NCBI GenBank assembly: GCA_021206415.1
Contig: JAJOKG010000006.1
Coordinates: 11,981 to 75,980 of the forward strand
DNA from: Sulfurospirillum sp.
GTDB lineage: Bacteria > Campylobacterota > Campylobacteria > Campylobacterales > Sulfurospirillaceae
Direction of reading: 5' to 3'
Length of the DNA: 64,000 bases
Part shown: positions 1 through 64,000 of the stretch, piece after piece
Numbering within the stretch: the stretch's first letter is position 1
Layout: every line of letters begins with the position of its first letter
The notes under the pieces: model-generated
Database searches by the model: none
Seen by the model: the letters and a program-made list of their open reading frames with translations, nothing else
What the model was told of the DNA's origin: nothing
Translations under genes and position numbers: made by a program

Positions 1-461
1 AAAAGTTGTTTGTAAAAGAGTAACGCAAAGGCTAACACCAAAGCAAACACACCACTCATGCCATAAAGATCTTCGTTTGAAACTGATAAAATCGCACCAA
101 AAAGATAACTCATTAAATCCACATTATACCCAGGTGTTAGATCCGTCATAATAATACCCAGTGCCATACCAAACGCCCAAATCACTCCGATAAGTGAGTC
201 AATACGTGTGCTGTTTTGATGTGTAATATAGGCAATAAGTAGCCCTAGAAACAGTGCAAAAAGAGAAGCGCCCAGCATGGGGGCAATACCGAAATAAAGA
301 GCAAGCCCAATCCCGCCATACGAGCCGTGTGCAATACCACCTGCAATAAAAACCATACGGTTAATGACAATCAGCGTTCCAATAACACCACAAATAACAC
401 TCACTAACACAGAAGCAAACAAGGCGTTTTGCATAAAATCAAATGAGAATAAATCTATCAT
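1..461 (-). CDS. znuB: Zn/Mn ABC transporter permease, 5' part (runs off window start)
   Basis: Manual translation MIDLFSFDFMQNALFAS...GGIAHGSYGGIG; ATG at 461-459 overlaps the znuC stop (ATGA coupling). Confidence 0.85.
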   Translation of the reverse strand, partial: MIDLFSFDFMQNALFASVLVSVICGVIGTLIVINRMVFIAGGIAHGSYGGIGLALYFGIAPMLGASLFALFLGLLIAYITHQNSTRIDSLIGVIWAFGMALGIIMTDLTPGYNVDLMSYLFGAILSVSNEDLYGMSGVFALVLAFALLFYKQL

Positions 462-1219
462 AAAAGCTCTTTGTGAAGATGGTTGCAACGGCGTGCACAG
501 ATAAGTTCTACGGGACAAATATGCTCTTTAGGGTTTTGAGCTAGTGTAAACGATTCCTCTTTTGAAACATCATGAAGATAGAGTGTTTTATTCACATGCG
601 CTACTTTGGTCGCATAATTGAGTGCCACGTTGACATCGTGACTTACAATCACAATACCCACCGTTTTATTAAGAGTTTTTAGCAGTTGAAACATACTCAT
701 TTGCCCTGCAGTATCAATACTCGCCGTAGGTTCATCTAGGAAGATAATTTTGGCATCACACGCTAAAGCACGGGCAATAAAAACACGTTGGCGCTGTCCG
801 CCGGATAGGGCATTAATCTTTTGGTTTTCAAAGCCTTTCATTCCCACTGTCTCTAACATTTCATAGGCAATAGCATAATCCTCTTTGGAATAGGGTGCGA
901 AAAATTTGGATTTGGAGAGTCTTCCCATTAAAACAACATCTAAAACTTTAATGGGAAAGTCTTTATTGGCAATGGTATCTTGTGGGACATAAGCAATTTC
1001 ATGGCTTACATGTAAAGGGTTTTTCCCAAAAAGAAGCACTTCTCCATGCAAGGGTTTGAGTAATCCTATCATTATTTTTAAGAGGGTACTTTTGCCCCCG
1101 CCATTAGGTCCAATAATGGCTAAAAAGTCTTTAGAGTTGTACTGAAGGGTGATATCCTCCAGTACAGATGCGCCATCGTAGCTAAAAAAAAGGTTGTTGA
1201 TTTCGATATCGTTTTGCAT
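458..1219 (-). CDS. znuC: Zn ABC transporter ATP-binding protein
   Basis: Walker A GPNGGGKST, signature LSGGQRQR, Walker B IFLDEP; His/Cys-rich C-terminus. Confidence 0.9.
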   Translation of the reverse strand: MQNDIEINNLFFSYDGASVLEDITLQYNSKDFLAIIGPNGGGKSTLLKIMIGLLKPLHGEVLLFGKNPLHVSHEIAYVPQDTIANKDFPIKVLDVVLMGRLSKSKFFAPYSKEDYAIAYEMLETVGMKGFENQKINALSGGQRQRVFIARALACDAKIIFLDEPTASIDTAGQMSMFQLLKTLNKTVGIVIVSHDVNVALNYATKVAHVNKTLYLHDVSKEESFTLAQNPKEHICPVELICARRCNHLHKELL

Positions 1220-1231
1220 AAAGCGATTATA

Positions 1232-2089
1232 TCATTTTAGTTCTGATTCGAAGATTTCAGCCACACTAAGCATATTCTCACGCCATTCGTAGGCAAGAGG
1301 GTTGATGGTTAAGACTTTGCCATTGATTTGGGTTGCAATAGTTTGTGCGCTTTTTTGTGAGAATTGAGGAGAGACAAAAATGACTTTAACATTCTCCTCT
1401 TTTGCCTCTTCAATGATTTTTGCCAACTCTTTAGGTTTAGGCTCTTTCCCACTCACTTCAATGGCAATCTGCTCTAAATTGTAGCGTTTAGCGAAGTAGC
1501 CAAAAGAGGGGTGAAAAATAATAAATTTTCGATTTTTAACATTCGATAGCTTGTTTTGGATAGTTGCATCGAGCGTATCCAAAGAGGCATTAAATGCTTC
1601 ATAATTCTTTGTCAATGCTTTTACATGTAAAGGGTAGAGTTTGACGAGGGCATCATAAATATTTTTAGCTTGAATTTTTACAGAAATAGGATCAAGCCAG
1701 ACATGTGGATCAGGTGTACCGTGTTCATCGTGTTGATGAGCTTTTTCTTCATGGTGGTGCTCTGCCATAGGAATTTTTTCAAGTCCTTGGATGGTATCGA
1801 CGATAAGCAGTTTGGGATGAGTGCTTTTAAATTTAGGAAGCCATGCTTTTTCAAATCCATCTCCAATGCTGAAGTAGGCGTCTGAGTTGGCTAACTCTTT
1901 CATTTGTGAAGGTTTTGGCTCATAGGTGTGAGGGCTTGAACCGGGGCTTACCATAACATTTACATGTAAAAGCTCTTTTGCGATTTGTTCGACAAAATAC
2001 TTCTGAGGTACAATGCTCACCGTAACAGTTGGTTTAGCATACAAAAAGGTGCTAAAAAGTAGTGTAAAAAGTAACAAAACACGTTTCAT
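1232..2089 (-). CDS. znuA: Zn ABC transporter periplasmic binding protein
   Basis: SPHTYEP, His-rich loop EHHHEEKAHQHDEHG, DPHVWLDP, HPSFGYF; start placed at MKRVLL with AAGGAG RBS at 2095-2100. Confidence 0.9.
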   Translation of the reverse strand: MKRVLLLFTLLFSTFLYAKPTVTVSIVPQKYFVEQIAKELLHVNVMVSPGSSPHTYEPKPSQMKELANSDAYFSIGDGFEKAWLPKFKSTHPKLLIVDTIQGLEKIPMAEHHHEEKAHQHDEHGTPDPHVWLDPISVKIQAKNIYDALVKLYPLHVKALTKNYEAFNASLDTLDATIQNKLSNVKNRKFIIFHPSFGYFAKRYNLEQIAIEVSGKEPKPKELAKIIEEAKEENVKVIFVSPQFSQKSAQTIATQINGKVLTINPLAYEWRENMLSVAEIFESELK

Positions 2090-2100
2090 AAAATCTCCTT

Positions 2101-2155
2101 TGCGACTAAGTTGCATAAAATACGCAGAATCTTAATCAAATGCAACTTAGTTGTG
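2101..2155. promoter_or_regulatory. Two TGCAAC-N3-GTTGCA-type boxes, putative Zur operators
   Basis: TGCGACTAAGTTGCA (2101-2115) and TGCAACTTAGTTGTG (2141-2155) in the divergent znuA/zur intergenic region. Confidence 0.6.
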
Positions 2156-2210
2156 ACTTAATAAAAAAATTGGATACCATTCACGACAATTTACATGTAA
2201 AGAGTGGGTG

Positions 2211-2584
2211 ATGAACGAACAGATAAAAGCATTGTGTTGTAAATATGACATTAAAATTTACAACCGCACGTTTTTCAATTTTTAATGGTGCTTAAAGCGG
2301 CAACACAGCCCATGAATTATGAGCAAATTAAAGAAAAAATGGACAGTGCTATGGATAAAGCGACCTTTTATCGCAATATTGCACTTTTTGAAGAAGCAGG
2401 AATGGTACATAAATTTGAAGGCGATGATCGCAAGTGGTATTTTGAGCTTTCAGGCAAAACCCATGCGCATTTTATTTGTGAACAGTGTCATAGAATTATC
2501 TGTATGGATGTGGATTTTGGTGAGGTAGAAGGTGAAGTGAAAAGCATTGTGCTTAAAGGCATTTGCAAGGCGTGTCAATCATGA
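2211..2584 (+). CDS. zur: Fur-family regulator, probably Zur (frameshifted near 2255-2285)
   Basis: MNEQIKALCCKYDIK then DKATFYRNI, HAHFICEQC and terminal CKAC; divergent from znuABC. Confidence 0.75.
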
Positions 2585-3065
2585 AATGGTTTTTACATGT
2601 CAGTATCGCATTGCTTCTTTTTATCTTGAGTGGCTGTGCTGTTAAAAAAGAGATTACACGTTCAGAAGCGTATGTCATTACCATTAAAAATAAAACAAAT
2701 CGCACTCTCCGATACAGTTTTATCAATCACGGAAATGCTTACGATAGCGTGCAAATTTCTCAGCAGGAAATCTTTTATTTCATTTAGAAGTGATGGGAAA
2801 TTATGTCTGTATGGATGGAAAGTGTTTAGATCGGTTAGCTTTTAACCAGAATTTTTTTCAAGCGGAACATTATGCTGAACTCATGCAAGACATTATGGCG
2901 CAAAAGCCAATTTATGATGGTAAGTTTTTGCGTCAAACACCTCAGGGCTTTGAACAAGAGTTGACTTTTGAAACGAGCCATATTCTTTACAAAGTTGAAA
3001 ATGCACACTCTAGTTTTAAAGATATTCAAAACGGTATTTTGATTCGACTCAAACGACTACCCTAA
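2581..3065 (+). CDS. Putative lipoprotein (frameshifted)
   Basis: Signal peptide with lipobox LSGC; three overlapping ORF fragments join into one protein. Confidence 0.6.
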
Positions 3066-3076
3066 AAGGAAAAATA

Positions 3077-3919
3077 ATGAAATATGTTGGGGCACACGTG
3101 AGTGCCAGTGGAGGGGTATTTAATGCTCCTATAAATGCAGCGAAAATTGGGGCAAAAGCCTTTGCTCTCTTTACGAAAAATCAACGCCAATGGGAAGGAA
3201 AATCGCTTACAAAAGAAGATATTGAGCGCTTTAAAGTTGAATTGGAAAAAGCAGAAATTCTTCCCAAACACGTTTTAGCGCACGATAGTTATTTGATTAA
3301 TTTAGGGCATCCAGAAGCAGAAGCACGGCAAAAGTCTTTAAACGCTTTTATCGATGAGGTGAAGCGCTGTGAGGCGTTAGGGCTTGATAAGTTGAACTTT
3401 CATCCAGGAAGCCATCTAAAGCAAATCAGTGAAGAGGCGTGTTTGGAGCTGATTAGTGCTTCGATGAACGAAGTGTTACGCAAAACCAGTGGTGTGACAC
3501 TCGTTGTTGAAAATACTGCAGGACAAGGAAGCAATTTAGGTTACAAAATGGAACACCTTAGTTATTTGATGGAAAACGCTATCGATAAAGAGCGGGTGGG
3601 TGTTTGCATTGACACGTGTCATCTTTTTACCTCAGGGTATGACTTTAGAACAGAAGAAACCTATGGGCAAACGATGCATAAATTTGATACAATCGTGGGC
3701 TTTAAGTACCTCAAAGGAATGCATCTTAACGATTCTAAGCCTGATTTGGGCTCACATGTGGACAGACACGACTCTTTAGGCAAAGGGAAGCTAGGACTAG
3801 CGCCTTTTAAATTGATCATGAATGATGCTCGCATGGATGATATCCCTTTAATACTTGAAACGATAGACGAATCTATTTGGGCAGAAGAGATCGCACTTCT
3901 TTATAGCCTAATTGACTAA
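3077..3919 (+). CDS. nfo: Endonuclease IV (AP endonuclease)
   Basis: [40 protein letters not shown] motifs. Confidence 0.95.
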
Positions 3920-3936
3920 TTTTTTAAGGAAACTGA

Positions 3937-5151
3937 ATGAAACAAACCTTCAAAGTCGCTACGTTACTAAGTCTTGGTACCGCAACCCTTTTAGCTTCAG
4001 GCTATAGAATTCCTGAGCAATCTTTAAATTCTGTCGCAATGAGTGCGGCATACGTCGCCAGTGCCAATGGGGCTGATGCGAGTTATTACAACCCTGCCAA
4101 TATGGCATTTATGGCGGAGGGTGGTTATATTGAAACCTCATTAACGTATATTAATCTCCCTAAAGTGGACTATACCGCTTCTGGTGGAACTCCTGTTGGA
4201 AACAGTAGTGGTGATTCCAAAGAGGAAAACTTTTTACTCCCCAATTTACATTATGTCTCACCAATGGTAGGAAATTGGCGTTATGGTCTCTCTATTGTAG
4301 CCCCTGCGGGTCTTTCAAAGCGTTGGGATGAGAGCTATCAGATGCAAACGTCTGAGGAGTTCACCTTAAAAGTTGTGGAGATCAATCCTACGGCAAGTTA
4401 TAAAGTCAATGACCAGTTAGCTTTGGGCTTTGGTTTGCGTGGGGTTTATACAACGGGTGTGATTAAGGTTCAAAGTGCTGGAGCTTATACAAATGATATG
4501 GAAGCAGATTCTATTGATTTTGGGTATAACCTAGCTCTTAGTTATAAACCGATTGAAGATTTAACTTTAGCAGCAACGTATCGTTCTAAAGTCAATCTTA
4601 CAGTGGATGGCGATGCGAAAACAACTTTAGGTGCAGGAGGCACGTCTTTTAATGGGGATGTAAAAACAACGATTCCTTTGCCTGCTTCTTTAGCTTTAGC
4701 CGCAGCGTATACAATGGACAAAACAACGCTTGAATTTGTATTTGAGCGTACCTATTGGTCAAGCTATAAAGAGTTAGATTTTGACTTTGACAATGGTGTG
4801 GTTGAAGCGGGTCCATTGGGACAACCTAAAGCTAAAAATTGGAAAGATGTGAACGCCTATCGTATCGGGTTAAGTCACCAATACAGTGATGCGCTGAAAC
4901 TGATGGCAGGTTTTGCAATTGATAAAACCCCTGTTCCTAGCAGTACCATGGGCTTTGAGCTTCCTGATTCGGATGCGAAAATTTACTCTGCGGGTTTTGA
5001 GTATGCCTTAAGTAAGCAGATGAAAATGGGCTTAGCGTATCTGTACAGTGACAAAGAAGATAGGAGTGTGACTAACTCAGCAGGGGTTAATGGCAAATTT
5101 AGTGATTCAGCCGCACATCTTGTCACGGCATCTCTTAAATATAAGTTTTAG
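3937..5151 (+). CDS. fadL: OmpP1/FadL-family outer membrane transporter
   Basis: Signal peptide, ADASYYNPANM (NPA motif), LPDSD, C-terminal YKF. Confidence 0.8.
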   Translation: MKQTFKVATLLSLGTATLLASGYRIPEQSLNSVAMSAAYVASANGADASYYNPANMAFMAEGGYIETSLTYINLPKVDYTASGGTPVGNSSGDSKEENFLLPNLHYVSPMVGNWRYGLSIVAPAGLSKRWDESYQMQTSEEFTLKVVEINPTASYKVNDQLALGFGLRGVYTTGVIKVQSAGAYTNDMEADSIDFGYNLALSYKPIEDLTLAATYRSKVNLTVDGDAKTTLGAGGTSFNGDVKTTIPLPASLALAAAYTMDKTTLEFVFERTYWSSYKELDFDFDNGVVEAGPLGQPKAKNWKDVNAYRIGLSHQYSDALKLMAGFAIDKTPVPSSTMGFELPDSDAKIYSAGFEYALSKQMKMGLAYLYSDKEDRSVTNSAGVNGKFSDSAAHLVTASLKYKF

Positions 5152-5153
5152 AT

Positions 5154-6728
5154 ATGCTCAGTTATCCGTATCAAAATTTTTATGAGGTGATGTGTGCGAA
5201 TGCAAAAAACGCACCTCGAAAAACGGCTATTTTTATGGATGATAGAAAGATAAGTTATGCCAAACTCAAAGATTCGATTGATACGTTTGCGCACTTTTTA
5301 AAGCAAAGCAACATTCAAAAAGGTGACAAAGTTGCCATGATTGTAGGGAACTGTGAAGCGTTTGTGGTGGCGTTGTATGCTATCACTAAACTAGGCGCTA
5401 TTGCCGTTCCTCTCAATACCTTCTTAAAAGAAGAGGAGTTTGAGTACATCTTAAATGACTGCGATGCCAAAATGCTTGTAAGCTCCTATGCTTTTGCTAA
5501 AGAGACAAAACCTTTGTTAGAGCGCACTAAAATTGAGCGTATTATTTGGATAGAAGCGCCTTTGGATGAAAATGAGGAACGTTTCGAGACAATTTTAGCG
5601 ACAACGCTTAGGGATGTAGAAGAAGCGTGTGAGGCTAAGCTTGATGATACCGCCTGTATCGTCTATACTTCAGGAACAACAGGTAAACCTAAAGGGGCGA
5701 TGCTAAGCTACCGTAATCTCTTTTCAAATGCCATCAGTGGAGCAGAATCTTTTAAAGTTACATGTAACGATAGGTTTATTGTTTTTCTACCGATGTTTCA
5801 CAGCTTTACACTCTCCATTATGGTGCTTTTACCGATGTTTACCTGTTCTAGCATTGTCATTGTGCGCTCTGTTTTTCCTTTTGCCAATGTACTCAAACAA
5901 ACATTGCTAAAACGTGTCACCATTTTTCTAGGCGTTCCTACACTCTACAATGCCTTGTTGAAGGCAAAAATTCCATGGTATTTTATGTGGTTTAACAAAG
6001 TACGCATTTTTATCTCAGGCAGTGCGCCATTAAGTGAACAAGCACTCAATGATTTTGGTGCCAAATTTAAAAAAGCCAAACTCTTAGAGGGATATGGTTT
6101 AAGCGAGTGTTCACCTGCGGTGTGTGTAAACCGACTGGATCATCAAAAACCGCTCTCCGTTGGACTGCCTCTTCCTAGCTATGAGATTAAGATAGTGGAT
6201 GAAGAACGAATGGAAGTCGCCACAGGTGAGGTGGGTGAGATTATGGTGAAGGGTGATTGTGTGATGCAAGGCTATCTTAATCATCCTGATGCGACGGATG
6301 AGACGATTAGCAATGGTTGGTTGCTAACAGGTGATTTGGGCAAGAAGGATAAGGATGGGTTTATTTATATTGTCGATCGTAAGAAAGATTTGATTATCTC
6401 TAAAGGGATTAATATTTATCCCAGAGAAATCGAAGAGGTGATTTACAAATACGAAGGTGTAGACGCCGTAGCAGTTATTGGACTTAAAGATAAGCAGACC
6501 AAAGATGAAGAAGTCCTCGCGTTTATTCAACCTAAAGAGGATATTCAATTAAATGAAATGGAACTACGAGCGTATTTAAAACACCACCTCGCAAACTTCA
6601 AATTACCCAAACACATTTACTTTGTAGAAGAGCTACCTAAAAATGCAACAGGAAAGGTTCTAAAGCGAGTCTTAAAAGAACAGGTGGAAACAGGGGCACT
6701 TTTGCGTAAAAAAGAGAGATTAACTTAA
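5154..6728 (+). CDS. fadD: Long-chain fatty acid-CoA ligase
   Basis: YTSGTTGKPKG, EGYGLSE, GWLLTGD, DRKKDLI, LPKNATGK. Confidence 0.85.
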   Translation: MLSYPYQNFYEVMCANAKNAPRKTAIFMDDRKISYAKLKDSIDTFAHFLKQSNIQKGDKVAMIVGNCEAFVVALYAITKLGAIAVPLNTFLKEEEFEYILNDCDAKMLVSSYAFAKETKPLLERTKIERIIWIEAPLDENEERFETILATTLRDVEEACEAKLDDTACIVYTSGTTGKPKGAMLSYRNLFSNAISGAESFKVTCNDRFIVFLPMFHSFTLSIMVLLPMFTCSSIVIVRSVFPFANVLKQTLLKRVTIFLGVPTLYNALLKAKIPWYFMWFNKVRIFISGSAPLSEQALNDFGAKFKKAKLLEGYGLSECSPAVCVNRLDHQKPLSVGLPLPSYEIKIVDEERMEVATGEVGEIMVKGDCVMQGYLNHPDATDETISNGWLLTGDLGKKDKDGFIYIVDRKKDLIISKGINIYPREIEEVIYKYEGVDAVAVIGLKDKQTKDEEVLAFIQPKEDIQLNEMELRAYLKHHLANFKLPKHIYFVEELPKNATGKVLKRVLKEQVETGALLRKKERLT

Positions 6729-6802
6729 TAACCAAAGGGTTATTTTATTATCATCTTGTCATCATATAAGCCCCAAAGCGTATGATTGTATGATTTAGTG
6801 GG

Positions 6803-8553
6803 ATGAAAGGGTGTGTATTGAAGTATTTGGTAGATTTTTTAGAGTGTAAAAATGTTCAAAAATGTCATATTTATGAGCAGTTAAAGTGTTCGCTTGAAGA
6901 AGCAAAGCTCTTGCAACTTATGACCAAAGAATATGTGCAAGGCTCGGTTGATTTGGATATTTCAGAAATACTGATTAAACTCTTTGGAAATAAAAATTAT
7001 GCACATTTACACCAACTTGTTTTAGTGAAAGAATTAATTGAGCAAGGATGGATTGTTCAGAATAATTTTTTAAATTCTAAGATTATGGATGTTTCGCAAT
7101 TAGAGCTTTTAAACAGTAGTGTCACACTGAGTTCCGCATTTCTAAAACTCCTTGAGGAAGGAACACTTGAGGTCGTGTTACCAGATGTGCACCTTATGAG
7201 GATCATCTTGAATATTTAAAGGATCAGTTTTTTCGTATTGAACTCTACCAAAAGCTGAGTCAAACCAAATACAATGCTACCGAAAATTCACCAAGTATTG
7301 GGCGACTTAAAAATAAACTTGAACTTTTAGAGAGTCGTATTAGTGAGCGTATAAAAGTAACACAAAATGAGATTATCGTTGAAAGTATTTTTAAAGAGAA
7401 TGAACTAAGCCCTAAGGAACAACTTATTTTCTTAGCCCTTCTTAAAGAGGAATATGCAGGAGAGTTTGAGAGTTTGCGGGATATGAATACGCTCATTAAT
7501 CTCATCAGTTTGGATGATTATGAAAAGATTAAAAACCGCTCGTTACTCGAGGAGGGCTCAAAACTCATTGAAAATCTCATTATTGATTATGATGAAATGC
7601 TCAGCACCTTTGGAGGTGTGACACGTAGTTTTTTTATTGCTGAAGAGATTTTGCAAAAAATTATGCACCCTAACAAAGAGAAGAAAAATAAAAAAATTAA
7701 ACTTGATATGCTGATTGGTGAGCAAGAGCTTTTTGAGCTGATTGACCCTAAAACAACGCTAGAGGATGTTATTTTACACCCTAAAACCAAAGAGGTTTTG
7801 GATAATTTACTCAAACAGATTGATAAAAATGTGGTGAAACTGCTTAGAGAGTGGGGCATCAAAGAGAGACGTAGCGGGATTGATGCGAAGATTATTCTCT
7901 ACGGACCTCCGGGTACTGGTAAAACCATGACGGCTCTTTCTTTAGCCAAGTCTATGAAAAAAAGAGTACTTAGTTTTGATTGTTCTAAGATTCTCTCAAA
8001 ATACGTGGGGGAGAGTGAAAAAAATGTACGCAATATTTTTGACACCTACAAAGAGTTGTGCAAAAAAACCAAAAGTGAACCCCTTTTATTGCTCAATGAA
8101 GCTGACCAGTTTTTAAGTGCTCGCTCAACCGAGAGTGGAGCAAGTGCTGATAAAATGCACAACCAAATGCAAAATATCTTTTTAGAGCAGATTGAGCGGT
8201 TTGATGGACTACTTATTGCAACCACCAATCTTTTAGAGACGATTGATCCAGCATTTTCAAGACGCTTTGATTATAAGATTGCCTTTGAAAAAGCCTGACT
8301 TTTACTCAGCGTTTGGAAATTTTGGAAAAAGCTTTTACCTCAAAATGCACGTTATGAAGAGGGGCTTGATATTGAGCGCTTAGCGTCCTATCCGCTCACA
8401 GGTGGGCAGATTAAGGTAGTGCTTAAAAATACAGCTCTTAAAGTAGCCACCAAAGAGGAGCCTTTGTTTACCTTTGAGGATTTTAAACTATCGATTGACC
8501 GTGAAACCAAAGGCGCTTTTGGTGATACGAAGCCCGTTGGCTTTATGAAATAA
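6803..8553 (+). CDS. AAA-family ATPase (frameshifts near 7190 and 8290-8320)
   Basis: GPPGTGKT, SKYVGESEKN, LLLLNEAD, ATTN, AFSRRFD; C-terminal part continues to ...KPVGFMK* at 8553. Confidence 0.8.
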
Positions 8554-8635
8554 AGGCAGACAAGCCTTTTTGAGCACTTTTACATGTAAAGAGTGTTCAG
8601 ATGGATTTGTGGTAAAAAAAGTAAAGGAATTGCAG

Positions 8636-9034
8636 ATGACCCCTTTGTCGCACATGGATTTTTCACATCCTTATTTTGGAGCCTTTTTTCTACTCGTTTT
8701 TTGTGCGGTTGTCTTTTATGGCATCACGGTGTTAGCACGAACAGTGAGTCGAAAGATGGCACGTTTGGATACGGAGAAGCTCAAACTCACCATTTATGAG
8801 TGTGGCCCAGAAGTAACCAAACAGCCCAACAAAATCTCCGCACACTTCTATTTGTTTGCGGTGTTGTTTATTTTGTTTGATGTGGAAATTATTTTTATGT
8901 TCCCGTGGGCGGTGAACTTTAGAGTGCTTGGAATGTTTGGGTTTGTTGAGATGATTTTATTTGTTTTGATTTTAAGCATAGGATTTGCCTACGCATGGAG
9001 AAAAGGAGCGCTTGAATGGCACAGCATAAAATAA
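8636..9034 (+). CDS. nuoA: NADH:quinone oxidoreductase subunit A
   Basis: [19 protein letters not shown]; exact start uncertain (8636 or 8645). Confidence 0.92.
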
Positions 9035-9525
9035 ATTACCTTCAAGAAGCAGGACTGCCTGTTGCTTTGACCACGGTGGATAAGCTCGTTCAGTGGGGCA
9101 GAAGTAACTCGCTTTGGCCACTGACCTATGGACTGGCTTGTTGTGCGATTGAGATGATGGCAACGGGTGCGAGTCGTTATGACTTTGACCGCTTTGGAAC
9201 GATTTTTAGAGCCAGCCCTAGACAAGCCGATGTGATTGTGATTGCAGGAACATTGACCAAAAAACATGCCCCTTTTATGCGTCGTTTGTACGACCAGATG
9301 CCTGATCCAAAATGGGTGATTAGCATGGGCAGTTGTGCCAATACGGGTGGTATGTTTAATACCTATGCCACGGTGCAAGGTGCGGATAGAATCGTGCCTG
9401 TGGATATTTACCTTCCAGGGTGTGCACCTCGTCCTGAAACCCTTCAATATGCCCTGATGCTTTTACAAAAGAAGATTAGAACCGAGAAAGCCTCTCGTAA
9501 ACTTGCACCTAAAAGGTTGGTATGA
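9016..9525 (+). CDS. nuoB: NADH:quinone oxidoreductase subunit B
   Basis: [23 protein letters not shown]. Confidence 0.95.
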
Positions 9526-10322
9526 TGAGAGTTTACAGCGATAAAAAAAACGTACAAAAAAAAGCTTACTACAACGACCGTTATTTTGTAGCTCCAGAAA
9601 TTCCCAAAGAAGCGGTGGAGAGTGATGAGGTGTTTGCCAAAGACCTTGCCATGATGCAAAAGAAGTTTTCCATTCAAGAGGCGTATATTCAAAGAGGTCA
9701 ATTGGTGATTTACATTGAGCCCAAAGAGAATGTTGCTCTCTTGCGTTATTTAAAAGAGGAACTCTCCTACAATTTTTTAAGTGAGCACAGTGCGATTGAT
9801 TGGTTGGCTAAAAGCGGGGAGTTTGAAATTTTTTACCAACTCCTCTCCACCAGCAAACGTAAACGTCTTCGTGTAAAGTGTTTTATCCAAGAGAAAGCGA
9901 CCCTTCAAAGTGTCAGTAGCATTTATAAAAGTGCGGATTGGGCAGAGCGTGAAATGTACGATATGTTTGGTGTCATCATTAGCGGACATCCGTATATGAA
10001 ACGTCTTTTGATGCCAGATGATTGGTATGACCATCCGCTTCGCAAAACCTATCCGCTTCAAGGTGACGAGGTTGCGCAGTGGTACGAGATTGATAAAATT
10101 TTTGGTAAAGAGTACCGTGAAGTGATTGGGCCAGAAGAGCGAGACAGTGCTCGTGTGGATGTGAACGATACGTATCGTTTTGCGCATCTTCACCATGAAG
10201 TCCCTTTTGGTGCAGAACCTAGCAGTGAAAAAACGCATACCGATTATCAAGAAGAGGGTGGCGTGTTTATTGTGAAAAAACTGAAAAAAGAAGATGCGAA
10301 AATCGTGAAAGAGAGACCTTAA
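9522..10322 (+). CDS. nuoC: NADH:quinone oxidoreductase subunit C
   Basis: [22 protein letters not shown]. Confidence 0.93.
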
Positions 10323-10324
10323 TC

Positions 10325-11552
10325 ATGCAAAAAGTCAATCGTCTAAAACCTTTCTTTGAGAACATCGCTTTTGAGCGTGAAGATAACCATATGATTCTCA
10401 ATTTTGGGCCTCAACACCCCAGCTCTCACGGACAATTACGCTTGATTTTAGAGCTCGATGGCGAGAAGGTTAGCAAAGCAACTCCTGATATTGGCTATTT
10501 GCACCGTGGAATGGAGAAGATGGCTGAAAATATGATTTACAATGAGTTCTTGCCGACCACTGATAGGATGGATTATATTGCCGCTAGTTCAAACAACTAC
10601 GGTTTTGCCTTAGCGGTTGAGAAGCTCATAGGTCTTGAAGTACCTAGACGTGCAAAAGTGATTCGTATGCTTTTATTGGAGCTAAATCGCATTACCTCGC
10701 ACCTTTTTTTGGTTAGCAACCCATGCGCTTGATGTTGGGGCGATGACCATCTTTTTATACACCTTTCGAGAGAGGGAGTATGCGCTGGATTTGATTGAGG
10801 ATTATTGTGGAGCAAGACTGACACACTCTTCGGTTCGTATTGGTGGCGTGCCTTTGGATTTACCCAAAGGGTGGTTGGAAAATCTCAATCGTTATATTAA
10901 CCGTTTACCCCATGATATTGCCGATTATGAAGCATTGTTGGATGAGAACCGTATTTGGAAGATGCGTTTGGAAGGTGTGGGTGTGGTTACGCCTGAGCAG
11001 GCGCAAAGTTGGGGTTGTTCGGGCCCGATGTTAAGAGGCAGTGGCATTGCGTGGGATATTCGTAAAGAAGAGCCGTATGAACTCTACGATGAGGTCGAGT
11101 TTGATGTGCCTGTGAGTACGACCTGTGATAGTTATGGACGCTATAAATTGCATATGGAAGAGATGAAACAGAGCATTCGCATTTTAAAGCAACTTATTCC
11201 GATGTATGAAGAGACAAGCCCTGAAATTATGGCGCACGCGCCACAGTATATCAGTGCTCCTAAAGAGCAGATTATGACGCAAAATTATGCTTTGATGCAA
11301 CATTTTGTCCTCGTGACACAAGGCATGCGCCCGCCTGTGGGTGAAGTCTATGTGCCAACTGAGTCGCCTAAAGGTGAGTTAGGATTTTACATTAACTCAC
11401 AAGGTGATCCTTATCCTTACCGTTTGAAACTCAGAACCCCTAGCTTTTTTCACACCGCTTTCTTGCAGGAGTTATTGGTGGGTGAGTATTTGGCGGACGT
11501 GGTGGCGATTATTGGAAATGCGAACATCGTCTTTGGCGAAATTGACAGATAA
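10325..11552 (+). CDS. nuoD: NADH:quinone oxidoreductase subunit D (frameshift at T run near 10704-10710)
   Basis: [29 protein letters not shown]-terminal GEIDR. Confidence 0.93.
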
Positions 11553-11561
11553 GGAGAGGGC

Positions 11562-11801
11562 ATGCAACGCTATGATTTACGACATTTAAAAGATGATTTT
11601 TACGGACGTATGCTTGAAATTATTGAGGAGAGCGCTTTGGGTGAAGTCTCTATTTTTATGTTTGAAATAGGCGATTTTTCTCCTGTTCAAAAAAGCGCTG
11701 ATGTCATTAAAGAAGCGGGATGGACGCTGATGAACTCTCTTAAATTCAACGAAGCAGATTGGACGATTGTGGTTAAAAAAGTAAAAAGTGAAGTAGCATA
11801 A
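11562..11801 (+). CDS. nuoE: Epsilon-type small NuoE-position subunit (no 2Fe-2S cysteines)
   Basis: 79 aa, MQRYDLRHL...FEIGDF; sits between nuoD and nuoG as in Campylobacterota complex I. Confidence 0.75.
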   Translation: MQRYDLRHLKDDFYGRMLEIIEESALGEVSIFMFEIGDFSPVQKSADVIKEAGWTLMNSLKFNEADWTIVVKKVKSEVA

Positions 11802-12634
11802 TGGAAAAGAAACAGTTTATACACGCCCTGCAACAAGCTAAAAAAGAGGCTTTTGCTTTTACATGTAACGATTTTGATGTGATTATCTCCGTGGGTGTTT
11901 TGCCCTCACGCCATGATGAAGCACTGCTTCACGCTCTTCAAAACAGCGATGCCAAATTGGTCTATCTGTTTAGCATGGAAGAGGCTTCACTGGTTGAGAA
12001 AAGTGCTTTTTTTAGCCGTTATGAAGTGGGCTCGGAAGAGGGTGTTTTTGCGCTTTTAGCCAAAAGTTTTCTTTTACATGTAAAGATGCCTCACATGATT
12101 GAAACGTACTTTGAAGAGCTGGATGAGGGCTACTTGAGTGCGGAGAGCAACGTGGGTGAAGAGGAGATTGAGGTGATTGAAGCTTTGTACCAAGAAGCGA
12201 ATAAGGTATTACTTCTTTTAGGAGACGATATTCTCTCTCATCCAAGAGCTTCTCATATTGCCAAACTCGCAGGACTGATCGCCCGTTATGGAAAAGCTCA
12301 TGTGATGGTTGTGGGTGCAACAGAAGCAGATGTGAGCCTCAATGATAGTTTAGAGATGATGGATGAGGTTGCGGATATTAAGAGTTTTGATGGGGTTGTG
12401 GTCTATGAATGTCCTTTGAAGGCGGGTGAAAAAGAGGGCGTATTGATTGGATCATCCCAGTTTCAAATGGCAGCGAAAGTCAAAGAAAATGAAAGCATTG
12501 GCGTGAAAATAGGCGAAGAAGTGCATGCCTGCACCTTTGTGAAAGATGAAACGCTCAAAGGGGTGATTGGATTGATGCCCTGTGCGAAACTCAGTGGGGC
12601 GTATCCCTACCATGTTGTCAAAATAGTGAAGTGA
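11801..12634 (+). CDS. Epsilon-type NuoF-position subunit (no FMN/NADH motifs)
   Basis: RYEVGSEEGV and DEGYLSAESNVGEEE; operon position. Confidence 0.7.
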   Translation: MEKKQFIHALQQAKKEAFAFTCNDFDVIISVGVLPSRHDEALLHALQNSDAKLVYLFSMEEASLVEKSAFFSRYEVGSEEGVFALLAKSFLLHVKMPHMIETYFEELDEGYLSAESNVGEEEIEVIEALYQEANKVLLLLGDDILSHPRASHIAKLAGLIARYGKAHVMVVGATEADVSLNDSLEMMDEVADIKSFDGVVVYECPLKAGEKEGVLIGSSQFQMAAKVKENESIGVKIGEEVHACTFVKDETLKGVIGLMPCAKLSGAYPYHVVKIVK

Positions 12635-12641
12635 GGCTGTC

Positions 12642-15119
12642 ATGAACGATATTACAATAACGATTGATGGAAAAGCGTGTCTTGCCAAAGAGGGCGAATA
12701 CGTTTTAGGCGTTGCACGTAGAAATAACATTTTTATCCCAGCACTCTGTTATGTGACCAACTGCTCACCTACGCTAGCGTGTCGTTTGTGTTTGGTGGAT
12801 ATTGATGGTAAGCGGGCATATAGCTGTAATGCCAGAGCCAAAGAGGGGATGAATGTCATCACCAAAAGTGAAGAGATTGAAAAAGAGCGCCGTGCGATTA
12901 TGGAGATTTATGATGTGAATCATCCTTTGGAGTGTGGCGTGTGCGACCAAAGTGGCGAGTGTGAGCTTCAAAACTACACCTTGCACATGGGCGTGGATGC
13001 GCAACATCACTGCATCGCAGACACGCACCGTCCAACCAAACAGTGGGGTCGCATTCATTATGATGCCTCTTTGTGTATTGTCTGTGAGCGCTGTGTGACT
13101 GTCTGTAAAGACATGATAGGCGAATCTGCCCTTAAAACCGTTCCTCGAGGTGGTGCAGAGCTGGATAAAGCATGGAAAGATAAAACCGAAAAAGATGCCT
13201 ATGCCATGTGGAATAAGCTTCAAAAGTCGATTATTGGCATTGCCAGTGGGGCGGAGAGTTTGGATTGTACGCAGTGTGGTGAGTGTACGGCGGTGTGTCC
13301 TGTGGGTGCGCTGGTAGGTTCAGACTTTCAGTACAGTTCCAATGCGTGGGAGCTGAAAAAAATCCCCGCTTCCAATCCTCATAGCAGTGATTGTTCCCTT
13401 CTTTTTTACGATGTCAAACAGACTAGCATCAGCAATCCAGAGCCAAAAATTTACCGTGTGAGCAGTGAGCATAACTACGCACCGCTTCATGCTGCCGCAC
13501 GCTATGGCTTTGACTTTCAAAATGAGGTTACATGTAAAGATGAAAAAGCTTTTGAAACGGTTGTGGAGAGCTTAAAAACAAAGGTCGATACGATTGCATT
13601 TGAGAGTTACATTACCAATGAAGAAGCACTCATTTTACAAAAGCTCAAAGAAAAGTATGGCTATAAACTCATCAATCCTGAGGCAAAACGATACCAAGAA
13701 TTTCTTAAACACTATGCTAGTACCTCAGGAAAAAGCCTTTACAGCGGTGATTTGGAGCGTGTTCGTTCCAGCAATTTTGTCGTGAGTTTCGCAAGTGCCA
13801 TCAAAACCGATAGCCCTAATGCGGGTTATGCGATGAACAATGCGATAGGCATGAACAAAGGAGCAGGGCTTTACTTTCACCCGATTGCTGATCCTGTGGT
13901 TTCAGCGTATTCGAAAAACCTTCTTTCCATTACACACAAAGTAGGTGCTGAAGAGGCGATTGCGTACTTTCTTTTAGACCTTTTTGGCGATAAAGAGGCA
14001 ATGCCAAAAGCACTGATAGATTACTTAGCAACGTTTCATACCATCGAGAAAAAAACCATTCAAGAAAACATTAAAGAAGATGTCAAAGAGATGGTGAAAG
14101 ATGAGGAGAGCGGTGAAGAAAAAGAGGTCATCACCAGTGTCAGCAAAGTGGTCGAAAAAGAGATAGAAGTTGATACCAATGCTTTAGTTTCACTCATAGG
14201 CGCTGAGGAGGATGTGAGTGATAAAATCACGAAACTGCTTGATAAAAAAGATAGTTTTAGCCTGATGGTGGGAGAAGATGTTTATGCCCATCCACGAGCG
14301 AAAAACATTGCTAAGCTTTTAGGCTTAATAGAGCGCTTTACCCCGTTTAACATAGTTATTATTCCTTCACGAACCAACACCTTAGGCGTTTCACTCATCT
14401 GTGATTTGGATGAAGAAAAAGGCAACTACATCCTAGGTTATAACACCAAAGGGGATGTCACACTAAGCGCTTTGGGCAAAGGGGATTTGGCGATGCCCGC
14501 GCTCAATCAGCAAGAGGGAACATTCACTTCTATGAATAAGCGAGTGGTTCCTACTAATGCCGCTCTTCCTTTTAAAGGCTATTATCTCAATGATATTGCC
14601 AACGCATTAGGACTTGAGACGGAGTGGACGATTGATTACACGCCTCTTTTACCTGCTCAAAAAGGGTTTAAAGCCCAAAAATTTGATGACCTTCCAAATC
14701 AGTATGAAAACGATGGAAGAGAAAATCGAGGCTATCTTTTAGAGACACAAGAGCTTACATGTAACGATGAAGTTGAGCCACTTGAGAGCTTTACATGTAA
14801 AGAGGGGGATATGGTTTATCTTGCCAATCCAGTCCACCAATTTAGTGCCTTTACCAACAAAGCGCATCAACTCAATGAAGCGGGTGCTTTATATGTCTCC
14901 AAAGATTTCTTAGAGGCTAAAAATCTTAAAAGTGGCGATATGGTCACTCTTGAAAACGATGCGGGAGCGAAGCTGGTCATTGCGCTCAAAGAGGAGCCAA
15001 TGATAGGGGGAATGATTCCTTATTTGCCAGATTTTGATACTAAAATCGATGTCACACCGTTTTTTAAAGAGGGGTATCGTTTTGCGAGTGTAACAATGAA
15101 AGGAGTTGCGCATGTTTGA
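12642..15119 (+). CDS. nuoG: NADH:quinone oxidoreductase subunit G
   Basis: IPALC, CRLC, HPLECGVCDQSGECELQ, CIVCERC, CTQCGECTAVCPVGAL. Confidence 0.95.
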   Translation: MNDITITIDGKACLAKEGEYVLGVARRNNIFIPALCYVTNCSPTLACRLCLVDIDGKRAYSCNARAKEGMNVITKSEEIEKERRAIMEIYDVNHPLECGVCDQSGECELQNYTLHMGVDAQHHCIADTHRPTKQWGRIHYDASLCIVCERCVTVCKDMIGESALKTVPRGGAELDKAWKDKTEKDAYAMWNKLQKSIIGIASGAESLDCTQCGECTAVCPVGALVGSDFQYSSNAWELKKIPASNPHSSDCSLLFYDVKQTSISNPEPKIYRVSSEHNYAPLHAAARYGFDFQNEVTCKDEKAFETVVESLKTKVDTIAFESYITNEEALILQKLKEKYGYKLINPEAKRYQEFLKHYASTSGKSLYSGDLERVRSSNFVVSFASAIKTDSPNAGYAMNNAIGMNKGAGLYFHPIADPVVSAYSKNLLSITHKVGAEEAIAYFLLDLFGDKEAMPKALIDYLATFHTIEKKTIQENIKEDVKEMVKDEESGEEKEVITSVSKVVEKEIEVDTNALVSLIGAEEDVSDKITKLLDKKDSFSLMVGEDVYAHPRAKNIAKLLGLIERFTPFNIVIIPSRTNTLGVSLICDLDEEKGNYILGYNTKGDVTLSALGKGDLAMPALNQQEGTFTSMNKRVVPTNAALPFKGYYLNDIANALGLETEWTIDYTPLLPAQKGFKAQKFDDLPNQYENDGRENRGYLLETQELTCNDEVEPLESFTCKEGDMVYLANPVHQFSAFTNKAHQLNEAGALYVSKDFLEAKNLKSGDMVTLENDAGAKLVIALKEEPMIGGMIPYLPDFDTKIDVTPFFKEGYRFASVTMKGVAHV

Positions 15120-16104
15120 AACAGCAGTCATTGTTGAAACCGTGGTAAAAGCGGTCATTGTTGTCGCAGTGGTAGCGGCGATGGCAGGTTTTGCAACGTT
15201 CATTGAACGTAAGGTTTTGGCGTTTATGCAACGACGCCTTGGCCCGATGCATGTGGGACCCTATGGTTTGTTACAACTTGCCGCCGATGGGATTAAGCTT
15301 TTTACCAAAGAGGATATTATTCCTCAAAATGCCATCAAGCCTATTTTTATGATAGCGCCTGTTGTGGCAGCAACCAGTGCGTTTGTCGCTATGGCAGCCG
15401 TACCCTATTTTCCTGAGTTTACCCTGTTTGGTTACACCATTCATCCCATTATCTCCGACATTAACGTAGCCCTTCTTTACGTGATGGGTGTCGCATCAGT
15501 GGGCATTTATGGGCCGTTGTTAGCGGGTATGAGCAGTGCCAATAAATGGTCACTCCTAGGAGCAGCTCGTGCGGTAGTGCAGATGCTCTCCTTTGAAGTG
15601 GTTTCAGGACTTTCGATTTTAGCGCCTATTATGCTGATTGGTTCTCTCTCTTTGATTGATATTAACGACTATCAAAGTGGGGGCATTAGCAACTGGCTCA
15701 TTTGGAAACAACCTTTAGCCTTTGTTTTATTTGCCATTGCAGGTTTTATGGAGACCAATCGTGCCCCGTTTGATACGGTTGAATTTGAAGCTGAGGTGGT
15801 TGCGGGGTATGCGACGGAGTATTCAGGTATGCGTTGGGGTCTCTTTTTTATTGGCGAATATGCCAATATGATTACCATTTCGGTACTCGTGAGCATCATT
15901 TTTATGGGCGGATATGCTCCTTTAGGATTTATTCCAGGGGCGGTGATGATGCTCTTAAAAGTCTCTTTTTGGATTTTCTTATTTTTATGGGTCAGAGCGG
16001 CATGGCCACACGTCAGACCTGATCAGTTAATGTGGGTCTGTTGGAAAGTGATGATGCCTCTTGCTGTGGTCAATATTTTGATCACGGGCTTTGTGCTGAT
16101 TTAG
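15112..16104 (+). CDS. nuoH: NADH:quinone oxidoreductase subunit H
   Basis: ERKVLAFMQRRLGP, ADGIKLFTKE, ETNRAPFD, EYSG. Confidence 0.95.
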   Translation: MFETAVIVETVVKAVIVVAVVAAMAGFATFIERKVLAFMQRRLGPMHVGPYGLLQLAADGIKLFTKEDIIPQNAIKPIFMIAPVVAATSAFVAMAAVPYFPEFTLFGYTIHPIISDINVALLYVMGVASVGIYGPLLAGMSSANKWSLLGAARAVVQMLSFEVVSGLSILAPIMLIGSLSLIDINDYQSGGISNWLIWKQPLAFVLFAIAGFMETNRAPFDTVEFEAEVVAGYATEYSGMRWGLFFIGEYANMITISVLVSIIFMGGYAPLGFIPGAVMMLLKVSFWIFLFLWVRAAWPHVRPDQLMWVCWKVMMPLAVVNILITGFVLI

Positions 16105-16113
16105 GAGGCTTAG

Positions 16114-16728
16114 ATGACACTCAATGATTTTAAAAAACGCGATTGTAGCGGGGATTATATCTTTTTCGAGGGTGAGAAAAAGAGTGAAAATGGCTGGGAA
16201 GCTTTTCAAAGAGTGATGAAGCGAACCCTTAAAGGTGAGTTGTTTGTTGGACTTTGGGTGGTGCTTCGTGAGATGATACGCTTTGATATTCACACCCTCA
16301 AATATCCTGCTGAAAAGATGGAAATGGGACCGAGGTACCGTGCGATTCATCGTTTGCTTCGCTTGTTTGAAAGCGGAAGCGAGCGTTGCATCGGGTGTGG
16401 CTTGTGCGAGAAGATTTGTATTGCAAAGTGTATTCGCATGGAGACACGCATTGATGAGAAGAGTCGCAAAGAGGTGAGCGAGTATAGCATTAACTTTGGG
16501 CGTTGTATCTTTTGTGGGTATTGTGCAGAAGTGTGCCCAGAGCTTGCCATTGTTCATGGCGTAGAGTATGAAAACGCCAGTGAACAGCGGGCTCATTTTG
16601 GACTCAAAGAGGATATGCTCACCCCTCTTGATACCTTTAGAGCCAAAGAGCAAAAAGAGTTTTCAGGTTTTGGTGCTTTAAGCGACCATGCCGATGAAAC
16701 CGTTAAACAAACACCATTAGCGTATTGA
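16114..16728 (+). CDS. nuoI: NADH:quinone oxidoreductase subunit I
   Basis: CIGCGLCEKIC and CIFCGYCAEVCP. Confidence 0.95.
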   Translation: MTLNDFKKRDCSGDYIFFEGEKKSENGWEAFQRVMKRTLKGELFVGLWVVLREMIRFDIHTLKYPAEKMEMGPRYRAIHRLLRLFESGSERCIGCGLCEKICIAKCIRMETRIDEKSRKEVSEYSINFGRCIFCGYCAEVCPELAIVHGVEYENASEQRAHFGLKEDMLTPLDTFRAKEQKEFSGFGALSDHADETVKQTPLAY

Positions 16729-16735
16729 GGTTGCC

Positions 16736-17290
16736 ATGTATGAAACAGTAGCATTTTATATTTTTTCGATACTCACATTGGGTATGTTTGGTATTGTAGT
16801 GATGAGCAAAAACGCTTTGTATGCCATGAGCGCCTTAGCTGGTGGGATGATTTTTATCTCGGGATTCTTTTTTATTTTAGACGCTGAGTTTTTAGGCGTG
16901 GTGCAGATTGTGGTTTATTCGGGTGCGATTATGGCGTTGTATGCGTTTGGTATGATGTTTTTTGATACCACACGGGATGTCAGCGAGAAGATGCGTTCGA
17001 AAAAAATCGCCTACACACTCTCCATTTTAAGTGCCATTTTGATTGTAGCGATTTTATGCATACCGTTGGTTTCAGAGAGCATAGAAGCTTCGTACCCTGC
17101 CATTGAAAATGTAGGAAATATTCAGATGGTAGGACTTATTTTATTTACCAAATACTTAGTTCCTTTTGAATTAGCGGCGATTATGCTTTTAGTGGCGATG
17201 ATTTCAGGTATTGTTTTGGCGAGTAAAAAAATGGATGAGCATTTAGCCATAGAAGAGGATGAATGTGAAATGCTAAAGGAGGGCAAATGA
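16736..17290 (+). CDS. nuoJ: NADH:quinone oxidoreductase subunit J
   Basis: AEFLGVVQIVVYSGAI, YLVPFEL. Confidence 0.92.
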   Translation: MYETVAFYIFSILTLGMFGIVVMSKNALYAMSALAGGMIFISGFFFILDAEFLGVVQIVVYSGAIMALYAFGMMFFDTTRDVSEKMRSKKIAYTLSILSAILIVAILCIPLVSESIEASYPAIENVGNIQMVGLILFTKYLVPFELAAIMLLVAMISGIVLASKKMDEHLAIEEDECEMLKEGK

Positions 17291-17588
17291 TTACGTTAAC
17301 CCATTATCTCATTTTAACGGGATTGCTTTTTGCTATTGGTTTGGTCGGTGTTATGCGAAGAACCAATCTTTTGATGCTCTTCTTTTCCACAGAGATTTTA
17401 TTGAATGCCGTTAATATCGGTTTTGTAGCCGTCTCAAAGTATTATGGAGATTTTACAGGGCGGATGTTTGCTTTTTTTATTATGCCGTGGCAGCCAGTGA
17501 AGTAGCAGTAGGATTGGGGCTTTTGATTTTATGGTACAAACGCAATGGCTCTGTTGATTTAAATAGCCTCCAAATGATGAAGGGATAA
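17287..17588 (+). CDS. nuoK: NADH:quinone oxidoreductase subunit K (frameshift near 17480)
   Basis: STEILLNAVN, then AVAASEVAVGLGL...QMMKG* in the shifted frame. Confidence 0.9.
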
Positions 17589-17591
17589 AAC

Positions 17592-19437
17592 ATGGAAAAA
17601 TATCTTTACATAGCCCTTTTTGCTCCATTAGCAAGTTCATTATTTGTCGCTCTTTTTGCTACACGTCCTAAGATGCTTTTCACAGGTGTTGTTGCTTCAA
17701 TTTTAATTGCAATTTCTATGATTTCATCCTTTATTTTACTGATGGATGTTAATACCTATGGTGCTTTACATGTAAATATGATGGACTGGATTGTTGCTGG
17801 TAATTTGTACATTCCTTTTGGATTTGTTGTCGATGAAGTTTCAGTGATTATGATGGTAACTGTGACGCTTGTTTCAACGGTTGTGCATATTTACTCTATT
17901 GGATATATGGATCATGATAAGAGTTTTAATCGATTCTTTTCGTATCTTTCTGCTTTTGTTTTTTCGATGATGATTTTAGTGATGAGTGATAACTTTGTAG
18001 GGCTTTTTATTGGCTGGGAAGGTGTGGGACTTTGTTCATGGTTACTGATTGGCTTTTGGTACCACAAGCACTCAGCTTCTTGGGCAGCCAATGAAGCCTT
18101 TATTATGAATCGTATTGCGGATCTTGGAATGCTGATGGGACTCTTCTTGATTTACTGGAACGTGGGTTCTTTACAGTATGAAGAGGTTTTTGCAGCACTG
18201 AAGGATTTAGACAGTGTTATAGTCGCAACAATTGGAATGTTCTTATTTATTGGAGCGATGGGAAAATCTGCACAGTTTCCTCTGCACACATGGCTAGCCG
18301 ATGCGATGGAAGGGCCTACGCCTGTTTCAGCACTGATTCATGCTGCAACCATGGTAACCGCAGGTGTTTATTTGGTGATTCGTTGTGGAGAGCTTTACAG
18401 TATGATTCCAGATGTTGGTTTTGCGATTGCTTCCTTAGGTGCTTTTGTAGCACTCTTTGCAGCTTCCATGGCTCTTGTGAATAATGATCTTAAACGCATT
18501 ATTGCCTATTCGACTCTTTCGCAACTTGGATATATGTTTGTTGCTGCAGGTCTTGGGGCGTATTGGATTGCGCTTTTTCACTTGATGACCCATGCCTTTT
18601 TTTAAATCCCTTCTCTTTTTGGGAGCAGGTAATGTCATGCATGCGATGCACGATGAGTTGAACATTAAAAAAAATGGGTGGGCTTTATGGTTCTATGAAA
18701 GCCACAGCCATTTTAATGAGTGTCGCTTCGGTTGCATTAGCGGGTATTTATCCTTTGGCTGGTTTCTTTTCAAAAGATAAAATTTTAGAAGTAGCGTTTA
18801 ATGAGGGGGCTTACTTTTTATGGTTTGCCTTGTTTATAGGAGCGGGTTTGACTGCATTTTATAGTTTTCGTTTAGTGATGCTCGTTTTCTTTGGTGAGAA
18901 GAGTATATTAAACATGGTTTTCATCCACACGAAGCGCAACCTTTTGTGATTTATGCTTTACTACCTTTGGGTCTTTTGGCGGTGATTGCAGGATGGTTTG
19001 AGCACAAATTTGAAGGCTTTACAACACGTCTTTTGGCACGTTATGAAATTCACATTTCTCATGGTATAGAAATCATTTTAATTGGTGCAACGCTTTGTAT
19101 TGCCGTTGGTGGTATAGTCTTTGCCATTTATAAGTATCAGCGTGGTGGATTTTCAAAAACGTGGGAAGAAGGATTTTTCTATAAACTTCTCAGTAATCAA
19201 TACTATATTCCAAAAGTGTATGAGCTTTATATTATGCGACCTTTTACGATTTTATCGCAGTTTGTATGGCAAAAAATTGATATGAAAGTGGTTGATTTTA
19301 CGGTAGACAGTATCGCAAGGACGATTTATAAAACGGGTGAGAAAAGTCGAAAAATGCAAAGTGGAAATCTCTCCGACATGCTACGTTGGATGGTTGTGGG
19401 AATAGTTGTTTTGCTTGTGTTAGCACTTTTTTTATAG
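17592..19437 (+). CDS. nuoL: NADH:quinone oxidoreductase subunit L (frameshifts near 18600, 18670, 18900; true end may be 19450)
   Basis: GWEGVG, GKSAQFPLHTWLADAMEGPTPVSALIHAATMV, GFFSKDKI. Confidence 0.92.
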
Positions 19438-19464
19438 ACCAATGGCTTAGGTAGGAGTTAGAGC

Positions 19465-20993
19465 ATGGAACATATTTTTATCGCTTTTAGTCTTTTTCCC
19501 AGCGGTGGCAGGACTTTTAGGCTTTTTGGTCGCAAAAGAGAGTATTAGGGCGTATGGCATTAGTGTGAGTGTGATTGAATTTTGTCTCTCCTTAATTTTA
19601 TGGATAGGTTTTGATAGCACGAATGCAGGGTATCAATTTGTAGAATATTATGCGTTTATCCCAAGTTATGGAATGAGTTATTATTTGGATGTGGATGGAA
19701 TATCACTCTTTTTAGTGGTTTTATCAACCTTTATTACGATGATTGCCTTATTGGTTTGAGTATTGAAAAAGATATTAAAAAACCTCATTATTTCAGTTCT
19801 TTTTTTTAGAAATGACGATGGTAGGTGTTTTCCTTATTTTAGATGTGATTTGGTTTTATGCCTTTTGGGAACTCTCTTTGGTACCGATGCTCTATATTAT
19901 TGGTGCATGGGGCGGAGAGAAGCGTATGTATGCTGCGGTGAAGTTTTTTCTCTATACGTTTGCGGGTTCAGTATTGATGTTAGTGGGTATTTTGTATATG
20001 GGCTTTTTGTATTATGAAGCGACAGGTATTTGGAGTTTTGCATTACCTGATTGGTATTTGTTGCAAGTACCGTTTAGGGCACAACTATGGCTTTTTGGTG
20101 CATTCTTCTTAGGATTTGCTATTAAAGTGCCTATGTTTCCTTTTCATACATGGCTTCCTTATGCGCATGGTCAAGCTCCAACAATTGGCTCTGTTATTTT
20201 AGCAGCAGTCCTTCTGAAGATGGGTAGTTATGGTTTTGTGCGTTTTTCATTACCACTTTTTCCTGATGCGACGGTTTACTTTCTGATTCCAGTGGCAATT
20301 ATTTGTATCATTATGGTCATTTATGCAGCGATGATTGCTTATGCGCAAGAAGATATGAAACAAGTGATTGCGTATAGCTCTATTTCGCATATGGGAATTG
20401 TTATTTTAGGGACGTTTGCCATGAATGCAGAAGGAATTACAGGATCAATCTTTTTAATGCTGAGTCATGGTATTGTAAGTGGTGCTTTGTTTATGTTAGT
20501 CGGTGTTATTTATGATCGTCGCCATACTAAAATGATACGAGATTTTGGAGGTTTGGCGCAGGTTATGCCAAATTTTGCTACGGTCTATGGCATTATGCTT
20601 ATGGCTTCTGTGGGTTTACCACTGACGGTTGGTTTTGTAGGTGAGTTTTTATCTTTGGTTGGTTTTTATCGTATTAGTTGGATTTTGACACTTTTAGCTG
20701 GAACAGGAATTATTTTGGGTGCAGTCTATATGCTGGTATTGTATAAAAAATCATTTTTTGGTCAGGTTGTGCATGAAGAGAATCGTAGCCTTAAAGATTT
20801 AAATGCAAAAGAGTTAAGCGCATTAATTCCTTTGGTGTTATTGGTCGCAATTTTGGGTATTTATCCAAAGCCATTGCTTTCAACGATTGATATGAGTGTT
20901 CAAAAAATGCTTGTTTTAATGGATCAAAAAGCTATTGAACCTGCTACGAAAGAGCTTATTATGAAAGCGAATAGCATAGGAGGAACACACTAA
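19465..20993 (+). CDS. nuoM: NADH:quinone oxidoreductase subunit M (frameshifts in 5' part)
   Basis: AGGAG RBS then MEH; FWELSLVPM, KVPMFPFHTWLPYAH, AYSSISHMG. Confidence 0.92.
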
Positions 20994-22477
20994 TGGAAAC
21001 GATCTCAATTGATGTGGCAAGTCTCAATTTACCTGCTCTTCTTCCTATGGCAATTTTAACACTGGGTGCGTTAGGGCTTATTTGTGTTGATTTAGTGGTC
21101 AAAGGGTTAAATCGTAGTTTTTTAACGATGATTACTATACTTTTTATTCTTCTGGATTTAGGTGCGGTTATTGGTTACAATGGTCCAAGCCGTGCTTTTT
21201 TTGATGTTTTGTTAGTAGATGGTATTGCACTTATTGCGCAAGTGATTATTTTGGTGGCTTCAGCCATCTTTTTACCGCTTTCATTAAGCCATCGCCATTT
21301 TAGAGAGTTTGAAATGGCAGAATTTTATGCTCTTTTTATGTTTATGATTGTTGGTTTTCAGTGTATGGTTGTGAGTGACAATCTTATTTTGATTTTTATA
21401 GGTTTAGAGACGTCAAGTCTTGCTTTATACACCATGATTGCTATGCATAATCGCGCTAAAGCGTTTGAAGCAGCGATTAAGTACTTTACGATGGGTGCAC
21501 TTGCTGCTGGATTTTATGCCCTATCTGCGCTTATTTTTTACGCCATGACAGGGAGTGTGGAAATTTATCAGATTGAGCAAGCACTTCAAGCACGTAATTT
21601 TGAACCTTTAGTAGGCATTTTAGCAGGTACTATTTTTATGTTGGGAGCTCTTGGATTTAAACTTTCATTGGTTCCATCACATACATGGACGCCTGATGTA
21701 TACGAAGGAAGCTCTGCACCACTAGCAGGCTATATGGCCGTTGTTCCAAAAATTGCAGGGTTTGTCGTTGCTATGCGTTTGTTTGAAATGTTGGTCTACT
21801 CAGGCGTTGTCTGGTTGGAGCATATTTTATATGCAGCTGTTGTTCTTACGATGACGTTAGCAAATATCACAGCTTTGGTTCAAGAAGATGTCAAACGTAT
21901 GCTAGCTTTTAGTTCTATTTCGCATGCGGGTTTTATGATGGCAGCTATTTTAATTGGAACCACACAGTCTAATACAGCACTCTTTTTGTATTGGACACTG
22001 TTTATGTTTACTAATTTGGGTGCATTTACTATGCTTTGGATTGTAAGGCACCGTAAAAATCTTTGGGATGAGCGCTACCAACACCCTTATACCAAATTTT
22101 CTGGATTGGTGAAGCTTATGCCAGCAACGGCAACGATTATGGGTATTTTTATGTTTGCACTTGCAGGTATGCCTCCTTTTTCGGTCTTTTGGGGTAAGCT
22201 TTACCTTATTAGTGCAGCGATTAACAGTGAGTATATCTATTTAGCCGTCATCATTGCGCTCAATAGCGCCATAGCAGTTTATTATTACATGAAACTTGCT
22301 GTTTATATGTTTTTAAAAGAGCCTGTTATGGCAGATGCAACGCTTTATGCCACCAATGCGTCAACTCCTTTAAAAGTGATTGTTGGGGTTGCTGTAATGA
22401 TTACAGTGTTTGCCATTGTTTTTGTTGAACCTCTTTTGGAAATACTCACAAAATACGTTAGTGCCAGTGGTTTTTAA
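20993..22477 (+). CDS. nuoN: NADH:quinone oxidoreductase subunit N
   Basis: EAAIKYF, FKLSLVPSHTWTPDVYEG, KRMLAFSSISHAG. Confidence 0.95.
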   Translation: METISIDVASLNLPALLPMAILTLGALGLICVDLVVKGLNRSFLTMITILFILLDLGAVIGYNGPSRAFFDVLLVDGIALIAQVIILVASAIFLPLSLSHRHFREFEMAEFYALFMFMIVGFQCMVVSDNLILIFIGLETSSLALYTMIAMHNRAKAFEAAIKYFTMGALAAGFYALSALIFYAMTGSVEIYQIEQALQARNFEPLVGILAGTIFMLGALGFKLSLVPSHTWTPDVYEGSSAPLAGYMAVVPKIAGFVVAMRLFEMLVYSGVVWLEHILYAAVVLTMTLANITALVQEDVKRMLAFSSISHAGFMMAAILIGTTQSNTALFLYWTLFMFTNLGAFTMLWIVRHRKNLWDERYQHPYTKFSGLVKLMPATATIMGIFMFALAGMPPFSVFWGKLYLISAAINSEYIYLAVIIALNSAIAVYYYMKLAVYMFLKEPVMADATLYATNASTPLKVIVGVAVMITVFAIVFVEPLLEILTKYVSASGF

Positions 22478-22503
22478 ATAAGGGGTGAAAATCCCCTTAT
22501 TTT
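22476..22503 (+). terminator. Intrinsic terminator after nuoN
   Basis: AAATAAGGGG-TGAAAAT-CCCCTTATTT stem-loop ending in a T run. Confidence 0.7.
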
Positions 22504-22511
22504 GCTATAAT
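22503..22511 (+). promoter_or_regulatory. Extended -10 promoter for pflA
   Basis: TGCTATAAT, 6 nt upstream of the ATG at 22518. Confidence 0.65.
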
Positions 22512-22517
22512 GCAGGC

Positions 22518-24912
22518 ATGAAATCCCTATTTATTCTTCTTCTAATATCGGCACAACTCTTTTCGTTAGAGCTTATTTTTAACAGTGGAAAAGAGAGTAA
22601 AACAGAGTATGCTATTTTGCATATTATGGATGCCACACCTTTTGGTTGTGAAACAATTATCTCTGCTCTGGATAAAAAACATTATATTTGTCACATTAGT
22701 CGCCCGATTAATAAGCGAATTGAATCTAAAAAAAATGAAATTTGCTCAGCTTGATTTTTATGAAAAAGAGGGTGAATTTTATATTGTGATTGAGCCGAAA
22801 GTAGATTCAAAGCTTATCCCTGTTGAAGAGCGTTTATACAATAGCGCTGAAGTTTCTGCTAAAGCAAAAGAGACGCTTTATACACATTGGACAGTTTTGT
22901 TGCAAGAAAAAGATTTGTTTGAAAAAGAGGTTGTTCACGATAATTTGGATTTTCCAGTAGCGTTTCCAAAATACCAACGTCCTTATATTGGGGCACTTGA
23001 TTTAAATGGAGCACCTATTTCGTATGCACAAAGCAAGGATATTGGGCTTTATTTGGAGATTAAAAAAGCGTATCATGATGGGTATTATGAGAGTGTTATT
23101 AAAGAGGTCAAACGGGTTTTAACACTTTATCCAAACTCTATTTTTCGTAGTGAATTAGAACTTTTTCATATGCGCTCTATGGATAAACTTTTAAGTGCAA
23201 GAAATGATGAAAGTCCTGAACTGGTATTTAACGAAAGCGATGTGGTAGATATTGCGAAGCGGTGGAGTAAAGAGTTTACCAGTGATGAAAATTTGCCTGA
23301 AGTGTTAATGTTGATGGCAAAATCATATTTGAAAATGGGCTCAAAATCGGATGCAAATTATATCATTGATATTTTAGTGGACGAGCATCCTCAAAGCCCT
23401 TTTACCAAACGGGCTATTTTACTTTTTGCGGATAATCTATTTCTAAAAAAAGAGAAAGATAAGGCACTCAAACTTTACTTAGATGTGCTTTATAGTGCGC
23501 AAGACCTTGATATCGCCTCAGAAGCAGCCATTCGTTTGGGTGATCACCAAATGGATGCAGGAAAAATGCAAGAAGCAAAAGAGTATCTTTTTAAGGTACT
23601 TAATGTAAATGCACAATTTCTACTGAAAGATAAAGAAGCAAGTTATAAATTGGCACGAAGATTAGCTGAGCATAAACTCTATGATTTGGCTGCTAAAGTC
23701 ATTGATGTTTTATTGGAGGGGAGTTCAGCAAGGGATGAAAACAAAGAAGCATGGTTGAAAGAGAGTGGGGATTGGCATGCAAAAGCCAATGAAGTAGAAG
23801 CCGCACACCTACGCTATAAAGAGTATTTGGAAACCTTCAAAACAACGGGTCAGTATGTTCAGGAGGTTACTGAGAGTTTAGATGCTCTTTTCTTTGAACG
23901 TCATGAAAATAATGAAACAAAACTAGCAGCCTATTATGATAACTTGATTGAGAAGTATACCAATAATGAAATAGGACAAAGGGCTTTATTGGAAAAAGCC
24001 AATTTGCTCCTTAAACAAAAAGCATTTACGAAGGTTTTGGAACTTGAAGAGGCGTTAAATAACGTTCCTGATCAGTTTGAGCTCAAAGGTGCTGAATTAA
24101 TTTATGCGGCAGCAAAAGCACTGAGTGTAGAACATTTGGGCAAAAAAGAGTGTCAAAGCAGTGTTTATTTTATTGAGACGTATAAGCTTTTAATAGATGA
24201 GCCACTGTATCAAGAGCCACTGTTTGAGTGTTTTATGGTAACCGCGCGTTATGAAAGAGCGCATGAAATAAGCAGTGCCCATTTACAAGATAGCACGTTA
24301 CAGAGTCGTTATCAATGGGCACAAAAAGAGGTTCAAGCCCTTTTTAAAATGGGAAAATACCAAGAAGTGGTTGATTTTAAAGAAGATTTAAAAACCCTTT
24401 CTTTTTCTCTGAGAGAGAAAATTGGCTTAGAAACCATACGCACTCTTTTCTTTGCATTGATTAAACTTAAAAACAGTGATGGAGCTATTTCATTGGCGGA
24501 GAGTATCAAAATTTTATATCCAGATGAAGCGAATAATTTGGATATTTATGATGCAATTGTCACGATTGCTAGTGAAACGAAAAATGATCTTTTATTGGTG
24601 AACTATGCACAGACGATTGTAGATTTGCAAAAGAAATTTAATGTCTCTGCACTGACGCCTCGTATTGAATTTAGTTACATAGAAGCACTCAAGCGGCTAG
24701 GTCGTGAAAAAGAAGCATTAAATCTCGCAGAATCATTAATGAAAGCATCTTTGGGTAATGATGATAGAATCCGCCTTTTTTATCATGCGGGTGAATTAAG
24801 TCTTAAGCTCAAAGAGAGTGAAAAAGCAAAAGGCTATTTTAAAGAGTGTGTTGAAAACAATGAGAGCAGTTCGTGGAAGCGTATTTGTGAGGAAAATCTA
24901 AAACTCTTTTGA
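22518..24912 (+). CDS. pflA: Periplasmic TPR protein, PflA-like flagellar motor scaffold (frameshift at A run near 22730)
   Basis: Signal peptide MKSLFILLLISAQLFS-LEL, YIGALDLNG, TPR-like helices, about 790 aa; directly downstream of nuoN as in Campylobacter. Confidence 0.7.
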
Positions 24913-24916
24913 TCTT

Positions 24917-24945
24917 TTTACATGTAAAACTATTTTACATGTAAA
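24917..24945. terminator. Bidirectional hairpin built from two TTACATGTAA copies between convergent pflA and miaA
   Basis: TTTACATGTAAAA-CTA-TTTTACATGTAAA: 13-bp perfect arms with a 3-nt loop. Confidence 0.55.
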
Positions 24946-25829
24946 GAGGCTTCAATTAAAGGCTTAAGTGTACTAACATCACCTTTGGGATGTGCCTCAA
25001 ATTGGGATGCATTAAAGGTACGTTGGCGTTTGGCTAGGTGCAGAGTATTTAAACAAATACGTTCTTCTAGTTGTGTGAGTGTGTATTTACCGTCGAAGTA
25101 ATCTAGTACCTCTTTAATCCCGATAGCTTTCATGCATTGAGGCGTTCGTGTGTAGCATTTTTCCAGAGAAAAAACTTCATCAATTAAACCCATTTTAAGC
25201 ATCATTTGTGTGCGTAAAGTAATTTTTTGAGCCAATACCTCTTTAGGTGTTTCAATTTCAAAAAGCTCAAGATCTTGAATTAAAGGGGGCTGTTTGGTTT
25301 GCGCAAGGTAGTCTGAGGGAATCTCTTGTGTGGCTAAAAAAATTTCCAGCCATTTTTCAATACGATAGCTATCGTTTTGTGCAATTTTTGTGGCATAACT
25401 AGGATCGTGCATTTCAATAAGAGCATAAGAAGCTTCTAAATTACGCAATTTAGTCTCTATTTCTTTTTTTACATGTAAAGATATTTCAGGTTTTAAACTA
25501 AAACCTTCCATCATGGCTTTTAGGTAAAAGCCCGTACCCCCTACAATAATTAAATTTTTGTTATCTCTTTTGCACGCCTCTTTTGCTTCGCGGTAAAGAT
25601 TAAAAAACATCGTGACATCAAAATGCTCATTGGGGAAAAGTACATCCATGCCAAAATGAACAATGCCTTGACGCTCCGCTACGCTTGGTTTTGCAGAAGC
25701 AATATCAATTTCTTTATAAATACTCAGTGAATCCAGTGATAAAATATATGCACTATGAATGCGTGCAAGTTCAATAGCAAGAGCGGTTTTTCCCGAAGCG
25801 GTTGGACCTAAAATAGCGATAGTTTTCAA
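24930..25829 (-). CDS. miaA: tRNA dimethylallyltransferase
   Basis: GPTASGKT, DSLSIYK, VGGTGFY, AKRQRT. Confidence 0.95.
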   Translation of the reverse strand: MKTIAILGPTASGKTALAIELARIHSAYILSLDSLSIYKEIDIASAKPSVAERQGIVHFGMDVLFPNEHFDVTMFFNLYREAKEACKRDNKNLIIVGGTGFYLKAMMEGFSLKPEISLHVKKEIETKLRNLEASYALIEMHDPSYATKIAQNDSYRIEKWLEIFLATQEIPSDYLAQTKQPPLIQDLELFEIETPKEVLAQKITLRTQMMLKMGLIDEVFSLEKCYTRTPQCMKAIGIKEVLDYFDGKYTLTQLEERICLNTLHLAKRQRTFNASQFEAHPKGDVSTLKPLIEASLHVK

Positions 25830-25927
25830 TGATAGTCTCTTTGTTTTGTGCGGTTTAATGGGGCAATTATAACACTTTTAAAGGGTTTTGTTGTAAAATC
25901 AGTCCATCTTACATGTAAAGGTTTGTA

Positions 25928-26799
25928 TTGCAACAGTTTTGGCAAAAGCTTAAAGATATTGGCGATTTAATCGTTTTTAAACACTCCATTTTTGCGCTTC
26001 CTTTTATTTTTATCGCAATGATTGTTGCTTCAAAAGCGCAAAATGATACGGTTTGGTTTGGTTTTAAACTTCTTTTTTTTAGGGCTTTTAGCCGCCGTGA
26101 GTGCTCGTAATTTTGCCATGGCATTTAATCGCTATGCAGATAGAGATATTGACAAGTATAACCCACGAACCGCCAATCGTCCCAGTGTTGATGGGCGCAT
26201 AGGGGCTTCAAATTTACTTTTTTTTATTGGTTTTAACGCACTGCTTTTTGTGGTCGTTGCTTATTTTATTAATGAGCTTGCTTTTTATTTGAGCGTTCCT
26301 ATTTTGATTATTTTGGGTGGGTATTCACTTTTTAAGCGTTTTTCTCCCTATGCGCATTTGGTTTTAGGTCTCTCTTTGGGGTTAGCACCTATTGCAGGTG
26401 CCGTTGCGGTAGAGGCTTCTATCCCTTTATGGGCGGTACTACTTTCTATTGGTGTGATGTATTGGGTAGCTGGATTTGATTTGCTCTACTCCTTACAAGA
26501 TATGGAGTATGATAAAGCCAATGGACTTTTTTTCTATTCCTTCTCGTTTTGGATGGGAAGCGACATTTTTTATCTCTAAACTCTTTCATGCTCAGACGAT
26601 TCTCTTTTGGCTACTTTTTGTCATCACCGCAGAATTAGGATTTTTTGCCTACGTGGGCGTTTTGGTTTCGGCTATTGTGCTCTTTTTTGAACACCGCATT
26701 GTGGCAAAAGATTTTTCTAAAATTGACCGTGCTTTTTTTACCCTCAATGGCTACTTGGGCATTATCTTTTTGATACTCATTTTTTTAGATAGGATCTGA
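25928..26799 (+). CDS. mqnP: UbiA-family prenyltransferase of the futalosine menaquinone pathway (two frameshifts at T runs)
   Basis: FKHSIFALPF, NRYADRDID..NPRT..RP, GFDLLYSLQD. Confidence 0.85.
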
Positions 26800-26800
26800 A

Positions 26801-27331
26801 ATGGAAAACATTCGTTTTGTTCCTACGGTTTTAAATGTCGTTTATGAAAAAGGTTCTCCGCAGGATGCCACTTTTTTGCAAGAGTATTATGCTCTAATGA
26901 AAATTAATGATGATCCTTTGGGGTTATGGCTGAAATCTTCTCAAATTCGAAAAGCCTCAGAAGAGAGCGATCAGGTTCTTTTAACCCTTTTACTTGAATT
27001 GCATCGAAAAGTCGATAAGTTAACCCATGTACTCACCAGTGATAAACCACTTTTATTAACACTTGAACATTCAGCGATTCTTGGTGCTATTGGGCATGGG
27101 TATGTTCGCTTTGACTCAAATGTATTGGTGATGAATGAAACATATTATGCTCGCATTGATATGCCTATATTTCCACAAAGGCACATACCTCTTTTTATTG
27201 AAGCCATAGATGAGTGTGTAGGAAAAATTGTTTTGATGCATGAAGATGATGAAGATGATTGGAGTGCTTATATGATGGCCTGTGAACGTGCGATGATTCG
27301 CCAAATGAAAGGAAACGGAAGTGAATATTGA
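26801..27331 (+). CDS. Conserved hypothetical protein
   Basis: 176-aa ORF in the mqnP operon; DDPLGLWL, ELHRKVD, ERAMIRQMK. Confidence 0.7.
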   Translation: MENIRFVPTVLNVVYEKGSPQDATFLQEYYALMKINDDPLGLWLKSSQIRKASEESDQVLLTLLLELHRKVDKLTHVLTSDKPLLLTLEHSAILGAIGHGYVRFDSNVLVMNETYYARIDMPIFPQRHIPLFIEAIDECVGKIVLMHEDDEDDWSAYMMACERAMIRQMKGNGSEY

Positions 27332-27837
27332 AGTATTGGCATTTTGTGGATTAGCTGCACTGGTCATTATTGTTTTTTTAATGGTCTATATCCGAGATAT
27401 TGAAGTCAATAAAAAACTCTCTATTTATGAAAAAAAGTATCGAGGAACTTAACTACCAAAATCACGTCCTCAATAAAGCCCTCAATGAACTGCGTAGTGT
27501 TGAAAAAAAACCAGAATTCGATGCGCAGGAATTTGAAAAAAAGATAATGCATAGTGTGAATGAGGATATTCGCAAAAGTGTTCTTCCTGTGGTAGGCTCA
27601 CTTAAAGAGATTGAATCTATTATTCAACATTTCAAAGATGAGCAAAGTACCCGTATTGATAGAATTGAGAGTCGTACTAAAGAGATGAGTTTTGTCTCCT
27701 CTTCGCCTTCGAGTTCAAATGAAAAAATGATTATTACGCATTATTCAAAAGGCAAAAGTGAAGCTGAGATTGCCAAAGATTTGCGTATTGGCATTGGTGA
27801 AGTTGATTTGGTATTAAAGCTAGCTAATTTAAAATAA
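27321..27837 (+). CDS. Membrane-anchored coiled-coil protein with C-terminal HTH-like tail (frameshift at A run near 27430)
   Basis: N-terminal TM segment from GTG 27321; C-terminal GKSEAEIAKDLRIGIGEVDLVLKL. Confidence 0.65.
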
Positions 27838-27861
27838 CGGGTTTACATGTAAACCCGTTAT
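27834..27861. terminator. 28-bp perfect palindrome between convergent genes, centred on TTACATGTAA
   Basis: ATAACGGGTTTACATGTAAACCCGTTAT. Confidence 0.65.
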
Positions 27862-27864
27862 CAA

Positions 27865-29309
27865 TTATTTATGTTTACGAGAGAGTGATGCAGTCTCTTC
27901 GATCATATTATCGAGTAGTTTAAAGAGCGTGTTACTTGCTTCTTCCATGCGTTTAAAATTATGAATAAAAAACGAAAGTGAATCGTGCGTATATCCTTCT
28001 TGTAAAGCGTTCATATTCTCATGAACATATCCATGAACTTCTTTATGTGAATTCTCAAGTAATGGATACGATTTTGTTAAACTAAAGCGCTCTTTGGTTA
28101 AAGCATCATCATACCATTGACCCAATCGGCACTCATGATGGTTCGTAAATTTGGCATCTTTTTGTTCATTTAAAATTGCTGAATATGCCTTAGTTTTGTA
28201 CACCATGTGATCTACTTTGGCCAAAATAGTAAAGATTTTATTTTCAAGTCTAAAGAGGTATCAGCAGTAATATTAGCATCTTCATTAAAAGCACGAAGTG
28301 CTTCTTCAAAATGTACGACATTGTCTCCGCTATGATTTGCAATGGCACTGATACGATCAGAGTTAGAATGAATGCCATTGGTTTCTTGCTGTAAGGTTTG
28401 AATCGTCATGGCAATTTCTTGGGTTGCTTTTTGTGTGCGCTCTGCTAATTTTCGCACCTCATCTGCTACGACGGCAAATCCACGTCCATGTTCACCTGCA
28501 CGTGCGGCTTCAATAGCGGCATTAAGGGCTAAGAGATTGGTTTGATCGGCAATATCTTTAATCAGATTGACCACAGATGAAATTTCAGAGGTACGAAGGC
28601 TTAATGAATTAATCGCCTCATTGGTACTGTTTAAAAGTTCCAATAACTCTTTAATGCCTTCGGAGAGTTCGTTAAGTGTTTGCAGGCTGTCATCAGATTT
28701 TTGTGCGGTTGTGTTGGCAATGGCTGTAATATTTGACATCTCTTTAATGCTGTTTGTAAGATCAGATTGAATACTCAAAACACCATTATTTCCATTTCCT
28801 AAATCAGCAAAGGCAGAAGAGAGCGTGCCTTTGGCTTTTCCTTTTTGTCCTTCAACGACTCCACGAACACCTTCTGAAATATAACGAGCATTAATCGCAA
28901 AAAGACCGCGAAAACCCTCGTTAAAAATATTACGATAGGTTTTACCTTGACTTGCTGATTCAATGGATGTTTTTGTCTCCCGCATTAAGGCTTCCATTTG
29001 ATCTAAGAGGTCATTGATACCTAGTGCAATTGGTGCCATAGGTTGATTGGGATCAATATTGACAACACGGGGTTCTAAATTGCCACGGGCTGCTTCTTGA
29101 ATCACACGGAGTGTTTTTTCGTATAATTCAACATCGCATTGCATTGTTTTTCGACTACCGAAAAAAGAGCCTGCTGCCACACCAAAAAGAAGGGTTGAAG
29201 TTGCAAAACTACCTTCAAAATCAATAAAACAATTCACTGCAATAAGCACAAGCATGACGCCTAAAAAAGGTAGATTATAAGCGTTGTAACGTGTTTGAGA
29301 ATTCTTCAT
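27865..29309 (-). CDS. Methyl-accepting chemotaxis protein with C-terminal CZB zinc-binding domain (frameshift near 28240)
   Basis: Two N-terminal TM segments, [38 protein letters not shown]; CZB motifs [21 protein letters not shown]. Confidence 0.85.
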
Positions 29310-29788
29310 AACTCATTCCTTTCTCTTCTAGTACACGGGTTAAATAATTCAAAGAAGCATCCATGCTTCCTGTTTTTTCGAGCTCTAAAAGTTTGTCATA
29401 CAAGGGATTGATAATCTCTAAAGCTTTTGGATTGGCTTTGCGTCTAATAGAGTAGTATCCAACGATTTGACCTGTTGCATCACTGGAGGCTGTAACATTG
29501 GCATACACCCAATAATATCCGCCATCAAAACTCAAGTTTTTAACATAAGCAAAAATCTCTTCTTTATTTTTAATCTTTTCCCATAAAAGTTTAAAAATAA
29601 CACGAGGCATTTGAGGATGACGGATAATGTTATGAGGTTTCCCCAAAAGTTCTTGCTCACTGGCACCAACAATTTTCAAAAAAAGGTTCGTTACAGTAGG
29701 TGATTTTCCCATGCGTATCCGTTTTTGAAACTAAAAAGGCATCCGCACTTACAGCGTGCTCTTTTTGATTAGGAATAGGTTTATTCAT
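29275..29788 (-). CDS. Stand-alone PAS (Aer/CetB-like) sensor (frameshift near 29680)
   Basis: [47 protein letters not shown]. Confidence 0.85.
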
Positions 29789-29966
29789 GCCTAAACTCCT
29801 TGGAAAGTTTGAAATCTAAAAGTAGTGTATCCCACTTCATTTTAGAAAGAGCTTCAAAATTCTGATGCTAAAAATCTCTCTTGCATACGTCTTATATTTA
29901 TGTATAATATGCCCCACAAGCTTTTTATAAGTCTCTAAGAAGAGTATTTTACAAACGAGGAATCTG

Positions 29967-30935
29967 ATGCTTATTGATGGATTTGGAAGAAAAGTAACGT
30001 ATTTAAGAATTTCAGTCACAGAGCGATGCAATTTTAGATGTCAATATTGTATGCCAGAAAAACCCTTTTCGTGGGTGCCAAAAGAGAATTTACTCAATTT
30101 TGAAGAGCTATTTTTATTTGTGAAAGTGGCGATTGATGAAGGCATTACTAAAATTCGTATCACAGGCGGAGAACCTCTGCTTCGAACGGATTTGGATAAA
30201 TTTATTGGTATGATTAACGCGCATAAAAGTGGTTTGGATTTGGCCTTGACAACGAATGGTTTTTTACTCAAAGGTGCGGCACAAAAACTCAAAGATGCGG
30301 GATTGCAACGGGTGAATATTTCACTGGATAGTCTTAAAGCAGATGTGGCAGCAAAAATGGCACAAAAAGATGTCCTTAGTAGGGTGCAAGAAGGCATTGA
30401 AGAGGCTCTTCGTGTGGGACTTAAAGTCAAAATCAATATGGTACCCATCAAAGGGATTAATGCGGATGAAGTCCTAGATGTTCTTGAATATGCTAAGGCT
30501 AGGGGAATGTCGATTCGTTTTATTGAATACATGGAAAATACTCATGCCAAAGCACAACTCAAAGGATTAGGTGGGGAAGAAGTACAAGCAATTATTGCCC
30601 AGAAATACCCGTTTAAAGCTATTGGAAGACAAGGTCCTAGCCCTGCACATCTTTTTGAAATGGAAGATGGCTATATTTTTGGGGTGATTGATCCTCATCA
30701 ACACGATTTTTGTGAAGATTGTAATCGCATCCGCTTAACCGCAGAAGGAATGTTGATACCTTGTTTATATTTTGATGAGGCAATGAGCATCAAAGAGGCT
30801 GTACACAAAGGCGATATCAAGGAAGCTGCTGAAATTTTAAAAGAGGTCTTACGCAATAAACCTGAAAAAAACAAGTGGAGCGATGATGACCACAATGAAG
30901 TCTCTAAGCGTGCTTTTTACGAAACAGGCGGATGA
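29967..30935 (+). CDS. moaA: GTP 3',8-cyclase
   Basis: CNFRCQYC radical SAM motif, [15 protein letters not shown]-terminal GG. Confidence 0.95.
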
Positions 30936-32072
30936 GTAAAAAAGAAGAAGGGAATCTCTTCTCCTTCTTCAATAGATGCTCTTTTCTCAATTAAAGCATA
31001 GCCATTGCACTGACTTAAAATGTTGAGTCTTCCTGCTTCATAATGGGGCGCACTGACAAAATGATTTCCATCGCTGTATCCAGGAATCGCACTCATACAA
31101 GAATCCTTACATGTAATTCTTTTTTGATTCACACAACTGATAAAAGTAGGCAAAAGAGAGGGGAGTGATTGGATGTGTCGAAGCAGAGGGACTCCTAGCA
31201 TTTCAAAACCTAAGGTACAACTTAAGGGTAATCCTGGCAAATGTAAAATAGGTTTTTTATGAAGCATACTCAAAGCACTTGGTCTAGCCGGTGAAATAGA
31301 GACATGATGAAAAAGAGGAAAGAGCGTCTTTTTTTCCAATAAGGAACACATACTATCGTTTCGACTGAGCGCACCGGTGGTGATAATCGCATCTGAGGTG
31401 GGCATTAATGTATCCATAGCTTTTAAAATAGCATCTTCATTGTCATCGCAGAGGTGAATGTCCCCAATCTTCCCTCCCAATTCTAAGATGCGTGCAGCTA
31501 AACTCATCGCATTTGAATTGCAAATCTCTTTCTTAACCAATTGGGCACCAATACTCAAAAGACTGATGGTCGGTTTTTTAAAAACGTGAATGTTTTGAAT
31601 ACATTGTGAAGCAAGGGCCGTTATTTTTTTGGGCACTTAATCGCTCTCCTTTTTTGAGCAATACTTCTCCTTGTGTAATGTCTTCTCCCTCTTTTTTCAT
31701 ATGTGCAAATAGCGTTACATGTAAAGATATCTGAATCTCATTTTCTCGTTCAACGAGTACCTCTTCTTCGGGAATAATGGCATTAATGCCCTCTGGAATG
31801 GGAGAGCCTGTGGAAAGTTTAACGCCATAACCCAAAGGAATGGAAAGAGGATAAGGCGGTTGAAGTAGGGGGTAATGCGTCGTGTGGGATTTAAAAGCAA
31901 TCCCATAACCCTCTTTTAAACTCATGGGATATTTTGGGAGTGAAAAGTTTGCGTGAATATCTTGACTGGAAACACGATGCAAGGCGCTTAAAAGAGGTAA
32001 AGTCTGTTTTGCATGTAAAGGTTTGATAGATGTTTGAATGATTTGAAGTGCTTCTTGATACGAAATAGGCAT
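30917..32072 (-). CDS. moeA: Divergent MoeA-family molybdopterin molybdotransferase (frameshift at T run near 31625)
   Basis: [40 protein letters not shown]; several canonical motifs are altered. Confidence 0.7.
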
Positions 32073-32152
32073 AGTATAACCTTATGATTTATGGGCAATA
32101 TTATACTAAGAATGGTAGACTTTTGAATTATTTTTGTGAAGGATTTTTCATC

Positions 32153-32564
32153 ATGGACGAGTTAATACGCCTCTCAAGTCAGCTGCATCTTATTTTTATT
32201 GGGCTCTTAGGGGTACTGATTGCCTTTAATTTGTATTTACTAAACAGTGATAAAACATTTCTCAAACTCTCTAAACGCTTAGAACTTATCGCACCACAAT
32301 ATTACATTGTCCTTTCGGCGATTTTTTTTTACAGGCATTATTATTATGGCTATTCGTCAATTTTATTTTTCTCTTTCTGTTGCGGTCATGATTATTGTAT
32401 GGATTGGCATTGTGGCTTTGGGTATTCGAGGACATAAAATCTACAAAAAACTAGAACGTACAGAGGCTTCGCAAAAAGCCTATAAGCAGTACGCAATCAA
32501 AAAATATACGCTTGATCTTCTTGCCCTTTGTGCGACAAGTGCACTCTTTTACGCGGTGCATTAA
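32153..32564 (+). CDS. Small integral membrane protein (frameshift at T run near 32325)
   Basis: Four hydrophobic segments, PQYY..LSAIFFTGII; located upstream of rsmE. Confidence 0.65.
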
Positions 32565-32565
32565 G

Positions 32566-33233
32566 ATGCAGTTTGTCTATCACGAACACGCAGGTAACCC
32601 TACTCTTTTATTAGAGACTAAAGCGTATGAACATATTTTTAAAGTCCGACGTATGGGCGTTGGAGAGAAGCTTTGTTGGCGAAATTTAGAAGATGATTTT
32701 ATCTATTGGTATGAGATTTCTGATATCGGTAAAAAAGAGGCAACATTGACACTGCTTTCTCAAGAGATAGTGGCTTTGTTGCCTTCAAATAGTTTGCACA
32801 TAGGCTGGAGTGTGATTGATCCAAAAATTATCGAAAAAACACTGCCAATGCTGAATGAACTAGGGTCAGTAAAATCACCTTTTTTTATGCAGAATTTTCA
32901 CAAAAAAATCATAAACTCGATTTTGAACGTATGAAGCGTATTCTTATCAATTCTTCTCAGCAATGTGGACGTAGTAAATGGATGGAGATTGAAATCCTAC
33001 CAACGCTGCAGAGTTATTTAGAACATTATTCAACGAGTTATGTGTTAGATTTTTCAGAGACAAAACTTAAAGAGCATGAATCAGTTGAATCGATTTTGAT
33101 TGGACCTGAGGGTGGATTTAGTCAAAAAGAGCGAATTTTACTTCAAAATCAGCCAACGGTTGGGCTTACATGTAAAACGATTTTGCGAAGTGAAACCGCT
33201 GTGATTGCCGTTGCTTCGAAAATATTGGCATGA
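32566..33233 (+). CDS. rsmE: 16S rRNA m3U1498 methyltransferase (frameshifted near 32868)
   Basis: HIFKVRR, LNELG, SSQQCGR, IGPEGGFS, ILRSETA. Confidence 0.9.
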
Positions 33234-33254
33234 CTTGAAATAATGAATCTTTTG

Positions 33255-33263
33255 TGCTATAAT
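33255..33263 (+). promoter_or_regulatory. Extended -10 promoter for rpmE
   Basis: TGCTATAAT about 70 nt upstream of rpmE. Confidence 0.6.
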
Positions 33264-33333
33264 TTGCACCCTTTGGCAGAATGCGCCAAATAATAGATTT
33301 TATTTTTATGATAAACAATTAAGGAAAAATAGT

Positions 33334-33534
33334 ATGAAAAAAGATATTCATCCAGAATATGTACCATGTGTTGTAACGTGTGCGTGTGGCAATAGTTTTG
33401 AAACTATGTCTAACAAAGCAGAGTTAAGAATTGATATTTGTAGTTCATGTCATCCCTTCTTTACGGGCAGTGAGAAGATTGTTGATGCTGCAGGTCGTGT
33501 TGAGAAATTTAAGAAAAAATATAACCTTAAATAA
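33334..33534 (+). CDS. rpmE: 50S ribosomal protein L31 (Zn-binding type)
   Basis: [29 protein letters not shown]. Confidence 0.97.
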
Positions 33535-33549
33535 TTTTTTTTAAATACT

Positions 33550-34362
33550 TTGGTTTACTTTATTCCTACTCCCATAGGAAATCTTGATGACATCTCCGTT
33601 AGAAGCTTAAAGCTTTTATCGGAGTGTCACACTCTTTTTTGCGAAGACACTCGCATCACTAAAAAACTTCTCTCTTTACTTTCTCAAAGACATCACATCG
33701 AATTTAATGTTAAAAATTTTATTTCCATGCATTCGCATAATGAAGAGGCTGTTTTAAAAAGTGTCAATCGTGCTATTTTTGATGAAAACGTGGGATATCT
33801 TAGTGATGCTGGAATGCCTGGTGTTAGTGATCCAGGAAGTGCTTTGATTCGCTTTTGTCAAGAGCATAATCTTCCCTATGAAATTCTTCCTGGTGCCAAT
33901 GCTGCATTGCTTGCTTATGTGTGTAGTGGTTGTAAAACCCATCAGTTTTTATTTTATGGCTTTTTATCACACAAAGGAATGGAACGCCAAAATGAACTTT
34001 TTGAGGCACTGAATGCTCCTTATGCTGTTATTTTGTATGAATCACCACATCGTATTGATAAATTGATTGAAGAGCTCGCACAATTTGCACCTGATCGCAA
34101 GATTTTTGCGATGAAAGAAGCAACAAAATTACATGAAAAACGGTTTTTTGGTACTTCATTGGAAGTCAAAGAGGCTTTCCAGAGTGCAAATCTTAAAGGG
34201 GAATGGGTTGTTGTGATTATTCCTGAGGTGCATCAAGGGGGCGAAGCCATTACTAAAGAAGATCTTATAAGCTTAGATATTCCTCCAAAGCAAAAAGCAA
34301 AACTTCTCTCTAAGCTCACAGGAGAAAGTGTTAAAGAGTGGTATACCAAACTTCAAAATTAA
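33550..34362 (+). CDS. rsmI: 16S rRNA C1402 2'-O-methyltransferase
   Basis: PTPIGNLDDIS, CEDTR, SDAGMPGVSDPG, YESPHR. Confidence 0.95.
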   Translation: MVYFIPTPIGNLDDISVRSLKLLSECHTLFCEDTRITKKLLSLLSQRHHIEFNVKNFISMHSHNEEAVLKSVNRAIFDENVGYLSDAGMPGVSDPGSALIRFCQEHNLPYEILPGANAALLAYVCSGCKTHQFLFYGFLSHKGMERQNELFEALNAPYAVILYESPHRIDKLIEELAQFAPDRKIFAMKEATKLHEKRFFGTSLEVKEAFQSANLKGEWVVVIIPEVHQGGEAITKEDLISLDIPPKQKAKLLSKLTGESVKEWYTKLQN

Positions 34363-34453
34363 CGTCCCTCTTTTGTTACATGTAAAGCTCGAAAAAGAGC
34401 ATTTCACTTTTAAGCTCGTATTATTTTAAGCCATTTTGGATACAATATTTACC

Positions 34454-35137
34454 ATGATAATCTATGGAAAGCAACTCTTTTTACATTTGTTAAAGCACTA
34501 TTCTTCAAGGATTGAGACGGTATTTTTACCCAAAAAGTGTGACCCAAAGCTTTTTTCACAAATTGCTCGTGTAACGCAAAACATTTGCACGATTGACGAA
34601 CGAAAAGCACAATCACTCTGTCATGGTGGAAATCATCAAGGATTTATTGCTCAGATTAAGGATTTTGAGCTAACCCCTTTTACTGAAATCAAACATGGCT
34701 CTTTCTTGGTGATTCTGGATGAAGTCACTGATGTTGGAAATATTGGTGCCATTGTTCGTAGTGCGTACGCTTTTGGTGCAAATGGGCTCATTTTAAGTGG
34801 GATGAAAACTTGCAATTTAGAGGCAATTTTGCGTACCAGTAGTGCTGCTGCATTTGAGCTTCCCATTGCACTATGTCCTTCAACCAAAGATATGCTGAAT
34901 GAACTTAAGCAGATGGGCTTTATGCTTTATGGTGCTGATATGGGTGGTACCGATGTAAGAGAGGTTTCGTTTGCTCCTAAACGTGCTTTAATTATGGGGA
35001 GTGAGGGAAAAGGGTTATCCCCTAAGGTAAAAGAGCGATTGGACACGATTGTGTCTATCAAAATGGCAAGAGCATTTGACTCTTTAAATGTGAACGCAGC
35101 GGCTGCTGTACTGTGTGATAGGATTGCCAATGGATAA
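34454..35137 (+). CDS. rlmB: 23S rRNA G2251 2'-O-methyltransferase (TrmH family)
   Basis: MIIYGK, NHQG, DVGNIGAIVRS, MGSEGKG, DSLNVNAA. Confidence 0.88.
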   Translation: MIIYGKQLFLHLLKHYSSRIETVFLPKKCDPKLFSQIARVTQNICTIDERKAQSLCHGGNHQGFIAQIKDFELTPFTEIKHGSFLVILDEVTDVGNIGAIVRSAYAFGANGLILSGMKTCNLEAILRTSSAAAFELPIALCPSTKDMLNELKQMGFMLYGADMGGTDVREVSFAPKRALIMGSEGKGLSPKVKERLDTIVSIKMARAFDSLNVNAAAAVLCDRIANG

Positions 35138-36044
35138 CGATGTTAAGGTGTTGGAGAAAATTGGGTTAAAAGAAGTTTCCACAAAGACGCATATTGAAGT
35201 GAAGCAGTTGGCTTATATACTTAATGCACAGTACGATAAGCTTAATAAAATTAATACTTTGGGATTTGTTAAAATTCTCTCTCGTGAATATGATATAGAT
35301 TTTACAGAGTGGCTTGAGGGCTATCACGATTACTGGGCAGAGCAAGATAACGAAGAAGATACACAGAGTAATAAAATTTTTATTTGTGCCAGAAGTGATA
35401 GAAGTTATAAAAAAGCCGCATGGTTCTTTTTATTGATGGTTTTAATTGCGGGTGCTTTTTTTGTTGTTTCCGTTTTTAAGATTGATGTAGGAATTCCGAG
35501 TATTATTGATAAAGTAAAAACAGAAATCCCTCAAACAAATAATGCCTATCAAAGTGCTTCTGTTGTCAAAGAAGCCACTACTTCGTTAGGTGTTAAAGTG
35601 GAAGAGCGCATCATCGAAACCAATAGTACGAATAGCAGTATCGAAGCAGTAGTTGTGAGTATTGATGAAAATTTAACGCGTAAAGCAGAGTCTAACGAAT
35701 CGAATGCAACGGCTCCGATTCCTGAGATTCAAACAAATACTTCTATGAAAAGTGACGTAAATACGAGCAAAGCCATGATTCTCCCCATGAAGCGTATTTG
35801 GGTTGGTATTGTTAATTTGGAAACAAACACACGTAAAGAGAGTTCGAGTGATCATAACATTACAATTGACCTTCATCAAAAGCAGATTATTAAAACAGGA
35901 CATGGTTTTTTTAAACTCTATTATGATGGTAATGTAGAGGATTTTAAAGAACAAGGTTCTACTCGTTTCTTGGTCGAAAATGGAACCCTTCAAAAAATTT
36001 CTGAAGAGAAATTTGTAGAGCTGAATCGAGGTAAAAACTGGTGA
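35130..36044 (+). CDS. RodZ-like membrane protein
   Basis: N-terminal HTH-like region (LKEVSTKTHI...GFVKILSREY), one TM segment, low-complexity linker, periplasmic domain with RIWVG. Confidence 0.6.
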   Translation: MDNDVKVLEKIGLKEVSTKTHIEVKQLAYILNAQYDKLNKINTLGFVKILSREYDIDFTEWLEGYHDYWAEQDNEEDTQSNKIFICARSDRSYKKAAWFFLLMVLIAGAFFVVSVFKIDVGIPSIIDKVKTEIPQTNNAYQSASVVKEATTSLGVKVEERIIETNSTNSSIEAVVVSIDENLTRKAESNESNATAPIPEIQTNTSMKSDVNTSKAMILPMKRIWVGIVNLETNTRKESSSDHNITIDLHQKQIIKTGHGFFKLYYDGNVEDFKEQGSTRFLVENGTLQKISEEKFVELNRGKNW

Positions 36045-36856
36045 AAAAACTTTTTCTCATTTTATGCTTAACCCTTTCACTCTTTGGCTCAACGGATCTT
36101 CATGAAAAAATAAGAAGTTTTATTGGTACTTCAAAATATGAAACACAAAAAAATTTGATTCAAGTCCTTTTTGCACAAAATGCTCAGTTTATCAATCCAA
36201 ATGGAGAGGTTAACAGTATAAAAGTTGTTTCGGTTTTGAAGAAAAATGGTTTACTTCAATTGCTGTATGCTAATCCTGTACAGTTACGCTTGGCATTTCG
36301 TACCAAACAAGATCCCTTTATTTTCCTTAAAATTATTAATGAATCTTTAGAATTAATGGGGTATAACTATTTTTTAACCAATAATGCATTACGAGATAGC
36401 GGTGGGTTTGTTTGGGAAATATATCTTCAAACAGAGCATATTCTTGATCCTGAAATTTTTGCAGGTATTTTAGAGGCAAGAGGATGTGTTATTACAAATA
36501 TTGTAAAAAATGAGAACCACTATTGGTTCTATGATATTAATTCAGATAATGCCTATCTAAGTGCCAAAAAAGTGGAAAGTGGTGTGACTACCTCTTTGGG
36601 AAAACCTTTAAATCCGTATTGGATAGATATTAAAAATGCTCAAGAGGTTATCCTTTCAGCGCATTCAGGTGATCGATGGTTTCCTGATGTTGTCTTTTTT
36701 GATGAGAATTTAAATCTTCTTAGTAGTGTGAAAGCAGAGGAATCAGCACGAACGCTAAAACTAAAAGTACCTCAAGGGGCTGTCTACCTTAAAATTAGTG
36801 ATATGGTGATGCTTGATAATATTAGGCATGGATTATCTTTACATGTAAAAGAGTAA
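36041..36856 (+). CDS. Conserved periplasmic hypothetical protein
   Basis: Signal peptide MKKLFLILCLTLSLFG; 271 aa in operon. Confidence 0.7.
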   Translation: MKKLFLILCLTLSLFGSTDLHEKIRSFIGTSKYETQKNLIQVLFAQNAQFINPNGEVNSIKVVSVLKKNGLLQLLYANPVQLRLAFRTKQDPFIFLKIINESLELMGYNYFLTNNALRDSGGFVWEIYLQTEHILDPEIFAGILEARGCVITNIVKNENHYWFYDINSDNAYLSAKKVESGVTTSLGKPLNPYWIDIKNAQEVILSAHSGDRWFPDVVFFDENLNLLSSVKAEESARTLKLKVPQGAVYLKISDMVMLDNIRHGLSLHVKE

Positions 36857-36867
36857 AAGGATTAAAA

Positions 36868-38079
36868 ATGTTTGATGAAATTCGATTTAATACGATTGAT
36901 AGATTACCTGGATATGTTTTTGCACAAATTAATGAATTGAAACTTGCGGCTCGTCATGCAGGCGATGATATTATTGACTTTTCCATGGGTAATCCAGATG
37001 GAAGAACACCTCAACATATTATTGATAAATTGGTTGAATCGGCTCAAAAAGATGGAACACATGGTTACTCTGTGAGTAAGGGTATTTTTAAACTACGATT
37101 GGCAATTTGTAACTGGTATGCACGCAAATATGGTGTTACACTAGACCCCAATACGGAAGCCGTTGCAACACTCGGTAGTAAAGAGGGATTTGTGCATTTA
37201 GCACAAGCGATTATCAATCCTGGTGATGTGGCTGTTGTCCCAGATCCTGCATATCCTATTCATGCCTACGCTTTTATGATTGCAGGAGGCAATGTTCATA
37301 AGTTTAGTTTAGATTACAATGAAAAGTATGAACTCGATAAAGAGCAGTTTTTTATTAAACTGAAAAAAGTATTTCGTGAGTCTGCCCCTAAACCTAAGTT
37401 TGTGGTCGTCAATTTTCCTCACAATCCAACATGTGTTACCACAGACCTCTCTTTCTATGAAGAGTTGGTTGCCTATGCTAAAGAAGAGCGTTTTTATATC
37501 ATCAGTGATATAGCCTATGCTGATCTCTCTTTTGACGGTTATGAAACACCTTCTATTTTACAAGTAGAAGGGGCTAAAGATGTAGCAGTAGAGTGTTATA
37601 CCCTTTCAAAAAGCTATAACATGGCAGGTTGGCGTGTGGGTTTTGTTGTTGGGAATAAAAAACTTGTTGGTGCATTACAAAAAATTAAATCATGGTTTGA
37701 TTATGGTATGTTTACTCCTATTCAAGTAGCTTCCACCATTGCGCTTGATGGTCCACAGGAGTGTGTGGATGAAATCAGAGAAAAATACCGCAAACGTCGA
37801 GATGTATTGGTTGAGAGTTTTAACAATGCGGGATGGGAAATGGAAAAACCTCAATCAACCATGTTTGTTTGGGCAAAAATTCCTAAAGTAGCCGCACATC
37901 TAGGAAGTATGGAATTTGCCAAACAACTCTTAAAAGAGGCAAAAATTGCAGTAAGTCCTGGCATTGGTTTTGGCGAGGCAGGAGATGGTTACGTTAGAAT
38001 CGCTTTGATTGAAAATGAAAATAGAATCCGTCAAGCAGCACGTAATGTGAAAAAGTATTTGAAGAGTTTAGAAGGTTAA
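36868..38079 (+). CDS. PLP-dependent class I/II aminotransferase (AlaC/LL-DAP aminotransferase-like)
   Basis: DFSMGNPD, NFPHNPT, DIAY, SKSYNMAGWRVG. Confidence 0.88.
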   Translation: MFDEIRFNTIDRLPGYVFAQINELKLAARHAGDDIIDFSMGNPDGRTPQHIIDKLVESAQKDGTHGYSVSKGIFKLRLAICNWYARKYGVTLDPNTEAVATLGSKEGFVHLAQAIINPGDVAVVPDPAYPIHAYAFMIAGGNVHKFSLDYNEKYELDKEQFFIKLKKVFRESAPKPKFVVVNFPHNPTCVTTDLSFYEELVAYAKEERFYIISDIAYADLSFDGYETPSILQVEGAKDVAVECYTLSKSYNMAGWRVGFVVGNKKLVGALQKIKSWFDYGMFTPIQVASTIALDGPQECVDEIREKYRKRRDVLVESFNNAGWEMEKPQSTMFVWAKIPKVAAHLGSMEFAKQLLKEAKIAVSPGIGFGEAGDGYVRIALIENENRIRQAARNVKKYLKSLEG

Positions 38080-38082
38080 AAA

Positions 38083-39354
38083 ATGATCAAAGTTGGAATT
38101 ATTGGTGTTGGAACGGTTGGAAGCCATGTGATAAAGATTTTACAAGAGAATGAAGATATTATTACCGCACGTAGTGGCAAAAAAATCGTTCCTGTTATAG
38201 GAATCGTAAGAGATATAACAAAAAAAAGGGATGTTTCAATTCCTTTAAGTACAAATCTTGATGATGTTCTTGAAAATCCAGATATTGATATTGTCATAGA
38301 ACTAATGGGTGGAGTGGATGAAGCATATAAAATTGTTACACGAGCACTTAAAAATAAAAAAGCAGTGGTCACTGCCAATAAAGCATTACTCGCGTATCAT
38401 CGTTATGAATTACGTGATTTAGCAGGATCTACCCCTATTGGTTATGAGGCAAGTGTCGCAGGTGGTATTCCTATTATTAAGGCTCTTCGTGAGGGGTTAA
38501 GTGCTAATCATATTGAAGCGATTAAAGGCATTATGAATGGTACATGTAATTTTATTCTTACCAAAATGATGAATGAAAAAGCTGAATTTGAAGATGTCCT
38601 GAAAGAGGCGCAAGCATTAGGTTATGCAGAAGCAGATCCAACATTTGATGTAGGTGGATTTGATGCCGCACACAAATTACTGATTTTAGCCAGTATCGCA
38701 TATGGTATTAATGTGAAGCCTGAAGAGATTTTAATTGAAGGCATTGAGCATATTAACAGTGAAGATATCTATTTTGCAAAAGAGTTTGGGTATAACATTA
38801 AGCTCTTAACGATTGCCAAGAAAAGTGGAGAACAAGTAGAACTTCGTGTCCATCCAGCTCTTGTTCCTATGAAACAAATGATTGCAAAAGTTGATGGCGT
38901 TATGAATGGCATTAGTGTTATTGGTGATAGAGTAGGAGAGACCATGTATTATGGTCCAGGTGCAGGAGGAAGTGCGACTGCAAGTGCTGTCGTCTCTGAT
39001 TTAATTGATATTGCACGCCATGCCCAAAATTCACCTATGTTAGGATTTATCAAGCCATTAGAGAAAAGTGGTTTAACATTGATGAATCAAGATGATATTA
39101 TTACGCAATATTATATTCGAGTAACGGTCGCAGATAAAATTGGAGTTTTATCAAAAATTTCACATATTCTAGGCAAGCATTCTATTTCTATTAGTAGTTT
39201 CTTACAAAAACAAGATGGGAAAAGAGAAGAGAGTGCGGTATTACTTTTTTCAACACATACATGTAAAGAGAGTGATATTCAAAAAGCACTTCAAGAGATT
39301 AGTTTACTAGATTTTGTTGAAAATAAACCCGCTATGATACGGATTGAAGCATAG
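38083..39354 (+). CDS. hom: Homoserine dehydrogenase
   Basis: GVGTVG, VTANK, EASVAGGIP, NGTCNFIL, YAEADP; C-terminal ACT domain. Confidence 0.95.
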   Translation: MIKVGIIGVGTVGSHVIKILQENEDIITARSGKKIVPVIGIVRDITKKRDVSIPLSTNLDDVLENPDIDIVIELMGGVDEAYKIVTRALKNKKAVVTANKALLAYHRYELRDLAGSTPIGYEASVAGGIPIIKALREGLSANHIEAIKGIMNGTCNFILTKMMNEKAEFEDVLKEAQALGYAEADPTFDVGGFDAAHKLLILASIAYGINVKPEEILIEGIEHINSEDIYFAKEFGYNIKLLTIAKKSGEQVELRVHPALVPMKQMIAKVDGVMNGISVIGDRVGETMYYGPGAGGSATASAVVSDLIDIARHAQNSPMLGFIKPLEKSGLTLMNQDDIITQYYIRVTVADKIGVLSKISHILGKHSISISSFLQKQDGKREESAVLLFSTHTCKESDIQKALQEISLLDFVENKPAMIRIEA

Positions 39355-39357
39355 GAG

Positions 39358-39684
39358 ATGAGTCTTAAGATAGGTCAAGAGGCTGAAGAAAAAGCCTCTT
39401 TGTATCTTCAAAGAAATGGTTACACTATTTTTGAGCGTAATTTTCATTCTAAATTTGGTGAGATTGATATTATTGCTTTAAAAGAGGGCGTTCTTCACTT
39501 CTTTGAAGTTAAATTTTCACAAAAATATGACCCTATTGTTCGTATTACTCCTTCTAAAATGAAAAAAATTATTATGACGATAAATTATTATTTTTTACTA
39601 CATCCCATGCAGTATGATTATCAAATTGATGCAATATTAATTAAAAATGAGCAAATTGAAATAATAAAAAATATTAGTTACTAA
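39358..39684 (+). CDS. YraN-family PD-(D/E)xK protein
   Basis: GQEAEEKA..YL, GEIDII, FFEVK. Confidence 0.85.
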   Translation: MSLKIGQEAEEKASLYLQRNGYTIFERNFHSKFGEIDIIALKEGVLHFFEVKFSQKYDPIVRITPSKMKKIIMTINYYFLLHPMQYDYQIDAILIKNEQIEIIKNISY

Positions 39685-39769
39685 AAAAATAACTTTATCT
39701 GCTATGGAAATTTTAAAGTTAGAGTGAGTATAATTGAGTATCTATAAAATAACGTTTTAGGGGAAAATA

Positions 39770-40087
39770 ATGGGAAAATATTTAGAGTTAAACGCATCAA
39801 ATTTTGATAGTACCGTAGCTGAAGGTGTCGCTTTAGTAGATTTTTGGGCACCATGGTGTGGACCATGTCGAATGATTGCTCCAGTCATTGAAGAATTAGC
39901 AAATGATTTTGATGGAAAAGCAAAAATTTGCAAAGTCAATACAGATGAAGAACAAGACGTTGCTATTAAATATGGTATTCGTTCTATTCCAACTATTTTA
40001 TTTTTTAAGAATGGTGAGTTGGTTGATCAGATGATTGGTGCATCATCAAAACAAGTTTTAGCGGATAAAGTTAATTCACTTCTTTAA
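39770..40087 (+). CDS. trxA: Thioredoxin
   Basis: WCGPC. Confidence 0.97.
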   Translation: MGKYLELNASNFDSTVAEGVALVDFWAPWCGPCRMIAPVIEELANDFDGKAKICKVNTDEEQDVAIKYGIRSIPTILFFKNGELVDQMIGASSKQVLADKVNSLL

Positions 40088-40214
40088 TTAAAAAATTTGA
40101 GAAGTCGTTAGGCTTTCTCAAAACTACACTACTTCTTTTTGGCTATATATGGCGTTATTTCTTTTTAACTTAAACTGTATTGTGTCAATAGTCTAAAAAA
40201 ATAAGGAAAAAATC

Positions 40215-41147
40215 ATGTTAGATCTTGCAATTGTTGGTGGCGGTCCAGCTGGCTTAAGTGCTGGATTATATGCAACACGTGGCGGTTTAAAAAAATGTTG
40301 TTATGTTTGAAAAAGGCCTTCCTGGTGGTCAAATTACTAGTAGCAGTGAAATAGAAAATTATCCAGGATCGGCTCAAATTTTAAGCGGTTTAGATTTTAT
40401 GGCTCCATGGGCAGAGCAGTGTATGCGTTTTGGTTTAAAACATGCTATGGATGAAGTAACACGAATTTCTAAAAATACAGATGGCAGTTTTCATATCGCA
40501 TTAGCTGGCGGAAAAAGTGAAGATGCAAAAAGTGTTGTTATCGCAACGGGTAGTACACCAAAACGTGCAAATTTTGAAGGTGAAGCAGAATTTTTTGGCA
40601 AAGGGATTAGCACATGTGCAACATGCGATGGATTTTTTTATAAAAATAAAGAAGTTGTGGCATTAGGCGGTGGGGATACGGCTCTTGAAGAAGCGCTCTA
40701 TCTTTCACATATTTGCTCAAAAGTTTATTTGGTACACCGACGTGATACTTTTAGAGCAAGCCCAAGCACGATTGAAAAAGTTAAAAACAATCCAAAAATC
40801 GAACTTGTACTTAATTCCAGTGTTAAAAATGCTTACGGTGATAAAATGGGACTCAATGGACTCATTGTTGTTGATAATGCTGGTCATGAACGTGATATTT
40901 CTGTCCCTGGTGTTTTTGTCTTTGTTGGGATGAATGTAAACAATAGTATTTTAAAACAAGAAGATGGCACATTTTTATGTGATATGGATGAAATGGTAAT
41001 GTTGTGGTTGATTTGAATATGCATACCTCTATCAAAGGATTGTTTGCAGCAGGAGATATTCGAATAAAGGCTTCAAAACAAGTAGTTTGTGCAGCAGGTG
41101 ATGGTGCGACAGCGGGCATTCAAGCCTTAGAATATGTGAATCATTAA
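40215..41147 (+). CDS. trxB: Thioredoxin reductase (frameshifts near 40292 and 40992)
   Basis: GGGPAG, CATCDG, GGGDTA, HRRD, GLFAAGD. Confidence 0.92.
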
Positions 41148-41163
41148 AAAGGACATCATACGA

Positions 41164-41931
41164 ATGATAAATGTTGGAATTCATGGCTCAACAGGGAGAG
41201 TGGGTAGATTACTAATTGATAATTTAGTCAAAGATAAAGATGCAAGACCTTATGCATTGCATGCCATCGAGGAGTTTAGTTTTACTGCTCCTAAAGAAAC
41301 GATTGTGACAGATGATGTAATGATTCTTTTACAAAAGAGTAATGTTGTGATTGACTTTACAATTGCGATGGGGACAGAAACATTACTTGAAAGCGCTTTA
41401 AAACAGCCAACTCCTTTGGTTATTGGAACAACAGGACTTAATGAGCACCAGCAAAATCTTCTTAAAGAAGCAGCAAATAATATGCCAATTCTTTACTCAA
41501 CAAATATGTCTTTAGGTGTAGCCGTATTGAATCGTTTAGTTGAACTTGCCTCTAAAAGTTTGAGTGATTTTGATATTGAAATTGTTGAGCAACACCATCG
41601 TTTTAAAAAAGACGCTCCTAGTGGTACAGCTTTGACATTGGGTGAGCATGCTGCTCGTGGGCGTGGTTTGAATTTAGATGATGTCCGTGTGAGTGGACGT
41701 AATGGTCTTATTGGCGAGCGTAGTAAAGATGAGATTGCTATTATGGCGCTTCGTGGAGGTGACATTGTAGGACGTCATACCGTAGGCTTTTACAATGACG
41801 GTGAATTTATTGAAATGAATCACACCGCAACCAGTCGTGATACCTTTGCAAAAGGGGCTATTAAAGCTGCAAAGTGGATCATCAATCAACCTAATGGTCT
41901 CTATACAATTAGTGACTGTTTAGGTCTTTAA
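41164..41931 (+). CDS. dapB: 4-hydroxy-tetrahydrodipicolinate reductase
   Basis: GSTGRVG, IGTTG, EQHHRFKKDAPSGTA. Confidence 0.95.
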   Translation: MINVGIHGSTGRVGRLLIDNLVKDKDARPYALHAIEEFSFTAPKETIVTDDVMILLQKSNVVIDFTIAMGTETLLESALKQPTPLVIGTTGLNEHQQNLLKEAANNMPILYSTNMSLGVAVLNRLVELASKSLSDFDIEIVEQHHRFKKDAPSGTALTLGEHAARGRGLNLDDVRVSGRNGLIGERSKDEIAIMALRGGDIVGRHTVGFYNDGEFIEMNHTATSRDTFAKGAIKAAKWIINQPNGLYTISDCLGL

Positions 41932-41949
41932 ATAAAGGTGATATAAACG

Positions 41950-43287
41950 ATGTGTGCGATTGTTGGTGTATTTGATGTAAAACATGCTTCTAAGATAGCT
42001 TATTATGCCCTTTTTGCTATGCAACACCGTGGGCAAGAAGCAACGGGGATTAGCGCAAGTGATGGAAAAAAAATTCGTACCATTAAAGACAATGGATTAG
42101 TAACAGAAGTTTTTAATGAAGATAAACTCTCTTTTTTACAAGGAGACATGGCAATTGGACATAATCGCTATTCTACAGCAGGGAACGATTCAGTAAGAGA
42201 TGCCCAACCTGTTGCTGCTAGCTATAAGTTAGGCGATATTTCTATTGTTCACAATGGAAATTTGATTAATAAGCATGAAGTTAGAAGTAAATTGATTGAG
42301 CAGGGTGCTATTTTTCAATCGTCTATGGATACTGAAAATATTATCCATCTTATTGCAAGAAGTCAAAAAGGTAAACTCCAAGATCGTATTATTGAAGCTT
42401 TACATGTAATTAAAGGTGCCTATTGTCTTTTAATTCAAAGTAGAACGAAAATGTTTGCAATGCGTGATCGTTATGGTGTGCGTCCTTTGTCTATTGGAAA
42501 ATTGAAAGAGGGTGGGTATATCGTTGCAAGTGAGACGTGTGCGCTTGATTTGGTTGATGCTGAATTTGTAAGGGATGTGCGTCCTGGTGAAATGGTTATT
42601 TTTCATCAAGATGAAGATACGTTTGAGAGTATTCAACTCTTTGAGCCTGATCCACACATTTGTGCATTTGAATTTATCTATTTTGCACGACCTGATAGTG
42701 TCATTGAAGGTAAAAATGTTTATGCAACCCGTAAAAAAATGGGTATGAAATTAGCAGAACTTTCTCCTGTTGAAGCTGATTTTGTTGTGCCTGTTCCTGA
42801 TAGTGGTGTGAGTGCGGCTTTGGGCTATGCACAAGCGAGTGGTATTCCTTTTGAAATGGCTATTGTGAGAAATCATTATGTAGGCAGAACCTTTATTGAG
42901 CCAACGCAAGCAGTGCGTGATCTCAAAGTGAAACTCAAACTCTCTCCGATTCATAAAATTTTAGAGGGCAAAAAAATTGTCGTAATTGATGATAGCATCG
43001 TAAGAGGTACCACGTCACGTCAGATTGTAAAATTACTCAAACGTGCGGGTGCTTCTGAAGTGCATATGCGTATTGCGGCTCCGACGATTGAACATCCGTG
43101 TTTGTATGGCATTGATACCCCAAGCTATAAAGAGCTTATTAGTGCCAATAAAAGCGTTGAAGAGGTGTGTGAGTATATTGAAGCAGATTCATTGGCTTTT
43201 TTAAGCATTGAAGCGCTTAAAGAGAGTATTGGCAACGATATGAACTATTCATTGGTTAGCTTTGATGGAAATTATTTTATTAAATAA
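41950..43287 (+). CDS. purF: Amidophosphoribosyltransferase
   Basis: N-terminal MC, QHRGQE, HNRYST, VPVPDSG, VIDDSIVRGTT. Confidence 0.97.
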   Translation: MCAIVGVFDVKHASKIAYYALFAMQHRGQEATGISASDGKKIRTIKDNGLVTEVFNEDKLSFLQGDMAIGHNRYSTAGNDSVRDAQPVAASYKLGDISIVHNGNLINKHEVRSKLIEQGAIFQSSMDTENIIHLIARSQKGKLQDRIIEALHVIKGAYCLLIQSRTKMFAMRDRYGVRPLSIGKLKEGGYIVASETCALDLVDAEFVRDVRPGEMVIFHQDEDTFESIQLFEPDPHICAFEFIYFARPDSVIEGKNVYATRKKMGMKLAELSPVEADFVVPVPDSGVSAALGYAQASGIPFEMAIVRNHYVGRTFIEPTQAVRDLKVKLKLSPIHKILEGKKIVVIDDSIVRGTTSRQIVKLLKRAGASEVHMRIAAPTIEHPCLYGIDTPSYKELISANKSVEEVCEYIEADSLAFLSIEALKESIGNDMNYSLVSFDGNYFIK

Positions 43288-44239
43288 TGCGCAGAATTTT
43301 AACCGCAGGGCGGTATTTTAGAGAGAAATTTGGGGAGAGTGTTTATAAAATCCCCATTTCTATTTCTGGATTTACCTGTCCAAATATTGATGGCACAGTT
43401 GCAAGAGGTGGCTGTGTTTTCTGTGAAAATGAGTCTTTTAGTCCTAATTTAGAGCACAATCAATCAAAGCGTTTTTTTCTTCATCCCACTTCAGAAAATC
43501 CTTATTTAGAGTTTCAATTAATTCAATTGGAAGCGCAATATAAAAAAACAAAAACAAGACTTTCAAAAAAATTTGGCGCACAAAAATTTATTATTTATTT
43601 TCAATCATTTACGAATACTTATGCCCCTTTAGCGACTTTAAAAGCTTTGTATAGTAAAGCTTTAAGCTTTGAAGGGGTAATTGGACTGAGCATTGGAACA
43701 CGTACCGATAGTATTAGTGAAGAGGTGATTGCTTATTTGGCAGAACTTTCAAAGCATTATGAAATTTGGTTGGAATATGGCTTGCAATCTTCATCAGATG
43801 AAACATTAAGACGTATTAATCGTGGACATGGTAGAGCAAATATTGAAAAATACATTGCATTGACACATCAGTATAAACTCAATATATGTGCGCATATTAT
43901 TTTTGGACTTCCTGGTGAAACACCTGAAATGGCTTTAGAAAGTGTTAAATTCGCTTTAAATCTTGGCGTTCATTCTTTTAAATTTCATCCACTTTATGTT
44001 GTGAAGCGAACTGCATTGGCAATGATTTTAAAAAAGGTGAATTTAGCCCCATATCAGAAGCGTGTTACATTGAAACATTGATTAAAGCAATTAACCTTTT
44101 ACCAGAAAAAGTGATGGTGCAACGTGTGAGCGCTGGTATTGAAGATGATACACTCTTATCACCTTCATGGTGTTATGTTAAACATCAACAAATGAAAGCA
44201 ATTCGAAAAGCATTTAAGAATGAAGGGTTACTCTATTAA
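43287..44239 (+). CDS. TIGR01212/YhcC-type radical SAM protein (frameshift at A run near 44030)
   Basis: CPNIDG..GGCVFC, YFQSFTNTY, GTRTD, EYGLQS, KFHPL. Confidence 0.85.
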
Positions 44240-44242
44240 TTA

Positions 44243-44780
44243 TTAATGACATGAAAGCTCATAACGCGTATAAGGCTTCTCAAATGAGGGTGGATAAGGC
44301 ATAAAGACGGTAAAATTACGTATCTCGCCTTTGTGCAAATTCTCTGCAATAACAAATTTTCTTCGTGGTTTCTATAATCGGGTTATTTTCTCTTTTAAAT
44401 AAATTTTGCAAAGCAGATTTTGGAACAAAAATAGCTGAATTCGCTCCTATCCTCTCCAATGAAGCGTTAAAGATTTTAACTTCTAGGGTACATTTTGCAA
44501 TTTCAAATTGTCCAATATTGCGAATTTGACCAGAGATGGAAAAGGACTCATTAATTAAAACTTTTTTTTGAACCATATTTTCTAAGCGCGCAACTTTTGT
44601 ATATTTATCCAGTGCATAAAAAATAAAAGAGGTAAAGAGAACCGTAATGAATAAATTCGCTAATATGGGGGCAAGGGAACTTTTTCCTTCGTTCTTACGA
44701 ATGGTAAGCCAAAGAATCAATGAAAAAAATAAAGCAATAATAACGATAGCAATCCAATGAAATAGGGTGAAATAGGTCAT
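44243..44780 (-). CDS. DUF2393-like membrane protein (frameshift near 44360)
   Basis: MTYFTLFH, two TM segments, GQIRNIG...C, ends ELSCH*. Confidence 0.6.
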
Positions 44781-44789
44781 TCTCTTCCT

Positions 44790-45324
44790 TTAATAGCACT
44801 CAGCCTTTAGCGTTGCATTAAAATCACCTTCATACTCAAAATTGTCAAAAACAATCTGATGTTCTAGTGAGCCTTGTTGTGGTATGAACTCTGTAATTAC
44901 AATCGACTGATTTGCAAGAGGTTTTAATGTGTTCAAATAGGCTTTGATTCCTGTTTGTTTTTTTTGTTTAAATATAGAAGTATTTAAAAAACAAATATGA
45001 AAATCTTTATTTGATTTATTGTAAATAGTTGTTTCTAAAATAAGTGATGGTGAAAAGTTTAATTTTTAAGCGATGTAATGTTTGTTTCTGTTTTGCGCAA
45101 AACTTCGTTGAGTTTTTTTTGAATAAAAAAAAGGAGAAATTGATAATAAAAGAAGAAGCAACGATAATAACAACTAATGAGAGAGTTGAAGATTTTTTGG
45201 CGATAATGATCGCAAAAAAATCAAAATTAAAAAAGTAATGATTAACCAAATATAGGCTAATAATCATAGAGTTCAAAGTTTTGAAATAGGTAAGTAATGA
45301 TAATTTAAGGGCATTAGTGTTCAT
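44790..45324 (-). CDS. DUF2393-like membrane protein, paralogue of the neighbour (frameshifted)
   Basis: Hydrophobic N-terminus, GN-type strand with Cys, ends KAECY*. Confidence 0.5.
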
Positions 45325-45998
45325 TGCGGCTATTTTTCTCTTCTATGCCACTAAGACCAAAACGTCTTTCGAGTTCTTTTGAAATTAAAGAAGGATGAAT
45401 ATTCTTAGCTCCCAGTGCAACTAAAGTATGAAATACTAAATCAGCAGCTTCATAAATCATCTCTTTGTTATCATTATCTTTGCATGCAAAACAGAATTCA
45501 CCTGCTTCTTCTACAACTTTTTTCAAAATGGCATTATCCCCTTTTTGTAAAAGGGATGCAACATAAGAGCTTTTGGGATCAGCATGTTTGCGTTCTTGAA
45601 TGATATGATAAATTTTATCACTAATAGAGTAAGCTGCAATTTCTTTTGCCTCTTCTTTAGGTGCTTCATTAATATCAATACGGTTAAAAAAAACATGAGC
45701 TACGGCCTGTATGGCAAGCAACCCCTTTTTGTTCTACTTTAAGTAAAATAGTATCGCTATCACAATCTAAATACGCCTCTTTTACATATTGCACATGGCC
45801 ACTGGTTTCACCTTTTTTCCAAAGACTTTGACGACTTCTAGAATAGTAGTGAGCAAATCCAGTTTGAAGGGTTAATGTAAGTGCTTCTTGATTCATATAG
45901 GCTAACATTAAAACATCACCGCTTCCTACTTCCTGTGCAATAACAGGAAGTAGGGGCGTTTTATCCCACGTGATTGTATTTAATAATTCTGCACTCAT
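45314..45998 (-). CDS. hisIE: Bifunctional PR-AMP cyclohydrolase / PR-ATP pyrophosphatase (frameshift at A run near 45690)
   Basis: [28 protein letters not shown]; [14 protein letters not shown]. Confidence 0.92.
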
Positions 45999-47084
45999 TT
46001 GGCAATACTAACTGCTTTTTGACTATCTTTTGTATCCACCCAGATATTTGGCACTGAACCACCAGGTGTTAAGAAAATCTTAGCATCTTTATTTTCACGA
46101 AGGGCTTCGTTAAATTTGCCTTGAACTTCAATTTGGCGAAGATTTAAGAGTGGTGTAGAGATACTCTCACTAATCTTTTTATTGGCATACGCTTCTGCTT
46201 CCGCTTCAATTTTAATTGCATTAGCTTGACCTTGAGCGTTAATTTCTCGTGCTTTGGCTTGACCCTCAGCTTCGGCTGCACGTTTAAGGGCTTCTTGGTT
46301 AGCACGTTCTACTTCATAGCGGGTTCGTTCTACTTCTTGTTTCGCTACTTGAACACGCTCAATTTGCTCTTTAATTTTAGCAGGTAAGACGATTTCACGT
46401 AATTGAACAGTCAGTAATTCAACAGGTTGACCAGGTTGAGCATCAATGGCTTTACGAATCCCCTCTTCAATATTGACAGCAATTTCATTACGTTTTTGAG
46501 GAAGTTCTTCGGCATTAAATTTACCAATAACACTTCGTGTGACATCACGAACAACAGGATTAATAATTTTATCCTCCCATGACATACCCCATGTTGCAAT
46601 AGTTTGAGGGGCTGTTGTTGGTTCGAGCTTGTATTGAACGGTAAGTTCAATGGAAACAGGAAGACCTCTTGCGTCAAGTACCGAAATAGCAGCATTTCGT
46701 TTAATACCTGAGCCTCTTTGTACAACTTCTCCTAAATCTTCTGTCGAAGAGTAGTTCATAATACGCACTTTTGTATCGACAATAAAGACTTGTTGAATAA
46801 ATGGAATAAAGAGGTGAAACCTGGCTCCATTGGAGTTGACTCAAATTTACCAGTTGTTGCTTTAATACCCATTTCACCTGAGTTAATAATAACGTAGGGT
46901 TTTGCAACGACGGCAAGAACTACAATGGCAATTAAAACATAGAGCAATCCAGATTTTTTACCTAGATTTTTCATAAAATCAGGAGGTTCAACATTAAAAG
47001 GTGTGCGATTGTCATTATCACCCCCACCACCAAAATTGCCTCCACCGTTTTTCTTTTTAAATAATCATTCAAATCTGCTGGCAT
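45995..47084 (-). CDS. SPFH/prohibitin-family membrane protein (frameshifts in 5' part)
   Basis: MPADLND start, one TM segment, band-7 domain, EAEGQAKA-type coiled coil. Confidence 0.85.
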
Positions 47085-47097
47085 AAATTTCCTTTGT

Positions 47098-48012
47098 TTA
47101 AATATACGTTAAAAGATGTTTGTATTTTGGATTACGTCCATAAACAACATCGAAATAGGCCTCTTGAAGCTGTTTGGTCATTGCTCCTCGTTTTCCATCA
47201 CCGATAATGTAATTATCAATATCTTTGATAGGGGTAACTTCTGCGGCTGTGCCTGTAAAGAATGCTTCATCTGCGATATACGCTTCATCACGGCTAATAC
47301 GTCTGCGCTCAATTGGAATTCCTGCTTCACGTGCTAAATCAAGAACCGTTGCTTGAGTGATACTCTCAAGGGATGTATCATTTGGTGGTGTAATTAAAAC
47401 GCCATTTCTGACGATAAAGAAACACTCTCCACTTCCTTCTGCGATAAATCCTTCATCATCCAATAAAAGCGCTTCTTCATAGCCTGCTTCGATGGCTTCG
47501 TATTTTGCCATTTGAGAGTTAAGGTAGTTTGCAGCTGCTTTGGCTTTTCCCATCACCGATTTTGCTGGGTTTCGCACGAAAGAGGAAATCTTAACACGAA
47601 TGCCATTTTCTAAGCCTTCATCACCCAAATAGCTTCCCCATTGCCATGCAGCAATCGCTGTGTTCACAGGTGCTTTAACATGGTTTAAGCCCATAACGCC
47701 GTATCCTAAATAAATAAGCGGTCGAATATAGACATTGGATTTAAAATCATTGGCTTTTAAGAGTTCAATATGTGCTTTTTCTAACTCTTCAAGTGAAAAA
47801 GTAGGTTTGATACGCGTGATTTTTGCTGAATTGAGCAAACGCTTTGTATGTTCTCTAAGTTTAAAAATCGCTAAACCATTCTCAGTCATATAGGCACGGG
47901 TTCCTTCAAAAACGCCATTACCATAATGAAGCGTATGTGTTAAAATGTGTATTTTTGCATCATCCCATGCAACCAGTTTACCATCCATCCAAATGTATTG
48001 TGCTTTATCCAT
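47098..48012 (-). CDS. ilvE: Branched-chain amino acid aminotransferase
   Basis: LHYGNGVFEG, YIRP, AKAAANY, EGSGE, GTAAEV. Confidence 0.95.
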   Translation of the reverse strand: MDKAQYIWMDGKLVAWDDAKIHILTHTLHYGNGVFEGTRAYMTENGLAIFKLREHTKRLLNSAKITRIKPTFSLEELEKAHIELLKANDFKSNVYIRPLIYLGYGVMGLNHVKAPVNTAIAAWQWGSYLGDEGLENGIRVKISSFVRNPAKSVMGKAKAAANYLNSQMAKYEAIEAGYEEALLLDDEGFIAEGSGECFFIVRNGVLITPPNDTSLESITQATVLDLAREAGIPIERRRISRDEAYIADEAFFTGTAAEVTPIKDIDNYIIGDGKRGAMTKQLQEAYFDVVYGRNPKYKHLLTYI

Positions 48013-48168
48013 GTTTTTTATCCCTTTCTTACATGTTGTTTTCTAAAGAGATACTATGGTAGCCAAAAATTAATTAAAGATAGTTTTAGTATGAAAATGC
48101 GTTATAATTTTGTGACAAAGCTTTAGATTTTAATCTTTACAATGTAAAAAGAAAAAAAGGAAAAATAA

Positions 48169-48645
48169 ATGTTAAAAATTGGTGATAAAGCCCCCTCTTT
48201 GAGTCTTCTTAATCAAGATTCTGTGGAAATTTCTTTGCGTGATTTGGAGGGAAAATGGATCGTTCTTTATTTTTATCCTAAAGATAATACTCCTGGATGT
48301 ACGAGCGAAGCGTGTGATTTTACAGAAGCACTTCCTGCGTTTGAGGATTTAAATGCAGTCGTGCTAGGTATTAGCCCTGATAGTCCAAAATCACATCAAA
48401 ATTTCATTTTAAAACAAAATTTAGAGATTACTTTACTTTCGGATGAGACGAAAGAAGTGGCAGAACGTTATGGCGTTTGGCAGATGAAAAAAAATTATGG
48501 CAAAGAGTATATGGGCATTGTGCGTTCAACATTTTTAATTGATCCAGCAGGAAATATTGCACAAATATGGACAAATGTAAAAGTAAAAGAGCATGCAAAC
48601 GCTGTGAAAGAAGTGTTAGTATCTTTACAATCACCTAAGGCATAA
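48169..48645 (+). CDS. bcp: Thioredoxin-dependent peroxiredoxin BCP
   Basis: YFYPKDNTPGCTSEAC, RSTFLID. Confidence 0.93.
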   Translation: MLKIGDKAPSLSLLNQDSVEISLRDLEGKWIVLYFYPKDNTPGCTSEACDFTEALPAFEDLNAVVLGISPDSPKSHQNFILKQNLEITLLSDETKEVAERYGVWQMKKNYGKEYMGIVRSTFLIDPAGNIAQIWTNVKVKEHANAVKEVLVSLQSPKA

Positions 48646-48655
48646 AGGCCTTAGG

Positions 48656-51510
48656 TTAATTACTCACAGAAATAGCACATCCTATCCATTGATCCCGTAA
48701 AGCTTCGCTGGGTTGTACTTCTTGTTTAAGAAGACGCTCAGGAGCAATTTTGTGTTTTGTAATAAGATTTTGAATAATTGCTTCTGCACGTTTGTGTGCG
48801 AGCGTGTTTAAATCATCTGCATTCACAGGAATCGTCTCAGCAATTTTATCAATCAAGCGTTCATTAATCACACCTCTTGCAAGATTTTCTTCTTTATAGG
48901 TTTTAAGAAGCTGGTTATACAACTCTTTAGAATATTTTTGGAGAAAGAGTTTTTGAATCGTTTTACTGTAGCTATCTTCTGTCTTGCTGTCTTTACGGCT
49001 TAAGATTTCAAGTTGTGCTGTGACATTTTGTTCTTTAAGGGCTTGGGTATCAATAATCTCATTAAAGCTAGGAGTAACGAGGAGTTTGAGTTCAGCTCTT
49101 TTTTCTAAAATTTGCTGATACTGTTCCATTTTTTCTTCTTCAGATTCAATCAAAGCATATTCACCTGCTGCAAAATCAACACTTTTAAGATTTTCGGTTT
49201 CTATGCCAAGCATAGAGCCTAAAAGCTTAAATGGAGACGTGACAATGCTACCAATTAAATTACCAATGGCTCGCCATACGATACTTCCATAACGAAATTC
49301 TGGGCTATTCATGTCTCCACTCACGGGTAAATTGATGTCAATTTGTCCTTTTGAATCTTTTAAAATGGCAATGGCAAGTCCTAAGGGAAGATTGACAGCA
49401 TCTTCACTTTCAATTTTTTCACCCAAAGTAAGTGAATCAAGATTAATCTTATTATCACCTTCCATTAATCCTTTTCGAATTTTATAGGAAAGATCCATCG
49501 AAAGTTTTCCCTCTTTAATGGCATAGCCCACAAATTTTCCTGAATAAGGCGTAAAAGAGGTCATGTCAAGATTTTTAAAAATAATTTTCAGATTTGCACG
49601 GTTTTTAAAATCAAAAGGCAAAATGGAACTGTCAATTTTTGCGTAGCCATATTTATCGACTTTTCCTTCTAGCTTGAGGATAGAGGGTTTAGAGTTTTTC
49701 GTATCGAGTTTTGAGAAATTGCCATTTAAACGGGTGATAAAGGTTGCAAAAGGAATAGGCAAAGAAGCATCTTTAAAATTTGCACTTCCTTGTTTCATGG
49801 TTATATTGCCAATAACAATATGCATAGGCGCCTCTTTAGAAGTGGTCGTTTTGTGAGAAGATGCTTTTGGCGTTGGTTTTGTAAGATGAGAAAAATTGGT
49901 ACTCTGATCTTTTTTAATATCTAAATTAACGTAGGGTTTTGTGATGAAAACATTCTTTACATGTAAAGAAGCAGGCGATGAAGAATAGTCGATAGAATCG
50001 ATCTTTAGTTTCTCCCATGCCATAATGGTTTTTTTAAAACGATCTAAAAATGAAAGTTTTGAAATCTCCATATCACCAGCAATTTTTATAAAAGGTTTTG
50101 TACCAAAAGAGGCTTGCATGTTCGCATTCAAAGAGAGGAGCCCCTCTTTTAAAATAAGGGTCGTAAACGGTATGAGATAAGGGTGTGCTTTTGCTAAAGA
50201 GAGTGCTTTCGTATGCATATCTAGTGTAACGTGCATGGTTGCAGGAACAACAGACCCCTTAAGAGAAATATGTGCTGTTTTGTCCAGCGTTGTATTCATT
50301 TCATACGAAATAGGCTGATTCATATCGTGCGTAATGGTGTTGGCTTTAAATGTGAATGAAGAAAAATGAGCAGGTTCACTTTTTACATTGTGATCTGTTA
50401 TATCAATTGATGCGTTATTCACTCCTAAAGATTTAAGAGCAAATTTCCATGGATTTTTATTGGGCGTCTTTTCATGCGTCGCGCTTTGATTTTTTTTCTC
50501 ATTTTTGGGAATGAAGAGGTGCATGATATTGGGCATATAATTTTTGTCTAAATGCAGATCAACAAAAGGATCTAAAATAAGAGCATTGTCGATATTAATA
50601 CGTGATTCTTGAAGGTCGAAATCTATGCCATTGACTTTAAAAGAAGGGATTTTTATGACTTTTTTATCGCCATCCATTAAAACGATATTTTCTAAATCTG
50701 CATTGGCTTTTTCAATGAATACATGGGGACTTTCTTTGCTTAAGTCGATTAAAAAAGGAATACGTAAAAAGAGTGTTCCTTCATCAAGTTTTGCAGGAAT
50801 CGTGGGTAAAAGGTAGCTCCAAAAAGCGTTTAAAGAAAGATTTTTTACTGTGAGTTCCCCATGAAATTTAAGTGGTTCAAGCGACATGCTACTCGCAAAG
50901 TGAAATTTTTTCTTCTTTTGTAGGGCAATTTGAAGCGCATGGACACTTAAATCGTCTTTATAAAAACTAAGATTATTGGCAGTGTAATGCATAGGACCAA
51001 TAGCTATATGAAAAGGCTCTTGTGCACTTTGATCACTAAAATTGACAGTGGCATGTTGGATTTCAACGTGTCCGATAATGAAAGGCATTGTAAGTGGTGT
51101 GTTGGATGTTTCATTATTTTCAGGAGAAGAGGTGTTTGGAAAAAGTGTTAAAAGGTTCAATGTGCCATTTTCATCAATTTTGAGGTCTGCAAACGGTTTA
51201 CTAATTAAGAGTGATTTGATAAAAAATTCTTTTTTAAATAACAGCAAAGGCTCGTAATTAAGATAAAGATGCTCAATGCATGTTACATTGTTTTCTGCAT
51301 GATCTTTGAGGGCAAGATTGTTGACATGTAATTCAAATGTAAATGGGTTAAAGGTAACCTTTTCAACGCTCATAGGAAGATTGATTTTTTCTTTTAAAAG
51401 AGAGGGTAATTGTGTGCGAGCCCACCATGGTAAAATAACAAACCACTCAACGTGTAAAAGAGTGAAAGAGAAATAAGCCAAAATAGCACGTTTTTAAAAG
51501 ATTTTTTCAT
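48656..51510 (-). CDS. DUF748/AsmA-like envelope protein (frameshift near 51445)
   Basis: N-terminal TM segment, FNPFT, PYSGKFVGY, LPLGLAIAILKD..G.IDINLPVSG. Confidence 0.8.
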
Positions 51511-51538
51511 AACAAATCCTCCTCTACAAGGTTAAATT

Positions 51539-51591
51539 ATTATACTACAAAATCAAATAAACTTTTTTGTAAAACAAGGGTGTGGTATAAT
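51539..51591. promoter_or_regulatory. Divergent -10 elements for the DUF748 gene (-) and queH (+)
   Basis: ATTATA at 51539-51544 (TATAAT on the minus strand) and TGGTATAAT at 51583-51591. Confidence 0.55.
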
Positions 51592-51621
51592 TTTTGAAAA
51601 TTAATCTTACAAAGACATACG

Positions 51622-52708
51622 ATGCTCGTTCATATTTGCTGCTCTGTTGACAGCCACTTCTTTTTACAAAAATTACAAGAAACATATCTTGATGAGACGA
51701 TAGTAGGATTTTTTTATGATCCTAATATTCACCCTTTTAGTGAGTATCAATTACGGCTTTTGGATGTGAAACGAAGTTGTCAAAAACTAGGAATTGTACT
51801 GCATGAAGGCACATACAATTATGAGGGATGGCTTGAAGCGATTCGCGGGTTTGAGCGTGAGCCAGAAAAGGGCAAACGGTGTACTATTTGTTTTGATAAC
51901 AGGTTAGAAGAAACAGCAAAAAAATCCCTAGAATTAGGTGAAAAAATAATAACAACAACCTTGCTAACAAGCCCAAAAAAATCGTTCTCTCAGTTAGAAG
52001 AAGCGTTAGCACTTATTGCCCAAAAATACCAGTTAGAAAGTATTGCGCCTGATTTTAGAAAAAAGGGTGGGACTCAAGAACAATTTGCATTAGCAAAAAA
52101 AGATATGCTTTACCATCAAGATTATTGTGGATGTTTTTTTGCATTGAAGGTACAAAGAGAGCAACAAAACAGATGGCTGGATGAACTAAGTACACCCTTA
52201 AAACCACAAATACTTCCTTCTTCCATTGAAGAGCGCATAGCATTGTATGAAAAAGTGATGGAATATGAAGCAAAGCAGACTCTTTTTAGGTTGGTGCGTG
52301 AAAAATTTTTGAATTACAGAGTGTTGCGTGCATGGGTGAAAAACAATCAAGAAGTGATTCCTAGTTACATATTATTTTATTCTACATGTAAAAAAGAGTA
52401 CATGAAAACACACGTCGAATTTATTTCACAAGGTATTGCTTATTTGGCAAAAGAAGAGGCTCGTTTTATTGCATTACAAACGTTTAATACTCAAGCAAAC
52501 ACAGCATATAAAACTGTAAAAGAGATGTTACAAAATCCCCCAACTATTGAAACAGAATTAGGCTTTAGAAGGGCTTATCAAAGCTCAGAATGTGCCTCTC
52601 TAAGTCCATTGATTGTCTTAGATGAAATAAAAAATTGAGACGTATGAACTCTTTATCCAAAGTAAAACATATCCTGACATTAGAGAAAATTTAGTATTAA
52701 TTGGCTAA
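51622..52708 (+). CDS. queH: Epoxyqueuosine reductase QueH (DUF208), long form; frameshift near 52635
   Basis: LVHICCSVD, PNIHP..EY, RCTICF..RL, YHQDYCGC. Confidence 0.85.
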
Positions 52709-52739
52709 AATATTAGAATTTTGTTAGAAGGTTTTAAAG

Positions 52740-53188
52740 ATGTTAATTGATGTTGTAGAGATCCAAAAAATACTCCCTCACCGCTCCCTTTTTTACTCAT
52801 TGATCGAGTAACAGCGTTGCATTCAGGCAGTTCTATAGAAGCGTATAAAAATGTTACGATTGGTGAACAGATTTTTCAAGGTCATTTCCCTGATCATCCG
52901 ATTTATCCAGGTGTGATGATTATTGAGGGTATGGCACAAGCAGGTGGCGTCTTAGCATTTAAAAGCATGGATGAAGAGGCTCAAGAAGGGACGAAAGAAA
53001 AAGTAGTTTATTTTATGAGCATTGATAATGCGAAATTTAGAAATCCTGTTCGACCAGGGGATAAATTGGTGTATCAATTGAATGTGTTAAAACACAGAGG
53101 TAATATTTGGGTACTCGATGCGAAAGCTTATGTGGATGATAAGTTGGTTGCTGAAGCCGAACTTAAAGCTATGATTGTGGATAAATAA
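52740..53188 (+). CDS. fabZ: 3-hydroxyacyl-ACP dehydratase (frameshift near 52785)
   Basis: [31 protein letters not shown]. Confidence 0.93.
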
Positions 53189-53189
53189 A

Positions 53190-53981
53190 ATGCCAAAAAT
53201 TCACCCAACCGCCGTTGTGGAAGAGGGAGCATTGCTTGAAGCCAATGTTGAGGTGGGGCCTTTTTGTTTTATCTCTAAAGAGGTAAAAATAGGAGAAGGA
53301 ACCAGAATTGCTCAAGGAGCACACATTTGTGGCAATACGACAATTGGTAAACATAATGAAATTTTTTCACATGCCGTATTGGGTTCGATTCCTCAGGATT
53401 TAAAGTATGCAGGAGAAGAGGTCGAACTGATTATTGGTGATTACAATAAAATACGTGAATTTACCCTTTTTAATCCAGGTACACTAGGTGGTGGTAACAA
53501 AACAGTCATTGGAAACCACAATTTGTTTATGGGGTATGTGCATATTGGGCATGATGTTCATATTGGTGATCATTGTATTTTAGCCAATGCAGCAACGCTT
53601 GCTGGACATGTTGAAATAGGCAATTATACCGTTATCGGTGGTATGACACCGATTCACCAGTTTGTAAAAATTGGTGATTTTGCAATGATCGCAGGAGCCT
53701 CAGCACTTTCACAAGATATTCCACCTTTTTGTTTAGCGGAGGGAAATCGTGCGGTGCTTAGAGGATTAAATCTGAATGGTTTACGTCGTCATTTTGAGCG
53801 TGCAGATATTGATGCTCTTCGTTTGGCGTATCGTAAATTGTTTGAATCAGGACAACCACTTCAAGAAACAGCAGCATCTCTTTTAGCCAATGAAAGCAAT
53901 GAAAAAGTCTTACAGATGTGTCGTTTTATTGTTGAATCAACCCGTGGGATTCCATTTGAGAGGAAAAATAATGGTGAATAG
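53190..53981 (+). CDS. lpxA: UDP-N-acetylglucosamine acyltransferase
   Basis: IHPTAVV, PQDLKY, HIGHD, LAGHV, IHQF; hexapeptide repeats. Confidence 0.96.
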
Positions 53982-55209
53982 AGAGTGTAGTTTTTGTGGA
54001 ACCAAAGAGAGTAATGATACCCGTTTAATTGCGGGTGATGATGTTTTTATTTGCGAACATTGTGTGATTTCAGCCTATAAGATTTTCTTTGGAGAGATTC
54101 CAGATGCGTCTGTTTCAGGGCAAATGCAAGAAGAGACGTTCAATCCAACTTTGCTGACACCTAAAGAGTTAAAAAAAGTTTTAGATGATTTTGTGATTGG
54201 GCAAGATCAAGCAAAAAAGATTTTCTCGGTTGGTGTTTATAATCATTATAAACGTATTTTTAAACAAAGTTCGATTTCTGATGATACAGAAATTTCAAAA
54301 TCAAATATTTTGCTCATTGGACCAACAGGAAGTGGAAAAACTTTGATGGCACAGACGTTGGCACGTTTTTTAGATGTGCCTATTGCAATTTCAGATGCAA
54401 CCAGCCTCACAGAAGCGGGTTATGTGGGTGAAGATGTCGAAAATATTTTGACAAAACTTCTGCAAGGTGCCAATGGTGATATTAAAAAAGCAGAGCAAGG
54501 TATTGTCTTTATTGATGAGATTGATAAAATTGCACGCATGAGTGAAAACCGCTCGATTACGAGAGATGTTTCAGGAGAGGGCGTTCAACAAGCACTCTTA
54601 AAAATCATCGAGGGTAGTGTGGTGAATATTCCACCTAAGGGTGGACGTAAACACCCTAATCAAGAGTTTATTCAAATTGATACCACCAATATTTTATTCG
54701 TATGTGCGGGTGCTTTTGATGGATTGGAAGAAATCATTAAACGTCGTATTGGTAAAAATGTTTTAGGATTTGAGCAAGAAAAGCGTAGTAAAAGTCAAGA
54801 AGAAGGCCTTTTTGATATGGTAGAGCCTGATGATTTAGTCCATTATGGTTTGATTCCTGAGCTGATTGGTCGTTTACATGTAACTGCAAAACTCTCTTCG
54901 ATTACCAAAGAAGATATGGTGCGTATCTTAACGGAGCCTAAAAATGCAATTTACAAACAATATCAAAAATTATTTGCGATTGATAATGTCGAGTTAACGT
55001 TTGAAAAAGAGGCATTAGAAGCAGTTGCAGAACTTGCAATTAAACGAAAAACAGGTGCACGTGGACTCCGAAGTATTATGGAAGAGCTTATGGTGGATGT
55101 GATGTATGAACTTCCAGAATTAGAGGGATATGAAGTGATTGTCACTCAAGATGCTGTTTTAAAAGGCGAAAAACCTCTTTATATCAAAAAAGATAAAAAA
55201 AGCGCATAA
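53971..55209 (+). CDS. clpX: ATP-dependent Clp protease ATPase subunit
   Basis: CSFC/CEHC zinc finger, [37 protein letters not shown]. Confidence 0.97.
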
Positions 55210-56252
<1,043 letters not shown>

Positions 56253-56260
<8 letters not shown>

Positions 56261-56992
56261 ACTTAAAATTCTGATTTTGTGTGTTGCTTTTGTGTTTGTA
56301 TCGTTTCGATACGGCACAGAAGCACGAAATATTATTGCAGGATTTCAAAATCAAATTTTGGCAATGTATGTTGAGATTAAAAGAACCATTACGGAAAAGA
56401 TTACCGAGCATATTAGTCAACAAGAAGAGATTAAACGTTTGCGCGTTGAAAATCAAACATTACAAAAATCAGCTGTTTTATCGATTGCCTTCGCAAGTAA
56501 GTTAAATGATTTACTCAAAGAACATAACACAACAGGGTATCATCCTAGTGTGGCGTTAGTTGAGTCTATTGGGTATGCCAATTTAAATGATTATGGAAAA
56601 GTGTGGCTTCGCTTTGATGACTTTAATCAAAGTAGAATTTATGGACTTTTACAAAAGGGTATGCAGCAGGAATTGTTGTTGCCAATGATGGTCATCCACA
56701 AGCTTTATTGTTAAGTGATCCAAAATCTATTTTTGCTGTTTATGTCGGTGAGAGTAAAATGCAAGGCATTATACAAGGAAATCGTAAAGAGGTTTTGGTG
56801 AGATATATCTCACAATGGTTACAACCTCAAGTGGGTGATGAAGTCGTAACAAGTGGTCTTGATGGGATCTTTTTTGAAGGAATAAAAGTAGGTGTGGTTT
56901 CTAAAGTGATTGAAGAAGAGTCTTCAAAAACAGTGGTAATAACCCCGTATGTTACACCGCATGTACCGTCGTATATGCATGTGATTAAATAA
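56253..56992 (+). CDS. mreC: Rod shape-determining protein MreC (frameshift near 56655)
   Basis: TM segment, coiled coil LRVEN..L, VGDEVVTSGLDGIF. Confidence 0.85.
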
Positions 56993-57058
56993 AATGAATA
57001 TTGAATCCAGTCTCTTCGGACATTGGCTTGAATATTACATGTAGATTAAAGGAAAAAG

Positions 57059-60000
57059 ATGCCAAAACGTCAAGATATTAAAACCATATTATTAATTGGA
57101 TCAGGTCCAATTGTCATCGGACAGGCATGTGAATTTGACTATTCGGGAACGCAAGCAGCAAAAACACTTAAAGAGTTAGGCTATCGTGTTGTTTTGGTGA
57201 ATTCAAATCCTGCGACGATTATGACTGACCCTGAGTTTGCAGATAGAACGTATATCGAACCTATTACTCCAGAAGTGATTGCACGCATTATTGAAAAAGA
57301 GAGTGTTGATGCTGTACTTCCAACGATGGGTGGGCAAACAGCGCTGAATGTTGCCATGACCATGCATGAAAAAGGGATGCTCAACAATGTCACATTTTTA
57401 GGGGCAAATCCTGCGGCCATTAAGAAAGGTGAAGATAGACAAGCTTTTAAAGAGGCGATGTTGAAAATCGGGATGGATTTACCTATTAGTGCGTATGCGT
57501 ATAATATGGAAGATGCCTATGCAGCGGCTGAAAAAATTGGATTTCCACTAATTATCCGTGCTTCGTATACTCTTGCGGGTGGCGGTAGTGGTGTTGCGTA
57601 TAATATTGATGAGTTTAAAGAGTTGGCAATGGCAGGGCTTGATGCGAGTCCAATTAATGAAATTTTGATTGAAGAATCACTCTTAGGTTGGAAAGAGTAC
57701 GAGATGGAAGTCATTCGTGATAGGGCGGATAACTGCATTATCGTTTGTTCCATTGAAAACCTAGACCCAATGGGTGTGCATACGGGAGATAGTATTACCA
57801 TTGCACCAGCGCTTACGTTAACGGATAAAGAGTATCAGCGTATGCGAAATGCTTCGTTTGCCATTTTGCGTGAGATTGGCGTCGATACGGGTGGAAGTAA
57901 CGTCCAGTTTTCAATCTGTCCTAACACAGGTCGTATGACGGTGATTGAGATGAACCCTCGTGTGAGTCGTAGTTCAGCACTTGCTTCTAAAGCGACAGGG
58001 TATCCTATTGCCAAAGTGGCGACACTTTTGGCGGTTGGTTTTACGCTTGATGAGATTAAAAATGACATTACAGGAACAGCGGCAAGTTTTGAGCCTGTGA
58101 TTGACTACATTGTGACAAAAGTGCCTCGCTTTACCTTTGAAAAATTCCCATTAGCGGACTCAACCTTGACTACTTCAATGAAGAGTGTGGGTGAAGTCAT
58201 GGCGATTGGTCGTACGTTTAAAGAGTCGTTCCAAAAGGCACTTTGTTCACTGGAGACCAATCTTAGTGGTTTTGAGAGTATGAAAGTGGATGAAGAAAAA
58301 CTCAAAAATGAGATTCGTCGCCCCAATGCGGATAGAATGCTCTATGTAGGTGAAGCGTTCCGTCGTGGGTACAGTGTGGAAGATATTTTTGCGTTAAGCA
58401 AGATTGATCCGTGGTTTTTAAATCAGTTTAAAGAGATTATTGATTTTGAAAAAAAGATCGATATGTTTATTTTAAATGATGAAAAGCTTTTGCGTCAGGC
58501 TAAAACGATGGGCTTTTCGGATAAGATGATTGCAAAACTCATTAATCAAGAAGACAATTTAGAACTGACCTCAAATGATATCTATTTTGCACGAACTAAA
58601 CTTGGCATTGATTTTGAGTACAATGAAGTCGATACCTGCGCGGCAGAGTTTAAAGCCTTAACACCGTATCTTTACTCTACTACCAATGTGACAAAACTTC
58701 CTTTACATGTAAAGAGTGAAGAGAGCCAAAAAAAAGGTGATGATTATTGGTGGTGGGCCTAACCGAATTGGTCAAGGTATCGAGTTTGACTACTGTTGTG
58801 TGCATGCAGCGTATGCGCTAAATGACATGGGTGTTAAAACCATTATGTACAACTGTAACCCTGAAACCGTTTCAACCGATTACGATACCAGCGATATTCT
58901 TTACTTTGAACCGATTGATTTTGAACACGTAAGAAATGTGGTTGAAAAAGAGAATCCAGATGGGATTATCGTTCATTTTGGTGGACAAACACCGCTTAAA
59001 TTAGCGAAGAAATTGACCGTTATGGGTGCAAAAATCATCGGTACCACCGCGCGTGTGATTGATATGGCAGAAGATAGAGAAAAATTCTCAAAATTTATTA
59101 CCGAAAATAATATCAAACAACCAAATAACGCAACTGCAACCAGCGAAGAAGAGGCGATAGAGAAAGCTAAAGAGATTGGGTATCCTGTTTTAGTACGTCC
59201 AAGTTATGTTCTAGGTGGACGTGCGATGCGTATCGTCTACAACGAGAGTGAGCTTCGAACGTATATGAACGAAGCGGTGAGTGTAAGCCATAATTCACCT
59301 GTTCTCATTGACCAGTTTTTAGATAGAGCCATTGAAGTGGATGTGGATGCGATTTGTGATGGTAAAGATGTGTACATTGGTGGCATTATGCAACATATCG
59401 AAGAAGCGGGAATTCATAGTGGCGATAGCGCATGTTCTCTGCCTAGTGTCAGTTTAAGCGATGCCATTTTGGCAAAAATTGAAGCGCAAACACAACAAAT
59501 TGCTCTTAATTTAGGTGTTGTAGGTTTGATGAACATTCAATACGCTATCTATCAAGACGATGTATATATGATTGAAGTGAATCCAAGAGCGAGTCGTACC
59601 GTACCATTTGTGAGTAAAGCAACAGGTATGCCAATGGCAAAAATAGCCACTCGTGTCATGTTTCAAGGTAATCTTAGAGAAGCGCTTAAATTTTACGATA
59701 AATTTGATGTGTTACGAGAAGAAAATGGCATTTTAAAACCTAAAAAATTTGATCATGTTGCGGTGAAAGAAGCGGTATTCCCGTTCAATAAACTTCAAGG
59801 CGCAGACCTCATTTTAGGACCTGAGATGAAATCAACAGGCGAAGTCATGGGTATTAGTAAAAACTTCCCAGCTTCATTTGCAAAAAGTCAAATCGCTTCG
59901 GCTAACGTGCTTCCAAAGAGTGGCTCTGTGTTTATCTCATTGGTCGATATTGACAAAAGTTTTGCGAAACAAATTGGTGAAAAATTTGTTCAATTAGGCT

Positions 60001-60317
60001 TTAAAGTCGTTGCCACAGGTGGTACACACAAAGCGCTTCAAGATGCGGGTGTGGAGGCTGAGTTTGTCTATAAAATCTCTGAGGGCCGTCCAAACATTGA
60101 AGATAAACTCAAAAATGGGGATATTGCGCTTGTCATTAATACGAGTGATGCTAAATCAAGTAAAGACGATGCGAAGAAAATTCGCCAAGCCGTGCTTCGT
60201 TTTAAAATCCCTTATTTTACCACCGTTGCTGCCGCTGCTGCTGCGACAGAGTCCATTGAGTACATTCAAGATAAAAGCGCACTTGAGCCACGTGCGTTAC
60301 AAGACTATTTAAACTAA
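57059..60317 (+). CDS. carB: Carbamoyl-phosphate synthase large subunit (frameshift at A run near 58730)
   Basis: [51 protein letters not shown] domain. Confidence 0.96.
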
Positions 60318-60322
60318 AAATC

Positions 60323-60763
60323 ATGAATCCCCAGCTGGTATATCTAGCCCAAACAGAGACAACAGCGGGGTTTCTCTCCCAAAATGTGGGCGCGCTTATT
60401 CAAACGAAAAACCGCCCAAGCGGTAAATCGTTTTTGATGAGTGTGGATTCGCTTAAAACCTTGCGCACCTTTACAAGAGTTCCAACATTGCATAAAAATT
60501 GTGTACGACGCTCCAAAAAAACAACGTTTGCGTATCCGTGTGGCTTAGCGATTCGTGTGGTGAAAGATGAAGCGCATTTGGAATTTTTACGCAAACTAAA
60601 ATGGAGTTACTCGACCTCTTCAAATCCCAGTGGAAAAGGTTTTGATGAAGCATTTGCCAAAGAAAAAGCGGATGTGATTGTCTTTACATGTAAAGGTTTT
60701 TTTGAAGATAAACCTTCAATGATTTACAGATTAGGAAGAGTGAAAAAGAAGCGATTGCGGTAA
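60323..60763 (+). CDS. Short Sua5/YciO/YrdC (TsaC-like) protein
   Basis: QTETTAG, KNRP..K, AIRV, STSSNPSG. Confidence 0.75.
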   Translation: MNPQLVYLAQTETTAGFLSQNVGALIQTKNRPSGKSFLMSVDSLKTLRTFTRVPTLHKNCVRRSKKTTFAYPCGLAIRVVKDEAHLEFLRKLKWSYSTSSNPSGKGFDEAFAKEKADVIVFTCKGFFEDKPSMIYRLGRVKKKRLR

Positions 60764-60795
60764 GGGCTACGTTTTGGCGTAGCCTTACTCTTTTA
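60761..60795. terminator. Hairpin between convergent genes
   Basis: TAAGGGCTACG-TTTTGG-CGTAGCCTTA followed by a T-rich tract. Confidence 0.6.
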
Positions 60796-61161
60796 TTTAT
60801 GGCTACTGCAGGTATGATTTGGGTCAATTTTAGCAACATTACCTGCTAAAAACGCACGTAAAGAGTCTTCTAAAATCTCATTTTTATCATCAAAATAGAC
60901 ATCAATACCAAGAGCTAGAAATTTTTTCAAAGGCTCTCCACCAATACCTCCCACAATCAGAACATCTGCTCCAAGAGATTGAATATTGCTCACGGCATTT
61001 TGACATGCACCAGTAACATGTCCAGGATTTTTATGAACACTTACATCTTTGACGATGCCATCTTCAACTTTTACAACGGTATAAAAATTGGCTCGACCAA
61101 AGTGTGCTCCACGTTTGGCACTCAAACCCTCATCTTTAGTTGTAGGAAATACAATAATCAT
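60793..61161 (-). CDS. NifB/NifX-family (COG1433) protein
   Basis: AHFGRA..Y, GADVLIVGGIG, GIDVY; C-terminal HTCSSH. Confidence 0.85.
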   Translation of the reverse strand: MIIVFPTTKDEGLSAKRGAHFGRANFYTVVKVEDGIVKDVSVHKNPGHVTGACQNAVSNIQSLGADVLIVGGIGGEPLKKFLALGIDVYFDDKNEILEDSLRAFLAGNVAKIDPNHTCSSHK

Positions 61162-61211
61162 AACTTAACCTTTTATTTATTTTTTGAGATAGTTATTTTA
61201 ACGCTTTTAAA

Positions 61212-61550
61212 CTAAAACTTTTCCAGTGTGCCATCTTGATAGGCTTTGTACGCTTCTGCTACACTCATTTCACCCGCACCCACATAAATAACCGTATTCA
61301 TTTGTGCCAATACCGCACGGGCATTTTCTCCAGGCCCATTGCCTGTAATGATGACATCCACACCTAAATCTGCCATTACTTTTGCCATTTTAGGACCTGC
61401 ACCGTGTTCTTGATTGACAATGTCACGGTTATCATGAATCGTAATTTGACCACTTTGCTCATCAAAAACAAGGACATAATACGTACGTCCAAAACGTGCT
61501 TCCATCATGGATTCCCATGCAGGGTCTTTGGTTGTAAAAGCTATTTTCAT
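61212..61550 (-). CDS. NifB/NifX-family (COG1433) protein
   Basis: MKIAF, ARFGRT, HGAG, GVDVIITGN.GENA. Confidence 0.85.
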   Translation of the reverse strand: MKIAFTTKDPAWESMMEARFGRTYYVLVFDEQSGQITIHDNRDIVNQEHGAGPKMAKVMADLGVDVIITGNGPGENARAVLAQMNTVIYVGAGEMSVAEAYKAYQDGTLEKF

Positions 61551-61591
61551 TTTATACTCCTAATGTATTTTTTATGGTTTCAAAACTTTCT

Positions 61592-62431
61592 TCAAGTAAC
61601 TTTTTTTAAAGGCTCATCGCTGTATTCGGTAATGGTTTTTGCTTCAACCATCGCTTGTGTAAAGGCTTTGTTGTAAGGAATACTCTTTACATGTAAAATG
61701 GATTCTTCTCTCAAAAAGGCTTCAATCTGCGCACATACTTCAGGATTTAAGTCGGCTTTGTTAATAATACATCCCGCTTTAATACGAAATTTTTTTACGA
61801 CTTCATAGACCCGTTTTAAATCATGTAGTCCTGAAAGGGTTGGCTCCGTCACGAGTAAAGCAAAGTTAGCACCACTCAAGGAAGAGACCACCGGACAGCC
61901 AATGCCAGGTGAGCCATCCACAATCATCAAGGATTTGTTCTTTGCTAAAGCTATGGCTTTGCCCTCTTTTTTGACTTTAGCGACCAGTTTTCCTGAATTC
62001 TCAGCGCCAATACCCAGTTTTGCATGCACCATATCGCTTCCGTATTTGGTAGAAGAGGCAAACCACGCTCCCGCCAAACGCTCATTCATGGAAATGGCAT
62101 TAAGTCGGCACACTTTTTCACAGTAACCACATCCCTCACAGGAGAGCTCATCGACAACATAGCGACCATTTTGTAAGACAATCGCATCAAAACGGCACAC
62201 CTTCGCACATCGTCCGCAATTACGGCAGGTATCAGGATCAATATGGGCTAAAACACCGCTGTAAAAATCCTCTTTGTGATCAAAATCTGGCTGAAGTAAA
62301 AGATGCATATCCGCTGCGTCCACATCGCAATCCACAACCACACAGGACTCTTTGGCTAAACTTGCCAGCGCTGCGGTAATGGAGGTTTTTCCCGTACCAC
62401 CTTTGCCTGAAATAACAACAATCTCTTTCAT
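61592..62431 (-). CDS. MinD/ParA-type P-loop ATPase with inserted 2x[4Fe-4S] domain (COG1149); true stop may be near 61552
   Basis: SGKGGTGKT, DCDVDAAD, CRNCGRCAKVC, CEGCGYCEKVC, DGSPGIGCPV, TEPT.SGLHDL. Confidence 0.88.
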   Translation of the reverse strand: MKEIVVISGKGGTGKTSITAALASLAKESCVVVDCDVDAADMHLLLQPDFDHKEDFYSGVLAHIDPDTCRNCGRCAKVCRFDAIVLQNGRYVVDELSCEGCGYCEKVCRLNAISMNERLAGAWFASSTKYGSDMVHAKLGIGAENSGKLVAKVKKEGKAIALAKNKSLMIVDGSPGIGCPVVSSLSGANFALLVTEPTLSGLHDLKRVYEVVKKFRIKAGCIINKADLNPEVCAQIEAFLREESILHVKSIPYNKAFTQAMVEAKTITEYSDEPLKKVT

Positions 62432-63294
62432 TGCGCAGCTCCTTGAAAACGTGCTTTTACATGTAAAGCTATTTTTTCGATTTCATCTTTAAAAGATGGA
62501 ATCTCTTTATAGATAAGTTTTCCCGCCGAATAGAGCTTTGCTGCTTCAATCAAATGAGGAATTTTCCCGATAACAGGGATGTTTTCTCTTTGGCAATACG
62601 CTACAACATCCTCATTTCCCATGCCATAACGGTTAATGACCACCCCAAACTCTTTTCCTAAAATGCGTGTCGTCTCAACCGCAAGTGTTAAATCGTGCAA
62701 ACCAAAAGGAGTGGGCTCAGTCACTAAAATGACAAAATCTGCATCTTTAATCGCCTCAATCACAGGGCAAGACGTCCCTGGAGGTGAATCAAAAAGCTTC
62801 ATGGTTTCATCATCAAAATGTTGATCAACATATTTTTTAGTCTGCGCAATCAATGAGACGGCTTGTTCTTCTCCGATATTTAAACGACCTTCCACAAACT
62901 CAATATTTCCTGCAAGAAAATGGCTCAGTTCGCCCATTTTTTGAGGCTCCATCGGCAGTGAACCCAGTGAGCAAAGTTCCGAACAGGCGTAGCAACTGTG
63001 GCAGAGATTGGGGAAGACTAAAATCTCATTCGCAATGCAAAGAAGGGCGTTGAAATTACAGTTTTCAACGCATTCACCACATAGAGTACATGAAGTGCTA
63101 TCCCAATGAGGAATCATCTTCATTTTATCCTCTTTGCGTAAGAGTTCGCCTTGTAAAAAGAGGTTGGAATTGGGTTCTTCCACATCCAAATCAACCAAAA
63201 CAGTGCTTTGACTCTCTCCTAAAAATGTTGCAAGATTGGTGGAAAGGGTTGTTTTCCCCGTTCCACCTTTACCGCTAGCTATGGCTATTTTCAT
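62428..63294 (-). CDS. MinD/ParA-type P-loop ATPase with inserted 2x[4Fe-4S] domain (COG1149)
   Basis: SGKGGTGKTT, DLDVEEPN, CTLCGECVENC, CHSCYACSELC, DSPPGTSCPV, TEPTPFGLHDL. Confidence 0.88.
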   Translation of the reverse strand: MKIAIASGKGGTGKTTLSTNLATFLGESQSTVLVDLDVEEPNSNLFLQGELLRKEDKMKMIPHWDSTSCTLCGECVENCNFNALLCIANEILVFPNLCHSCYACSELCSLGSLPMEPQKMGELSHFLAGNIEFVEGRLNIGEEQAVSLIAQTKKYVDQHFDDETMKLFDSPPGTSCPVIEAIKDADFVILVTEPTPFGLHDLTLAVETTRILGKEFGVVINRYGMGNEDVVAYCQRENIPVIGKIPHLIEAAKLYSAGKLIYKEIPSFKDEIEKIALHVKARFQGAAQ

Positions 63295-63740
63295 GCTCTT
63301 TCCTCTCCTGTATGACAACATACTCCATGTCCAAAGCCCTTGGCAAAATCAACCAATTCACTTGAATGACACAAAGGACACTCTTTTTTCTCTTCTAAAA
63401 TATTGACACGAAAACGATGGTTGCAGGCTTTGCATTGGTAAACATTTTCTTTAAAATGCACACTTCCTCCATCAATCACCACTTTAGAGCCTTCAACAAG
63501 CATCAACGCTATTTTTTTACGGGCACGCTCTACTAACCTCGTGAAGGTTGAGCGAGAAATTCCCATCATTTCAGATGCCTTTTCATGTTCTAAGCTTTCA
63601 TAATCCGCCAATCGAATCGCTTCGTACTCATCAAGCTCTAGGATAATGGTTTCAAGTTTAGTTCCTGCAACACCTGCAGGCTTAAAGGTGGTAAATAAGG
63701 GAGGGTGACTCACCGCTCTTGCTTTTGGATTCCGTGCCAT
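63291..63740 (-). CDS. DUF134-family HTH protein with C-terminal zinc ribbon
   Basis: MARNPKAR, FKPAG, DEYEAIRLAD, MGISRSTF..ARKKIA; CKAC, CPLC and terminal CCH. Confidence 0.88.
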   Translation of the reverse strand: MARNPKARAVSHPPLFTTFKPAGVAGTKLETIILELDEYEAIRLADYESLEHEKASEMMGISRSTFTRLVERARKKIALMLVEGSKVVIDGGSVHFKENVYQCKACNHRFRVNILEEKKECPLCHSSELVDFAKGFGHGVCCHTGEERA

Positions 63741-63768
63741 AAGGTCTCACTTTTAATAAATTAGAGCC

Positions 63769-63821
63769 ATTATAATACACATATGTGCATAATGTCAAGA
63801 GTAAATATGCACATATGTGCA
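63769..63821 (-). promoter_or_regulatory. Sigma70 promoter of the DUF134 operon with two CACATATGTG palindromes
   Basis: Minus strand TTGACA (63798-63793), 18-nt spacer, TATAAT (63774-63769); palindromes at 63775-63790 and 63808-63821. Confidence 0.7.
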
Positions 63822-63947
63822 AAAATAGTTTTACATGTAAAGATTCCAATGTGAAAAATAAATTCTTCAATATTCATTTAAATTTTAAATTGTTTGATAT
63901 AGAATCTCCCAGAAAGAGTGTCATAAAAAATTTTAGGGAGAGGGTTG

Positions 63948-64000
63948 ATGGTTACGCCTAAAGATCATATTAACTTTCAAGCATTGAAGCTTTCATCCAA
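63948..64000 (+). CDS. Start of an unidentified ORF running off the window end
   Basis: GGGAGAGGG purine-rich RBS followed by ATG and an open frame (MVTPKDHINFQALKLSS). Confidence 0.35.
   Translation, partial: MVTPKDHINFQALKLSS

Follow-up and report, generated by a model that had tools for sequence, protein, structure and literature searches.

A lineage-restricted palindrome iterated through Sulfurospirillum genomes and flanked by a two-sided, helically phased A+T wave

The genome of Sulfurospirillum sp. contains a perfect palindrome, TACATGTA, which is over-represented genome-wide in coding and non-coding DNA, and every site lies at the centre of a two-sided, phased A+T wave that is new here. 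The reading that fits these data best, put forward tentatively, is a self-DNA signal that a protein would recognise on bent DNA and that would have spread by transformation or recombination. No earlier description of the motif was found in the literature searched.

Abundance of the palindrome in the window and in the genome

The window (the whole stretch of 64 kb that was analysed) had been described in an earlier note as holding 30 exact copies between positions 1006 and 63840. The count confirmed 30 exact copies of the 10-mer context of TACATGTA versus 0.19 expected, and none of 100 dinucleotide shuffles of the window reached this number (largest, 2). The seven one-mismatch copies that had been named are all present, together with two more at 22285 and 34129; these copies are only mildly in excess, because 9 were found versus ~3.4 expected. 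The 14-bp extensions at 14789, 58701 and 60682 are as claimed, and so is the 18-bp palindrome at 49953-49970, but the longest palindrome of the window, of 28 bp at 27834-27861, had been missed. The division into 23 coding and 7 intergenic copies (2191, 8580, 24918, 25909, 27843, 34376 and 63831) also holds. The features are the following.

1006..1015, motif copy, Zn/Mn ABC ATPase ORF 458-1219(-), LHV frame
1621..1630, motif copy, metal-binding protein ORF 1232-2116(-), LHV frame
1960..1969, motif copy, same metal-binding protein ORF 1232-2116(-), LHV frame
2191..2200, intergenic motif copy, divergent gap
5758..5767, motif copy, acyl-CoA ligase, TC frame; common to G018, G016 and G009, lost in G010
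8580..8589, intergenic motif copy (so placed by family match), upstream of the NuoA match
11859..11868, motif copy, ORF 11801-12634, TC frame
12074..12083, motif copy, ORF 11801-12634, LHV frame
13528..13537, motif copy, nuoG, TC frame
14755..14764, motif copy, nuoG, TC frame
14789..14802, 14-bp extended copy, nuoG, 36 bp from the copy at 14755..14764
17766..17775, motif copy, nuoL, LHV frame
24909..24955, copy pair (24918 and 24935) at convergent gene ends; hairpin fold -18.3 kcal/mol, z -6.7; putative terminator
25469..25478, motif copy, miaA, LHV frame
25909..25918, intergenic motif copy, divergent gap
27834..27861, 28-bp perfect palindrome around the copy at 27843, between convergently oriented genes; hairpin fold -14.5 kcal/mol, z -4.0
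31107..31116, motif copy, moeA (3' piece), TC frame
31715..31724, motif copy, moeA (5' piece), LHV frame
33166..33175, motif copy, rsmE, TC frame
34376..34385, intergenic motif copy, 14 bp past a stop codon
36839..36848, motif copy, last codons of ORF 36041-36856; retained in motif-poor G020 too
42400..42409, motif copy, purF, LHV frame; one mismatch in G018
49953..49970, 18-bp extended copy, 941-aa ORF 48656-51481(-)
54874..54883, motif copy, clpX, LHV frame; G010 retains the peptide, not the DNA word
58701..58714, 14-bp extended copy, carB
60682..60695, 14-bp extended copy, ORF 60323-60763, TC frame
61687..61696, motif copy, ORF 61592-62431(-), LHV frame
62457..62466, motif copy, ORF 62428-63321(-), LHV frame
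63831..63840, intergenic motif copy
880..63970, phased flanks, ~130 bp per side of every copy, where A+T on average oscillates with an 11.25-bp period around the palindrome as centre (amplitude 0.083 +/- 0.015, n=30 window sites); statistical, not a fixed sequence

The motif is not confined to the window, since the whole 2.09-Mb genome holds 1,049 copies, 632 of them in genes, with densities of 0.27-0.93 per kb on the 45 longest contigs. The enrichment survives codon shuffling: 625 coding copies were observed, versus 2.7 after shuffling of codon order and 68 after shuffling of synonymous codons (10 shuffles each). One-mismatch cores are near background (89 vs 57-59). The invariant unit is the 8-mer core TACATGTA with lineage-specific extensions, and the consensus in the source genome is tcTTTACATGTAAAga.

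Taxonomic spread, conservation and loss

The survey of relatives suggested in the earlier note found the motif in all 24 genus relatives (49-1,496 copies each), patchily among the members of a second family and at background in 347 genomes of other families. Third codon positions inside the motif showed 97.3-98.7% identity in three relatives, versus 54-76% in the background. For the strength of selection or drive, conservation gives ~4.5-5.1 and enrichment 4.7-6.7, and ~4 has been reported for DUS. Moreover, the constraint is strong enough to alter protein sequences: the LHV peptide occurs 511 times and the reversed VHL 56 times, TCK 187 times and KCT 26 times, with a proteome enrichment of 7-9-fold for LHV/TCK. 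The earlier idea that the word is an iterated signal, restricted to a lineage, spread over the genome and strongly constrained in the manner of HIP1 and DUS/USS, is supported, and none of the refuting conditions of the note that were checked spoke against it.

Sites arise by substitution, without indels. Gap-free orthologue alignments were obtained at 79/84 sites in G018, 42/45 in G016, 31/35 in G009 and 64/71 in G010, and the background gap rate of 5-7% is close to that at motif sites; the gapped alignments printed for G018 and G010 are gene-end misalignments or 3-bp gaps. This refutes an origin from footprints of Tc1/IS630-type transposons, in which 6 bp are inserted at TA. Such an origin was considered since the TACATGTA core equals the footprint that Tc1 leaves on excision and since inserting 6 bp would not shift the reading frame, but it is now extremely improbable.

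Concerning its distribution among genes, the motif avoids foreign or recently gained DNA. Coding density falls from 0.70 per kb in genes with 55-70% identity to 0.097 per kb at >=90%, the eighth of genes with the lowest GC3 holds 0.116 copies per kb versus 0.43-0.57 in the upper half, and of two plasmids of the genus one has 4 copies in its 38-kb backbone and the other 2 in 50 kb. The motif has also decayed repeatedly in separate lineages and is therefore dispensable; G010 lost it without faster protein evolution. The lower G+C of G010 (0.28 vs 0.39) was considered as a sign of lost recombination, and no such G+C drift was seen across 30 gyrA genes.

The phased A+T wave

The A+T wave centred on the sites has a period of 11.25 +/- 0.04 bp, a decay length of 64 bp and phase zero at the centre, and it reaches ~130 bp per side, which amounts to ~250 bp in all. 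A+T peaks at the centre and again at every multiple of 11.25 bp, whereas G+C peaks near +/-16. In genes the wave is equal on both sides (0.061 upstream, 0.057 downstream). It is strongest at third (0.115) and four-fold (0.112) codon positions and persists at intergenic sites and at 695 isolated sites, so that a protein-level cause such as amphipathic helices is rejected. General A-tract periodicity is rejected as well, since control anchors gave at most 0.018, except CTTTAAAG with 0.030 (n=139), versus 0.081 at the motif. The wave is gone in a relative that has not retained the motif and occurs only where the motif is kept.

RAATTY sites in G000 showed the wave at background level only (0.018), and no comparable wave was found at the HIP1 sites of two cyanobacterial plasmids (0.013 +/- 0.007, n=162) or at pair loci of viral contigs (0.000 +/- 0.006). 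On the other hand, 26 non-Campylobacterota pair loci gave 0.036 +/- 0.009, a value confounded by the partner copy, which counts against the specificity of the wave. No strand-skew flip was seen at the sites, where outward skews stay within 0.014. The period equals that of AA/TT genome-wide (11.2). The helical period of relaxed DNA is roughly 10.5 bp, and the longer value points to supercoiled DNA in the cell rather than to linear DNA outside it.

These flanks could also indicate a chromosome-organising function, a possible but less likely explanation, in which a nucleoid protein, or gyrase helped by one, would bind the palindromes at the tips of supercoiled loops or wrap the flanks, and cells with more sites would be slightly fitter. 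The two-sided wave with phase zero and equal flanks agrees with it, as do the AA/TT periodicity near sites, three times that of the genome (0.042 vs 0.014), the density of sites, which is greatest between convergent genes (91 in 37 kb), the single GyrA-family gene of each genome (34/34), and ScpA, which was not found in 5/5 genomes. A nucleoid role has also been proposed for HIP1 (PMC5861425). Symmetric periodic G+C/A+T flanks, read as DNA wrapping, are likewise described for the gyrase motif of E. coli (PMC6379681), but it is degenerate, spans 130 bp with a period of 10.75 bp and is periodic beyond +/-17 bp only, whereas the motif has a strict core, an 11.25-bp period and an exponential decay to ~+/-130 bp. 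Further points against this function are the repeated loss of the motif, the random spacing of neighbouring sites (CV 0.91-1.12), with neither regular spacing nor an exclusion zone, and the zero copies in 10 kb of the ribosomal-protein operon. Among the candidate readers, no residue of GyrA tracks the motif through both families, HU is single in 38/40 genomes, motif-rich or not, and ParB does not follow it either.

The role of a SlmA, Noc, MatP or parS-like site, which had been raised as a parallel, is unsupported because the sites are uniform (52-site subsample round the complete chromosome G016, KS p 0.77) and canonical parS is separate (two in each of 5 genus genomes, with ParB present). 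A parS or origin/terminus site is therefore rejected. The sites of these dimeric chromosome-binding proteins are palindromic too, but few and tied to origin or terminus, whereas the motif is iterated ~1,000-fold and uniform.

Association with a methyltransferase

A candidate orphan D12-class adenine methyltransferase, presumably of the CATG family by homology, is present in 17/26 genus genomes and holds a conserved place in the main clade. Within the genus, the median is 1,127 copies (minimum 397) for genomes with it and 278 for the nine without it (p 6e-4, kin not being independent); in the second family, at least 90 cores are found in 5/7 genomes with the enzyme versus 2/26 without. The suggestion that the ACATGT/CATG core is a methyltransferase target stands to the extent that the enzyme accompanies high counts in raw numbers; over independent pairs, however, the link is non-significant (median p 0.625). 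The enzyme was not found in motif-rich G196 (complete), G326, G240 and G019 and occurs in motif-free G107, G192, G049, G045 and G028. It is associated with the motif but appears to be neither necessary nor sufficient. As candidate readers, N6/N4 and C5 methyltransferases vary among 5 genomes.

The same data bear on an Elhai-type ratchet, in which methylation-linked repair or conversion bias would write and restore the word around a methylated CATG, and the word itself would serve no function. The raw counts and the conserved place of the orphan enzyme favour it, but the exceptions on both sides, the under-representation of CATG outside the motif (0.74) and the 130-bp phased flanks at synonymous sites, which it leaves unexplained, make it improbable.

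Paired sites and look-alikes in other organisms

Sites pile up 5-20 bp past stop codons, and pairs cluster at gene ends and fold as hairpins. The two sites of a pair are only weakly in helical phase (p 0.001-0.06, according to the range taken). The spacing of pairs peaks at 20-23 bp, which a hairpin would give as well. A pair lies upstream of the methyltransferase gene in G000, G018, G006 and G016 only. In 10 gammaproteobacterial loci, two copies of the same 10-mer also stand immediately upstream of a DUF2170-PspA operon, whose first gene is extended at the N-terminus by a putative DNA-binding module. The gammaproteobacterial pairs, the accumulation past stop codons and the hairpins would suit an ordinary small repressor site, for instance a ribbon-helix-helix-type operator, or a terminator repeat that spread, with no link to uptake or topology. 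It is a rather unlikely origin, considering that most sites (632/1,049) lie inside genes and alter amino acids, that no relative of the extension was found in G000 (best E 0.59), and that beside the pairs there is no recurring regulator and no family recurring downstream as an autoregulated reader. In viral contigs, 54 loci with a pair had at most 8 copies each and none carried a run of Campylobacterota-like genes, which says little on the phages of these hosts.

Competence apparatus and candidate readers

These genomes encode a Campylobacter-type competence apparatus, with ComEC in 64/65 genomes and the secretin in 63/65. The earlier note suggested looking for a gene that co-occurs with the motif; the methyltransferase does so in raw counts only, and candidate reader and competence genes do not track it. 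VirB10 was not found in 5/5 genomes. None of ComEC, secretin, small ComE (1/26 genus genomes) and the PilB/PilT ATPases does so, and ComEC, secretin, the PilT-like ATPase and the priA-linked pilin are also present in motif-free genomes. The PilT-like gene is broken in motif-poor G010, yet truncated in motif-rich G009.

In G000, a 145-aa basic pilin just before priA matches C. jejuni Cj0683, the protein that initiates DNA uptake, in both size and location. This pilin is general and highly variable, and in 35 metagenome loci (one long locus being motif-rich) no feature of it follows motif density; a search with its structural model (pLDDT 84) returned weak pilin rows only, with nothing at E <=0.001. 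Gene subtraction versus motif-poor G010 (800 kb of 2.6 Mb) gave 49 syntenic gaps and no evident DNA-binding protein. No reader gene was found by these searches.

Proposed explanation

In the self-DNA signal that we favour, a two-fold symmetric protein would grip the palindrome and ~250 bp of helically phased AT-rich DNA and bend it. The palindromic site, whose A+T peaks lie at its centre and at 11.25-bp multiples and whose G+C peaks lie near +/-16, suggests a dimeric reader, and the DNA may be bent or wrapped round that reader. Such DNA would be favoured in natural transformation or recombination, so that sites would accumulate. The benefit could arise during uptake or when the DNA recombines into the supercoiled chromosome. 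The evolutionary signature, like that reported for DUS/USS (PMC2397512, PMC2817400), counts for this reading, as do the random spacing, the repeated decay, the competence apparatus of these genomes and the part that methylated palindromes play in uptake by C. jejuni and HIP1 in transformation. The supercoiled-type period counts against uptake of linear DNA outside the cell, and further points against the reading are that no competence gene tracks the motif, that the plasmid HIP1 sites lack a comparable wave, that the USS has two tracts on one side only, that the methyltransferase link fails over independent pairs and that one-mismatch cores are near background. Adenine methylation of the central CATG may modulate recognition and would not be required, and pairs past stop codons may have been co-opted as terminator hairpins.

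A chromatin-positioning code is conceivable but doubtful: ~1,000 strict palindromes, each centred in ~250 bp of pre-curved DNA, would be wrapped or looped by a sequence-specific protein, selected enough to rewrite codons and amino acids, and gained or lost as a module across two families, and might double as a self-DNA mark for transformation.

Comparison with known systems

HIP1 (GCGATCGC) is reported as a palindromic 8-mer core with lineage-specific extensions, found about once per 1-2 kb, spreading by substitution, conserved, imperfectly linked to an orphan methyltransferase and lost in some lineages (PMC4390886; 10.64898/2026.06.24.733823), and it increases transformation, an effect that depends on methylation (10.1101/2024.09.10.611283). 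TACATGTA is likewise a palindromic 8-mer core with extensions, in genes and spacers, conserved and lost in some lineages. However, it is AT-rich and belongs to Campylobacterota, whereas GCGATCGC or its alternates are GC-rich and cyanobacterial; its linked enzyme is an adenine (D12-class) methyltransferase; its central one-off variants are near background, whereas one-off HIP1 words are reported as common; and its wave was not seen at the 162 HIP1 sites of two plasmids. HIP1 is also distributed along the chromosome with a periodicity of 10-90 kb; for TACATGTA, the spacing of neighbours on the contigs is random.

With DUS/USS, for which copy number, ~97% conservation, permissive locations, absence from recent DNA, tripeptide enrichment, hairpin pairs and flank dialects are described (PMC2397512, PMC2817400, PMC3458573), the motif shares copy number, conservation, permissive places, rarity in recently gained DNA, tripeptide enrichment, hairpin pairs and flank dialects. 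It differs in being palindromic, since the DUS/USS core is non-palindromic and of 9-12 bp, and in its stronger tripeptide enrichment (7-9-fold vs ~2-fold). USS has helically phased T-tracts, two on one side only (PMC3458573), whereas here the phased signal lies on both sides over ~12 helical turns.

In C. jejuni, a methylated RAATTY palindrome (CtsM) gates uptake via an apparatus of the same type, ComE being dispensable (PMC10046745). Order, competence apparatus type, AT-rich palindrome and orphan adenine methyltransferase are alike (PMC10046745; 10.1101/2024.09.10.611283), but the motif is longer, much less frequent (1 per 2 kb, RAATTY 1 per 60 bp) and enriched to a far higher degree, and the methyltransferase was not found in several motif-rich genomes.

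Significance

After thirty years there is still no consensus on what HIP1 does, and only a few bacterial groups are known to have sequence-specific uptake signals. TACATGTA offers a second, independent case, this time AT-rich, in bacteria that can be cultured, are not pathogenic and serve in bioremediation, with close relatives that retained or lost the motif as natural controls, and its phased flanks give a physical clue to a bending, two-fold symmetric reader and to supercoiled-DNA geometry. Should the motif act in uptake or recombination, its addition to DNA could open Sulfurospirillum to genetic work; should its role be architectural, bacteria would have here one of the rare codes for DNA positioning that are written in the sequence.

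Abundance of the palindrome and its imprint on the proteome

The 30 exact copies of TTACATGTAA previously counted by eye in the window (G000:C61:11981-75980) were recovered, against 0.19 expected, with the same split into 23 genic and 7 intergenic copies. One-mismatch copies, some of which the earlier note listed, are in milder excess (9 versus about 3.4 expected). In the whole source genome, G000 (2.09 Mb, 38.4% G+C, completeness 86%), the motif is the most frequent 10-mer, with 1,049 copies that crude gene calls place in genes (632), intergenic regions (359) and at contig edges (58). By the same crude calls, the genic copies encode LHV (410) or TC (193) or are stop-terminated (29). The enrichment survives codon-preserving shuffling, with 625 coding copies versus 68 after synonymous shuffling, and codon-order shuffling leaves 2.7. 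The motif alters the proteome itself, where LHV occurs 511 times versus 56 for the reversed peptide VHL, and TCK 187 times versus 26 for KCT.

Six genes of the window each fall into two frames. The same is true of gyrA and comEC in other parts of G000, and such splits are probably sequencing or assembly indels. The six window genes are:

10325-11552, nuoD
17592-19437, nuoL
30917-32072, moeA
32512-33233, rsmE
55225-56260, mreB
57059-60317, carB

Strong avoidance is seen genome-wide for GGCC, CGCG and CCGG, at 0.22-0.24 of their expected counts, and for GATC, at 0.40; TAAGAC/GTCTTA shows a mild excess.

Distribution and flank dialects

The motif is not restricted to the window: the 10-mer is present in all 24 genus relatives drawn (49-1,496 copies), and 16 genomes of 16 other families hold 0-6 copies. 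Among 400 phylum genomes, 16 of the 19 from its own family have high counts and three have 5-10 copies, 6 of 34 from a second family have 32-589, and the remaining 347 have 0-9; the genus and second-family labels of the relatives were deduced, with protein identity among the bases. On a GyrA tree, high counts occur among the family's early-branching members, and genomes with low counts sit within the tree at several points. A scan of named genomes for close pairs, covering 9 of 64 parts, returned at least 121 loci; those sorted comprise 95 from Campylobacterota and 26 others. The loci come mostly from Sulfurospirillum, Sulfurospirillaceae and Sulfurimonas/Sulfurimonadaceae, plus one Arcobacter MAG (CP093061.1) with three close pairs (L416, L445, L454), unlike the sampled Arcobacter-sized genomes of family f10, in which the motif is at background.

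The consensus in G000 is tcTTTACATGTAAAga. Its outer base is tolerant (C in 85 copies, G in 29), and the 8-mer core appears to be read nearly all-or-none, because one-off variants over the eight inner positions number 89 versus 57-59 under a masked Markov model. This 8-mer is the invariant word across 80 genomes, reaching 1,128 copies in G240, 1,110 in G284, 914 in G326, 850 in G271 (just 96 of them as the 10-mer), 611 in G196 and 608 in G180. The flanks are lineage-specific, e.g. CTTACATGTAAG in G180. Four further genomes (G337, G356, G320 and G328) show a moderate 8-mer excess (80-188 versus 21-30 for controls) with few 10-mers, possibly further flank dialects or remnants, one of them in a third family.

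Conservation and placement of sites

Orthologue alignments at the sites are gap-free. In the motif-rich relatives G018, G016 and G009, respectively, 71 of 79, 36 of 42 and 21 of 31 sites are identical, versus 38%, 18% and 10% of random 10-mers, and third codon positions within the motif agree in 98.7%, 97.4% and 97.3% of cases versus 75.6%, 64.2% and 54.4%. The scaled strength is 4.5-5.1 from conservation, by a crude conversion, and 4.7-6.7 from enrichment. These values fit a simple all-or-none balance.

The sites favour permissive locations. Weakly conserved genes carry 0.70 per kb and the most conserved ones 0.097, and the eighth of genes with the lowest GC3 has 0.116 per kb. Overall densities are 2.4 per kb in convergent gaps, 1.0-1.2 in other gaps and 0.37 in genes, and sites accumulate 5-20 bp past stop codons. 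The longest intervals without a site correspond to islands of foreign appearance and to the ribosomal-protein operon. Neighbour spacing is random, and a subsample of 52 sites on the complete G016 chromosome is uniform, with no ori/ter bias (KS p 0.77). Furthermore, 66 close pairs (within 60 bp) lie chiefly at gene ends and form hairpins when folded.

Over 38 kb, plasmid NZ_CP045454.1 has 4 copies. For NZ_CP118374.1, of which 100 of 200 kb were covered, the count is 2 for 50 kb of backbone and 10 for the 50 kb with the cobamide and dehalogenase cluster. NZ_CP045454.1 also carries 13 cores in two clusters (L528:7062-7605 and 27938-28804), four inside a broken copy of the D12-class methyltransferase family and five close to a gene for an S24 peptidase.

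Loss of the motif in G010

The motif-poor relative G010 clusters with the motif-rich G009 (bootstrap 90%, 11 genes plus outgroup). The 68 genes shared by these genomes contain 28 coding sites, of which 18 are common to G000, G018, G016 and G009 and none is found in G010. Two stretches of G010 retain 0 of 64 and 3 of 70 sites, respectively. This genome holds decayed intergenic pairs and a peptide fossil (LHV 71 versus VHL 23; TCK 22 versus KCT 7). It follows that the genus ancestor already had the motif and that it can be lost; the trait is dispensable. One G010 site is identical to the outgroup sequence, and some cases are therefore due to gene transfer. The G010 stretches have a four-fold G+C of 0.28, where the orthologues in G000 have 0.39, and a fainter genome-wide periodicity of 11.3 bp (0.010 versus 0.012-0.017).

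Phased A+T flanks

The phased flanks of the sites are a new observation. A+T content oscillates on both sides with a fitted amplitude of 0.119, a period of 11.25 +/- 0.04 bp, a decay length of 64 +/- 9 bp and centre phase zero. A+T peaks at the centre and again near +/-11, 22 and 34, and G+C peaks near +/-16. The amplitude falls from 0.081 over 10-44 bp to 0.018 at 112-146 bp. Ten off-motif control anchors gave at most 0.018, bar CTTTAAAG at 0.030. The sites of the window suffice to show the wave (0.083 +/- 0.015, n=30), and 695 isolated sites show it too. It is most pronounced in the third position of codons (0.115 +/- 0.006, with 0.112 at four-fold sites) and is therefore a DNA-level signal. 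At orthologous third positions it is retained in G018, G016 and G009 (0.105-0.136) and absent from G010 (0.009 +/- 0.016 versus 0.110 for G000 in identical columns). The second family shows a weaker wave of the same phase (G196, 0.040 +/- 0.011, n=54; G180, 0.040 +/- 0.016, n=28). A genome-wide AA/TT periodicity of 11.2 bp in G000 (0.014) persists when sites are masked, versus 0.042 near sites. No comparable wave was seen at 162 HIP1 sites of two cyanobacterial plasmids (0.013 +/- 0.007).

At CAP-type sites, DNA bends towards the dimeric protein, and the phase of the wave is as would be expected for a dimeric protein with the DNA bent towards it. Periods longer than about 10.5 bp would fit right-handed wrapping or negatively supercoiled loops. 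Both the period of the wave and its reach speak for the main alternative, that the site organises the nucleoid or supercoils (PMC6379681, PMC13284261 and PMC5861425), which we consider possible but rather doubtful.

Candidate readers

The earlier note had suggested looking for a co-occurring methyltransferase, DNA-binding protein or competence gene. An orphan adenine methyltransferase of the D12 class is present in G000 (C56:31939-32907); its phage relatives are labelled ulcer-associated adenine methyltransferase, and its family presumably methylates CATG. The raw association with high counts holds: the 17 of 26 genus genomes with the enzyme have a median of 1,127 copies versus 278 without it, and in the second family, where 7 of 33 genomes encode it, at least 90 cores occur in 5 of 7 with versus 2 of 26 without. 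It is not significant over independent pairs (median p 0.625). The enzyme was not found in G196, G326, G240 and G019 and is present in motif-free G107, G192, G049, G045 and G028. A methylation ratchet (PMC4390886) is an improbable source of the motif.

Competence genes are nearly universal and none tracks the motif. No secretin match was obtained for G000, and its comEC is broken; splits affect many genes of this assembly, gyrA among them. A basic 145-aa pilin (G000:C43:25019-25471, minus strand) lies directly before priA, and Cj0683 of C. jejuni is likewise placed (PMC10046745); as this arrangement is general, the pilin is a candidate only:

G000:C43:19352-26004, pilin - basic 145-aa pilin - priA - ispG-like - dnaB-like - comEC cluster

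The second pilin matches Cj0683 in size and position. In a single case, a close G000 relative with 0 cores in 13.8 kb, the priA-linked pilin is just 40% identical (L544:7501-7968; PriA 75%). At G000:C83:904-6144, a 1,049-aa protein precedes three pilin-like genes, possibly a pilus-tip cluster, with relatives in G180. In G010 the PilT/PilU-like ATPase is interrupted by a premature stop (L347:2056-2058), and in G009 it is truncated (G009:C1:274808-275764). The small ComE adjoins an rRNA-like stretch in G018 (L291:1489-1731), the only one of 26 genus genomes in which it was found, and occurs in nearly all second-family genomes.

GyrA, HU, ParB, VirB10 and ScpA showed no link to the motif, and gene subtraction against 800 kb of G010, less than one third of that genome, gave no reader candidate.

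In marine and soil Gammaproteobacteria, a 10-mer pair with 20-24 bp spacing lies directly upstream of a DUF2170 and PspA/IM30 operon. The first protein of this operon is extended at its N-terminus by about 50 aa that are conserved and carry no annotation:

L420, L422, L429, L433, L434, L447, L449, L463, L467 and L480, around 1501-1535, gammaproteobacterial pairs

This pair is likely an autoregulatory operator, with the extension as a DNA-binding module. Alphaproteobacterial loci L435, L439 and L472 (around 1501-1532) hold the paired word with GTTACATGTAAC flanks, and one adjacent frame weakly matches the gammaproteobacterial module (E 0.005).

Possible function

A literature search over the main text of openly available papers gave no description of the 10-mer or 8-mer among the matches listed. 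Nor did the matches listed for palindromes in the genus include anything on the motif, and in its matching passages a comparative-genomics study (PMC8865925) mentions palindromes solely as CRISPR.

The best-supported reading, still tentative, is that a two-fold symmetric protein would read the site and bend the DNA, and site-bearing DNA would gain an advantage at transformation or recombination. The evolutionary record agrees in every point with DUS/USS as described in PMC2397512, PMC2817400 and PMC3458573. HIP1 and a C. jejuni palindrome act in transformation (10.1101/2024.09.10.611283 and PMC10046745). The motif could instead be a repressor site that has spread, which is as improbable as a methylation ratchet. 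An uptake or recombination role and an architectural one are not mutually exclusive, because recombination acts on a supercoiled chromosome.

The motif differs from HIP1 and DUS/USS in sequence, host and symmetry. It is real, genome-wide and conserved, with an additional structural signature, and would work like HIP1 and DUS/USS, yet belongs to neither.
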